From Neoechinorhynchus agilis (Eukaryota; Animalia; Acanthocephala): DNA of 64,000 bases. The stretch spans positions 14,858,784 through 14,922,783 of the forward strand of contig CM121341.1 of assembly GCA_051530055.1 (NCBI GenBank), given 5' to 3'. The notes under the pieces are model-generated. The model worked only from the letters and a program-made list of their open reading frames with translations. It did not search any database and was not told where the DNA came from. Numbering within the stretch: position 1 is the stretch's first letter; each line of letters begins with the position of its first letter. Positions 1-64,000 of the stretch are shown here, one piece after another. The position numbers and the translations under genes were made by a program.

Positions 1-119
1 GACTGCAAATTTTCATTAGAAAAGAATTACTACCCAAGCACCTTATTTCACTTAACAATGACATTTTTTCAATTCAAATTGTTTCCATTAGTAATCCTTT
101 CCACGACCAAACCACGGCT

Positions 120-407
120 TTGCAGCCTCAATTTTTACTTTTGAACATTTACATTCATCCCCGCCAAGTTAATCATTTTCTTAACCTATACTCTTCCTTC
201 ATCTCTTTTTGGAATCTGGACTTTCTAATTGGCGATTTCAATTCCAATGTTTTATCTGCCATTAAATCTATATTTCAAAATCATCAATTTATATTATCTC
301 AATTTCCGTCCTTTCATAATATCTCTAGAAAGAGACACTCTTATATTGACGGAGCTATTATTAAGAAAAATGCCTCGCTAGACTTTTCGCCCACCGTACA
401 AATTTAA
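120..407 (+). mobile_element. Apurinic-endonuclease (APE) fragment of a non-LTR retrotransposon, truncated
   Basis: Translation contains APE motifs LIGDFNS and SYIDGAI; the ORF stops at 407 and no RT follows. Confidence 0.6.
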
Positions 408-435
408 TCTCAATCGCTTTTAGGACATGATTTTA

Positions 436-990
436 TCATATTTCAAACAGTAGGTTTGACTCTAAAAGGTCGCTTATAATGAGACTGACACCGTCCAGTC
501 TACGGCCACCGAGTCGGCAAAGATTGCTCGGCTCTACGATGTTGAACGCATTTACACTATTCAGGGCACGACTAAAAATTGCGTTAACTTCGGCTCCTAG
601 AGCCAAAGCAATATTTGGAGATTCGATAGATTTTGACCGCACGATGTCACAGATTCTCATGACGAGAAGGCACTGTTAAACCCAGGGGGCCTTCCCATTG
701 GCGTCACGACACTCGGGTCGTTCGGTACCACATCGCTGGACCTGGTATAGCATTTGTCGAAGAGGTTGAGATGAATCATTGACTATCCGAGGGCAGGAGC
801 ATTCCTCCAGCAAAAACGGGGAACGCTGCATTCGTCTTTTTGACAATTACACCAGGACGGCAGCTGAGTGATCTAGAGCGGTGGCGTGAATGTTTGTAAA
901 CTCTTCAGTTTGAAGAACTAGCAAAAAATGCGGAAGTCGAAGAAAACTTCATTTAGCTCTCATGGGCAACGCCGGGTAAAACAACCAATT
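436..990 (-). mobile_element. Degenerate CRE-clade retrotransposon fragment (RT C-terminus / restriction-like endonuclease)
   Basis: AEVNAIFSRALNSVNAFNIVEPSNLCRLGGRRLDGVS aligns with HTEINALLSRALKTANSSNILEPSNICRIDGRRPDGVT of the CRE at 30639-31700. Weaker RT-end similarity extends to about 990. Confidence 0.6.
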
Positions 991-1449
991 ATTCTCCATA
1001 GAAATGGATGACCAAAAAGCGCTGCACGTGCAATATTCCAATACTCGTGATTATCGATCTTCAGGTGAATAATGCAAATACCAAGTCGAGGTAAATTTCG
1101 AGTTGCCGTTAAAATGATTTGAGGGATTCTAATTTGGTCTTCTTTTCTAAATTCATGATTGTAAAGTTCACACAGAATTTTTAGTATAAGTCACGACCAT
1201 TACAGGGAACAAAAACTGACTCAATTGAATTTCACATAGAAGTTTCCAATACAAGTGAGATGAATTTCTCTTTAGGAGATATATCTGAATAAACGCAAAA
1301 CAATCAGTAAATACTGTACTAGAACACTTGAGGATAAAATAGGCGGTGATCTGTATCTTTTTAATTTATTTATCCTTACAGTCAGGCATACGCATGGTTA
1401 TGTTTTTCAGATTGAGTTGATTGGTCTTACGACATCTTCTTTTTGGCCT

Positions 1450-1600
1450 CTCGGCTATATTCCTATGAGGGCCTTTCGGCTAACTCACACACATCGGAGG
1501 CGCTTAGCCGCATTCGATGGGAACGGGCCAACCCACTTTCTTTGGCCCCTCTGTATCTTGTGCGTATAAAAAGTACAGTTTTCAGCTATAATGTTCAAAA
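1450..1600 (-). mobile_element. Possible decayed 3' end of an RTE-type RT ORF
   Basis: Minus-strand reading IQRGQRKWVGPF..RKALIGI*PRGQK resembles the RTE C-terminal motif (IRxRQLRWxGH...RPRGRP); it contains stops. Confidence 0.25.
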
Positions 1601-1820
1601 CAAAATTCAATTCGAGTTCGAACCAAGTGACGCAGAATCTAATTCTAGCCCGACTGCTCTAATATCCGCTCGAATGAAAATGGAAAATATATTTTACAGC
1701 TAAGGTTACAGTATAACACAATAACCCACGAAATCACACAGATACCCACGAAGACTTAAACAAAAACACAAAATTGAAGAGTAAAGGGGAATATGCTTCG
1801 AGGAAAGTCAAAAGAGTGGG

Positions 1821-2147
1821 ATTTTATAGAGAGGGAAAATTCGGAAATAATTTCTTCGAAATTAAAGCGAAGAATTCGTAGAAATGCAAAGAAAAACTGA
1901 AATATTGATGAAAAAATTAAAATAAGAAAATGAACGGTAAAGTTAAATAGAGAAAAACGACTAATTGAGGTTTAGAAGGGGAAAAGACGAAGCGTAGTTA
2001 ACGATGGGAAATCTATCAAGATGCATATACTCTGAAGCGGAACAACGGAACGCTGGGCACATGGCGATGAAACCAGTTCGGAGGAACTGTACAGAGCAAC
2101 CAAAGCGAGAACATATAAAGAATCACAAATACCACGAAATTATCGCG
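1821..2147. repeat. Diverged direct repeat, copy 1 (copy 2 at 4147-4408)
   Basis: Shares blocks such as TTTATAGAG.GGGAAAATTCG, CGCTGGGC.CATGGCGATGAAACCAG.TCGG, CAACCAAAGCG.GAACA and AAATACC.CGAAATTAT.GC with 4147-4408. Confidence 0.75.
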
Positions 2148-2322
2148 GAAACGCTCTCGAGCACTACAAAACGATCTACAACGCACGAATACGCATGAAG
2201 ACTTCAACGAACACACCAATTTGCCGAGTAAAAAGGAAGAAGCTTTAAACAGGGCCGAAAAGTTGGTCTGAGAAAGTTTTATTGCACATACACTCACACA
2301 CAACACGCGCCTTCAGACATCA

Positions 2323-4200
2323 TCACCCCTGCCTTTTCGGTTTGGGAATGATGTGAGGCAAGACGGTTTTCCCTCGGGAGCATGTCTCCTGCGACCAATC
2401 GAACTGGACTGGATTGTGTCCACGCACAAGACTCCATTGCGACTCCGACAGTACACTGCCGTTTACTCGGTCCGTATTGCTGAAGATTAGGTCGATCACA
2501 CTGGAGCCTCTTGGATGGGAGTAGATGTGTTGGAAGTTTGAGGATCGCAGTAAGAGACCGATTTTGTTCATAAATTGAAGGAATTCGACCGTTCTATCCG
2601 TGTCGCTTTTCAGGATGTTAACGTTGAAATCTCCCGCAACGATAATACTTTTTGAGCCATCGAGAAACGCTAACGCAGATGACAATTCGTCGGCTATTAT
2701 CGCGAGAGGAGTGTTGGGCGTGAAGTAGCATCCGAGTATATCGATATGTTCTGTGGTCACTGCAACCACTGATTCCGAACGGTAAACAAGTTTGCCTGCG
2801 AATTTCGGACCAAGTCCAATTACGATTCCACCTGAAGGGCGTCCCTCAGTTCGGGTCGCTGGTGATTCGAATACGTAAAAGCCCCTTATCGCGGAAGGGA
2901 CTAGTCGCATCGTCTCTGTTAGGAAGAAAAGGTCGAAGTCACACAAGAGTGACTCAACCCCCCCCCCATCGTTTCATCGTGGTCAGGCCTTCGACGTTAA
3001 AAATGATACCCTTAAACGCGATCCTAGACGGTACTTGGTCATCGAGTCATAAAGACTGGTGATGACTGACCGTAGTTGGTGGTTCCAGATCAATAGGATC
3101 CTCAGCAATCCGATCCATGTCGGTGTCGTCCTTCGTGAGCTGATTAGCTTTGGGTTGCGTAGATTTCGGTGAATGTATTTGAACAATACAGTCGTTTCGG
3201 ATGACATAGCGTTTATCCGGGTTAGCTGAGCGGAGTTCCCTGATCTTACTCAAAGTCTCCTTGGGGATCACTCTCTCGCCTGGTGATCGGTCGGGATCGA
3301 TGAAAACGTTTTCGAAACCGGAGACGTTGCGCAAATTCCTGGACATCTTCAGTGCTTGGGTCACCTCTCCTTCTGATAGGCAGACCAACAGCCATCGGGG
3401 AATGTCCGTACGTTTGCCGGGTAACCGGAGAATGCAATGGGGTTTTACACCGTTCATTCCAAGATGCTCGAACATCGATCTGACCGTGTCCGCTTCCCTA
3501 TCGTTCTCCAGGAGGCCCTTTACGATTACTCTCCTGCTGCGTTTCTCTGCCTTGTCTAGGGCAGATTTTATCCGGCTGGCATCTTCAGCTCTTTCGGCCG
3601 TGTTAATCATCACCCGCTGTACCGTCGATTTGACTGCTTCGGACAATTGTTTTGTCAACATTAGCGACGGAGCATGGGTTTTTCCTAATTTTCGGGTGAC
3701 TTTCGCCTCAAGCGGTCGCTCTGGATCCGTTATCCGGGTGGGCTTTTTGAGCCTTTCGACTTCCGCACGAGTGATCGGACATATTCCGTCCCTGATTTGG
3801 CATCCGGCCGGAAGAACGGAAGGCAGGTAGATCTTTACCAGCACCGGGCAGCCTGGAGATGAGCACTACGCTAGTCATGGTTGTGACGATATCCTTCGCA
3901 TCGGGGGCATTATCGGGTACGTTGCTCCGGTTGGAGCATCGCTTCGATACACACTTCGTGCAACTTTTGCCCTGCTTTCGGCACGAGCAATTAATGCAGA
4001 GCGCATTGTTGTTGCATTTGCAACATCTCCGCATTGTTTTCGAAGAAAAATTCGGTGGTGGCCTCGTTGACGGCGGCGGTGGCATTGTGCTTGTTTGGTG
4101 ATGGTGGTGGTGATAAAGCAAAAAAATTGGCCGAAAAGTTGGTGTGATTTATAGAGGGGAAATTCGCATCTAATTTTCTTGAAATTTGGTTAATCATAGA
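2323..4200 (-). mobile_element. 3'-truncated APE-type LINE (CR1/L2/Jockey-like): Cys-rich N-terminus + ORF1 + endonuclease, no RT
   Basis: 3708-4121 encodes CCKCNNNALCINCSCRKQGKSCTKCVSKRC. 3047-3844 encodes ORF1-type motifs RRVIVKGLLE...LRLPG...PRWLLV...FENVFIDPDRSPGER. 2323-2946 encodes APE motifs FLTET, SGGIVI, AGDFNV and SVIDLIF. Confidence 0.8.
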
Positions 4201-4408
4201 GGGTAAAAATTAGCGAGGAATTCGTGCAAATGCAAACAAAATGAAGTATGCATGAAAACAATAAAAATAAGGCGGAACAACGGATACAAAAACTGGCACA
4301 TATACGCTGGGCGCATGGCGATGAAACCAGCTCGGGGACACGACTGCACAGATCAACCAAAGCGTGAACATCATATAAAGAATACCAAATACCTCGAAAT
4401 TATTGCTT
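4147..4408. repeat. Diverged direct repeat, copy 2; lies immediately 5' (minus strand) of the LINE ORF1
   Basis: Homologous to 1821-2147 (see that entry). Confidence 0.75.
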
Positions 4409-5800
4409 GGACTTCACATGTTATGGATATAAATAACGAAAAAGCTAAAGCAGCACAAACGACTTAAATGACTGCATTCGGTTTCTGTTTCCGACTTGTT
4501 AATTTTTCAGGTATTCATTTGAGAAATTGGTGAGCACTTTTTCAATGAGTGAGCGGCGAATGTAATTATAACTTTCGTTTTGAACTTCACATGTTTTCGA
4601 TATAAATAAAGGAAATAGGTGAAGCAGAACAAACGGCCTGTAAAAGGGCAATTTATAAGAATGAGGATTTGTATTTGATTTAACAGATTAGAAATGTACA
4701 CTAACAGCTGAACGCGTTTAAAAATTTACAAAGACAACGTTTATCCTCGGTTGATATTTTACTAAGAAAAGTAAATAATGTTAATACCTGGCCTTTATCG
4801 TCGTAGTTTTAAATGGAATTAAGTGTTACATTTTTTCGTCCAAATAAGGCGAAATATTTTTTGCGTTAGAATTCTCCGTTTAATGGGAAACTATGTTTAT
4901 TTGACTTTCCTCTGCGCAAAGCAATGTACCTCTTTTCCTTTACAATTTCAATCTTATCATCGCTCTTCAGGTGGTCCAATTTTTTGTAAACCGTTTTAGT
5001 TACTGGATAAAGATCCTGCACTAACTTCATCGTGAATACCCGTGCTTTTGCCATATTTCTGACGAGTACTATCAATAATCTAGCTTGCTTTTGTAGCATT
5101 TTAATAAAATACCGCATATATTTCTCGCTGTTGCTTCATTGAAATAAGCTCCACAATTCTTAGATATTTACCTCACGTTCATTCCATCAATATCGTTTCT
5201 CTAGTCACGTTTTTGCAGTGCATAAATTAGATCCATCGGATGCATTAGCTCCAAAAATTCACAATGATGGATTTCAAGCATTTGCGAAAAATCACACGCA
5301 ATTTCTTTCCTAAATTCATCAAACAAAAGCTGTTTCATAGACTGTTTGTCTGTGTAAATCCTTAGAAAGGCACGACTTTACATTTTATATGTTTGTTTAA
5401 GTAAAATGAAGCATCACTAAAAAAGTTCATCTAATCTTCGAGGTATGAATGTCAAATGATAAATTGTGCCTTTTGCAACATACAGCCTTCAGACGAATAT
5501 TGCACTTGACTTGCACAATAAGAGGCACCCAGCATTCTAAGAATATGCCTACCCCAAGTTCACGTAGAATTCTATATTACCTGTAAGTGATGCACAGAGA
5601 AATTCTTTGCTATTGATAGTAAATGCGATGCGTGCGCGAGAGAGAGGTACTCGATATTAATAAGTGTGTAAAGAGGGATTTTATGGCACCGAGATGATAG
5701 TTATGATGCCTTTCGGCACGGATAAAAGACAGCGCTCAAAAAGCGATTCTCAGTATCTTCCTCTCCATCACTTCTTCTTCTCCTCCTCCTCAACGCAACA

Positions 5801-6136
5801 ATGCCCTTCCAAATGGCCGAATCTGAACACTGTCCGCGATGTGACAAACCCGTCTTCTTCGCTGAGGAAATGAATGTAGCCGGGAAAAAATGGCATAAAA
5901 CCTGCTATAAATGCGGACTGTGCAAACGCTCCCTAGAATCGACCACTCTGGCAGTATTTGAAAGCAACATATTTTGCAAACATTGTTATGGGCGAAAATA
6001 CGGTCCCAAAGGCTATGGATTCGGTGTCGGTGCTGGCGTGCTCGGTATGGACTCTGGTGAACATCTTGGAAACAAAGAAAGTGCAATGAGCACTCGGGCT
6101 CATGAACATGTGCCCGGAGCTGAAGTAGCAGAGTAA
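5801..6136 (+). CDS. MLP: Muscle LIM protein / cysteine-rich protein (single LIM domain + Gly-rich repeat), copy 1, intronless
   Basis: CPRCDKPVFFAEE...WHKTCYKCGLCKRSL...FCKHCYGRKYGPKGYGFGVGAG is the CSRP/Mlp signature; 111 aa. Confidence 0.95.
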   Translation: MPFQMAESEHCPRCDKPVFFAEEMNVAGKKWHKTCYKCGLCKRSLESTTLAVFESNIFCKHCYGRKYGPKGYGFGVGAGVLGMDSGEHLGNKESAMSTRAHEHVPGAEVAE

Positions 6137-8836
6137 TCGATCAATTTCTGCTGTTAAAGCTCTAAGTTTATTTTGTTAGATGAAGCTCTCACATAAATGT
6201 AGATGAAAACTATCGAACGCATTTTGCGCGCGTAAACTAGACTGCTGGATAAAAACTAATCTTTATTTTATTAAGCACCAGGCTCATAGTCACCATAAAA
6301 TCTGCAATCTTGCGAAATAGGGCATAATCCACAGACCTCATAATTTTTCCAAAAAACGCAAGGTTAAGGCCCATTTTTAAATGGTGTTCATAATTGAAGG
6401 AATGCAACGCGATATTTAGCACTTATAGACAATGCTGATTTGCAGCGAAAACTATTGAAAAAATCAAGGATTATTGAAATTGCGATATTTCGCTGGGCAG
6501 GATTTGCCCAGTGTCGGACCATGCCTCCTTGTCGCAAGCGAATTGGCGGAATTGAGGCACAGATGTTCGAGGTACCCGTTTTCCCTGCTTCAATTCGAGA
6601 ATTCGTTCGTGCAATTCACGATTCCATGATTGTTAATCCCTTAGCATCTGCAGCAATTCTTTTGCAATATCCGATTTACCCTCGTCGCCAATTGTTTTGT
6701 TCTCCATGGATTTGAATAACTGGTTTTTTATTAAGTCACAACCGCCAGTCTCGGCACCACACACACCAATATATATACTAATAATTCCATATGGCGCTAA
6801 TCGATTTATAAAAATATAAATCAATATATAACACTTGTAAGTAATTTCTAGTTCATCAACAGAACGATTAATATTTTGATCCTGATTGTACTTAAACATC
6901 GGTAATGGTAATGTTCTCAAAAGTTGCAGGCTGTATCGTTGAACTAAATGAATGCTCGTTAAGTATAAATTTATCATTTTTCAATTTTAATTAAATTTGC
7001 GTAACGACAATTTCAGAACATGACCTACTTAGCCAATCGATCGCGAATGTGTCGAAAAATATAAGTATGGAGTGAATTTCAAGTCAAAACTGAAATATAT
7101 TCTGCGTTTAAAATAGAATATAGAACGGACAACCACCTTATCTCCTCAGAATCATATAAGAAAAAGAATAATGTAAAATTGATGCACTTCACAAAAAAGT
7201 TTGAAACCCATTAGAAAAAGGTACATTTTGAATGCTCAACAAAGCAAAAAGAAATTTTATATATTTAGCATGTTTGAATCTTAGAAGGGTTTTATGAGAA
7301 AACAAATGTTTCTGCGGTTAAAGGCGATTAATCATATTTTCTAATAATGAACCAATCGCTATTCTAGATTAATAATTCAGTCTGTTGTAAGTTCCCCTTT
7401 GATGCTCTCTAAGTAGGAAATTTACATGTAAGATAATGGTTTTTCGACGGAAAAATAAAAGGAATTTATTAAATCCGATATTTCGTCACAATCTCGTACC
7501 TTTATCCTCTTCTTGTTTCGCCATAAACAAGTATGAATGGTTGAATTTTCAAACACATATAAGATAAAACTTTCGCTTAAAAATTTCGCCCTTTTTACCG
7601 CACTTCTATGATATATAAAAGAAAAAATCAATCACGTACTTGGATTATAGAGACATCTTTAGATTTGCTGTTACTATCAAAAATTAATTATACAAAATCA
7701 CCTTGGAATTAAGCTATTGCTAGAAATTGGCACTTTAACCATATTAAGTAAATTGTAAAATTCGAATTAAGGTTCTTGTTCGACCGTGATACACTTAAAT
7801 CGATTAAAATTTATATGATCGCAATCTGCGCACACAAAGAGCTTAACATCGACAACTTTGAGCGAATCGATTTCGCTATGTGCTATTACATATACGAATT
7901 CTTCTACTATCGCAAATACAATCTGATTATTCTCTTTCGAAAACCCAACTCGATGTCGCTAGCTTAAAGTAGTATTCAATGCGATTTGATTCAATGTTAT
8001 GATTTTCAAGCGTCCTTAGCGTACCTTTCAATCTTGAAATAGAAATAGGATTGGAGAAAGGGGAGAAGAGAGATAAAAACAAAAAATCAGCCTACAATGC
8101 AATTAATTTTATTTAAATTGTGAAATTCCACTAGATAGAATGACATATGAAAGCCCAAATATACATAAAGGACAATCTTAAGCAATCGAGCAATCATGGC
8201 TAAGTGCAATAAAGACAACCTTCAGATGACAAATCGTCTGTAATGACAATATTGCGATATGGTTGGCATTTTTGATTGTAGATCCTTTTGGAGGAGATTG
8301 AACCACTATAACTTACTTTTGGATTGATTCGAATGCACCTCCAAATCTTCAAATTAAGCAAATGCGAGTTGCATGTGATCGTCAATCAGTTTTCAACGCA
8401 AAAATCAAAGAAAATAAAAAATCCAAAAAAGGACTTTTAAACCCAAAATTGCGCCAATTCATAAATATTCCGTTTTAACTATCAGCAAATCTGTGCTAAA
8501 GCTAATTAGAGAGTTACCTCAGTTGACATTAGGTTGTCCTCGATTACTTTTCCGCGAATACTCTACATAAGGCATTAATTAACCGTCGCTACTACCGCTT
8601 CTTTTTCTGCAGATGGGAGGAATATACGGTATCAGCAAATGTTTTGCGAGGTAAAACGCTCTTTAGTAAAGAGATAGAGAAACGCATGGCATTTGATATG
8701 CGGGATTGTGGCAACGGTTTAGCACGCACAATGGTATTTTCTGGCATGAATAAAAGAAAAGCGAAAACGACTTCTTTTGGTACTAACAAGAAACCCATCC
8801 TCTCCGTCTCTTCTTCTCCTCCTCCTCAACGCAACA

Positions 8837-9172
8837 ATGCCCTTCCAAATGGCCGAATCTGAACACTGTCCGCGATGTGACAAACCCGTCTTCTTCGCTG
8901 AGGAAATGAATGTAGCCGGCAAAAAATGGCATAAAACCTGCTATAAATGCGGACTGTGCAAACGCTCCCTAGAATCGACCACTCTGGCAGTATTTGAAAG
9001 CAACATATTTTGCAAACATTGTTATGGGCGAAAATACGGTCCCAAAGGCTATGGATTCGGTGTCGGTGCTGGTGTGCTCGGTATGGACTCTGGTGAACAT
9101 CTTGGAAACAAAGAAAGTGCAATGAGCACTCGGGCTCATGAACATGTGCCCGGAGCTGAAGTAGCAGATTGA
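8837..9172 (+). CDS. MLP: Muscle LIM protein, copy 2, intronless
   Basis: Same CDS as 5801-6136 except two synonymous changes and the last residue/stop (E-TAA vs D-TGA). ATG at 8837. Confidence 0.95.
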   Translation: MPFQMAESEHCPRCDKPVFFAEEMNVAGKKWHKTCYKCGLCKRSLESTTLAVFESNIFCKHCYGRKYGPKGYGFGVGAGVLGMDSGEHLGNKESAMSTRAHEHVPGAEVAD

Positions 9173-9899
9173 ACCGTCTAATCAAACTCATGGAATTTCC
9201 GTTTCGCACGGTAGATCAGGTTTTTCTGAAATGTAGATGGCATTTGATTTCATGTTTCTTAGTCAAAAAAATAAATTCAGAATTTCAGGTTGAGGAACAG
9301 AACCGCAGTGAGTTGTTAACAGAGTGTCACATTATTATTACTGGACCAATGACAACAACGCGCGCGCCCATAAGCGACACGATACATTGTGCAACGTTCT
9401 TGCAGATCACTCACGACATCTCCAAACTTCTGAGACCTTCCGCTCCTTGTATCTTCGGATCATCTTTCCATCTCCATTGCCCTTATTTGGTAAACTAAGA
9501 TCTTTATCGCGTCGCATTTTATTTTACCCATCCTCCGTTTCGGATCAGCATGTATTCCGTGTTCTCTCTTATAATTCGCTATAAAAAAAGTAATTGTATA
9601 AGAGACCGGACCACTTCGATTCTTTATCTTGCTTTCGTTCCACGAATCATCTACTGGTATTCTTCTAAACCAAATCGACAGCCCCTTCTCGAATTCTAAA
9701 TTTTCTCCAACTTTGATGGTTATAAACTCTTTTTGTCGAAAAATAGTTAGAAAAAGTTTCGCGATTTAGTTATTTATCATCGTAAATCAATAAATAATGT
9801 GGAGTTTTATGGTTGTAGTCCTTAATCTGGAAACAGCGGACTCACTTCGATTCTCAAAAAATATCCATTGTAATGTTTGAATAATTAAAAACATTTATT

Positions 9900-10087
9900 G
9901 TAAAGAAATTATTCAGTATAGTTTCAGTTTCAATTAGCGATGTTTGATTCAGAAATAGATTTATATTGAAAATTTTCGGCCTTTTCGTTGGTGTTCTTCA
10001 GTCAATTGCTTGTAAGTTTATAAATATGTGCCCGAAAATTTTCAATATAAATCTATTTTTGAATCAAACATCGCTAATTGAAACTGT
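9900..10087 (-). mobile_element. Palindromic mini-retroelement with leader motif and degenerate minimal hammerhead core, 12-bp TSD
   Basis: AAAACATTTATT at 9888-9899 and 10088-10099. Inverted arms at about 9924-9980 and 10031-10087. Minus strand reads leader GCACATATTTATAAACTTACAAG, then AUUGA-CUGAAGA-A-(damaged stem II)-GAAA-AUUU-UCAAU. Confidence 0.75.
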
Positions 10088-10891
10088 AAAACATTTATTT
10101 CGCAGAAAGACATTATTTCTCATTTTATGTTCACGTCACCGACAATCATCGCGAGATTGAGCTGTAAATCTTAATCTCGTTACTTTGCAATGTTCCCATA
10201 ATTCAAAAACCAAAGGCTTGGAAATCTTGAATGTTCTGCAGTAAAGAGGAATCGATTGATTTTTGGATCGCTATGTTTGTCAAAACGACAATCAGTGAGT
10301 AGTATTTCCAAGAGTTCTGTCCCTCGTTAAAGTTTATCGTTCTCAATTTTCGCATTTTTCATGTTATGGATAGAACAGGACTTTCATCGAATTTTGGCGG
10401 ACTGCCACTTACGCTTGATTATCGTTTAATCCGCTTATTATGTTAAACCTTATAACCCAATCGTCTTATTAATGGCCCAATCGTTTGTTGTACCGATCGG
10501 AACAGCATGTTTCCGTTACATACTACGATTTGGCGACTTCCAAATTATTGTCGGACAAACATGAACCATTGTTTATTTACAATTTTTGATTGAAACACAT
10601 TGAAGTTCACGAATATGAAGATACAAAACCACAAGTCTATGAACATTCGCTATTCTGAAGCGTAGATTTTTGATAAAGTACAGAAGCACATGAATGAAAC
10701 TAATGGTTATACATAAGTCTTGTAAACATAAGAACAAAGATTTTGCGTAATGTAACCGTGTCATCGAAGAAGCACCAACTCCTCCGTTCCCTACCTATGA
10801 TATTTATGTCTACATAACCACCACCGCCGCCGTGATGGTTTAGAGCAAATATGTGGGAAAGGTTTTGTTGGAAGTAATCGGTTAACCTTAG

Positions 10892-11027
10892 GGTATTTTA
10901 CTCAGATATCTAGCATACGTAAGCACTTCGCTGTGAATTCGTGATGAGTTTATAGCGACGGTATTTTACTCAGATATCTAGCATACGTAAGCACTTCGCT
11001 GTGAATTCGTGATGAGTTTATAGCGAC
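10892..11027. repeat. Perfect 68-bp tandem duplication (2 copies)
   Basis: GGTATTTTACTCAGATATC...TTTATAGCGAC occurs at 10892-10959 and 10960-11027. Confidence 0.95.
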
Positions 11028-11167
11028 TCGAGAAAAGTTGCTTTCACATTCACAAGTAACGACTAGTTGGAAGGATCACATGTTTTTGAAAGTATTTGGA
11101 GGTTGAGAATCATCGGCGAAATGCACTATTTAAAAGGGAATAGCTGTCGTCCTTGCATCACTTTATG

Positions 11168-11392
11168 GCACACGCTTCATTTTGAACCTTATTCGGGATT
11201 CACGAAAAATCCTTGCTCAGCTAACGAAATTATCTATCTTTAAAAATTTCGTCCTTTGGATCATTTCGAAAACGAACATTTCGTTTTTTCTTTTCAGTTG
11301 GCAATGGTTGAATGCACGTTTCATCTTGAACTTGCTTCGGGATTCACGAAAAAATCCTAGCTCAGTTTACGAAATTGTCTATCTTTAAATTT
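11168..11392. repeat. Imperfect ~80-bp direct repeat, period 144 bp
   Basis: TCGGGATTCACGAAAAATCCT.GCTCAG...CGAAATT.TCTATCTTTAAA occurs twice (GATTCACG at 11197 and 11341). Confidence 0.7.
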
Positions 11393-11499
11393 TTTGTCTG
11401 TTATTGATCCCAATGTATATCAGATATTCGGATCATCTCGAGAAAGCGTTTCGATTTTCGTTTCGCAGTTTCTCCATACCGCATTTCGATGTTTTTTTA

Positions 11500-12330
11500 T
11501 CGATATGTATTTATTTTAGCGCTCGCTCACAAACTGTTATATGCCTAGCCGTCCTCGTCCTCAATTGTCGCCCGAATGCTTGCAGTGTTGCCTTTCAACA
11601 CGGCGATGCTGATATTTTGAACCAGGTATTGACCTGACCTTGCATCGCCGGTTGTAACCTGAAGGCGTCGCTTCAGATCCTTCAGAAGTTGAAGAGCCTC
11701 GCTACCAAGAGATCCGTAGGTCCCAGCCCCAAAAGGTGCAAACACATCAGCCCGGGCTAAATTGAGGTATTTTGCCGTTTTCCTTCCTTCCGCAGCACTC
11801 GCTGCACCTCCAGCTTGAACCACCGAGAACTTGAGATTGCTGGCTGCGAGTGTATCGACAGAAGTGGCGTCCCAGATGAGGTATTTACCATCCCGTCACG
11901 GAAATACGGTTCTACGCCCGTCGTCCCTACAGTGCTTGGCAGGTTCCAAAATATTCGGGGCATGTACCGTAACAAGTGCCCGGCTCAGCACCATGTTAAT
12001 TTCGGCATGTCGTGCGAATCTACTAGCTGATTTTCTACAGATGAGACCATGGCATCCCGACGAATCCACATTTGCACCGCAGCGGCAACGGTGGGGATGA
12101 CACATCGGTAGTCCTAGTCTCATTGAAACTCCGACCCGTACTGCCTCGTCGTAGAGGAAAGTACCCACGGATGCCAGCGGGACCGCGTTCAACCAAGCAC
12201 CTGATTCTCTAGTGGAAACTGCTAACAACCTGGCACGGACAACGTCGTCGCTTGAGTCTGATAGGAGAGAGCTTTGAACTCTTGCGACGAGAGGTCGATC
12301 CCACACAGATTGCTTTTGGCGGTTAAGAGC
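11500..12330 (-). mobile_element. 5'-truncated CRE-clade retrotransposon (RT end, CCHC finger, RLE nuclease, 3' UTR)
   Basis: Motifs WDRPLV..ARLLAVSTRESGAWL, HRCRCGA..HGLICR...RHAEIN, DGR, IWDAT and QNISIAVLKGN. One frameshift near 11900; AATAAA after the stop at 11545. Confidence 0.9.
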
Positions 12331-12385
12331 CTTTTGAGATTATATCGTCTCAAATTCATGTTCAAACCCATTACGAATAACTATC

Positions 12386-12598
12386 ATTAGAGCAGTAGTA
12401 TTATTTAGGTCTTCAACCGGTAAATTCTTTTTTATTAAAGATGTTTCTAACCTCGTCAGGTTCATTATCAGTTTATGTTAGTTGTGGTCTTAAGCGTCAT
12501 TTAATAACTAACAAAGCGATGATGAACCCGACGAGATTCGAAACGTCCTTAATAAAAAATTATTTAGCGGGTGAAGACTTCTAAATAAAACTTCTAAT
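12386..12598. mobile_element. Imperfect palindrome of two decayed Penelope-type minimal hammerhead units
   Basis: Arms at about 12402-12483 and 12506-12587. Right arm: AAG-C(-)GATGA-T-GAACC-cgacga-GATTC-GAAAC-GTC-CTT-AATAAA. Left arm (reverse complement): AAA-CTGATAA-T-GAACC-tgacga-GGTTA-GAAAC-ATC-TTT-AATAAA. Confidence 0.7.
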
Positions 12599-13676
12599 CA
12601 TGTACCCCGGTACCTCACATATCGACATATCATTGGCTGAACAAAGCTGTCGATATCTTTTTTAATCATCCAATCTTTTCTTGCGCGAAATCAACTAAGA
12701 TCGTTATTCCTATTGATTTTTTCACTTCTAAGTAATCCATTATTCTGGTTCGTTATTGTGCCAGATGAAAAGTCTCCGTTAAAACAGCTATAAATTACGC
12801 CCGTAATCTGCTTAGCAGAAGTTCGCTAGTTTTTCAACCCGAAAATCGTGCATTTTTAAATGAACTTGTCCTGCCTTTTCAGAATTGTTCATAACCAATG
12901 TACTAGTCTAAGTTCTTCAATAGTTTTTCATAATCGTGTTTAAAAGAAGCTGGAACTCTAAGCTCGCTTAGAACTCAGTTGCCTATGAACATTCCAAAAT
13001 GCCCCGTTTTCGTGATCCTCGGCACAATCTATGTTCTTCATTATCCATGCATCCAAAAATAACCATTAACCTTGCCGTTGGTTCCTTTTCACTGAAGATT
13101 GGGTCCCGGTAACCAAGCAACGACATGCGCATTACATCGCATTATTCATAATTACTAACAGCGGTTTCGAGACGAACTAACGAACGGGAAGCATATGTGA
13201 GTATACATGAAATTTGTGAAGCCTCTTCCCGATTATTTCCTCCCTGTAAGCGACATCCTGTCTTTGTCAGACAAGCTCTATTTTTGGTTGTGTGGTTTCA
13301 CCCGCCTACACATTTCGGTTGGTAATAAAAGCCTCACACAGAAATAGTGGCTGACAAAACGACTCCGTGCTCAGTTGAGTGCCGTAAATGTGCCTGTAGA
13401 GACGATGCGATTCTTAAGCTTTAAAACCTAAGCACTAGCTAAAAAGCTTCAGCTTCTCTTTTAGTCGTCACGCAAAGACTCTCACATACAGTCATATTTG
13501 ATTGAGATGAAAAACGAGTGTCGGTGTAAATGTAACTGTAACAAAAAGAAAAGGTTTGCTAAATTTTGCTTTCGCTCACATACGTTCACTCACACATACC
13601 CTGCACTCATACAACGCGTGTAACGCATATAACCCGAACTTTCAGAATTATTGAATCATCCAACAAAATTGAGATA

Positions 13677-15051
13677 ATGGAGGCTCCGATTTACCTTACC
13701 GAAGAAAAACAAAAGGAATTAGCTGATATCGCTCATAGCATTGTGGCCAAAGGAAAGGGAATTCTCGCAGCTGATGAATCTATCGGTGAGTTTCTCTTTT
13801 AACTTCACTTTTCTATTATGCGGAAGCCAAGAGTACTCTGTGATCTGTACTCACTTAACGATTACTGAATTTTAGCTCTTTCACGGTTTCATGTCTTCCT
13901 TTGGCATCCCAATCTTAACTCGTTTTGCACCAAATCATTTTTAATCTATATCTTAATCAAATTGATAACTCTAAGATTTCGAATAAGAACATTCTACGAT
14001 GCCTTGTGGACTCATTTAAAAATTATTCTTTCTATATATACACCCAGGACTTGACGATTTTCGCTTAGGTTCAATGGCCAAACGGCTAAATCCAATTGGT
14101 CTCGAGAACACTGAAGAGAACCGACGCCTCTACCGTCAAATCCTATTTACTGGAGATGCCGAGCTTGCAAAGTACATCTCAGGAGTTATTATGTTTGATG
14201 AAACGTTCTACCAAAAGGCGGATGATGGCACACCATTTGTTCAAATTCTTCAGAAAAAAGGAATTATTCCTGGAATCAAGGTCGATACCGGTCTAATTCC
14301 GCTTGGCGGTACCAATGAAGAAACAACGACTCAAGGTCTTGATGAGCTCAATAAGCGATGCGCAAATTACAAGAAGAATGGGGCACAATTCGCCAAATGG
14401 CGATGTGCACTTAAAATCGGTCCACGACTGCCATCACATTTGTCAATTATTGAAAATGCCAACGTTTTGGCCCGCTACGCTTCTATTTGTCAACAAAATG
14501 GCTTGGTACCTATTGTTGAACCCGAGATATTGCCTGATGGTGATCATACACTTGCTCACTGTCGGTGGGTAACCGAAAAGGTTCTCGCTGCCACATATAA
14601 GGCGCTCTCAGATCACCACATTTACCTCGAAGGAACTCTTCTTAAACCTAACATGGTTACTTGCGGTCACTCCCATAAGGAACAAGCTTCTCCGATGGAG
14701 GTTGGTCTTGCTACGGTCACCGCCTTAAGACGAACCGTCCCCGCTGCCGTTCCTGGGGTCTGCTTTTTGTCTGGAGGACAAGGAGAGGAACAAGCTACTC
14801 TGAACCTTGACGGGATCAATAAACAGAAACTTCTCAAGCCATGGGCACTTACTTTTAGTTATGGGCGAGCCCTTCAAGCATCCGTACTTAATGCGTGGCA
14901 AGGAAAACCTGAGAACGTAGCAAAAGCTCAACATGAACTTTTGGTTAGAGCAAAGGCTAATTCAGAGGCCGCTCAAGGAATCTATGGCGGAAGCGGAGCA
15001 TCAGGTGCTGCGGCTGATAAAAGTCTTTTCGTAGCCGGCCATAGTTATTAG
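13677..15051 (+). CDS. ALDO: Fructose-bisphosphate aldolase class I; exons 13677-13785 and 14069-15051
   Basis: [10 protein letters not shown] / AKWRC / VPIVEPE / [10 protein letters not shown] / FLSGGQ / FSYGRALQ motifs. A phase-1 GT-AG intron (13786-14068) joins ESIG-SMAKRL. Confidence 0.97.
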
Positions 15052-15379
15052 ATGCCATGAACGAGAAAAGGATAGTTTATGAGAGAAGATTGTCTTACAA
15101 AAGTCGTTTTTAAAGTTGCCGAAGGGGTATATGCTTGTGCGAAAATGCAGATAGAAAATTCGTGAGAGATTTCGTGATCATCCTGAAATTCCATTTGTAC
15201 CGTAAATGTTTTTTCACGGCGTCCAGCAGTTTGCCTCCAATGAACAAACGACAGTGAATTAGAATTCAACGAGGCAACAGCAGTTCCTGCTAAGAGGCGA
15301 AAACATCTCTAAAATCTACTAACCTATTTTTGCGCTTGCTATCTAAATCACCATTAAACGTCGTCCAATTTCCTCTTTC

Positions 15380-15800
15380 GCCCTCTTTCCAGGCTTTATA
15401 CATGAAGGCACTTCTCCAATCTTTTGTGCTTCCTTTTCTTGTCCTCCTCCTTTTATCTGTTTATCATGGTTTATGCTCTAAATATTTTTTAATGTTCTGT
15501 GAACTTTTTCAACTGATGATACGTGAGTCCACCGGTAGCCCATATTCGACGCTTCTTTCCATTTGTCGCTTTCCATTTATTATTATTTAAAAACTTTGCT
15601 TAGTTTATCAGATCTCTCCATTTCTGTTCAAATTAATAGTCAGAACCGATTGCATCACCAGCCAACCTCACAAGCTCTACTGGAAACAATATCCATCAGT
15701 CCCAACCAAAACGGGCATCCGCCGATGGGATAGTCCCACTCGAACTTCCCATCTTACTAAAACAGTAATGTACTCAATAATCAACGTCCGCATTCTTTTA
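15380..15800 (+). mobile_element. Possible decayed 3' end of a CR1/L2-like element
   Basis: Pyrimidine-rich stretch sharing CCAACCTCACAAGCTCT with the LINE 3' end at about 30387-30403. Confidence 0.3.
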
Positions 15801-16607
15801 ACAACTCTGAACTCGAGTGTTCATGAGGACGCAAAGACTTTGGTCCTATTCTTTGTATTTTAACAAATAGACGTGTTTTTATTTTTATCTCGTTTTTGTG
15901 CTTTTTTATATTTCCCAATATGGTTATTTTATTAAAGCATTTAAAGGCATTTGCTGAATTATCAAACTGCTTATATTTAATCTTATTTTGTTTCAGCTTT
16001 TATTCTAAATTGATTTCCAAATTTTTCACCAATTTTGTCTTCATTCCCTCAAACTTGTGCGTATTTCACAACACATAAGTCGTTTTCATCCTCCAGTCCT
16101 TTCGCCAGATTGCGTCTTTCCTTTCGGGAATGAGGCTTCAAATTTACCTGCTGATATTTAATTTTTTATGGATTCTGTATTAAAAAAATTCGATTTTTGG
16201 TAAGCATGTTTGCTGCCATATCAGCATATAATTAATAAACGAAAATATCTTTGGTTTTCCTTCATCTTATAGCAGGATTTTTAAAAAGTGCTTTTAGGTC
16301 CTACGCCTTTTATGTTTAGGAGAACGCATAAGTAAAAATTAAGCAGATATAAATGAAAATAATCACCATCATAATTCAAATTGTACTCATGTTTAACCTT
16401 TGAGACTGCCGCAATGAATAGTTTAAAGTATGTAACACGAGCAATTACTAGAGCTGCAAACTCACTTGTTTTATCACGTCAAGTACAATGATTTTGCAAT
16501 ACTTGTTCGCTGTCTTTTCATAGCGAATGTTGCGTGAAAGGAAAAATGACTGTCGCGCATGCTGAGTGTTGTAGACGAAAAATCTTCTTAATCCCTAAGG
16601 AAAAGCG

Positions 16608-17060
16608 TCAGTCAGTGTCAGTAACTACATTTGTTTCATCAATAATGGAGGCGGTCTTTAGGTTTTTATAACCACAGGATCTTCTTCCAATTTGCACAAA
16701 GTCTTTAGGTTTATGTGGAATCAGTGAATTCTCATGAGCTGTGGTCCAGAGTGAATTCGATGTGATTTCGAAAGTGATACTCTCGCAATGGGAGTAAGAC
16801 ACGATTTCATAGAGTTTCAATCTCATAATATCGACATCTGACGAAAAAATGTAACCTTTTGCCAGCAAGTAGTCGAGAATCACAAATGGATTCGGATGAA
16901 TTGTTTGATAAGTAAAATGTATTAGGTGAAAATGGTTTTTGCTTTTATCGCGCAGTCGAATAAATAGATGCTGCGCATTCGAGTCGTGCTGAATTCCGTT
17001 GATTATTGAGTTATCAGGTACTTGCATTTCAGGACTCGATTTGGCGTCGAAATGACGGGT
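16608..17060 (-). CDS. Unidentified open frame (probable exon of an orphan gene) just downstream of VPS25
   Basis: About 150 codons without a stop in ~35% GC DNA, with a possible acceptor caatatag near 17065. No recognisable family. Confidence 0.35.
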   Translation of the reverse strand, partial: TRHFDAKSSPEMQVPDNSIINGIQHDSNAQHLFIRLRDKSKNHFHLIHFTYQTIHPNPFVILDYLLAKGYIFSSDVDIMRLKLYEIVSYSHCESITFEITSNSLWTTAHENSLIPHKPKDFVQIGRRSCGYKNLKTASIIDETNVVTDTD

Positions 17061-17259
17061 CTATATTGTCGCTATGACAACACTACAGAGGCATTTCAAA
17101 TCTCACAGAAAGTCAGCAGCTGCGCCTTCGAGCTTAAAAGTTCCTTTCATTGGAACGAAACTTGCGAAGTGAAATACATTAAGAACAAAAAGCTTGATGA
17201 AGATTTGCCCCTTTCAAATTTTACATATTACAATTTTTTTATTATTAAACAGTGCAAAA

Positions 17260-18025
17260 CTACAAAACCTTAAATCCACAGCCATCTTCGTTCTCAATAA
17301 TCTCAATCAATGCGTGCTCTTGTTCAATTTTCCTCAAAATCAAAAACATTAGATCATTATCCATCTGATGAAAATCTTAATCTCTGATTGGATACAAAAT
17401 AATCTTTTTTATCTAAAAAACCTTCTTGGGGATGTTCAGTAATCATTTGATAGATCGTAACTATACTTCTCGGTAACAGAAATCTTTTAATCTAAATTTT
17501 TTAGTACAATGATCATTGAAAAGAAGGACACTTACGAAATTCTCAATGGTATTCATCCAATCAGGTATGCTTTTCCAAAGAACAAATACGTTGGATTTGG
17601 TTTTATCCGAGTAAACAAGACTTTCTTTATATAAATACTTAAAAATTATTGATTTATTACAAAAAAACCTGTAGAGATCATATAATCTTGTAGTACATCC
17701 AAAAATTCCTTGTCAACACATCCTGCACGATGCAAAAGTAGCATTATGAGCTTAAATTCAAAAATATTACTGTTAATTTCTTGATTTTGAAAAATCGGAT
17801 CGGTTCTAAAAGTGCCAATGTTTATCTTCGTGATATTCTGATGTTTATAATTGTCTAATAGGACATCTGACCACAGCTGCATTTGTCGGTGCCTCGTATC
17901 GAGATTTGGCTGAAGGCTATGATTGAGCATTAGAAGCAAATGCAAAAGCGGTTGAATCCGTACGTGTAAAAAGGAGGGAATTTCAGCATTGTTCGAGGAA
18001 TGGCGTCTTCATGTGGCGACGACAT
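17260..18025 (-). CDS. VPS25: ESCRT-II subunit Vps25, 6 exons with ~45-50 nt introns
   Basis: Spliced product MSSPHEDAIPRTMLKFPPFYT-LQPNLDTRHRQMQLWSDV...PIFQN...DKTKSNVFVLWKSIPDW...IVTIYQM...DFHQMD...GFKVL* follows the Vps25 pattern (FPPFFTLQPN, LFxN, WRxxxxW, FHGLD). First intron 17917-17963. Confidence 0.88.
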
Positions 18026-18677
18026 TCAATCTTAAGATGCGGAAATGAACGATATGGTAGTCATTATCAATGGAGATGTTTGGTTCAATCTTAAGTTCAT
18101 TCAAGCACACACTTTCCAGCGTCGGAATTCAATCTGTAGGAGCTCACGGGTTCGATTTCCAAAGACCATTTGGTGGTGTCAGGAAGGACGAGCAAGTATT
18201 TTTCGGGCAAATTCACAAACTACAAAACGACGGCTCCATGTTTTTCTCAATAACAAAAAGTACACTTTTCACGTAGACAAAAGTCGCCAAAGCGAACAGT
18301 AAGAAAAAACGTACACTTTCATCCCCGTGGTTTATCGTTTTCTCGGCTTTAAAGAAGGAAAATCTGATGGCCAATCGACCACGGCACTTTCGAGTCTTGA
18401 GTGACTTTTCAAATACCTAGCAATCTTGATGGAGCCACTGTGAACGATTCCAACTTTCCTAAATGAACACAAGGCTGCGCCCTACAAAGGTGACGATCCG
18501 AATGAAACGGACTTTCCGAGTGTTTTTAGATTTGAATTGATAATGACTCATAAAATCAGTCGAAATATATTCGACTTTAATGATCACTCTTGGGTATTGA
18601 TAATGGTCCAAAAGAATAATACGTCTAACCACCCAAATGCAATCCTCAACGAATAATGATGCTGTACCGTTAGAAAT

Positions 18678-18732
18678 GCCGAATTCCGCCAAAGACGGTC
18701 CCAAGCCCGGCTGAGAAAGGAGGAGGGTCGGT
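18678..18732 (+). ncRNA. Twister ribozyme motif (P1 type) at the 5' end of the RTE element
   Basis: AA-UUCC-GC-caaaga-CGG-UCCCAAGC-CCG-gcugagaaa-GGAG-GAGGG: P2, P4, pseudoknots T1/T2 and the GAGGG strand all match. The P1/cleavage junction looks 2 nt short. Confidence 0.75.
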
Positions 18733-21560
18733 TTCAGGAAGGGCATCCGACTGTAAAAAACCTTGAAAAAACAAATTACATTCATGTCTAATATTCATTT
18801 TGCAAGCACTATAGCTAGGGCGTCCCCCGTAAACGACGCGCATTCTCAACCCCCCGGAGTTTGTGATAAATCCGCCATGGTTACCGAGTTGCCGACGAAC
18901 TCGGCTAAAGAAGCAAGTCGATATAAAAATCCGAATAGCGAGTCTAAATGTGGGTACGATGACAGGAAGAAGTCGAGAGATAATGTATATGATGTGGAGG
19001 CGACGGATCCAAATACTAGGAGTACAGGGAACTCGATGTAAGGGGGCAAAAGTGAGGGAATTGAATGTTGGATTTAAATTGTTCTACAATGGAGGTGGTG
19101 TTGGGTTGATTCTGAATGGTGATCTGGTAGATAAATTGGTGTCAGTGAACAGAAGGAGCGATATAGTGATGTCGGTAAGGATCAACTGGGCGGACGTCGT
19201 AATAACCATCGTTTCCGCCTACGCGCCGCAAGTGGGTTGTCGTGATGAAAAAAAGTCCAATTTCTGGGAAGATCTATCCGAGGCAATGCCCACAGTTGAA
19301 GGTCGATGCGTGGTATTGGAGATTTCAACGGGCATGTTGGATCCAGGGCGTGCTATGAACGAATTCACGGAAACTAAAGCGCAAGGAATTCCGAGGGCGA
19401 AAAGCTGTTGGATTTCGCAATAGTAAAGGAGCTGCGTATTACCAACACATTCTTCATGACGGATCGAAGATACTTAGCGACGTTTTTAAGTGGACGATAT
19501 GAGAGTCAAATCGATTTCATTCTCTACCCAATCGATAAGCAGCGAGAAGTACAGAATGTCAAGACTTTATTGGGCGAAGATTGTGCTTTACAACATAGAC
19601 CACTCATAGTAGATTTGAAGATCAGGACGGTGAGTAAGCCTTAAAAAGCGATCCTCATACCGAAAACCAGATGGTGGAAATTGGTGGATGATGATATAAA
19701 ACATCGAATGTGTGAAGCACTCGCTCCGAAAATATGTGCCATGGTAACAGATGTTGAGAGTTGGTGGAGCGATACGAGCGAAATCATAACCGAGGTAGCC
19801 AAGAAAGTATTGGGAATGACATCGGGAAAACCTCCGCCCCGAAACAAGGAAGTCTAGTGGTGGAACGAAAAAGTCAAGGACGCTGTGAGCCGTAAGCGTG
19901 CTGCAGCCGACCTAAAGTTATATGATCGACTGGATAGAGATATGGGTCGAGAATTGATATTTAAGCTGGTTAAACTCCGTGATAAGAGATCGAGAGACAT
20001 AGTCCAGCAAAAGTCCATCAAGGACAACAATGGAACCATACTTTACTGGAATGAAAAGATCCTTGCGAGATGGAGAGAGTATTTCGAAACTGATGAATGC
20101 GAGGAACCCGTGTGATCCTATCAAAGTAAGGCATGCAAATAATAATATGGTACAACGATTCTCGTATGAAGAAGTAGCGGCGAAAATGATAGGAATGAGA
20201 AGTGAAAAAAGTGTTGGGCTTGATCAAATACCGATCGAATTGTGGAAAACGCTCTGTCATTTTGGAATACAGATATCGGCGAATTTATTTCGAAAGATTG
20301 ATGAACAAGGCAGGATACCTACTGCTTAGCAGAAAAGTACACTAGTTCCCATCTTCAAGCAAAAAAGTGACGCATTGCAATGTGGTAATTATAGAGGAAT
20401 TAAGATGATGTGCCACACAATGAAGCTATGGGAAAGATTATTGGATAGCAGGATCATGAAGGAAATTGTTATTAGCGAAGATCATCGTGGAGTAATGCCG
20501 AGCAGGAGTACTACAGATGCAATATTTGTATTGAGGCAGCTTTACGAAAGGTTCAGCGAAAAACCACGACCACTACATAGCGCTTTTGTGGATTTGGCGA
20601 AGGCATATGATGCTGTGCCTAGGGATCTTGTATGGTCATGTCTCAGAATGAGAAACTGTCCAGAAAGATACGTGCAAGCGATTCAAGCTATGCACGAGAA
20701 TAGTCTCACGAGCGTACGATCAGCAGTATATCTGAGTTTTTCCAAGTTTCAAATGGTTTCCATTAAAGTTCAGCGCTGAGTCCGTTTCTGTTCGCGGTTG
20801 TGATGGATGTCCTAGGTAGTTCGGACAAAGGCTCACGAGCTCCATGGGAAATCGTTTTCGCAGACGATTTAGTACTTACGGCCGAAAAAGTAAGCCTATT
20901 ATAAAAGGATCTGGAAAGGTGGAGACGTGGACTCGAAATTAATGGTCTGAGAGTCAGCAGAACTAACACGTGCTATATGGGTTCAGAGAATTTATTCATG
21001 CAAGGAGTCGAGGTTGAAAAAAAGCGAACGTCAAGTATTTGGGTAGTGTGGTTAACTTGGACAATTCTTTGGCACCGCAAATCACCTTACGAATCCAGCA
21101 GGCGTGGGTGAATTGGAGGAAAGCCTCGGGCATCCTATGTGACCGGAGAGTTGCAGCGAACCTCAAAGAACGGGTCTATGAGGCGGTTGTTAGACCAGCT
21201 ATGACTTATGCGGCAAAGACTTGAGCCACAAAACAAGAGGATTTCAATAGACTGTCGGTAAATGAGATTAGGATGTTGCGGTGGGCAGCAGGAATCACAA
21301 GAAAGGATAAAGTCAGAAACGAGGAGATCAGAAAGCTGTTCCGTGTGGTACCCATCCGAGATGTGATCGCCAGGAAAAAGCTGCACTGGGAGGAGCGTCT
21401 GTCTATGGTAGACGAGGATGACAGGTTGAGGAGGATTAAAAAAGTTCGGATGGGGGGCCAAGGAGAAGAGGACGGCGGAAGAGAGGGTGGAAAGACTGCC
21501 TGAAAGATGATGCGAGGATGCTTATATGCGACCTCTCGTGACAAGTAATCGCATACGAAC
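18678..21560 (+). mobile_element. Near full-length, decayed RTE-clade LINE (APE + RT)
   Basis: IRIASLNVGTMTGRSREI, QIDFIL, CGNYRGIKMMCHTMKLWER, RSTTDAIF, FVDLAKAYDAVPR, FADDL, YEAVVRPAMTY, MLRWAAGITRKDKVRNEEIR. Many stops and frameshifts; typical RTE 5' motif TCAGGAAGGGCATCCG. Confidence 0.93.
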
Positions 21561-22117
21561 GATACGAAATTCTGCTTTATTTCTATTTCGTAAAACGCAT
21601 TGAATCTATGAGCAATCAAAACCCAATGTCAAACTAGAAACAAGTTTGTATTTCAAAGAAATTATTACAGTTTCTATTAATACCACGCTCTCTTCGTATG
21701 ATACAATCACTCGTTGGTGGCCCTCATAATTTTCGTTCGATTCACGACGTCCAAAATGCTCATCTCCTTAACAAAGAGCAGTAATTCACCGAACCCTAGT
21801 GCCAATTGATTGGTATCGTAGACGGAATTTAGGAAATCCCACTCATGTCGTGCGGTCGAAATATATTCGATTTTAGCGACCAAAACAATAACATAATAAA
21901 TACTTAAGTATCAATGTGTGGCCTTTTATCACAGCTAATAATTTTTCGGGCACACAGCCCACCGATCTGGTTCAGAGAAGTAATTGAATCACTCAATGCA
22001 CTGTACCATCCGGTATGAGTTTGTACATCTCTTGATCCTCAGACACCTCCAGGAGGCGAGACTCATCAATGAGTTCCTCCCTTCAGTGGTATTTCGTCCC
22101 ATTTGGTTGTGCGTCAT

Positions 22118-22191
22118 TGGTGGCAACGGATTCGAACCAGTTGACCCTTAACCGGGGTCCAGGGTATTAGTCCACTTCACCAACTCAACAC
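22118..22191 (-). pseudogene. tRNA-like sequence (pseudo-tRNA or tRNA-derived SINE head)
   Basis: A-box TGGTGAAGTGG, D-stem GGTG/TACC, B-box GGTTCGAATCC and a 3' end CCACCA. Acceptor and anticodon stems are imperfect. Confidence 0.55.
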
Positions 22192-22469
22192 AACTACGCA
22201 ATGCCAAACTTAGCTAGCTTTTTATTTTAATTCCAGGCCATTGAATTTTTGAATTTGATCGCTCTCTTGGTCTCGCTTCGGCGCTGCGCTTATTCGTGGC
22301 TTGCTCAGTCACCTCGACACATGAAAGTGAGATGCTAAAACGGACAGCACAGGAACTCCACGGATTTGATTTCCCCAAATCGATGATAGCCAGGCACAAT
22401 CGCTACAGCATGGTGAATTCTTTGACATTCTCGAGCAAGTCGGTTTAAGCAGATGCGGCGGAAAAGACC

Positions 22470-23075
22470 AGACGGCGGCCCATTCATATATGCCCCTCCT
22501 TAGTTTCCCCTCTCGGAATCCTAGAGATCCTTGAACGCCTGCCTCGCCATTCTTCCCCAAATTCGACTATCAGAAATTGGGCCATTCGTTTCATCATCCC
22601 GGAAATTATCGATCCTCCAACGCACATAACGAACCTTAGCTTTCGACTGGGCTCTTTCCCATCGTGTCTTAAGGAAGCCCGCGTTGTCCCCCTACCCAAA
22701 AACGATAAACCGATTTCCCCCACATCCTTTCGTACCATCTCCATCCTCTCACCTTTCTCTAAAATCTTAGAAAAATGTTTTAAAACCCGCCTACTTCCCT
22801 TCTTCCTCAAAAACATCTCCCCTTCCCAATTCGCTTTCCGTCCCAATTACTCTTGTTTTGATGCCCTATGCATCTACGATACGCTTGTGCGCAGCTTAGA
22901 TTCCAGTCCAGCATCAACCATCCGTATCGTGCAACTGGATATTTCCAGGGCGTTCGAGTCGGTAGATCACTCCCTTCTCCTCCAATCATGTGCTTCCTAT
23001 GGCCTCCCAACCTGGCAACTCGCTTGGATTTCCTCTTTCCTCCCCAACCGCAAACAATATAAATTCTACATTTAA
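22470..23075 (+). mobile_element. CR1/L2-like RT fragment, cut off on its 3' side by the 108-bp array
   Basis: KEARVVPLPK..FRTISILSPFSKILEK and QLDISRAFESVDHSLLL motifs; closely similar to 34565-35640. Confidence 0.88.
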
Positions 23076-24551
23076 AAAAACGTTCATGTTTTCGTGTTAT
23101 GTATTTTATTATAGATGATAAGCGCGGATGGAAAGCAGTGATGTCCTACATTCCTGCACAAGAAATACAAATTCCATATTTGAAAACGCATTCATGTCTT
23201 CGTGTTCTGTTTTTTTATTTTAGATGAGAAGCAGGGATGTCTTGCATTCCTACACAAGAAATACAAATTCTATATATGAAAACGCGTTCATGTACTTGCG
23301 TTCTTTTTTTATTTAAGAACAGAATCGCGGGTGGAAAGCAGGGATGTCCTACATTCCTGCACAAGAAATAAAAATTCAATATTTGAAAACGCGTTCATGT
23401 CCTCGCGTTCTGTTTTTTATTTTAGATCAGAAGCACGGGTGGAAAGCGGGGATGTCTTGCATTCCTGCACAAGAAATACAAATTCTATATTTGAAAACGC
23501 ATTAATGTCTTCGTGTTCTGTATTTTATTTTAGATGAGAAGCGCGAGTGAGAAGCAGGGATGTCTTGCATTCCTACACAAGAAATAAAAATTCAATATTT
23601 GAAAACGCGCTCATGTACTCGCGTTCTTTTTTTATTTAAGAACAGAATCGCGGGTGGAAAGCAGGGATGTCCTACATTCCTGCACAAGAAATACAAATTC
23701 CATATTTGAAAACGCGTTAATGTCTTCGTGTTCTGTATTTTATTTTAGATGAGAAGCGCGCGGGGAAAACAGTGATGTCCTACATTCCTGCACAAGAAAT
23801 ACAGATTCTATATTAAAAACGCGTTCATGTCTTCGCGTTCTGTTTTTTATTTTAGATGAGGAGCGCAGGTGGAAAGCAGTGATGTCCTTCATTCCTGCAC
23901 AAGAAATACAAATTCTATATTAGAAAACGCGTTCATGTCTTCGTGTTCTGTTTTTTATTTTAGATGAGAAGCGCAGTTGGAAAGCAGTGATATCCTACAT
24001 TCCTGAACAAGAAATACAAATTCCATATTTGAAAACGCATTCATGTCTTCGTGTTCTGTTTTTTTTATTTTGGATGAGAAGCGCGGGTGGAAAGCGGGGA
24101 TGTCTTGCATTCCTGCACAAGAAATACAAATTCTATATTTGAAAACGCATTAATGTCTTCGTGTTCTGTATTTTATTTTAGATCAGAAGCGCGGGTGGAA
24201 AGCGGGGATGTCTTGCATTCCTGCACAAGGAATACAAATTCTATATTTGAAAACGCATTAATGTCTTCGTGTTTTGTATTTTATTTTAGATGAGAAGCGC
24301 GAGTGAGAAGCAGGGATGTCTTACATTTCTGCACAAGAATTAAAAATTCTATCTTTTAAAACGCGTTCATGTCTTCGAATTCTATTTTTTATTTTAGAAC
24401 AGAAGCGCAGGTGGAAAGCAGGGATGTCTTACATTCCTGCACAAGAAATACAAATTATATATATGAAAACGCGTTCATGTACTCGCGTTCTTTTTTTATT
24501 TTAGATGCGAAGCGCGGGTGGAAAGCAGGGATGTCCTACATTCCTGCACAG
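23075..24551. repeat. Tandem minisatellite, 108-bp unit, ~13.5 copies
   Basis: Unit GATGAGAAGCGCGGGTGGAAAGC.GGGATGTC...CATTCCTGCACAAGAAATACAAATTC...GAAAACGC...TTTTATTTTA, with starts at e.g. 23640/23748 and 24073/24181/24289. Confidence 0.97.
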
Positions 24552-25136
24552 TGAGATTGAAAAGGGAATGATGGATGCATCATAGAGGGAATGATGGATA
24601 AAGATGTTTCGCCATTCCCATCGGTACTTTGAGCGCTTAGATATTGAAAAAATGGAATCTTTTTAAAAGATAAATGAATTTTAGTTCGATATCTCGGCAT
24701 CTATTGAGATACCTTAGACGCAAATTTAACGTCTTCATTGAAAATCAATTAAAAAAGATAGAAAAATTCTACATGGATTATCACGTGACTTTATCAACTG
24801 CCATATCGAGTCTTACGGAAATTTTGATGGTCAGTATTCAATCATATTTAAAGACAGAGAATTGTATTATAAATGTGATTCCATACCATTATACCAGTGA
24901 TAAGAAATTTTCCATTTGATTTAATTTCGGATTGTCACAATTACATTTATAAAATCTCTTTGGTCTTCTGAAATCAAAGGCTTTACTCTCTGTGAATCAT
25001 CAAAATATTTTTTATGCTAATTGATTTCGATCTGTAAATTCGATTCGGATTGAACTTTTCGTAATTCACTTCGTAGTCTCAGGATGGTCGTTCAAAATCC
25101 TTTATGTTGAGGATTGCATTCGGGTGGTGGGATATG

Positions 25137-25671
25137 TTATTGTTTAGGTCGCTTGTCAACACCCCAGGGAGATCTTTAAAGACGAATGTATATTTCTACT
25201 GATTGAATCGGTCAATTTCAATTCAATCTAAAATTACAGAGGGGTTCGTCACAACACACACAAGATTGTTCATTTTGACTCGGGACCCGGGATATTCAAC
25301 CCCGTATGCAAAGACCAGCCTCAGTAAGTGTGTTTAGGCCAGCAACAGGTAATTGGAGGGAAGCTTTTGCTTTGTTCACCGTTCCATCGTGTTGGCCATC
25401 TCGATATATATCGACTCTAAAAGAGTCGGGGAGAAAACCAATAGTTTCCCTCCAACTACCTGTTGCTCGCCTAAACACACTCAGGGAGGTTGGTCTTTGC
25501 CTACGGGGTTGACTATCCCGGGTCCCGAGTCAAAATGAACAATCTTGTGTGTGTTGTGTCGAATCCCTCTGTTATTTTAGATTGAATTGACAATGACCGA
25601 TTCAATCAGTAGAAATATCCATTCGTCTTTAAAGATCTCCCTCGGGTGTCGACAAGCGACCTAAACAATAA
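25137..25671. mobile_element. 535-bp fold-back (MITE-like) element, ~229-bp inverted arms and 77-bp spacer
   Basis: 25137-25365 is the reverse complement of 25443-25671 at roughly 90% identity by eye. The ends are TA-TTGTTTAGG...CCTAAACAA-TA. Confidence 0.85.
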
Positions 25672-26183
25672 AAATCTTTTATATCGAAAAAATCTTTTGG
25701 CCGATAATTAAATTTTGAGATACTAAATTTTTTTTCTAAATTCACCTGCAACCGAATGATTTTTTGGTATTCAAGGGCGTTTTTTGAGCATTATCCTCAA
25801 GGAATGTTTGAAATTTCAAAAGTATTTTTTCAGCGTCGCAAATGTTGTATATTGGAACTAGCCAATTTAAATCAATTGAAATTGATTGTTCTTGAATTCA
25901 ACTCTCTACATTCACCTGAGGCAATAGAGATTGGTCCAGTAAACTATGATAAAACCTCCGAGTTATAGCGGTGATTTTTCAATAGCCTTGTTTAAAAATC
26001 TACTCAAATATACAAGAGAAGGATCTAAATGTTACCTAATGCCAGCGTCTTGGCCAAAGCAACCAATTTCCGATCTTTCTCATCAGCGCGACCATAAATC
26101 GCATTTTTTTATCACAAACAACAGCTAATTACAGCCAACACAGCGTGCGTTTTTGTAAGCGAGTGTCAAGAAATGCTAACATT

Positions 26184-26829
26184 TTAGACTATAAAAGTCA
26201 TTTTGCTATGTATATCCGACATTAAAGAATCTCCAACGCACTAAAAGCATAGGTAAGTTTGGATTCAGGAATCAAGAAGCTAACGGCACAAAATTCCTCG
26301 AATGAAATCCTCCCGTCCCCATCTTTATCTGCATTAATGATAGTTTTGTCGACAATCTGCTGCAACTGGTCATCTTTTAGATTGGTACCAACCATCATTT
26401 TAAGTACTTTAAACAACTCGCAGTTGGATATGAATCCATCCTTGTCAATATCGTATACTTTAAATGCAACTAAATTTCCGACTTTCTTGTTTTATTTAAC
26501 AAAAGAGCAATTGTATACTTACATCTGAGCTTGGTTTCTTTGTCTCCTTTCACACTAAACTGAGAAATCCCTTCTATAAATTCCTTAAAGTCAATTTCCC
26601 CGTTTCCGTCCGTATCGAAGATTTCAATTACTCTCTTCACGAGTGGATTCTGTTGGAGCTCGGGAATAGACATGAACTCCTCTACACTCAACGAGCCAGA
26701 TCCATCAATGTCCAACTTCTTAAATCGCTTTCCTAGTCTACGTATCTCATCGGCATCGACTGAATTGGGAGAAAAAGTGGACATTGAGTGCGTGAATGCA
26801 ACCCTTCTGGGAGTAAAGGATGACGGCAA
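26184..26829 (-). CDS. PPP3R1: Calcineurin subunit B (4 EF hands); 5' exon(s) not resolved
   Basis: [63 protein letters not shown]...[16 protein letters not shown]...[35 protein letters not shown]; two short GT-AG introns. Confidence 0.93.
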
Positions 26830-29338
26830 TCAAGGGGAATCGAAAATAACGTCCCTGGGATATAGAAACCAAACTTTAATAGAATTATCTCATGTCTCAT
26901 TCATTGTCATATTTGCATAGTGCGCACTTGCAACAATATCGAATCTTCGCCGATAGACTAAGCCCTTCACTCTTCCCCAATACTTCGCTGTCATAGTCAA
27001 GTTATGCATAAAATTAAAAAATCACAACCTTTAATGGCATACTCAGGATCCTTTTATCGCAGACAAACGAATAAGCAAATTTTTGATGAATCAACGTAGG
27101 TCGAGTTTAATCGAATTTGTCTCGAAATGGAAGCCAACACAACGAGCTGTCGAATACTGAGCACTTTGGTAAATTTAACAGAGATCCCACTGAAGGATGT
27201 AGTGGGCGGAATTGAAGAACCAAAAGAAATTATGCATGCATTTTATAGCGCAAAAATTAATAAAAACCGTGTCACTGGAGTTAATTTAAAAGACTTTATG
27301 GCAACTATGTTGGTTTTTATAAATTGAGATTTCAACAAGGTGCTGTTCACAACAAGTCATTGTGAGATCGGTGAAAAATTGGGAATTTTTTTTATTTAAA
27401 GCGAATTACTTGCTGTCCCAGTTTTTTTAGTGCTGAACTTATATAAACTATTCTTACCCTTTTTATTATAAAATTGTCCGCAAATCTTCTCGGTTAACAA
27501 CACTGATAAAAATATACGAGCTCGAATTCATCATTGTTGAAGCACTTAAATACACACAGAAATTTAAATGTATCTCGAACTTTACAGTTCCTAAAGCCCT
27601 ACTCCCGAAATTCTCTATCTCAGGTATATAAAACGAACAAGCTATTTCCCTTCAACATAGAACATAATCCGGCTTCCACATTTTTGCAGTTGTACGCAAA
27701 CGTCCTAACAATTCACACCATAATCAATGCTCATAAAAGCCTCCATATGAAAGCCTTAAAGCTGCCATAAATATTCAAAGCCCGCTAACATCCTTTCTAA
27801 AGGGTACGTACGAATTTAAAATTGAGGCTTGAACCGAACTCGTTTGTTTCAAAATAATGGTACTCCGGAAATACTCACGTTATTCCGCTTAGTCCTTACC
27901 TGCACGTTTTGAACAACCTCAAAACAAACATTTAGTTCCCCGCACCATTTACAAGTCTACAGTTCGCAGTGCTATACAAAAAATTTTTATCCCAAGAGCT
28001 TGAAATACTTTTACATAAACCTTTAAAGTATTCACTCCGCAACTCACCATTTTGTAAGTAAAACCTAAAATACTACATTTTAGCGATTCGACCATTTACA
28101 ATTTAGTAGGAAACAGGGACAACAAATTTAGAGTTATCTCAAATGTTTCGAAAAACCTTCAAGTTGGATAAATCAGGTAAACCTAATAGTTTCTATTTTG
28201 CTCAACGCCGAATCTAATGCGTATGTATGAAGCTTAATTTTGAACCAAATAAAATTTCCAGTTGCTTGCGTTTAATTGTCTTATGCATTTTTCAGATTTT
28301 TCAATGCTCCATTTTAATCCGGAGCGTTAAAGAACATCAGGGATTGTTTTGCGCTCGAAACAATTAAAGAGTTGCGCCTGAGAATGCTCTTGAGAATAGG
28401 AAGTGCTTGTTAAAAGCGAATAAACTCAAATTGGTTTAAGCGTTTTCGTAGAGTGCAGGCGGACTACTTAAGTCAATCGTTGAAGTTTTTGATTGACTCC
28501 ATCCTTACCCCCCACCCCAAATCGGAACTTCAACTCACAATGAGAATAATCGTACGGGATGGCGCTTTGATTTCCCTAAATACAATCAATGGTTATGTCT
28601 TGGCCAAAAGTGAGTACTCGGATACTAACCATGAGTACCTGTCGTGGATTGAAAGAAACGACTTTCTGGAATAAAGAATGGTGCCACTGAAGGAGCAAGT
28701 GTCACGAATAAGCTGCGGGAAGAGAGGAAAGGAGCGTAGCAACGAGTGTGTGTTGAGACGGTTGCGCAAGCAGCTAACGTTATGCGGAAACTGACGCATA
28801 TTTTTATCTCATTGTTTTTCAATCGGATGACTAATCGAAACCATCTCCACCTATGTGCGAGTTGCTCTGCTCGCTGTGCCACAATCCACCCCCGCTTTTC
28901 ATTCAGTCGACTTCTCTAAAGCGCGCTACTTCCTGAAATCAAGATTTGTAGTTCTTTTGGAAACAGAACTAGCTGCGAAGAGGCATTCTTACTTTGAAAA
29001 CACCAATTGCGGTTCAGTTATGGGAAAGGCGCCCAATATAGCATTATTCATTTCTAGTCTTAAGCAAAAATAACAATCAAAACGGCACAATCGCTAAAAG
29101 GCGAACAGCGACTCGTGCAAAAATACCCAAGTGATGAAAACAATCGCCACTTTGGATAGTGAGCATATAAACAAAATGAATTTGCCGATAACTGAGTCTT
29201 TGATATGTGGTATTCAATCCAACTATCAATTCAGGAGGAAATGAGCAGCTTGAAAAATGAATAGGGGATTGGCGGGAAAGCAATAAAATTTAGGGCAACA
29301 AGTCTTCAATAGTTTTTCGGTATAGGAAATTGGGCTCT

Positions 29339-30590
29339 TCAATCCGAAATCTCAAACTGGGCTCTTCGCTGCATCACCACAGAACTCATAGACCCTCTTG
29401 CCCTCTTTATAGCTAAAGTGATCTTTCTTCCGAAAAATGGATATCCGATTTCAACCCAACCATTCCGTCCAATATCCATTCTGCCCGCTCTTTCAAAAAT
29501 TATCCAAAAATGTTTCAAAAGTCGCCTTTGTCCACTTCTAAAACGACAAATTATCGTGCTTACAATTCGGCTTCCGGTCCAAATTTTCTGCAACGGATGC
29601 CCTACTTTGCATTTATGACACGCTTCTACATATCCTCGACAATAACTCTCCCACGTCACCCGTCCCATCCAACTAAATTTATCGAAAGCATTCCATTCAG
29701 TAGACAGTTCACTACTTCTTTGGACCTGTTCCAATTTCGGTCCATACGCGTGACAGATCTAGTGGCTTGCCTTTTATCTTCACAATCGCCTAAAATACAT
29801 TCACTGCCAATCTACCTCCTCGATAACCCCATCCCTCACCAAAGGCGTACCTCACATTACCGTCTTGGCACCACTTCTTGTTAATATAGTCTTAAACTAA
29901 CTTAAACCTCCCTCGTCTCATTCTAAACTTTTCTTATATGCCGACGCACCAATCACAAACTCTACCTGAACTTCTCTTAATGCTTCCAGTTAATCCACTC
30001 ACCATCCGATCCAGCGAGTCTCCTCCCACTCAGAATTCTGGGTCTCTTTTTTCATTCAAATCTGAAATGGGACTCCTTTCCCTCAAACGCAATACCTTTA
30101 AATTTTATCTCCTCTAACGCCTTCGCCATTTACGAGTCCTTTCGCCCGCTCTCTCCAGATTTTACTAAAGCTTTATTTTACCCTCCCTAACCTGCGGCTA
30201 TCCCGTCTTGTCCAAAATGTCTAAATCACAATTCCGTCGCCTTGAGATAAAATTTGCATAGTTGATTTTCCCCTCTCACCGAATGAATTCCTCCTATACC
30301 TCGAGCCTCCCTATATCTACGCTCCTTTTTCCATACTGTCCAATCTTCTCAGATATCATAACCTGAAATGAACCTGAGGACAGACCAACCTCACAAGCTC
30401 TCTTGCGGACAATAACGGCCAATCTCCACCAGAACGGACATACCAGACCGGATATTCAGACCCGACCGAACCCGTGTTCCACTCCAAAATCAATAGCCAC
30501 ATTCATTTATCCTATCAGAGCTCGAGTGTTTAGGAGTACCCAAAGTTACATTAATCCTATTCTTTGTGCAAATAAACGTGTTGTTATTAT
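29339..30590 (+). mobile_element. Heavily decayed CR1/L2-like RT and 3' region
   Basis: IFLPKNG..FRPISILPALSKIIQKCFK, a GVPxxxxLAP-like stretch and RILGLFF motif remnants; ends near AATAAA at about 30571. Confidence 0.7.
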
Positions 30591-30599
30591 GTAGAACAA

Positions 30600-33566
30600 T
30601 TTTTTTTAATGTAAGAAATTTATTAACTTATATTATTCTCAATTGTCCTTCACCGTCCCCAAGACACTCGCTGCGTTTCCTCGCTGGATAGCCAAGGATA
30701 TGTTCTGCACCAGGAACGAGCGAGCCCTCCTGTCATTGGTCGAGTTGATCAGTCGATGCCCCAGTTCGAGAACAAAACTCCTCGCCGCACGTCCGAAAGC
30801 TCCTAAGGTTTCCACTGCGAAGGGGACAAAATGATGAGAATTTGTAAAATCGGCGTATTTTGCAACCTTACGAAGCTCAGCTGCTGATGCGGCTCCCTCA
30901 GCCCCGGAGGATGCATCTCGCAGATTGCTGGCTGCAAGGGAGTCGACGCATGTTGCGTCCCATATTAGACATCTGCCCCTGCTCCAAGGAAAAACGGTAA
31001 CTCCATCCGGCCTACGGCCATCGATCCTGCAGATGTTGCTAGGCTCGAGGATATTCGAAGAGTTAGCCGTTTTCAAAGCGCGGCTCAGCAATGCGTTTAT
31101 TTCGGTGTGTCTAGCAAAACGGCCACTTGAGCGTTTACAGGCTAAACCGTGCCTGCCCGAGGGGTCGACTTCCGTCCCGCATCGGCAGGTGTGAGGGATA
31201 CAAACCGGGAGCCCGAGCTTTAGGGACACTGCGATTCTGAGAGCCTCGCCGTCTAATCTCGAACCGATATTTGCTGATGGTACAGCTTTCAACCAGGCGC
31301 CGGACTCTTTGCAGGAAACTGCCGTTAATCGCGTTCTATCCACGTCGGAGAGCGAGTCAAAAAGTGAGGTGTAAACACGCTCCACTAAAGGAATGTCCCA
31401 CGATTTCTGTTTTTCCGGGAGGTCTAGAATCTTGTCGAGGTTAGACAGGGACATCCAAAGATGAAGAGCGGGCTCCAGGCTGATGTCCTCCTCAAAATTA
31501 TGTTTCAAAATCAATCTGGAAAGGCGCTTGGACCTACTAAGAGACGATAGAAAGGCTGGAAGCGCAATGGCTGAGCTGGCACGAATACCGATCCCTCCGT
31601 AGCTTGGGGACAAAGATGCCTGGGTCCAGCCAGTGTCGGGGAGCTTAATATTAAGGATCTTGCATAGACCATCCCTTAAAGAACCATCAATCTCTCTCAA
31701 TTCGGGCTGACATTGAAAGGAAGGGGTTGACCGCAGTTTATGGAGGATGCGTGGAATGAAGATGCAATTTTTTAAAAGGAAGAGACCATCGTGAGGAAAA
31801 GTTCAGAGGCCCTTGATCAGATGATATCAATGGAAGGTCTGATTTTCCTGATATCAGCCTGCATATTCTCCTCGAGAACGCAGCTTCCCAGCAGTTCTAA
31901 GCTGGACTTGGAGATAAGTCGGATATTAGGTGCGGCCTTTTCAAACTCTCTCAAAATTTGTGCGCAGTTTGAGGCCAATTTTTTTACATTCTTCTAAAAG
32001 AACCGTTAAATCTTGTAGGACTTCAGACGGGGAACCTCCTAGAGTAGCGTCATCCAGATACCAGGCGTTGAATGGTGATCGAAGAGATTGTGCCAGATTG
32101 TTTGTCGTCAGAGCAAAACCTAAAGGCCCCAGAGGGTCCCCTTGCTGCACACCCGATTGAGACCAGATTAGTTCATTATTATATACGAGCGGGGTGTGAG
32201 AGCAATATGCTGACTGAAAGTAGGGGAGAAGCTTTGGAATAGTGTTTCCGACTGCTGAGATTAAGATGCCTCGATCGATAGTGTTGAAGGCATTTGCGAA
32301 ATCGCACTTCAGGATTAACTGAACGCCCCTACCAGAATTAATAAAAGAACGCAGCGCGTGGACTATAGCCTCTGCTCCACAAGGAGAGCAGCATTCGAAC
32401 TGGACGGGCCTAAGGATCTGGCCTGCTTTTTCCGCGACCCTTTTTGACAGAATCTTTCCGGTGAGACGGCGAAGGGTAGTTCCGATTGCTATGGGACGAA
32501 TCCCACCGTCCTTCTTATTAAGGGCACACAGGGAAGCCGAAAACATGAAATGTATACCAGTGGCATTCGTGTCGCCTCGAGCGATGAGGTTCACTATAGT
32601 GGTCAAAGCCTTGGCGACTTTTTCCGCAACGCAATGCGCTCCCCCCGAGATTAAGTCCTTTAGATGTTGGGGTCTGAGCCCGTCTAGACCGTGACTTGAA
32701 CCGCCGGCGAATGAGGAGAGGGCCCTTTTCATTTCGACCACATCTATCGGTTTGAGATCTATCGGTGAAGGGGAATGTGAGCTAGGAGGTGGTGGTACGG
32801 CTGAAGGTGGGTGTTTTTCCCGCAAAGCGTTCAAAGTGGTAATTGTGTCCCCCGCAAAAGTATCCGTTGATGAGAGAAGGCGCATGGCTCCACGGATGTC
32901 GCCGTCGGACAACTTGGCCGGTACGCGTTCTCCTAAGCGTCTAGATGAAAAACGACGAGGACCTTCAGATTTCGTCGAAAGGGATGTTGGATCCTCGGCA
33001 GATTTGAGCACAGCGAGGAAATTATCAGGGAAGTTGACGACTCTGGACTTGACAATTGATGTCAAGGATTCCTCTGAGGACTCACCGGCGAATAATACGA
33101 GTCGAGGGAAGGCGAACAAACGCATCCAGGATATTGCGCTATTATTAACGACACATTCATTTAAAAGGTCCGCAAATGCGGAACCTACTTGGTACCGGGC
33201 GCCTCTAGGAATTCGTTTGAGGACGTGATTGGGAAGGACACGAAAAAGCTTCACAATTAGAGGAAGATTTTGTGAATCAAAGTCAAGTTCACAATTTGGG
33301 GGGGGAAGAGCTGATATCTTCAGGGGACATGCCCGACCCTTCGCAGCGTGAAGAACGGAGACCGTGAACATGGAGGAGACCCAATTTCGTGACTCTGACT
33401 TTTTTTAAGCAGATCTTACACAAACCTGTGGAAACCTTGGAGGCGGACGTAGCATCGATGCCGGAAGAAGTAGGTTCGCAAAAAGACATTCTCCAGTACG
33501 AGCGTTAGTGAGTTTGTGTGTGTCCTATGGATTGTTTTGGGTTGAATAATTGCTTGTAAGTTTTGC
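30600..33566 (-). mobile_element. Near full-length CRE-clade retrotransposon (subfamily A copy 1): zinc finger + RT + CCHC + RLE, A8 tail; frameshifted
   Basis: N-terminal CKIC..HVHG..CEGSG; RT motifs GLDGLRPQHL, GIRPIAIG, KCDFANAFNTI, GVQQGDPLGP, WYLDDATL; then HTCRCG..HGLAC..RHTEIN, RPDG, WDATC, VPFAVET, ISLAIQRGN. Partial leader AAAACTTACAAG at the 5' end. Confidence 0.95.
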
Positions 33567-34329
33567 TTTCGGGGTTGACAATTCAGTTTATTGCCCAATC
33601 GTTTTCACCAGGAGGTAACTCTTTTTCTTCGTTGCCTGTTATTATGACTTCTATTGACACAAAAAACATCATTTTTAATTGTGTTCCTTCTAGTTTTTAA
33701 GAGTTTATTTCAGCTTACTTAACGAAGGCTCCAGTTTATGAAAGTTCAAAACCAATTTAGTTCTTTTCAGTCCAGATCGCTAGAATTTTAATTGAACCCG
33801 GAGATCATCCATTTTTGTCTATTAAGGAAAACTAAAGGGAATATTTCTGCGCATTGCGTAGGCACAAAGATAATATCTTCATTTCGATCAGATTGCTTTT
33901 GGTATCTAATTTATTTTAAGTTCAACACGTTAAGGAGATGATCTGCGATTGCATTGTATGCTCGAAATCGTGGTTCACTCATAATAAATGCGAAGCTATT
34001 AAGCAATCGACTTGTTTTTCTGCTAAATGTATTTTCGGTGAATTTTCTCATCTGTGCGCGATTTTATATGGAAATTAAAATTAAGGATCCATTTCAGATT
34101 TTAAAAGCTATATCAAACTGATAAATGAATTAAGGGCGTTAAAATACGCAAACTTCGTCAAATCCCATTCGTGGACTTGGCAAACGCACTCTAATTTCTA
34201 GTCGAATCTCAGCAATTGAGCTTATTGAACAAATTTATGAATTCTGTTAGCAGGAATATAAACAACGAAGGACGATTAATATATAAACACGTTTTATTAA
34301 TGCAAGAAATGTACGATCCACACACTTGC

Positions 34330-35645
34330 CAGCATCTATCTTTGCTGAAGGTATCTGGATGACGGATGTTGAAGGCAAGGGAGGTGGGACTTGTTTTTGA
34401 AGGGGTGTTAATGTGCGATCGCAGGCTTTGTACAGGAGATGACCGATTAGGAGTCTTTCCTTGTTCTCCGGTTATTAAGGAAAGATTGGGCTTGGGGGAA
34501 GAAAGATTTTTGGTAGAGAGTGGTACGAGCGAGTGGGGATGAAAAAGGTTGGGATTCCGGGTGTTTACGAGGGAAGAGTATTTAGAGATGAGGGAAGAAA
34601 ATTGTGGAGGGGGTTGAAGAAGACGGAGGGCGTTTTTGGAGAAAATGGAGTGGAGGTGGGCGTCGAAGGGAGGGAGTGAAGTCCCGCATATTCCCGCTGA
34701 TCTCTTGTGGAAGGTTTCGAGGGAATGGAGATCATTGACGGAAAGGGCAAGGAAAGCGGGGAAGTGTATGTAAGGATAGGAAGGATGGTAGAAAGATAAA
34801 AGTGGGCAAGGTGTTTAGGCGATACGCCAAGACGCAGGAGGAGTTTGAGAAGGTAAAGACGAGGGTTTGCTTTAGAGTGTGTAAATGAAATGTGGGCGTC
34901 CCATTTAAAATTTTCTTGTAAAATCAGGCCCAATATTCGGAGAGAAGAGGAGCGTTGGATGGGGAGAGGGAGAGGCGCGGGGATAAGATTGCGTTTGGAA
35001 ATGTGGGGGACAAGCTCAAAAGATTTGGATAAGTTTAGGGAGAGGTTTAGGGTGGAGAGCGAGGAAATGAGATGGTTTAGCTCGTCCATGGTAGTGGAGA
35101 GGGAGAGAGAAGGAGATGCGATGGTAATGACTGTGAGGTCATCGGCATAGAGAAAATATTTGGTAGGGGGAGTGAGGGGATGAAGGTCATTTAGAAAAAT
35201 GCCAAAGAGGAGAGGGGAAAGTACGACGCCTTGGGGAACCCCTTTAAATATGGGCAGAGAGGAGCAACAAGAAGTTATACATTGGATATATTGTTCGCGG
35301 TTGGAGAGGAAAGAGGAAATCCAAGCGAGTTGCCAAGTTGGGAGGCCAAAGGAAGCACATGCTTGGAGGAGAAGGGAGTGATCTACCGACTCGAACGCCC
35401 TGGAAATATCCAGTTGTACGAGACGGACGGTTGATTCTGGATTGGAATCTAAGCTGCGCACAAGCGTATCGTAGATGCAGATGAGGGCATCAGAACAGGA
35501 GTAATTGGGCCGGAAAGCGAATTGGGAAGGGAAGATGTTTTTTGAGGAAGAAGGGAAGTAGGCGGGTTTTAAAACATTTTTCTAAGATTTCAGAGAAAGG
35601 TGAGAGGATAGAGATAGGACGAAAGGATGTGGGGGAAATCGGATT
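34330..35645 (-). mobile_element. 5'-truncated CR1/L2-like LINE (RT + 3' UTR)
   Basis: QLDISRAFESVDH, GVPQGVVLSPLLF, YADDL, RILGLILQENFKWDAHI and FYLSTILPILTY. Confidence 0.92.
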
Positions 35646-36411
35646 GAAGAATCAAGCGCTACTGTGACAAATTCAAGTCAAATTGCAAGCAAAGATGAGC
35701 ATTTAATCGAAAATTCGATCCTATTAATCATCAAAAAGTTGCATTGAGTTCCACACTCTACCTGCAATTGTACTCTTAGGCTGTGAAGGGAGACACTGGC
35801 TAAGTAGCTTCCGATGCACATTGTAGCCAATAACGTAATCCGGAGAAATCACAAATTTTTGAGTAGCGTGCGATCCGGTAAAACAGAAAGAAAAGCTCGT
35901 GGCAATACAATTTAAAGTATCTAGGAGATCAGAAGTCGATCAGGATTTTTAATGTTGGAGCATTCCACGTTCGGTTGACCTGCGATCAGTCCGTTCAAAT
36001 CCGTTAACGAAGCGATCCCTAACGAACGATTAATTCAAACCACAAAGCGTTGGCTTCGTTTAGAGTAGCGCATTTGATCGGTGGCGATAAATACGGCGGT
36101 TTACGTGGTATTGATTTTGATTTTGATTTATAGCTGTATTTGTTTAGAAGAGACATTTGCAGTATTCTTCGGCTAATTTAAAATAATTTACCCTAATGTT
36201 TGCAAGTAAATAATGGTTTGTTTATGGCGGAAATTGAAGGAATTTATTAAAGCTGCTAATTCGGCAACTCTTGTGCCTTTATCAAGGTTGTTTAAGTGTT
36301 CTATTCACATTAGATTGTATCTCCGAAATATCGGATTCAATAAATTTCGTCAATTTTTCCGTCATAAACAAACATGAATAATTCAATCTTCAAACATTAA
36401 ATAATGCGTTT

Positions 36412-36790
36412 TTAATAATCAGAATAAGTCGATATGTTACTCGTAATAAAGTTTTTGTTTGTAATGAATTCGTTGACGAGCACATCAATATCCAATAAGT
36501 AATCGTTTGGCTGTTTATACGAAGGTTGTTTCATAATTTTTGCGATTCGGCCACTTGAGATCTTGAGATACGGGTGCGTTGCTATTGTTCTCGAGTCCTC
36601 CCTAAGCTGCTGTAATTTTTTAACCTTCCACCTGATGATACAGATGTGAAGAAGAGCTCGAGGTGCTTCGGTTTGGTCGATTATCCAAGAAAAAATTAAT
36701 AATGTAACCTTTTCATATGAAAACGTTTCAGTGCTGTTCAACATATACTCCGCCTCTTTCAATGCACTTTTTTCATGCCTCGAGATGATC
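36412..36790 (-). CDS. Unidentified probable exon(s)
   Basis: Long open frame after acceptor ttctgcag with a plausible internal donor; no family recognised. Confidence 0.3.
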
Positions 36791-36814
36791 TTGCTCTGCA
36801 GAAATGAGGCTCTA

Positions 36815-37030
36815 TCTGTCCTCAAAATCAATTCCCCTCAGCTCCTTCTTATAGGGAAAAGCCGCAAAAAAATCACATGGAACAAAATCCGGTGAATAAG
36901 GGGGCGGATGAAAGACCTCAATCCAAGATTTGTCAAGGAACTCTACAGTTATCTTTGACTTACGACCCGGCGTATTGTCGTGATGAAGGATGATTTTTTA
37001 AGCCAAAGGAGCTTCATCACCGAGATGGTT
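36815..37030 (-). mobile_element. Mariner (DD34D) transposase relic
   Basis: Minus-strand IILHHDNTPGRKSKITVEFLDKSWIEVFHPPPYSPDFVPCDF, then KKELRGIDFED after a frameshift; matches the mariner HDNARPH...HPPYSPDLAPSD motif. Confidence 0.85.
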
Positions 37031-37487
37031 TTTCATTCTTGGCAAGCACTCGTTTGCAGTGGGACCATCGACAATTTAAATTTCGAGCTTCCTTTCTCAT
37101 CTCCATCATCAGGTGAAAAGTTAAAGAGATTAAAAAACAATATAAATGCATCCGTTTGCGATGACCTAAAGTGACCAAATCGCAAAACTTATGAAACAAC
37201 CATCGTATGTATACATATGGTTGTGTGTTTGTTGATAAGCTGTCCCTTGATAAATATTCGTTTATAATCAAAATGAAAATCGCAGTCTCTCACCTGATCC
37301 CATTACCTTCGTCGCACATTAAATTGGCGACACGATGTTTAACAAAATCTCTTTACTGACTTTAAAGTGATTCTCCGCTATTATTCAAGTAATTTTCCAA
37401 ATATTTGCCAATCAGTTTGATTGAGCCTCATGTACATTTTAGGCAGATATTCAATGTTCCCCACTTCTAAGTTCCGTTCCTTTAGAG

Positions 37488-38253
37488 ATGAAACCAGCTA
37501 ATGTGTTTTCACGAGCCTACCGGCAATTAATAAACACTTATCCTACCCTGTCGATGGCTATATTGACCGGTAAGATTGCTGTCGATGATATTACTTACTG
37601 AATATTTTCACTAGGCACGATGATGGGCTTCGGAAGCCTTATTTCTCAGCTAGCGGTTCGGCCACTGGATGGGAGGCGTCAAATATCATACCGTAGCGTT
37701 ATCCAGTTCAGTTCATATGGATTCTTTTTGGCTGTAACTTGTCTTTTGAATGTTCAATCGATTATTAGGGTCATTGTAGGGTCCCTTGATGCACCATTGG
37801 TTTTTGTTGCTGAACAAATTGATACCAGTCCAGTCGAACACCCGGCGAAGAGCAATTCAGATGATGTTAATTGACCAAATCATCATGTGTCCATTTGCGT
37901 ACTCAATGTTCACTCTTTATAACTACTGGTGGCACGAACGAGATATGAGTTACGTTAAAGCTCATTTCAAACAGGATGTTTTAGCCATTTTAATCGATAA
38001 CTACAGAGTATGGCCATTGTTGCAGTTTGTAAATTTTAACGTCGTTCCTCTCAGACACAGGTACGTCCGGATTTTTTGGTTTTATTGCTCACTGAATAAA
38101 CATCTTTTCAGAGTATTGTTCATAAACACTGCAGCTCTCTTCTGGAACGCCTATGTCGCTTGGCTTTTTAGATCCAAGATAAACTCATCGTTCGCATCGA
38201 CAAACAAAGCGATCAATTTCAGTAAAGTAAACAAATCTATTCAGAATGGGTGA
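37488..38253 (+). CDS. MPV17: Mpv17/PMP22 family membrane protein; introns 37570-37614, 37734-37779, 38061-38111
   Basis: MKPANVFSRAYRQLINTYP...GTMMGFGSLISQ...YGFFLAGPLMHHWF...MLIDQ...NYRVWPLLQFVNFNVVPLRHRVLFINTAALFWNAYVAW; three GT-AG introns of 45, 46 and 51 nt. Confidence 0.92.
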
Positions 38254-39117
38254 TTGCGTCCAATACAGAACCAAGATTATAGCGAATTTTATAAGAAAAT
38301 TAGACAGCTGAGTTTTAGAAAATAAAGTACATATTTTTCATCTGAGGAATATTTATGAAAAAATTAGTCGGATGAGGTTTCAAGAAATAAAATACAGATT
38401 TTTCGTCCACGAAATTTCGGCGCATGATGTTTAGAACAAATTTTACAGGGTACATAAATTGACTTAGGTTTCCAAGAGTGCGTCTGTAGACTAACAGATT
38501 CATCCTCAGGATGTTTCAAAATTTCCAGATTTAAAGATATCTCTGAAGATATTTGCCTACAGCCAACTAGCAGCAAAGACTGAAATGCATACGCCCCAAT
38601 AACGGCTCGATTGGCTTTAGTCTAACGACTGAAAAAGGAGACAACTAACAGACTCATATTAGTCAACCAATGATTCATTGTTCTCTTTTTTGTTGATCCG
38701 AATTCACGCATATAGACAAAGTGCAAGTAACACTATGTCTTGCTTAAGCCATTTTTTAATGATTAAAGTCAACTTGTTTCTGTGGTTTAATCAGCGTTCA
38801 ATGAAATCAGCACTATGCAATATTTTAGTGTTTAAATCTTGAAATCGCGGGAAAAACACGTTTTGTCTAAACAATGAATATAAATTAGGAACAAAATGCG
38901 CTATTTGCCATTGTGTGTAAATGGAAAATAATCTGGTGCTATTATGATAAACACAACTATTTTTACTAGAACATTGTAGTCTCATTCCATTATGTTTGCC
39001 ATATCCCCTATATAATAATCCAGGATTTGGGCTAAAAAAGCTTCGCCTGACTTATCAATCTATTCAAACATCCGAAGAAAAGCATACTAATTTATTTAAG
39101 AAAATTCCATGGAATAT

Positions 39118-40696
39118 TCAAATCATGGGCTTATTTTGCCTTAGAGCTAGCCTATAATTCATTATTGTTTTCATAAGTGTCGGTTTTTGGCTCCCCAATC
39201 CTATAGAATGCGGTTGACGAGGCGGCCGAGGTACTTCGTAATGGTTTTCTTTTATTTGCATGTTTTTAATTACCTTGGACAATAAAACAGCTTCCGATGA
39301 AGTAATTTGCTGTCCGATTCCTTTGAACGTGTCAACGGAATCTTCGGGTTGAATAACGGGCACCGGCTGGTTTTCTTCGTTTTCCAGTACTGCTACTTGA
39401 GGCATTTCAATCATCTCGATCAGCTCTTCCGCATGCTGTTCATCGGAATGCCTAATCATTGACTGCTGCTGGCTCCAGTAAAAAAAATTGAATATTTTTC
39501 CAAATGTGACATAGAAGGGTAACGCCCAAAGATTTGCTACAATTAACATAAGAGCATAACTGAGCGGATACCTAAGCATTTCATTGCAGAATTGTCTTCT
39601 CAGCCCGGAATAAATGCGATAATAAGGTCCATTTAAAGTCTTTTGATGTTCCAAATTTTCAGCAATATCAACACTAGTCAATAACGCGTTCGGGTGGGCC
39701 CTCTCGTTAAAAGCATTTGGTCCAAAAAAGAAATCGTCGATGTATTCGAAGTCGTCGTGTTCAGCTGGGAGACATATCGACCGATAATGTGGATACGTTT
39801 GATAGATAGCATTCATTCCTATCCATCCAGCAATCACAAGATCAATGACTGCAAATATTAAGAAACAGATTAACAAGTAAACAAAAAATCTCTTTTTCAT
39901 TGGCCGTCCACGAAGTTTAAATCGTCTCCGGTGCATCAAATCTTTCTTCAGCACAAAGATAATTGAAGTAACGCACAAGAATATCGTTAGAATGAAGAAT
40001 ATTTCATCCCAAACATCCTTCTTTTTTTAGAATCCCCAAAGAAGGACTCGGATGTTTCAAAACCAGAAAACACTGAACACCAATTCGGTCAAGAAATAGT
40101 TTACTTTTCAAAAATCCAGGAAGCATGGACACTTTCTTTATTGCAGAGTTCATTTCTTTGTTCCTAATGCTTTCATTCAAATGTTTTAGCATTTCTTCAT
40201 GCATGGATTTGTGGTTGGATCCCCTTTTTAAATATGATTTTATAGCTAAAACAATCGGAATCAAGTCCGTAGATATCTTTATTATAGCCGCAACAAGTCC
40301 AAACACACTTATACATTTGTTTTCGAGGTTTTTTGGTACTCGAGGTATCCGCCCGAACAAAGTCACCAGTATAATAGTGAACAAGATGAATACAGACAAA
40401 GAAGGAGGGATTAACGCCCATAGCCAAAAGGTCTGGATGACTTTCTGGCTGAATTTATGACTACCATAATACTTAAAGAATCCAACAGATCCTTCTTCTT
40501 GTTTATACACTTTCACCAAATCCGCGACGTAACCAAGATCAACATGTTCGTTGTGCTTGTAGAAGGTGCCAAAGAATGGCCACATGAGTATTCTTAAGAA
40601 GGTGATCATTGTTTTCGTATCGGCAAAAAAAAGAAAATATTCATTTAGCTCATCAAGCGTTGGCATGGTGATCACTGAGCAGGGTCCTTCCCTCAT
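39118..40696 (-). CDS. Multi-pass (about 5 TM) membrane protein split in two frames at an A7 run (~40022-40028)
   Basis: ORFs 40004-40696 and 39118-39978 fuse if one A is removed from CTAAAAAAAG (…ILKKKDVWDEIFFILTIFLCV…). Five hydrophobic segments and two large loops. Confidence 0.6.
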
Positions 40697-41167
40697 ATTA
40701 GGGCCGGGATTTTAGCATATGGTGAATGTTGCATGGTCTAGTGATTAGTACTTTTTTACCTCATGTCGATTGATGGAACAGATTAAACCAATTGTGAATC
40801 CCGCGATCACGATTCTAAGTAATGAATACTTCTAAGGAATAAAACAGTACTTGAATCTTGTAATTGGCATCCGTAAAAGAACATGTCAATCGACATCTAA
40901 AGCATTGACGAAATTAGAAAAATCTAAGAAATCCTGCAAGTATCCTCTTTTGAAAGGCTTAATAAAAATTTGTAATAACATTTAATAAATAAACGTGTAT
41001 AATCTCATTTATATTTCCCGATATGATCCTTCCAAAATTAACTCACACAATTTTTACAGGTATTCACGAATATTCATGCCACTGCTCTGGATCAAGCAGC
41101 TGCAGTCCAGATGTAATGATCGAAAAGAATGCAGCGGTCCCCGTTGGAGAGCTGACGGAATAAACAC

Positions 41168-41713
41168 CGAAAAAGCATTTCTTGTAATAAGACGAAGCGT
41201 TCAAAAGTATCATTTATTTAACAAAAGTCAACGTAACTTTTAGAAAGGTTATTGATTAATAAAGGTAAAAACGAGAGATTAATTTTTATTAGCATTTAAT
41301 GAATAAACGTGTTAATTGACAAAATTAAAATCAAACAAACACTTGTCATCGGAAGAAGTATTCAGGAATACCATTTATTTTTAAAATAGTCAAAGCAACT
41401 TTTGAAAACGTCATTAATCAATAGAGGTTCACATGAGAGAGATTGATTCTTAATAAAATTTAATAAATAAACGCGTTAATTGACGAAATTAAATTCAAAT
41501 AAGCATTTCCTTTAATCAGGCGATGCGTTCAGGAGTATCGTTCAGTTTTCTAAATAGTGAAAGCAACTTTTAAAAAGTTATTGATTAATAAAGGTAAAAA
41601 CGTGAGATTAATTTTAAATAAGATTTAATAAATAAACGTGTTAATTGACGAAATTAAAATCAAATAAGCATTCATTGTAATCAGAAGAAGAGTTCAGGAG
41701 TATCATTCAGTTT
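41168..41713. repeat. AT-rich ~165-bp tandem array, left block (~3.3 units)
   Basis: AATAAACG.GTTAATTGAC.AAATTAAA at 41302, 41466 and 41631 (periods 164 and 165). Confidence 0.85.
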
Positions 41714-44404
41714 CTCGAATATTTAAAAACTAACAAGCAAATAATTGAGTGAACAACTTGCGAAACAATTACAGTGTTTCGTTTTCGCAATTGACCAAAA
41801 ACGAATATGAGGAAATCAGACGATGGATATAGCGACGGATCAGATTCACCTCCCAGCCCTATACCTCCAAGAAGGCTCAGGACGATCTCAGCATCGGATA
41901 GGTTCTGCCGAAATTCCAAATTACGTCACAATATGTTCAAATCGCCTACAATCGACGCTGCTGACGCAGATAATTTGAACGCGCCACTTATCGATCATGA
42001 TCAACCTGAGAAGACCAACGCTGCCGGGCTCCCACGCGTCTCTACTGGTTTGTGTCCGGTTTGCGGTAAGTCTTTTAAATTAACCAATCTGGGGGTTTTG
42101 TTTGTCCATGGTCCGCGGGATCTCCGCTGTAGTGGGTATGGTTCTCCACCACAATTAACCGAACCTTTCGTGCCTGAGACCCCTCAGATCACCACTGATT
42201 CTATTTCGATACCTGATATCGTGCGGTTTCTGCTCAGTAACGCCCTGAAACGGATCCCTTAAGGCGCGCGATATCTGGTCGCCAAAGCATTTACGGAATT
42301 GCTCAACGATTGCCTTCAAACGAACTGTGCGCCATCATGGACACGGCTCTTCGCTTTCCCGCTCTTAGTCCTCTGCACCAGCGGTGATTCTTTGGTGTCT
42401 TTGACATCAACAATCAAGGAAAGGTTAGCCTTCTTTGAACAAATATTTAACGATTTTGAAAGGAATCTCTGCGAGGTTCGTAAGGGACGCACGAAGGAAG
42501 AGTTTCGCTGCCGTTTTTCAAAACGATCACTGACTGAGCGTGTCTCTTCGAAGCTTGCGGACGGGGATGTTCGGGGGCTGTTCGGTTATTGTCATCCTCC
42601 GACAGTTTCGCAAAAGGAGACAGCGAGACGCTACAAATACTCCGGTCGAATCACCCATGTAGTAGCGGAAGTTTTGAAATTCCATCTCCTCCCATACAAG
42701 ACAGGACGCCCACTCAAATTTCAGAGTTACAAAAGGCCATCTCATCTTTTGCAAATGGTTCAGGTCACGGGCTTGACGGACTAAGGCCTCAGCACCTAAA
42801 GGGTATGATGTCCTTTTCAACTGGTGAAGCAGCTCTCTCTAGGAAGTGCGCTTTCTCGAATAGTCGACCATCTGACTGGAGAGGACCTGAACCCCGTGGC
42901 AAAGGACCTATTTTTCGGAGCCTCATTGTGTGCGCTCACAAAAAAAGAAGGTGGGATCCGTCCCATCGCCGTATCTTCGACGATACGCAGACTCGCATGA
43001 AAAATTCTCTGCAAACATATTACAGAGAAAACTGGACAGCAACTTCGTCCAGTCCAACTGGGCTGCTGCACATCCTGCGGGGCGGAAGCTATTGTCCACT
43101 CGCTCCGAAACTTTGCTACGAGAAGCTCAGAGCCGTGCGTGATTCTTAAGTGTGATTTTCGGAACGCCTTAAACTCTCAATAGAGAAAGCATGTTCTGCG
43201 CAATTAGGGATCACGCACCAGAAGCCTTCCAGTATTTTCTCAATGCCTACGGGACGGCGACTCCTTTGCTTTTCGAAGACCACCTCATTTGGTCCGAAAG
43301 AGGAGTGCAGCAAGGAGATCCCCTCGGTCCAATCGCATTCTCCCTAACAGTAAATCCAATAGCGCATTCTCTCCATCCCGCTTCAACGCTTGGTACTTGG
43401 ATGACGCTACGCTCGGAGGTGATCCCTCCGTTGTACTGCGCGATTTGGAGACGCTGATTAGGGAGACCTCGAAGATGGACATTGAGCTCAACGCTGGAAA
43501 ATGTGAGCTCCTTGTATTGAATATTGGAGACGCCGCCAAAGTCAAAGAACTAATGGCTGGGTTCGAGGCCGTAGCTCCAGGTCTGAAACTCGTGACTCGG
43601 GAGCAACTCAGCCTCCTGGGCAGTTGCATCTTCGATTCAAATGTGGAAGATGAGATCAGCCATATCATACCGAAACTTTCCTTGCTATGCGATAGGGTGT
43701 GCGCTCTCTCGGCTCATGAAGCCTTGTTTCTCATAAAGAACGCGCTCTTCATCCCCAAATTATTGTACAAGGTTCGCACAGCAACATTTTTCAAACACAA
43801 AAAAGGATTGGCAAAGCTGGACGAATAGGTGAGGGCTTGCCTCGAGCGTATTTTAAATGTCCAGCTCTCAGATGAGGCGTGGCGACAAGCTTCTTTGCCT
43901 GTATCATCTGGGGGATTGGGAATTCGAGCACTAGTGGACCTTGCTTTGCCGGCCTTTCTTGTATCGTTTGAGGGGAGCCTACCAGTATCGAAGAAAATTT
44001 TGAAAGAAAAGTTCTGTCTTGACCGGGATTTCGTGGTGGCGGTTGAAGAATGGTGCCAGCAGACAGGCGCTAACCATGTTCCCGTGAATGACCTCAGACA
44101 GTCGATCTGGGATGGACCCCTTGTCGCGAGAGCTCACGGCTCTCTACTTTCCGGTTCTCGCGATGGGGTCGTCCGAGCTAGACTGTTGGCACTTTCAACA
44201 CGAGAATCTGGGGCGTGGTTGGAGGCTCTTCCTCTGGCATCAGTGGGAACTCTTCTTACTGACGAGGTAACGAGGATCGCAGTATCCTTTTAAGACTTGG
44301 TCTCCCGATATGCACACCCTATCGCTGTCGATGTGGGTCTTTGGTTGATGCTTTAGGGGCGACACGGTCTCGTCTACAGAAGGTCAGCAGGAAGCTTTTC
44401 ACGC
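41714..44404 (+). mobile_element. CRE-clade retrotransposon subfamily B: leader, 5' UTR, zinc finger, RT, truncated inside the RLE; decayed
   Basis: Starts with CTCGAATATTTAAAAACTAACAAG. Encodes CPVC..FVHG..CSGYG, GLDGLRPQHL, GVQQGDPLGP, WYLDDATL and GLGIRAL..LALPAF; ends at HGLVYRRSAGSFSR. Confidence 0.92.
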
Positions 44405-46889
44405 CGTCCAGAGTCGCCAACTTCCCTGATAATTTCCTCGCTGTGCTCAAATCTGCCGAGGATCCAACATCCTTTTCGACGAAATCTGAAGGTCCTCATC
44501 GTTAAACGCTTAGGAGAACGCGTATCGGCCAAGTTGTCCGACGGCGACATCCGTGGAGCCGTGCGCCTTCTCTCATCAACGGAAACTTTTGCAGGGGACA
44601 CAATTACCACTTTGAACGCTTTGCGGGAAAAACACCCACCTTCAGCCGTACCACCACCTCCTAGCTCACATTCCCCTTCACCGATAGATCTCAAACCGAT
44701 AGATGTGGTCGAAATGAAAAGGGCCCTCTCCTCATTCGCCGGCGGTTCAAGTCACGGTCTAGACGGGCTCAGACCCCAACATCTAAAGGACTTAATCTCG
44801 GGGGGAGCGCATTGCGCTGCGGAAAAAGTCGCCAAGGCTTTGACCACTATAGTGAACCTCATCGCTCGAGGCGACACGAATGCCACTGGAATACATTTCA
44901 TGTTTTCGGCTTCCCTGTGTGCCCTTAATAAGAAGGACGGTGGGATTCGTCCCATAGCAATCGGAACTACCCTTCGCCGTCTCACCGGGAAGATTCTGTC
45001 AAAAAGGGTCGCGGAAAAAGCAGGCCAGATCCTTAGGCCCGTCCAGCTCGGATGTTGCTCTCCTTGTGGAGCAGAGGCTATAGTCCACGCGCTGCGTTCT
45101 TTTATTAATTCTGGTAGGGGCGTTCAGGTAATCCTGAAGTGCGATTTCGCAAATGCCTTCAACACTATCGACCGAGGCATCTTAATCTCAACGGTCGGAA
45201 ACACTATTCCAGAGCTTCTCCCCTACTTTCAGTCAGCATATTGCTCTCACACCCCGCTCGTATATAATAATGAACTAATCTAGTCTCAATCCGGTGTGCA
45301 GCAAAGGGACCCTCTGGGGCCTTTAGGTTTTGCTCTGACGACAAACAATCTGGCGCAATCCCTTCGATCACCATTCAACGCCTGGTATCTGGATGACGCT
45401 ACTCTAGGAGGTTCTCCGCCTGAAGTCCTACAAGATTTAACGGTTCTTTTAGAAGAATGTAAAAAAATTGGCTTCAAACTGAACCCAAGCAAGTGCGAAA
45501 TTTTGGTTTTGAATTGTGGGGACGAGGAACGCGCACAAATTTTGAGAGAGTTTGAAAAGGCCGCACCTAATATCCGACTTATCACCAAGTCCAGCTTAGA
45601 ACTGCTGGGAAGCTGCGTTCTCGAGGAGAATATGCAGGCCGAGATCAGGAAAATCAGACCTTCCATTGATCTCATCTGTTCAAGGGCCTCTGAACTTTTC
45701 CCTCACGATGCTCTCTTCCTTTTAAAAAAATTGCATCTTCATTCCACGCATCCTCCATAAACTGCGGTCAACCCCTTCCTTTCAATGTCTGCCCGAATTG
45801 AGAGAGATTGATGGTTCTTTAAGGGATGGTCTATGTAAGATCCTTAATATTAAGCTCCCCAACACTGGCTGGATCCAGGCATCTTTGCCCACAAGCTACG
45901 GAGGGATCGGTATTCATGCCAGCTCAGCCATTGCGCTTCCAGCCTTTCTATCGTCTCTTAGTAGTTCCAAGCGCCTTTCCAGATTGATTTTGAGACATAA
46001 TTTTGAGGAGGACATCAGCCTGGAGCCCGCTCTTCATCTTTGGATGTCCCTGTCTAACCTAGGCAAGATTCCAGACCTCCCGGAAAAACAGAAATCGTGG
46101 GACATTCCGTTAGTGGAGCGTGTTCACACCTCACTTTTTGACTCGCTCTCCGACGTGGATATAACGCGATTAACTGCAGTTTCCTGCAAAGAGTCCGGCG
46201 CCTGGTTGAAAGCTGTACCATCAGCAAATCTCGGTTCGAGATTAGACGGCGAGGCTCTCAGAATCGCAGTGTCTCTGAGGCTCGGGCTCCCGGTTTGTAT
46301 CCCTCACACCTGCCGATGCGGGACGGAAGTCGACCCCTCGGGCAGGCACGGTTTAGCCTGTAAACGCTCAAGTGGCCGTTTTGCTAGACACACCGAAATA
46401 AACGCATTGCTGAGCCGCGCTTTGAAAACGGCTAACTCTCCGAATATCCTCGAGCCTAGCAACATCTGCAGGATCGATGGCCGTAGGCCGAATGGAGTTA
46501 CCGTTTTTCCTTGGAGCAGGGGCAGATGTCTAATATGAGACGCAACATGCGTCGACTCCCATGCAGCCAGCAATCTGCGAGATGCATCCTCCGGGGCTGG
46601 GGGAGCCGCATCAGCAGCTGAGCTTCGTAAGGTTGCAAAATACGCCGATTTTACAAATTCTCATCATTTTGTCCCCTTCGCAGTGGAAACCTTAGGAGCT
46701 TTCGGACGTGCGGCGAGGAGTTTTGTTCTCGAACTGGGGCATCGTCTGATCAACTCGACCAATGGCAGGAGGGCTCGTTCGTTCCTAGTGCAGAACATAT
46801 CCTTGGCTATCCAGCGAGGAAACGCAGCGAGCGCTTGGGGACGGTGAAGTACGATTGAGAATAATAAAAGTTATTTTAGTTAAAAAAAA
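44405..46889 (+). mobile_element. CRE subfamily A copy 2, 5'-truncated, A8 tail; fused directly to the subfamily B element
   Basis: Near-identical reverse complement of 30600-33050. Nonsense changes at 45281-45283 and 46536-46538. Confidence 0.95.
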
Positions 46890-47176
46890 TTGACGAAATT
46901 AACACCCAATAAACATTTATTGTAATAAGACGAAGCATTCAGGCACAACATTTATTTTAAAAATGGTGAAAGTTACTTTAAATTTTTTTATTAATCAATA
47001 AAGGTTCATAGTAGCCATTAATTTTAATAACATTTAATAAATAAACGTGTTAATTGACGAAATTAACATCAAATAAACATTTATTGTAATCGGACGAAGC
47101 ATTCAGGCATAACATTTATTTTTAAAATGGTGAAAGTAACTTTTAAAAAGGTTATTAATCAAAAAAGGTTCATAAG
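46890..47176. repeat. AT-rich ~165-bp tandem array, right block (~1.8 units)
   Basis: TTGACGAAATTAAC...AAACATTTATTGTAAT..GACGAAGCATTCAGGCA repeated; same family as 41168-41713. Confidence 0.85.
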
Positions 47177-49046
47177 AAAGATAATCCACGTCGATGTTTT
47201 CCTGAGCGGCCTTAGAGTTCACAGAAAAAATGACTGTTGCGATATGAATAAAATGATCTTTGCAAAACGATTTTTTCGGACAAATATGCCTAATTTTTAA
47301 CGAATATCCCGATGACCCAAACACAGATTAAATTATTTATTAAATTTGATCATAGATTAAATTAGTTACAAGCGATTTACAGAAGGTAGTAAACTGTTAA
47401 AAAAATTGATGATGAAATAATGACCTACAATTTGATTTTAATTAAAAGCTCAGCCTAGCAGACATGATATAGGCTCCTACAATAAGGTGGACCTCGTGAA
47501 AAATTTAATTTCTAAGAATAAGGACACAGTTGAACGTCTTGATAGTTTCTGTCACCATATGAGACGAAATCAACAAATTGCCTCGAAAGTCTTTGCTAAG
47601 TGTCGCTATGTCACTAAAGGCATCTTATGAAAGGCCCATTATTCTTATGCCTGATTTGTCAATGGGAGTTGTGATTTGCAACTCTCGTGCTGGCATCAGA
47701 TTTGAACGGCGGAACGAATTTGATGAGTGTGTGTCGCTGGACAACGTCCATCGTACAACACAAGGCCGTTGGAATCATTTTTGTCTTATCAAAACCAAGG
47801 ATCTTCCTTTCTAAAACCATAGAAAGCTCTTTTAATCCATCCGATGAAGCTGTTGCATCTCTCTCGCAATCTATTATGTTACTTAGATGGTTTATCCACA
47901 TCAATGTTTCTTCATACTTCCATTAAAAGCTGTAGTCAATGAAATCCAGTTGAAGAAACTGGAAGATTCTTCTGATTGCGCATTCGTCTTATTTGCCGTA
48001 CCCATTTCCTAACTTTTGCATTTGTAATCTCAGTCGAATGAATTTAATTGGGATTGCCACGTTTAATTTCATGTTTTCTAAAAGAAGCTCTGCATCAAAT
48101 CGTACATTTGCTAAAACCAGGTTTTAAAAATTGTTTAGTTATCGATATGATTTTCGACATCCATTGCAATCTATTAATGATAACCAAACTCAGAAAATCG
48201 GTCTTAAGTTCACAAACGACAAAAGTTAGAGTAAAAGAGTGCATCCCAAAGTTAAAAAAATAATCTCCGACTCTTGCGATCATGAGCGTAGAAAAACATT
48301 AAGTCCAACTAAAATTTTAAGTTTTGGTTCAAAAGAGCGATCATTGCAAACGTTCCGCTTTCTTTGGGAACTAATTTTTTCTATTTTTTAAACATAGAAA
48401 TCTCGCAAATACATCAGCATCTTCTTTTTGGTCATTTTAATTTCTTCGCCAGAAAACAACCAATATGAACAATTCAATCTTCACACATCTTTTTGGAAGA
48501 CTTAGAAGTAACGAAAACCCAAAGACTTACCTTTTCCTTACTAATTTTTTATAATTTTTTCCGAAAATTCCTCTTCCATCAATGACGACCCTTTTCACAA
48601 TCTGAATTTTAATTTCACTCACTTTTCAGTTTGTAGACAATCTAAAATGTTCATAATGAAGCAAAAATTATCCATTTATGCCTATTTAATGGGGAACTGA
48701 TTCGCATATCAAATACGAACGATATAGTGATGAAAGGGTATTTCCCCATTACATAGCGATTCGGTCCCCCGATATTTGATTGAATGTGTCTTAATTTTTT
48801 AACTTTTCTTTCAAGTTGTCAAAATCAAATGCATGTAAAAAGCAAAAATTCAATCTCAAAACTCAACGTTTTCCGGTTTTAACACTCGTATAGCCTGATA
48901 AGAAAAACAGTTTAAATTTTAATAATGAATACCATCAAGAGTGCCGTTCCCTACCACCTGATTCCGTCCGCTTTCTCACCGGCAGAAAGTGGTTGTATTT
49001 ACTTCTGCCGCAGACAATCTTATCCTTTATTCCATAGCTGTTTAAG

Positions 49047-51221
49047 ATGACTGAGAAACAAATGCTGTCACGCGAAGAGCGTATAAGCGAACTGATGAAG
49101 GAATTGGAAATCAATCAAGCAGAGCTGATAGAGCTACAATCGATGTGGGAGGTGGCAGCAATTGGAACCTTCGCACAGTCATTGGAAAATCGAATGAATA
49201 TCGTCTATGACCAATACGATCTGGAAATCGGCTTCCTAGTTAAAAGCCCAAATTCAATTATAACGCGTCTCATAAACGTTCTCGTTGTTCAAGGCAGAAG
49301 TCGTACGTTCAATGACCGGGTGCTCAGCAGAGTTCGGCGGTGGAGGCGCGGTCTTCGACGAACGGACGGTCGAGCGTTGACTGAAGAAAAGGCTGCAGCG
49401 GCGATGAAAATTGATCCGCGAGTGTATGATTACATCCGGAACTTGTTTGAGTTTCTTGATGAATCCTCAAAACACCAAGTTGAATTGGATTTCTTCAAGT
49501 GGCCAATAAAGACTCGTGTTTGGGTCATCAAGACAATCTGTGACGAAAAGACCGCATTTGCCTCCAAATACATGGACGGTCGTGGCGCCGAACCTTCAAC
49601 CATTGGGAAACGTGCCGGATCAGATGGATATTTGTGCTTCGTTTCATTCCTTCCACATATCCGAGCTTTTGATTCCTCCGGTATTGTGGCCCTTACAAAG
49701 TCCCAGCTAGTCAAGTATCTCGATTCTAACAAAAAGGCATCTAATCAGCTGCCAGCCAAATTGAAAGCTGTAAAAGACAATGATGCTCTCGATGCTTGTT
49801 GTGATGTTCTCAGTGAGTACGTCGAAAGTGTTCGGGAAGCCAAGAAGGTGGAGGAAGAAAATTTGAGGTTGCAGCGAGAAATGGAAGAAGAGGAAAGGAA
49901 ACGGTTGGAAGAAGAAGAGGCAGAGATGACTCGGAGAATGGAGCATCAAATTCAAACCCGAAGGCAGAGTGCTCTAAGGGGGAAGAAGGTACAGAGGCGT
50001 GATCCTGAGTTAAACGATGAAGAGAGCAGTTACGAAGAATCTCCAACGTCAGATTCATCAAATGATTCCGACTATACTATACCAACCAACGGATCATCGT
50101 CGACGGGTAAAAAACGAAGAGGCGGGCGAACATCAAGTTTCCTTAAACTTAGGATCCATAAGAGTAATCAATTTAGTATGGTTTTTTATAAAATTCATTT
50201 GAATTAGTTTTAAACACGTATGAATCTCCAATAATCTTCTGAATATTGAACTCTGGGTCTTTAAAATTGTCTGGTATATTTTATTTATAACATGTTTTGC
50301 AACTCAAATTGGTCTGCGACATTTTTCTTCGACTCAACAAACAATTCTGAATTTTAAGCATTAAATGATTTTTAAAGCACATTTAATTGTTTTGTTAAAA
50401 ATTTAGTTTCCTTAACCTGCATGGATTCTATCGATAACGTCTCGATAGGCAGTGGAATCAACTCAATTGGAAGCGGTCGCTTACTGCACCAACGAATTCC
50501 ACTCAACCGTCCTTACTCTCATTTAAGTAATACGCTTAGAACTCTTTACTCGCCTCACAGTAGTGCTCAGTATCGAATGCGACACCCGATGCTTGCCCGG
50601 CCTCGTCCAGTCTATGAGTCGAACAATCGAGCCCTTCCACCGGACTATTATCAAAGAAGTCGTGAAGCAATAGAGGAGGCCAGTCGAGTGTTTCGCACAA
50701 ACACCGTTCCATCGCATGCAATGCCGTTAGCTCTTCAACCGGACGCCCTAAAGCGCTATGACAATAAACAATACTTGAACGATCGTGACATAGACTCAGG
50801 TGATGATGGACCAGATCCAACGTCCCGTCCAGCACGAATTGTGCGGAATGGCGATTTTCGCACAGTGATTCGCACAAGTCGCCTAAGTAGACAATATCCA
50901 GTGGCTATGCTTCCTTCATCCAATCTAAACACAACTCAAGGCCATTCTTGTGAAATGGATGGACTGTACAGTTCACAACTGCATGCGAAATTTGTTCAGG
51001 AAAAGGCTGAACGAATGTCTATGAGTGCTGAGGTTGAAATGAATGAGAAGGCTGATAGAAGGAAGCGTAAATACTCGGACCAGGACAATGACTGTGGAAT
51101 CGCTACTGATGAAGCTTTGCTAGAAACATTGAGTAGATGCGCCAGGAAGATCGATATGGAGAACGAGGAACAAGATGATGGAAGCGGTTCGGAGGAACAG
51201 GAAGCGGATTGTGAACATTGA
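49047..51221 (+). CDS. DDT/WHIM-domain chromatin protein (CECR2/RSF1-like N-terminus); exons 49047-50175 and 50407-51221
   Basis: ELQSMWEVAAIGTF and FFKWPIKTRVWVIKTICD resemble the CECR2-type motifs ELRSWWEVPAIAHF and FQDLPLRTRVEILHRLCD. A phase-1 GT-AG intron joins the two ORFs in frame (the join is inferred). Confidence 0.65.
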
Positions 51222-51673
51222 CGGAGATTATCAGCGCCGCGAAAAGATTCTATGAACTACGATTTGTTAAATAGGTCCATTCTAAGAATGTAAGAGTGGT
51301 GTGTTGGTGGAAATTATTGCGCACATGTGCCACATAGAAATTTGAGTTTATCCAACTGATCTGTTTTCGGGATTTTCCACATATTACATCTCTAAATGAA
51401 CAACGCCAAAGCTCCGATTAGTTTTATAACGTCTATTTGCACATGGGATGCTCAAAGCTTTCTAAAAAATCAGTCGTTCTATCGTATTTTTGAAAAAAAG
51501 TTTCTCTGGGCAAATGTGTTTCATTATTTGTTTAATCGATTTCGTTGGTTAGGAAAATATAATCTCCTGTTAGTTGAAAAATAAAAATTGTGGATTTCTT
51601 CTTTCCTCGTTTTAATTCATCCGTTTAATCCTCCGCTCTCGAGATTCAATTTCAAGACTACGAGCAACGACCG

Positions 51674-52696
51674 ATGATCCTGCTCCGAAAATTTACAAGC
51701 ATCGGATATCCCCTAAGACGATTCTTGGTCTCATCAACCTCCAGCCTCAAAACTGTATGTACAAATGATCAGATTCGCAAATTCCGATCGGAGATGTTCA
51801 CTAACGAGCGCGAGCGGCAAGCATCAATGCTACGACGAATCGAAAAGATCAAAGTGGTTGTAGATGATCCACTAGCCAATCAAGATAGCGATTCAGCTCC
51901 AACCTACTCGACTACTCTCATGATGAACCAGAACTCGTCTACTCCTTTTCATTGTGCACTTCATCTCAGTGAAGTCCTTTGTGATAGAAGCGTTTTGACC
52001 TTTGTTGACGGTCAACCTTGGGACATGCACCGATCGCTTGTAAGCGATTGCTCAATGGAGTTCGTGCATTTTATGAGTGATTCTCACGACAAGCTTCAAT
52101 CGGTCAATCGGGCTTATTGGCGGTCATGTTCCATGGTACTTGGGTACATCCTTGAAACGTGTTTCTCAAATAAGTATCCAGTAGAGCTATGCAGTTTCCC
52201 ACCACCTAATCTAACCAGTGGTTCATTCGTATACGATTGCCGCTTAAGCATTCCCGAGTGGGTTCCAAATCAGCGTGAACTACGATGCATGTCCATTCGC
52301 GCATACGAAATACGAGACGAATGCCTCGATTTTGAATGCTTAAACGTTCGTCGGGATTTCGCAGAGTCGATGTTTCAGCATAACCAGTGTAAATTGGCTC
52401 AAATTAAGGAGATGTGCTCCAGTGAAGACGGTCGCGTCTCTTTGTACAGAATTGGAGATTTTGTCGATATTTCACAAGGACCAATGATATCTAACACACA
52501 ACAGTTGGGTCGGTTCGAAATCTGTTCCATTCATAATATCGACAGTAAGAGTTATGGTCGCCTTCAAAGGGTCCAAGGTGTTTCTATACCCGCTCAGTTA
52601 AGATTGCATTATTGGACTTTTGACTTACTTATGAAACGAGCTGAACGCTTAAATCCTGCTAAACTACCAAGTCTTAAAAATCCTATCATATCGTAA
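51674..52696 (+). CDS. MRPL39: Mitochondrial ribosomal protein mL39 (threonyl-tRNA-synthetase-like TGS/SAD folds), intronless
   Basis: FTNERERQ...RIEKIKV, STPFHCALHLSE, PWDMHRSL, VNRAYWRSCSMVLG, GSFVYD, LYRIGDFVDISQGPMISNT and LQRVQGVSIP..LRLHYWTF. Confidence 0.9.
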   Translation: MILLRKFTSIGYPLRRFLVSSTSSLKTVCTNDQIRKFRSEMFTNERERQASMLRRIEKIKVVVDDPLANQDSDSAPTYSTTLMMNQNSSTPFHCALHLSEVLCDRSVLTFVDGQPWDMHRSLVSDCSMEFVHFMSDSHDKLQSVNRAYWRSCSMVLGYILETCFSNKYPVELCSFPPPNLTSGSFVYDCRLSIPEWVPNQRELRCMSIRAYEIRDECLDFECLNVRRDFAESMFQHNQCKLAQIKEMCSSEDGRVSLYRIGDFVDISQGPMISNTQQLGRFEICSIHNIDSKSYGRLQRVQGVSIPAQLRLHYWTFDLLMKRAERLNPAKLPSLKNPIIS

Positions 52697-53648
52697 ATAT
52701 CCTAATTGTGGATTCCATTTGTGAAGATAATTTTTGAAATTTGTGCCCTTTTGCGCTAACAATATAATATCTTACTAGACAACAAAAAAGACGCTATTAG
52801 TATTAATGACGAATATCTAGTCTCATTTTTTAATTACTTTAAATCTTATTTTCGACAATCTCCCCTATACCAAACCAATCATCGTTATAAAAATGTCCAG
52901 ATAGTTCGAGAACGTGTAATGCACTCTCCTTTTCTTTTATCTCACGTTCAGGCTTCAAAAACTTTTAAAGCAAATTCCAGGAAGGCGTGCGCTTGAGTAT
53001 TTTATGGAAAAATCAGTCTAAGAAATAACGAACCTAATCGTAGACTGCTGAAGTTTCGCAAACGAATAATCTATTTATTACTGGCGTTATGATTATAAAT
53101 TTCAAACTGCGACAATCACCAATTTGTTCAAAGTCTTTAAAAATGAAATTTTCCTCTGAATACCGTTTCCCATCTCAATCATTTTTTTCGTTCCATAAAA
53201 GCGTTTTTCATATCTTCATTAATTTCAATCGCTTGTCCATTAAAACTTTCTTCTTTTTTGTTTCAACCATTCTTCATATTTCACTTCGTATCCTCTCCCC
53301 ATTGCGCCACAACAGCTCGTTATTAAGCTGCATGCGTGTGAAAACACATACATCCATGGTACATTAACGCAACTGAGAACGCCATTTGCTTTTAGCTGAC
53401 TTCATTCCTTGGGCGTAATTTGGTTTTAAATCCACTCTTAGGGTAAAGATCGAATCAGGCTTTGTATTTTTTGCAATTTTGTACCAACGCGGAGAATGTA
53501 AAGTGCCTTTCATAAGCACTGACACTTTTTGTTATTCTTTGTATTGAAAATCTGTTCAATATTAACGCTCGTTTACTTCTAGAAAACATTGAAAATATTG
53601 AGGATTCAACCTTGGACACCATAATTTCTCACGTGGCATTATTAAATA

Positions 53649-53870
53649 TGTTATTTGTTGATAGGAGAGATAAATGAAATTAAGATTTTATTGGATATTT
53701 CGATCCACTATCTCGGATCTTCTTCAGCGATTGCTTGTAAGTTTTTAAATATTCGAGTTAACTCAGCAATCGCTGAAGAAGATCCGAGATAGTGGATCGA
53801 AATATCCAATAAAATCTTAATTTCATTTATCTCTCCTATCAACAAATAACAATGAATTATCTTTTCAATC
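53649..53870. mobile_element. Perfect ~86-bp-arm palindromic mini-retroelement with minimal hammerhead cores and leader in the loop
   Basis: Arms at about 53649-53735 and 53765-53851. Core CUGAAGA-A-GAUCC-gagauagu-GGAUC-GAAA-UAUC (53773-53806) followed by AATAAA. TTAAATATGT is duplicated at 53642-53651 and 53871-53880. Confidence 0.85.
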
Positions 53871-54095
53871 TTAAATATGTGTTCTTTGGTGATTATAAAA
53901 ATAGATACCGTTTTATTGATCTCAATATTTCGTCCGTTCGACTTCTTCAGGTTGCTTGTAAGTCTTTAAATATGGGCTCACAAGCAACCTGAAGAAGTCC
54001 GGTGAGACGGCGGCCGAAATATTGAGAACAATAAAACAGTCTCTATTTTTATAATCACTAAAGAACATATATATAAATGAACAACTTCTTTACGA
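53871..54095. mobile_element. Second palindromic hammerhead mini-retroelement (different family), 12-bp TSD
   Basis: CATTATTAAATA at 53637-53648 and 54096-54107. Core at 53989-54023: CUGAAGA-A-GUCCG..CGGCC-GAAA-UAUU. The loop carries GCCCATATTTAAAGACTTACAAG on the minus strand. Confidence 0.8.
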
Positions 54096-54720
54096 CATTA
54101 TTAAATAGTGTGTCAATCAATTTTCATGTTCAATCAGCAACTTCGTTTCTTTGATTGAGAATGCTCGCAATTTACACAGATCTACTTAACCCTTGGGTGA
54201 ATTATGTTCTCAAGACAGTTTTCAATGCCGACGAAACTTGCAGACCATTCGCACTCTTCATTTCTATGTGGAATAACGTCATACGAGATGTTCTGAGTGT
54301 TCAGAAGCGTACATATAAAAATTCAATAACGGTGTTCCTTGTTTTTTGTATACATTTTGATTGCGGGTCTGCAGAATGTGCCAAGTACGGATTTTGACCC
54401 ACGATAGGTGAGTTCTGTAGTAGGATTTGCGGACCTATTTTGTGTTATTTCACTACGTGCAAAATTATGTTCCGAGATTTTTTTAATGGTGTTCATCCAA
54501 CATGAACTTTTGAATCATGTTTAATTTGCAATCTGCAGGAAACACGGACAAATAAGAGATGTAATAAAGTGGAAAGTCAATCTTTAATCGATTTATTGGT
54601 TGTTTCGCGTTCGTCTTTTATTATTTCAAAATATTAATACGAATGTGAGTGAATCCTTATAGCCGTGCTTTATATTTTTACTTATTCGTCGCCAAATGAA
54701 TCGTAATTGGTAAGCTTCAG

Positions 54721-55514
54721 ATGGAAATCGTCCACGAGGGAAGTATGAGTAAGTGGACAAACTATCTCAAGGGTCTTTATCTTCATCTTAAAAACCTGAA
54801 TAACTTAGATGATCGATAGGTTGGAAGTTGAGATATTTCATTCTCGATCAAGATGGCGTTCTGTCTTATTTTTTGAGCGAAAAGGAAGTATCAGCAGGTT
54901 GTCGGGGTTGCGTTAAAATCGTTGCATGTAATATAATAGGTAAAGGCAAACTTTATCTTTATAATCGTTTATTATTTATATATCGATTAGTTAGTCATAG
55001 AGATGAGTTGAGATTTGACTTGTCGATTCCAGGAGGACCGCAGCTATGCCTTACATGTTGCCGATTGTTTTTGCTGGAGGGGAGTTTGGAAGCAGACTCA
55101 ATTGCCGACCAATAGAACTCCGAATTTAGCCGAGAGGCACGTTTGGCTCCAACTCATTGGCCAGTTTAAAACAGGAGCGATGTTTTCAGACCTTGGTTCA
55201 GGATCATGTCTTCCGATAATTCGATCGCGTTCAGTCGATCTCAAACACGCGGTTCGACTTAAAAGGGTCGAATTGGGAGTCTACAAGGAAAATCTCTGTG
55301 CACAGATCAAGGAAATCGAAGATGCCATGATTAATCGCGAACTTATCGACGAATCGGTATTTGATTCATATGATGTTTTGAAGTTTACACTTGTTTGGAA
55401 TTTTAGATGCTCGGGGAAGCCATAAAGCGGATTCAGGTCTTGTGCACTGCGTTTGCACAAACACTGGAGGAATGTTTGGAACAGTTGGACTCTTTCAAAA
55501 CGCCAAATGATTAA
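54721..55514 (+). CDS. PLEKHA3: FAPP1/PLEKHA3-like PH-domain protein; 5 exons, third junction non-canonical or frameshifted
   Basis: [30 protein letters not shown]...GCRGCVKI...RFDLSIPG...NLAERHVWL, then ELGVYKENL..QI and CTAFAQTLEEC. Introns 54773-54819, 54940-54990 and 55357-55406 are canonical. Confidence 0.8.
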
Positions 55515-55833
55515 AGTTGATGAATGTGTTTAGTTCGATAAAAAAATTCTTAAAAGAAGCTGATTATGACGCTGTGAAATTTTTTTCACTCTAGGGACCG
55601 ATTTAATTTCTCGGTTTAAAAGATTCAATGCAAAGACTGTATAGACAAAATAAGTTTTCAGTGACTCATGGTACTTCTTTGCTCGTAAAAGTACAAAATG
55701 CTATGTATCCTTACGCTTTCTATCGATCAACAAATCTATGGAAAAATGTGCAATTTTCCGTGTCGCGGGCTACCCTTGAATAATTCAGTCGAAAACTTGA
55801 TTTTTGTATGTGTAAACTTGAACATTGGCACGA

Positions 55834-56110
55834 TCACCTTCGTCTATCCCTCTCAACCATTGCAATAAGTTCTTTACATTTGTCCACAACTCCCCTGCGA
55901 ACAAGTAATTGCATTCGTTTTTCCAAATAAATTTTTCTCCTTGCTTCATCGTCGTCATCGATCTTCTCAGACCTAAGCCAATTAGAACTATCCAAACATA
56001 CATCGGAATTCTGACTATTTTTCATTATCTAGAAGCGAGAAGCAAGAATTAAACAGCAACGACCAACCCTCACTCACGAGAATGCCTTCTTTATAAGTTC
56101 GTACAGTCAT
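55834..56110 (-). CDS. Possible small two-exon orphan gene (~75 aa)
   Basis: MTVRTYKEGIL followed by donor gtgagt and acceptor ttctag joins in frame to IMKNSQ...RRKIYLEKRMQLLVRRGVVDKCKELIAMVERDRRR*. No homology recognised. Confidence 0.25.
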
Positions 56111-57323
56111 TTAGTATTTCTGAATGTTCGAAACCACAATGAAACTTAAAATCAGTGTGTGTTCAAAAAATAATGAAAAAAAAATTGTGTTGCATAAAAG
56201 AACAATGGAAACCACAAGAAAGACAACGTCAATGAATGATGAGTTTTTGCTCACTCAGTCTACATGCCGATCAAACCCAATAATAAACTTATACCTTTAG
56301 CTAAAACGAACGAAATTCGGAAATCACCATCAGAAACTAATTGTTTACTAGTGTTCTTGATGAATTCTAGGAAGAAATCTGAAAAGCAGACCGGTTTAAA
56401 ATGAGACTGAGGGTTACTTTTATGAAGCTCTAATTGAAACTCAATTGGTTTGAGCACAATTTTTTAAAATTTAGCCAACGCACTTGTTTTTAGCACAAAT
56501 ATAACATTTAGTTATAGATTGCCAATACGAGCAACATCGATGAATAGTAAATGACGTTCGGCTGTCAAAGTGTTGACGAGCGTAAATAAAAAAGAATTAA
56601 TAAACCATTTTGGTTTGGAAGAGCCGGTGACGAATTAAGTTGAAAATACAAGGGAAACACTTGAACTAAGTCAATTTTATTTATAAAGGAAAGATCAACC
56701 AACGGATAGTCGATCGGAATTTTTGCTTTTATATCTACAAATCCAAGTGTATTTTAATCAGAATAAGGACAAAGTTTAAAACTTATTATTTAAATTGGAA
56801 TCAAAGACTTAAAACGTACAGATAATCTATCTTCCGACTAACGTAAACTTGGGGATTCTCATAGAGAGTCAGCTAAAGTACTCAAAATATTAGAGGTTTC
56901 ATTATCATACGTCGCAAAAGCGTATATTTTAAACAAACTCACCGAAAGATTTAAAAATGGGGTTTAAAGAATTTAGTTATTGTAAGAAGTCGAGTTTAGT
57001 TTCAGCCAAGTAGAATCGCGTTGGTTACAGCATTCTAGTCATCAAAAGACGAGATTTGATGTGGCACGAAAAGACAATTTCGATCGACGAAGCAAGTTAC
57101 TTAGGCGGAAATAAGGAAAATGAAGGAAAAGAAGAATGTCGCTACATCCTTGGAAACCGAAGGCTTCTATGAATAAACCTCCTGCAGTTTTAACAACAAT
57201 CGATCGCCATATTCCCCGTTCGAGGTGTTTTGACGTGCACATGAGCTTACGAAACGTAAGTCCCTAAGACTAAGGATAGGAAAGAATGGGATATTGAATT
57301 GATTCACGTCAAATTGTTTTGTG

Positions 57324-57433
57324 TGTAGAACCTGAAGAAGTCCGACGAGACGGACGAAATATTGAGAACAATAAATAAAATATCTATTCTTGTCATCACC
57401 AAAAAGTACATATACAGATGAACAACTTCTTCA
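57324..57433 (+). mobile_element. 110-bp solo hammerhead unit of the 53871-54095 family with a 14-bp TSD
   Basis: CAAATTGTTTTGTG at 57310-57323 and 57434-57447. Core CUGAAGA-A-GUCCG-acgaga-CGGAC-GAAA-UAUU (57332-57363). Same 3' end ATGAACAACTTCTT as 54078-54090. Confidence 0.85.
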
Positions 57434-57559
57434 CAAATTGTTTTGTGGAAAAAATGATGGAGTTATTAGTTTGGGTTTTGCGATCGTGAGCTCGGTTAGT
57501 GATTTCGACGTTGAAATCGTTCAAAACGTTTCGATCGAGTCATTTTGAAAGTACGGTGC

Positions 57560-58324
57560 AAACGAATTCCTTAGATTGTGTTATCGAAAAAATATCTTCA
57601 TGTAGATCGGTTTTCGTGCCAAAAGGTGTCTAATTCAACCATTTGATCGAATGTCTATAATTCATAGTAAAATGGAGTTTTAGAGGTCCTCGTTTTACTA
57701 TTATGCAAAAAATTGACATTCTTTATTTTAGCACTTAATGCGATTGAAACGAAATCTTTTTTATCTAGGACCGATATTTCGGAAAATTACTAATTTTTCA
57801 GTGTCCTTCCAAACACACAATCTAGAAAGTTCGTAGTTAGCTCTTTCGTGGTGCTTTGTCCTTGTTAGGATCCGGCGTAATGTTGGAGCGCTCCTATAAA
57901 CCAATTCAATCTTTAATACCGTCTCTGTTAGGGGCCCTATGATGTCGCTCATGAATTTTTCGCTGCCGAATCAGATCAGGAGGATCGGCAATTAATCACT
58001 ATTCTTTTCCTCCTTCATTGAACGTCCCCGAATCGATTTTGCTCGACGTTTAAGCTTAGGAGACGGCCAACGTGAGACGTGTTATTGTGCTTATCAATGA
58101 GACCAGGTAGTCTCCTCGTTAACTTTAAAGATTTCGTTTTAATCGCATAAAGTGCTAAAATATAGACGTCAATTTTTTCAACAATAGTAAAACGACGACT
58201 TCTAGAAATCCATTTTACTATGAATTATAGTCATTCGATCAAATCGTTGAATTAGACACATTTTAGCACGAAAAAGGATCCACATGAAGATATTTTTCGA
58301 TAACGCCATCTAAGGAATTCGTTT
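57560..58324. repeat. ~200-bp inverted repeat pair (57560-57759 / 58126-58324) enclosing a ~365-bp spacer
   Basis: AAACGAATTCCTTAGAT..GTTATCGAAAAA.TATCTTCATGT...CATAGTAAAATGGA...GAAACGAAATCTTT matches in inverted orientation at roughly 85% identity by eye. Confidence 0.85.
57790..58010 (-). mobile_element. Probable Penelope-like element relic (RT-to-GIY-YIG linker)
   Basis: LP...GSEKFMSDIIGPL...IELVYRSAPTLRRILTRTK resembles the PLE linker LPY..G.SEKI...I...FKP..TLR..L...K. Confidence 0.4.
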
Positions 58325-59417
58325 TTATTGTTCAAAAAAACAGGTTTAAAGTTCTCCGTTAACTATTTTGCTAAAACCAAAGTAGGAAATTCGCGGTTCT
58401 CCCAAGACGATTAGGACTCGTTCAAAATGAAAAGAATTTTAAAATTCTCCATTTACTATTCGTCAAACCCAAAGTGAGGAAATCGATATGCTGTTAAGAC
58501 AATGAGGGCTCGTTAAAAACGAAAAGGATCATAAAAGAATGTTGTAAACAGAAATTCAAGTTCAATAAAATCAAAGTAAAGCGTCATCTAAAAAATTAAG
58601 TTTTCTAAAGTTACCACGATCAAACGTTGATCTTTAGGTTTTAAACACGCCTTTCCGGAGGTCCAATCTATGACATTTTGAAAGACCTGATTAGAATGAA
58701 GTGGTTCTCAAAATCGAGACTAAAATTAGTGGAATATATTCGGTAGTGATGTTTGGTGGATTTAATCCAATTAGAGACATGATATTTTCATCTCACTGTA
58801 TTTTCAATACGATGATTATTAACTTTCTTAAACGATCGGCCGAACATGGTTGAAGAAAAGGCTTTGATACTTTGGACTAAACTGAACTGCAGTGACGGTT
58901 AGTGTTCATTCAATGAATGTCGAGCAATGTTAGCTACGGTTTTTTTGTTGAGACTAAGTTCTCCATTCAGGTGTCATATTAAGAACGATACGGATCTCAA
59001 AACAAGAGTCAGTGAAAAGAATTTTTAGAAACCGTTCAGCATGATCTCACGCTCCCAAAGATATGTTTACCTCAATTTTCACTTTCCTTAAAGCAATTTC
59101 CGCTGGGCTTTGCTTAGAATTTGGCATCATCCTAATAGGTTACACATCTATTTCTCGAATACCGACCGGATGATAGCATTATCCATGAAAACGGTATCTT
59201 TGGTTACAAGATGAAGTTGCTATTTAAGCTCTCTTGTTTACAAATAGTCTAAAATTTCAAAATCTTACGTTCTTAATTTGCTGGTTCAGCATTGTTTTTT
59301 CCTGTCACAAAAGTATGCTTTTGATGGTTTAAAATATTTGAAGTCAAAAAGTAACTATAAGTTTTAGTAGATATAAGTGATTCTATAATATTAATTTGTA
59401 TCACGCGATTTCGATCA

Positions 59418-59854
59418 CTACATGCTTTCATCGACGCTGTCCTTCATCCAATTCCTGTCTTGCAAGCAAACTTTCACATTGAACGTCCGCTCTGGGTTAC
59501 TTGGATCGAGGTTTTGCATTGAGAAGCCGTTAAACATCATGTTAAGGTCATAATTCATTCCAAAGTACATGAGATCCTTGCACTTGAAAAGCAAACTTCT
59601 GCGCCTTGTAAATATTTCGCAATTATCCAGTGAAGATACTTGGGCAAGCATTTCAAAGAAGTTCCGAATTCTATGCATTTTCATATGTTCCATTTCATAA
59701 TCTTCTATAGCGCCCTCAGGCATGTCATCCATCATCACTATATGGATATCCAAAGTTACTAAAGGAAATCATACTTACTGTTTATTGATCTGAATGCACG
59801 AAACGGCGTCAACATCTCCTCACTTAACGAACTCGATCCAATGGAATTCGACAT
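59418..59854 (-). CDS. Two-exon orphan gene (~140 aa)
   Basis: ATG at 59854 lies 5 nt after acceptor ttctcag. A donor gtaagt and acceptor ttcctttag join SINI-TLDIHIV in frame with the 111-codon ORF ending at 59418. Confidence 0.5.
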
Positions 59855-62800
59855 CGATCCTGAGAAGAGAAAAGTAGCTGCAACAAGTAACCAGAAATTC
59901 ATTGCTGTCAGATATCGAAAGTTGAATAACTAACTTTCGACTTATATATGTGCTCATGTCGCATTTAAGGTGCACAAATATTTGCTTGCTCAACAGGAGT
60001 CCACCCTTTTGTGTTATAATACTTATCGACGTGAATCACTCACTTTAAAAGACCTTCTTTGAGCAAAAAACCGCGGGACGTATTGCAAATTCACGACTCT
60101 TTTGTTCATTTTTATATACTTTTTTGAACCATAAGACACTATTTAATTTCACTCTCAAACACAATCCTAGTGAGCGAAAACGTAAAACTACTTTGTGCAT
60201 CAAAATTAAGTTGAAAAGAAAACTTTATAAGAAAATATTGGGAATTAAAAAAGTATATCAGACGAATATAAGAAAATATCGTGAGTGTACTTGCAAACAT
60301 TTAGATCATTAACCGAGTATTTGTCACCAGGCTCAGCGTAACATTGGATGAACTTTTTTTAAATCTTACTTATACTTTAACCGACGCTTTTATAAAAAGA
60401 AAATGAGCGTCTTTTTACATAATTATGCGCCCAAAAATAAGTTAAAATTTTCTTTCATTTAGCGTGCACCAAGTTTTATTTCATCTCAAAAGATAGAGGA
60501 AATTATTACTGGCAATGTTTGCGAACATTTCTCTTGTCGAATTCAAAACACGAATTAAACCACACAAGTATCATTCCGTAACTAAAACTTGAATGTTCAA
60601 TCATTAAAAATATTATTTGATTTTTGCTTTGTAGTGAACGTTTTAATGTTAATGGAATCCGAGTGTTCAAATTGTTCCGTCAAATGTTTTTTGAAAGAAG
60701 GCTACATAAATTTTAGAATGAAGATACCACGAATTTAGTAAATGTGGCAGAGGAGCTCGGTTGCGACTAACCATTTAAAATATGATGTTTATTACGTTTA
60801 CGTAAAATTGATCAAGGATGAATGCAGATTAAGGTTAAGATATGTAGAGGTTTTCAATAGTACTTGGGTTCATCATTGTTAGTACGTGGTCAATCTAAAA
60901 AGATAATAAAAAAAATTAGCTTTAAAACTTCAAGTCGTTATATTGAGATCCGCTAAAATTGGTGGAACCTTGAACACCAATAATTCCATGCTCCACTTAA
61001 AGTGATAATAGCAAATATTGAAAAATAAAACAATGGAAAATTTCTAAAAGTTGACATATTTAAGCTTAAAGGAGCGTTAGCAAAAGGGCTAACAATAAAA
61101 TTTCGGCCACTAAATTCTTTAAACTTCTCGTCTTAAAAAATACTCGCTTTAATAAGTTTCACGCTAGAACAGACATCAGTTCCTTTGCCGCAGAAATCAC
61201 TGTTTCATTAACGCTAGATCAGAACTCAATCAAGTTCGCAAATTCATCAAAATTTTCTTTTAGCACGTGAAGGATAATTTTGTCATTAGACCTTCAAAAC
61301 TATTAGGCAAATCTTAATCTCCATAACCGGGATTACAGCGAAAGGGAAAATCATGAGAGTCTTATGAGATATCTGCTTTTAATTTTCATTTGATTCGACT
61401 CCAAGTGCGTTTCAAAAAAAGAGATTGTAGTACCGTGCTCGGCATTCTTAAAGCAGCATCAAGCGAAATGAAATTACAGAGGAAATGAAATGACGCTTCG
61501 ATTTAAAATGTAGTATACTTTTAAGCCTTTGATAATATTCAAATAAAAAGTTTTGTGTTTCTAAAAGTAAAATTTACCTTCATAGAACATAAAATCGCGT
61601 TTAAAATTTGAACTTTTTAGGCGTTCTACAATTTTCAAAAAAAATTTGCATTTTATTATCTCATTGAAATTTTTATTTATTATTTCAACACATTAAAAAT
61701 ATATAAAAGTTCCGATGGGAATGACGGATAATCTTTATCCTAGAGATTCTTAAAAATCAAACAATTTCCTCTGCATTTCTTTCACTGTAAATTGATTGAA
61801 AGTTCTATAAAACGGAGAGTGATCCCACAATTTTATTTCTCAGATGCAAGAAAGCAGTGCGTTTCCAACATTTGCATTCAATTATAAAGCCTGTTTGCTT
61901 CAGTCTTCGATCTCATCTACTACCACAAGTCTGCGATTAGTCTTTTTTAAATGTTCAATTATTCACTAGTCTAAATGAGATGTAAACGTTTCGAGCAGCG
62001 ATGATATCTATCCCCGGGCTCTTTATAAGCGGTTTGCTTTAATGGCAAGCGTTCTTAAAAACAAAACGCGCTTTCATCACAGCGTCGTTTCAACGATTTA
62101 AAAGAGTAAGTCATATTTTCGGACTGATAAGAAAAACGACTTTTGTCAAAACCTTACCAATTAATAAAAAAATGAAGTATAAAAGGAAATTCTGTACAAA
62201 TGGGCAAAATTTATGTTTAACGCCGTAAGTAAAACCTTGAGTTTCGAATATTTTTACTGTTCTTCAAAAAAGAAAAAAATTCTGTACTAATTCGTAAAGG
62301 CCGTAAACACAACGTTGATTTTCGAAAAAATACTGTCCTTCAAATAAATCAAAGATGTTTTAACTGACGGCCTCAGGAATAAGTATTGATAAAATAGAAA
62401 TCCGAGTTAAAACGAGTAGAGATTGTGTATATTTTTTACTTTATATTCAATTATAGTTATACGAAAATGAAAAGATCTTATAAAGGATTAGTTAATCTCG
62501 GAGCAGAAATCATTCACACCCCCGCTCTGGATCACTTATCTGATGTTATGGTGTAACGTTCGAAAGGACGGACTAAAAAAGACTTGGTTAATTTCCCTGT
62601 TTTCTTGTTCATGCTTCATCTTTGTTTGTACGTAGACTCAAGGCCAAATTTGGTTCGTGTGATATCTCTCTGCGATTGTGTGTTTACATGAAAGAGAGAC
62701 AAGATTGTTAGACGAATCATAAAGAGGGATTTTTTGTTTTGTTTCACTGAGTAGATTAACTGGACGACTATTTCGCAAACGGTTCCGTATGCCAAGTGTC

Positions 62801-63819
62801 AGGCTGTCTTTTTTTCGTTTTGTAGAGTATGCGTGTGAATGAACTGCTCTGGGAGCAGCAAACGGCACCGAGAGCGAGGGAACCACATTTTCGAGATATG
62901 AAAGCGCATATGCGGGGCGGCGTAACGAAATGTGGAGCGCTTGAGTTGACGCGCGTGCGTTTTCTAGTCACCGTGAGAACGGGATAAACGAGAAATTTCG
63001 TGCTCATTTATCATGCATCCCGTTCAGTATGATCGACAGGAATAATCTGGGTTTCCGAAAGGGTTTGTATGTGTGTGTGTGTGGCTGAACATACACGCAC
63101 CGAGGAGGATTCATGGATGACACACACACTCGTCTTGCATAGACTTTGAGGGAAAGGGAGATGATGAACACTCATCACACCCACTCATTCTCAACCCCGC
63201 ACACACACGAAGGGATGCAGAAAAACTTTTAGAAGAGAGTGGAAGTAAATTCTCTAAATTCACACAAGCATCCTTACAAAACAGCAAACCAGACTCCGTT
63301 CCTTCCGGCCGAGCTAATTTTACAAAGAAACGACAACAAGGTAATCGTTCATTAAAACCAAAGAACCCTTCACCGCCACACCCATCGTTAAACTTCCAAA
63401 AGGGAAAATTAGTTGCGTGCCATCGACTCTATAACATCCTCGCTTGTTTAGCAGATCAGCAAAAACATTGAACGAAACTCAGACTAAAAAAGGAATAAAT
63501 ATTATGTGCGACTATTTGCTCCTAAAATTACTGGGAGACGAGTTTGCGGGTCGTTATGCACAACTTGAGGATTTACTCAGCCAAGAACCGAGCACTCACT
63601 GCAAGACGGCCGCAATTTACTTACTAATGCACCAAGCATTAGGCCGAATCGATCAAGCAGCCTTGTTAGCCTCCTGTATTGGACTCTTTCAGGATCAGCC
63701 AGAACAACCAAACAACAATAAACCTTCGTCACCCCCGGCATTTATTTTTTGTTTACCCGATCTACTGGTGGGTTTTTTTTTGCGGGTACTGTTAAATCGC
63801 TCGGGTCTACTATTTTACA

Positions 63820-64000
63820 GCCGAAGGGGGTGGCTCTCTATCGACTGGGACGACTAGTCTAACCACGTCTAACATTATCACCAAGGAATTGAACTTTCTG
63901 AAACAACAGGCAAATGATGCCGATTTCGTAAGAGAACGTCTTTGTGGAAATCCAATCACTTCAGATCCAACAAGCATCAATGAAATGAACCGTATTGCGT
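63820..64000 (+). CDS. Probable coding exon running off the window end
   Basis: Acceptor ttttacag, then an open frame EGGGSLSTG...KELNFLKQQANDADFVRERLCGNP...NRIA to the window end. GA/CA-rich promoter-like DNA at 62850-63400. Confidence 0.3.

Follow-up and report, generated by a model that had tools for sequence, protein, structure and literature searches.

The CRE/SLACS/CZAR elements of trypanosomatids and NeSL-1 of C. elegans insert into spliced leader (SL) genes. In dinoflagellates, retrogenes are tagged by a DNA-encoded leader, DinoSL, as a trace of mRNA recycling (PMC6050394, PMC5585692, PMC12014239). Penelope-like elements carry minimal hammerhead ribozymes and produce head-to-head inverted insertions (PMC4209133, PMC8557442, PMC3846280), and their transposition mechanism is still undefined (PMC3846280, PMC8557442). 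Among rotifers, bdelloids trans-splice, with the 23-nt SL GGCTTATTACAACTTACCAAGAG (Pouchkina-Stantcheva and Tunnacliffe 2005, as tabulated in PMC3795323), while a monogonont has been reported to lack trans-splicing (PMC1925144).

The stretch analysed here (the window) comprises 64 kb of the genome of the acanthocephalan Neoechinorhynchus agilis. The first-pass annotation had described in it six copies of a short motif at the edge of unrelated retroelements, and had proposed that their RNAs are trans-spliced to a polymorphic host SL and then copied into DNA. All six sites are present with the letters described, and the copies at the element CRE-B and at 53734 indeed differ at a single position out of 24. 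The proposal is supported by the existence of SL genes, by a junction in the aldolase mRNA and by element bodies found in two states. With a probability of about 0.85, we consider that the motif represents the 5′ exon encoded by a bona fide family of polymorphic SL RNA genes and that retroelement RNAs are trans-spliced, then reverse-transcribed into DNA. Hundreds of elements would thus start with the leader because their RNAs had been trans-spliced before being copied. The coordinates of the features are collected in the table.

Table. Leaders, splice acceptors and retroelements in the 64-kb window
Feature	Position	Strand	Remark
Foldback mini-element	9922..10089	.	arms 9922-9979/10032-10089, 58 nt, 97% complementary
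Leader, head of full copy in head-to-head pair	10007..10031	-	inverted partner cut off within body
Leader, SL-d type GCGT...ACTAACAAAGCG, diverged foldback apex	12494..12518	+	compared with array exons
Trans-splice acceptor TTTCAG/A, aldolase	13640..13646	+	leader joined between 13645 and 13646 in RNA contig
CRE-A1, RLE-type non-LTR element	30600..33595	-	RVT_1; family 5′ end ~33595
Relic leader, 14 nt, CRE-A1 5′ UTR	33551..33564	-	junction CTTACAAGCA/ATTATTC in eleven copies
CRE-B, RLE-type non-LTR retrotransposon	41714..46889	+	RVT_1 in ORF 44534-45283; 3′ end with A-run
26-nt leader, ACTAAC variant, 5′ end of CRE-B	41714..41739	+	equals SL-a gene exon, CTCGAAT to ...AAGCA
Relic leader ACTTGCGAAACA, CRE-B 5′ UTR	41756..41767	+	16 nt past full leader
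Foldback mini-element	53649..53851	.	arms 53649-53735/53765-53851, 87 nt, 100% complementary
Leader at perfect foldback apex, hammerhead-tail element	53732..53757	-	247-copy body family, acceptor or leader in front
Second foldback mini-element	53871..54076	.	arms 53871-53936/54011-54076
Leader at second foldback apex	53953..53977	-	inverted arm extends 10 nt into antisense leader
Unspliced-state copy of the 53955 family	57313..57432	+	...gttttgtgtgtAG before body in place of leader

The motif is far too frequent, and too regularly placed, to be fortuitous. A 19-nt core with at most one mismatch matches 386 times in the 46.2-Mb genome, compared to 3 times for the reversed control; a shorter 11-mer with one mismatch matches 10 times for 3.75 expected, and none of 100 shuffles gave 10 or more. 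Each of the 30 sampled loci corresponds either to an SL gene exon or to the 5′ part of a repeat, always in sense orientation. The motif had been described as always lying at the element 5′ edge and in sense: the orientation holds throughout, while the copy in CRE-A1 is an internal relic.

As expected for a genuine leader, SL RNA-like genes exist in the genome. About 40 dispersed copies display the core followed by a donor and a conserved sequence of ~90 nt; others form tandem arrays with a 309-bp unit, repeated 124 times in the 40 kb examined. The exon/donor boundary reads ...CA/GTAAGT or ...CA/GTGAGT in every SL gene copy, which places the exon end further than the AAG first assumed, by two nucleotides (...AAGCA) and not by the three that had been envisaged. 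A conserved box lies ~50-75 nt 5′ of the donor. An alignment of 14 SL genes analysed with RNAalifold predicts three stems, in agreement with single folds: in stem I the exon ACTTAC would pair with the donor, and stem II would be maintained by compensatory changes from UGGC/GCCA to CGGU/ACCG, three pairs being predicted to show such changes. Thus motif, GT donor and conserved stems were all found in the SL genes, unlike the canonical Sm site AAUUUUGG (RAU4-6GR between stem-loops). The closest candidates in these genes are Sm-like stretches in an A-rich region predicted to be single-stranded, AAUAAUYGG (weak, the best candidate) or AAUUUAAUAAUGG. An Rfam search with the SL genes gave no family match.

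Leaders are polymorphic, with at least eight variants, gene-encoded or borne by elements; among those joined to the hammerhead-tail bodies described below, again at least eight, six have a counterpart in the SL genes identified in the genome. The SL-c genes (CAAGT/CAGTT followed by GAAAAAACTTGCAAACA/GTGAGT) amount to 11 copies genome-wide, all outside the window, and the rare element-borne leader AAAACTTACTGACA is matched by a single gene at C1:955682. The copy at 12494, previously regarded as the most diverged one, belongs instead to the leader class of the tandem arrays (SL-d type), different from the main leader. Foldback apexes, described below, suggest a leader length of ~26-33 nt. Comparison of leader exons with the bdelloid SL, within the larger clade Syndermata, reveals in both cases a short AT-rich leader, an SL RNA of ~100 nt and, close to the 3′ end, the block AACTTAC(C)AAG. 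The AACTTAC..AAG already attributed to the rotifer SL is therefore common to both, yet the resemblance is only partial: the bdelloid SL ends with ...AAGAG and the acanthocephalan leader with ...AAGCA or ...AAACA; the latter is apparently longer and exists in multiple variants, including the tandem-array class.

A host mRNA carries a leader of the family, as had been anticipated. In the RNA contigs, the fructose-bisphosphate aldolase mRNA bears one SL gene variant, ...AAAAACTTGCAAACA, at an AG acceptor. The runs concerned (X1-X4) are RNA, the aldolase intron being removed at a depth of ~1,500-3,600. One contig, of depth 1,493, consists of adapter, GAAAAAACTTGCAAACA and the aldolase exon from 13646. 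This 17-mer is the exon end of SL-c genes and has no copy within the 64-kb window. This evidence comprises one gene and one junction in assembled contigs rather than raw reads. SL RNAs would accordingly donate their CA-ending exon to AG acceptors of host pre-mRNAs, as is shown for aldolase. The literature searched contains no report of SL trans-splicing in acanthocephalans, and the genome paper does not mention trans-splicing; these are the first concrete SL sequences, SL genes and mRNA junction for Acanthocephala, and the leader variants could serve to correct gene models and operon calls of this parasite. The aldolase leader is of the SL-c variant, and window elements carry the SL-a variant.

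Two families of hammerhead-tail mini-elements (247 and 424 copies) retain the state before and the state after splicing in genomic DNA. Their acceptor form, a pyrimidine tract plus AG, and their leader form, a leader ending with CA, switch at the identical nucleotide. In the 424-copy family ATGACTGAWGAGG, ~44 copies with ..TTTTTAG and ~48 with a CA-ending leader are found among the 100 matches listed. Similarly, in the 247-copy family ATCGCTGAAGAAG, to which the window element at 53734 belongs, 21 copies have ..GTGTTTTAG and ~55 have leaders, again among 100 matches listed; these leaders include SL-a, SL-b, SL-c, SL-c2, the tandem-array type ATTACTAACAAACA and the rare variant cited above. Since a leader-bearing DNA copy has CA and not AG before the body, it could not be spliced again at that point. 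With hundreds of copies keeping both states, the RNAs that were reverse-transcribed become directly readable, and the leader constitutes a natural tag for the 5′ end of retroelement RNA templates. The longer acceptor-bearing copies examined contain no intact ORF.

These bodies resemble Penelope-like elements in a CUGANGA...GAAA core followed by a 4-nt palindrome, and in an inverted 5′-truncated partner which creates a foldback. The minimal putative hammerhead core (CTGA[AT]GA..helix II..GAAA) with AUAU/AAUU is present in the 40 copies scanned, in which helix I was not found; Rfam hammerhead models gave no match at E up to 10.

The sense orientation and 5′ side location of the motif would also be expected of a promoter or initiator carried by, or exchanged among, the elements, with no trans-splicing at all, as the first-pass annotation itself had cautioned. 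In one family, the leader variant even correlates with the body subfamily, which would suit such a promoter; this suggests that the leader is inherited to some extent in its DNA form, or else that layers have built up over time. Alone, a promoter fails to explain why the motif is an exon ending exactly at the GT donor of conserved snRNA-like genes, why a variant of it lies on the aldolase mRNA at an AG acceptor, and why sister copies have a splice acceptor exactly where the motif ends. We consider it highly unlikely. Alternatively, as in U6-L1 chimeras, reverse transcriptase could have left the element RNA and continued on the abundant SL RNA, splicing being unnecessary. Template jumping is a known property of Penelope-type and RLE-type (restriction-like endonuclease) reverse transcriptases, and the foldbacks indicate that turn-back events occur here. 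However, the junction lies always exactly at the exon end, the SL intron is never included (~40 inspected junctions or ~100 among the matches listed) and sister copies in the genome have an AG acceptor at the body side of the junction, which makes such switching very improbable.

Trans-splicing followed by reverse transcription could also apply to the larger elements CRE-A1 and CRE-B. Their name is that of the first-pass annotation, the class resting here on the reverse transcriptase and on C-terminal CCHC and PD-(D/E)XK motifs. The C-terminal ORF of CRE-A1 carries CCHC and RPD..D..K..KY motifs of a restriction-like endonuclease, and its best solved-structure relatives are R2 proteins (weak matches). 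CRE-B has at least 40 related copies, two of which, 96% identical, have the leader and differing linkers, and the distance from leader to element ranges from 36 to 167 nt, a variation at odds with a shared promoter. A parent copy for the linker of the window CRE-B was searched for and not found. The 12-mer relic of CRE-B, whose chance expectation is ~0.008 per 64 kb, is also joined to hammerhead-tail bodies elsewhere. The CRE-A1 relic is inherited by most copies, a point in favor of the promoter; upstream of it, the sequence continues in 7-8 copies, for 31 nt in six, to ~33595. Another CRE-A1 copy, at C2:2153956, carries the full leader, 15 nt and the relic in tandem.

Like CRE/SLACS/CZAR and NeSL-1, these elements combine a reverse transcriptase with C-terminal CCHC and PD..D..K restriction-like endonuclease motifs, and are associated with the SL. 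RLE endonucleases being usually site-specific, the motif could simply be target DNA left by insertion into SL RNA genes, all the more as transposon fragments cluster around SL-a genes. Yet upstream of the element-borne leaders nothing matches the promoter box of SL genes, the sequence 5′ of the CRE-B leader is unrelated to it, and in foldbacks it is the inverted arm of the element itself that borders the leader. The 3′ flanks, as had been pointed out, do not continue the motif: no GTAAGTATTGGC is present there. For the window copies the target-site reading is contradicted, the flanks running into neither SL-gene promoter nor intron, and we regard it as extremely unlikely. Insertion of CRE elements into SL genes was not seen, the flanks of both window copies being other repeats. 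Thus, while in CRE/SLACS/CZAR and NeSL-1 the leader is the target, here the flanks are not SL genes and the leader would have been acquired on RNA.

The three leaders at 10007-10031, 53732-53757 and 53953-53977, all on the minus strand, each occupy the apex of an inverted repeat; the one at 12494 lies between more diverged arms (12409-12474/12513-12578, 82% complementary). The left arm of foldbacks always enters TGCTTGTAAG..., that is, the antisense leader, over a variable 4-31 nt, followed by the complete sense leader, and within one family the apex and the 5′ part of the leader vary. This layout fits a cDNA that turned back on reaching the 5′ end of its RNA template. Head-to-head inverted insertions with a 5′-truncated partner are arranged here as described in PMC8557442. 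In contrast to Penelope-like elements, the inner junction is a spliced leader and not an arbitrary truncation point, which implies that a sense RNA already processed by the spliceosome served as template; the portions consulted of PMC4209133, PMC8557442 and PMC3846280 do not mention trans-splicing. In Penelope-type twin insertions, the two inverted halves meet where a spliced sense RNA begins, which bears on the mechanism of Penelope transposition. The foldback at 9922..10089 is covered by RNA contigs, with a summed word depth of 94-758.

Penelope-type elements would offer a pyrimidine-tract/AG acceptor just 5′ of their hammerhead-bearing 3′ tail, and for CRE-A1 and CRE-B the acceptors apparently lay within the 5′ UTR or upstream of it; no CRE copy with an acceptor was found. 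SL-capped RNAs would then be reverse-transcribed and inserted, so that each new copy begins with the leader in DNA form. With short tail elements, the cDNA may reverse direction on reaching the RNA 5′ end or slightly earlier, which would place the leader at the apex of a head-to-head foldback, and repeated rounds could produce tandem relic leaders. The turn-back and the reverse transcriptase responsible are matters of inference, as is whether leader-bearing copies can seed new ones. In the Ascaris SL RNA gene, the SL sequence acts as an internal promoter. It is tempting to speculate, although we find it rather unlikely, that Penelope-type and RLE-type elements of acanthocephalans regularly pass through SL trans-splicing during their life cycle. 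The internal acceptor would recruit a cap for promoter-less RNAs, the DNA leader would act as a portable 5′-end definer or internal promoter as in Ascaris, leader copies would stay transcription-competent and seed more, and the leader, by marking exactly where the RNA starts, would show that the long-puzzling Penelope head-to-head junction stems from cDNA turning back on a sense template already spliced.

A close parallel is provided by the relict SLs of dinoflagellates, with a DNA-encoded leader at the 5′ end of retrocopies and tandem truncated relics reflecting repeated trans-splicing and retroposition. Here also, the leader at the 5′ end of retrocopies ends exactly at the exon boundary and tandem truncated relics are present, in CRE-A1 and CRE-B. 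On the other hand, the tagged sequences are mainly retroelements (Penelope-type tails and RLE-type non-LTR elements), the host is an animal and the acceptor-bearing state is kept alongside. The recycling of trans-spliced RNA is thereby extended from dinoflagellate genes to animal transposons. In three of the 30 sampled loci (L016, L017 and L019), the flank upstream of the motif is also in common.

All six sites at which the first-pass annotation had placed a shared leader-like motif in the window read as described. Four of them form the apex of inverted repeats, one heads the RLE-type non-LTR element CRE-B and the last, in the second such element, CRE-A1, is partial and 14 nt long. Across the genome (G000; 46,219,100 bases in 102 contigs were searched, the Neoechinorhynchus agilis genome being published at 46.2 Mb (PMC12690905)), the 19-nt core ATATTTAWARACTWACAAG gave 386 matches with at most one mismatch, against 3 for a reversed control. 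In 30 sampled loci AAG is followed by CA in every copy, so that the block does not end at AAG, as had been proposed, and the suspected extension to CAA holds for CA only. In 5 of the 30 loci CA is followed by GTAAGTATTGGC... and then conserved sequence, and in the others by unrelated repeat bodies whose first base is A in nearly all. Since some copies continue past CA in this way, the block end coincides exactly, in that subset, with the start of a 5′ splice donor.

Pattern searches of the genome retrieved dispersed genes of several spliced leader (SL) classes. The exon ends in ...AAAACTTACAAGCA in 14 genes and in ...ACTTACAAACA in about nine, both followed by GTAAGT; it ends in ...AAAAACTTGCAAACA in 11 genes (SL-c) and in ...AACACTTGCAAACA in three, both followed by GTGAGT, and a few further genes are single variants. 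Tandem arrays with a period of 309 bp are present on contigs C2 (13.89-13.92 Mb) and C21; their exons are GCGTTCATTACTAACAAACA or GCGTCCATTAATAACAAACA, then GTAAGT, and 124 units were counted in the 40 kb examined. An alignment of 14 genes from all classes displayed about 90 conserved nt 3′ of the donor. RNAalifold predicted a stem pairing exon ACTTAC with donor GTAAGT, a second stem in which changes between the dispersed and the array class are compensatory, and a third of the form GCCC...GGGC; single-sequence folds agree with these stems. The SL RNA gene that the first-pass annotation had envisaged was thus recovered as regards motif, GT donor and predicted stems, but a canonical Sm site was not found in the genes examined. 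Rfam returned no SL or hammerhead family on an SL-a gene or on the tandem array, even at permissive E-values. Dispersed genes have in common a AAAAGARCGAGGAYACAACACGAG-like box, which precedes the donor by about 50-75 nt, and their farther flanks differ. The SL gene itself is the conserved unit, because a core of about 120 nt is common to differently flanked copies and to the array. That the SL-a copies on contig C1, which show kilobase-long homology, belong to a larger transposon was considered and rejected. These SL-a genes sit in repeated multi-kilobase units, and in four of five C1 copies a 188-bp hammerhead-tail insertion, which brings its own TTTTTTAG acceptor, precedes the SL exon by about 340 nt; comparison of loci L010 and L012 (G000:C1:1.42-1.46 Mb) identified L010 as the copy without it.

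The leader was also looked for on host mRNA. The window contains a class-I fructose-bisphosphate aldolase gene, with its ATG at 13678 and TTTCAG at 13640-13645, and aldolase contigs are present in four public runs (X1-X4). These runs are RNA, since the intron 13785-14067 is removed in all four, at a depth of about 1,500-3,600. One X3 contig (depth 1,493) reads adapter letters, GAAAAAACTTGCAAACA and the aldolase exon from 13646, and one X2 contig (depth 3,295) has 26 unaligned letters, not displayed, ahead of 13647. The 17-mer GAAAAAACTTGCAAACA is the exon end of SL-c genes; it has no copy within the 64-kb window, and the aldolase leader is therefore not a nearby cis exon. The leader anticipated on host mRNAs is thereby seen, as SL-c, at one host junction in contigs. 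The same acceptor, 13645/13646, is also spliced in cis, with a depth of just 15-333, to two exons upstream (12743-13196 and 13453-13551/3), as would be expected of an outron; these exons look like either an outron or read-through from a transcription unit upstream.

A scan with the hammerhead core revealed two states of the element bodies, that is, the sequences following the leader. Leaderless bodies, such as those at window 57329 and loci L037, L011 and L012, display a pyrimidine tract and AG at the exact nucleotide where the leader is joined elsewhere. In family ATGACTGAWGAGGCGAGG (424 copies), about 44 of the first 100 listed read ..ATTTTTAG up to the joint and about 48 carry a leader ending in CA (SL-a, SL-b, SL-c or another variant), the leader variant being correlated with the body subfamily. 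In family ATCGCTGAAGAAGATCCGAG (247 copies), to which the window element at 53734 belongs, the first 100 copies listed include 21 that read ..GTGTTTTAG; the leaders present on about 55 others are tabulated below. One body with one joining nucleotide, several gene-encoded leaders and an acceptor in sister copies is the signature expected of trans-splicing followed by reverse transcription. Leader-bearing copies lack the AG required to re-splice at the same point. Longer acceptor-bearing copies, examined for a coding parent of the tails, contained no ORFs.

Leaders joined to bodies of family ATCGCTGAAGAAGATCCGAG, with the genes that they match
Leader	Copies among first 100 listed	Matching gene or exon
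SL-a	~17	
SL-b	2	
SL-c	11	
AACACTTGCAAACA-type	4	
Tandem-array type ATTACTAACAAACA	5	Commonest array exon (39/124 units)
AAAACTTACTGACA	2	Single gene at C1:955682
Other variants (e.g. ..CACTTTAACA, ..GATTAATTTACA)	~13	

In 15 foldback mini-elements the left arm leads directly into an antisense leader (TGCTTGTAAG...), whose length varies from 4 to 31 nt and which is followed by a complete sense leader and then the right arm. Foldbacks of the same family (window 53734, L015 and L024) differ in their apexes and in the 5′ parts of their leaders, and are therefore independent retro-events and not DNA copies of one palindrome. This layout is that of the known twin insertion of Penelope-type elements with an inverted 5′-truncated partner (PMC8557442, PMC3846280), with the difference that the full copy has the leader as its end. 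The cDNA would turn back at the RNA 5′ end or shortly before it. An exon length of about 31-33 nt is suggested by the longest sense leaders (..ACACGAACTCGAATATTT...AAGCA); in two related copies the leader is preceded by an additional G, which, speculatively, might be derived from the cap. Rfam detected no family at gathering score in the window, and at permissive E-values the mini-elements gave no hammerhead or SL family, the matches being hairpin-like miRNA models only.

The bdelloid rotifer leader is GGCTTATTACAACTTACCAAGAG (PMC3795323), and it shares AACTTAC(C)AAG with that of N. agilis, which bears out in part the resemblance suggested by the first-pass annotation. In dinoflagellates, retrogenes with DNA-encoded leaders and with relic leaders in tandem are well documented (PMC6050394, PMC5585692, PMC12014239). 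In the literature searched we found no report of trans-splicing in acanthocephalans, nor of Penelope-like elements that carry a spliced leader.

CRE-A1 and CRE-B encode a reverse transcriptase, whose best relatives among solved structures are R2 proteins, and a C-terminal CCHC and RPD..D..K..KY endonuclease. Starting shortly before the ATG, the window copy of CRE-B is 96% identical to that of L021, if a 33-nt insertion in the window copy is set aside; the sequence between leader and ATG differs (67 nt against about 155 nt). Other CRE-B copies carry the leader 36-167 nt upstream, and in two an SL-c-like leader is joined just 12 nt before the ATG. No parent was found for the window linker, which is unique in the genome, and the L021 linker matched short reused modules only. 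The window linker holds a second, relic (truncated) leader at 41756-41767; interpretation of the CRE-B 5′ UTR as a hammerhead-like module was rejected in its favour. As for CRE-A1, the junction of CTTACAAGCA with ATTATTC is common to 11 copies. The partial motif had been taken as the 5′ end of this element, but the same sequence goes on upstream of the relic in 7-8 of the 11 copies, by 31 nt in six, which makes the relic an internal component that the CRE-A1 family has inherited. One copy displays a full leader, 15 nt and then the relic. The earlier argument from CRE flanks that the motif is not a target site holds, the flanks of both window elements being other repeats and not SL genes. The 5′ flank of CRE-A1 (33640-33690) has a match in a 159-bp tandem satellite (G000:C3:6.89 Mb). 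Both flanks of CRE-B (41620-41713 and 46890-47140) are diverged copies of a repeat of about 155 nt (aataaataaacgtgttaattgacgaaattaac...), which may be a preferred target of this element.

Several further observations concern these repeats. Read in antisense, as in the foldback arms (e.g. window 53765-53800), the leader includes a perfect GTAAGT donor and the hammerhead box CTGAAGAAG becomes CTTCTTCAG, which is acceptor-like, so that foldback transcripts would have cryptic splice signals on both strands. Summed word depth in RNA contigs is about 25-760 over the mini-elements at 9897-10093 and 12458-12654, far above their neighbours, which shows that there is transcription from these families or from their many copies. 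At G000:C1:6621489-6622173, bodies of family ATCGCTGAAGAAGATCCGAG stand head to tail in a short array, 132 and 255 nt apart and each preceded by TATCCGAGTTCGCA, a retrozyme-like tandem form. A third class of retroelement is represented in the window by part of an ORF (2323-2946) from a non-LTR retrotransposon of the AP-endonuclease type, near which no leader was seen. A multicopy gene at loci L016 and L019 (G000:C1:2.18 and 2.57 Mb), which encodes a protein with a signal peptide and acidic repeats, is preceded at about 308 nt by a leader-like block; its copies have the upstream flank in common, and the gene may be a leader-tagged host retrogene, duplicated afterwards.
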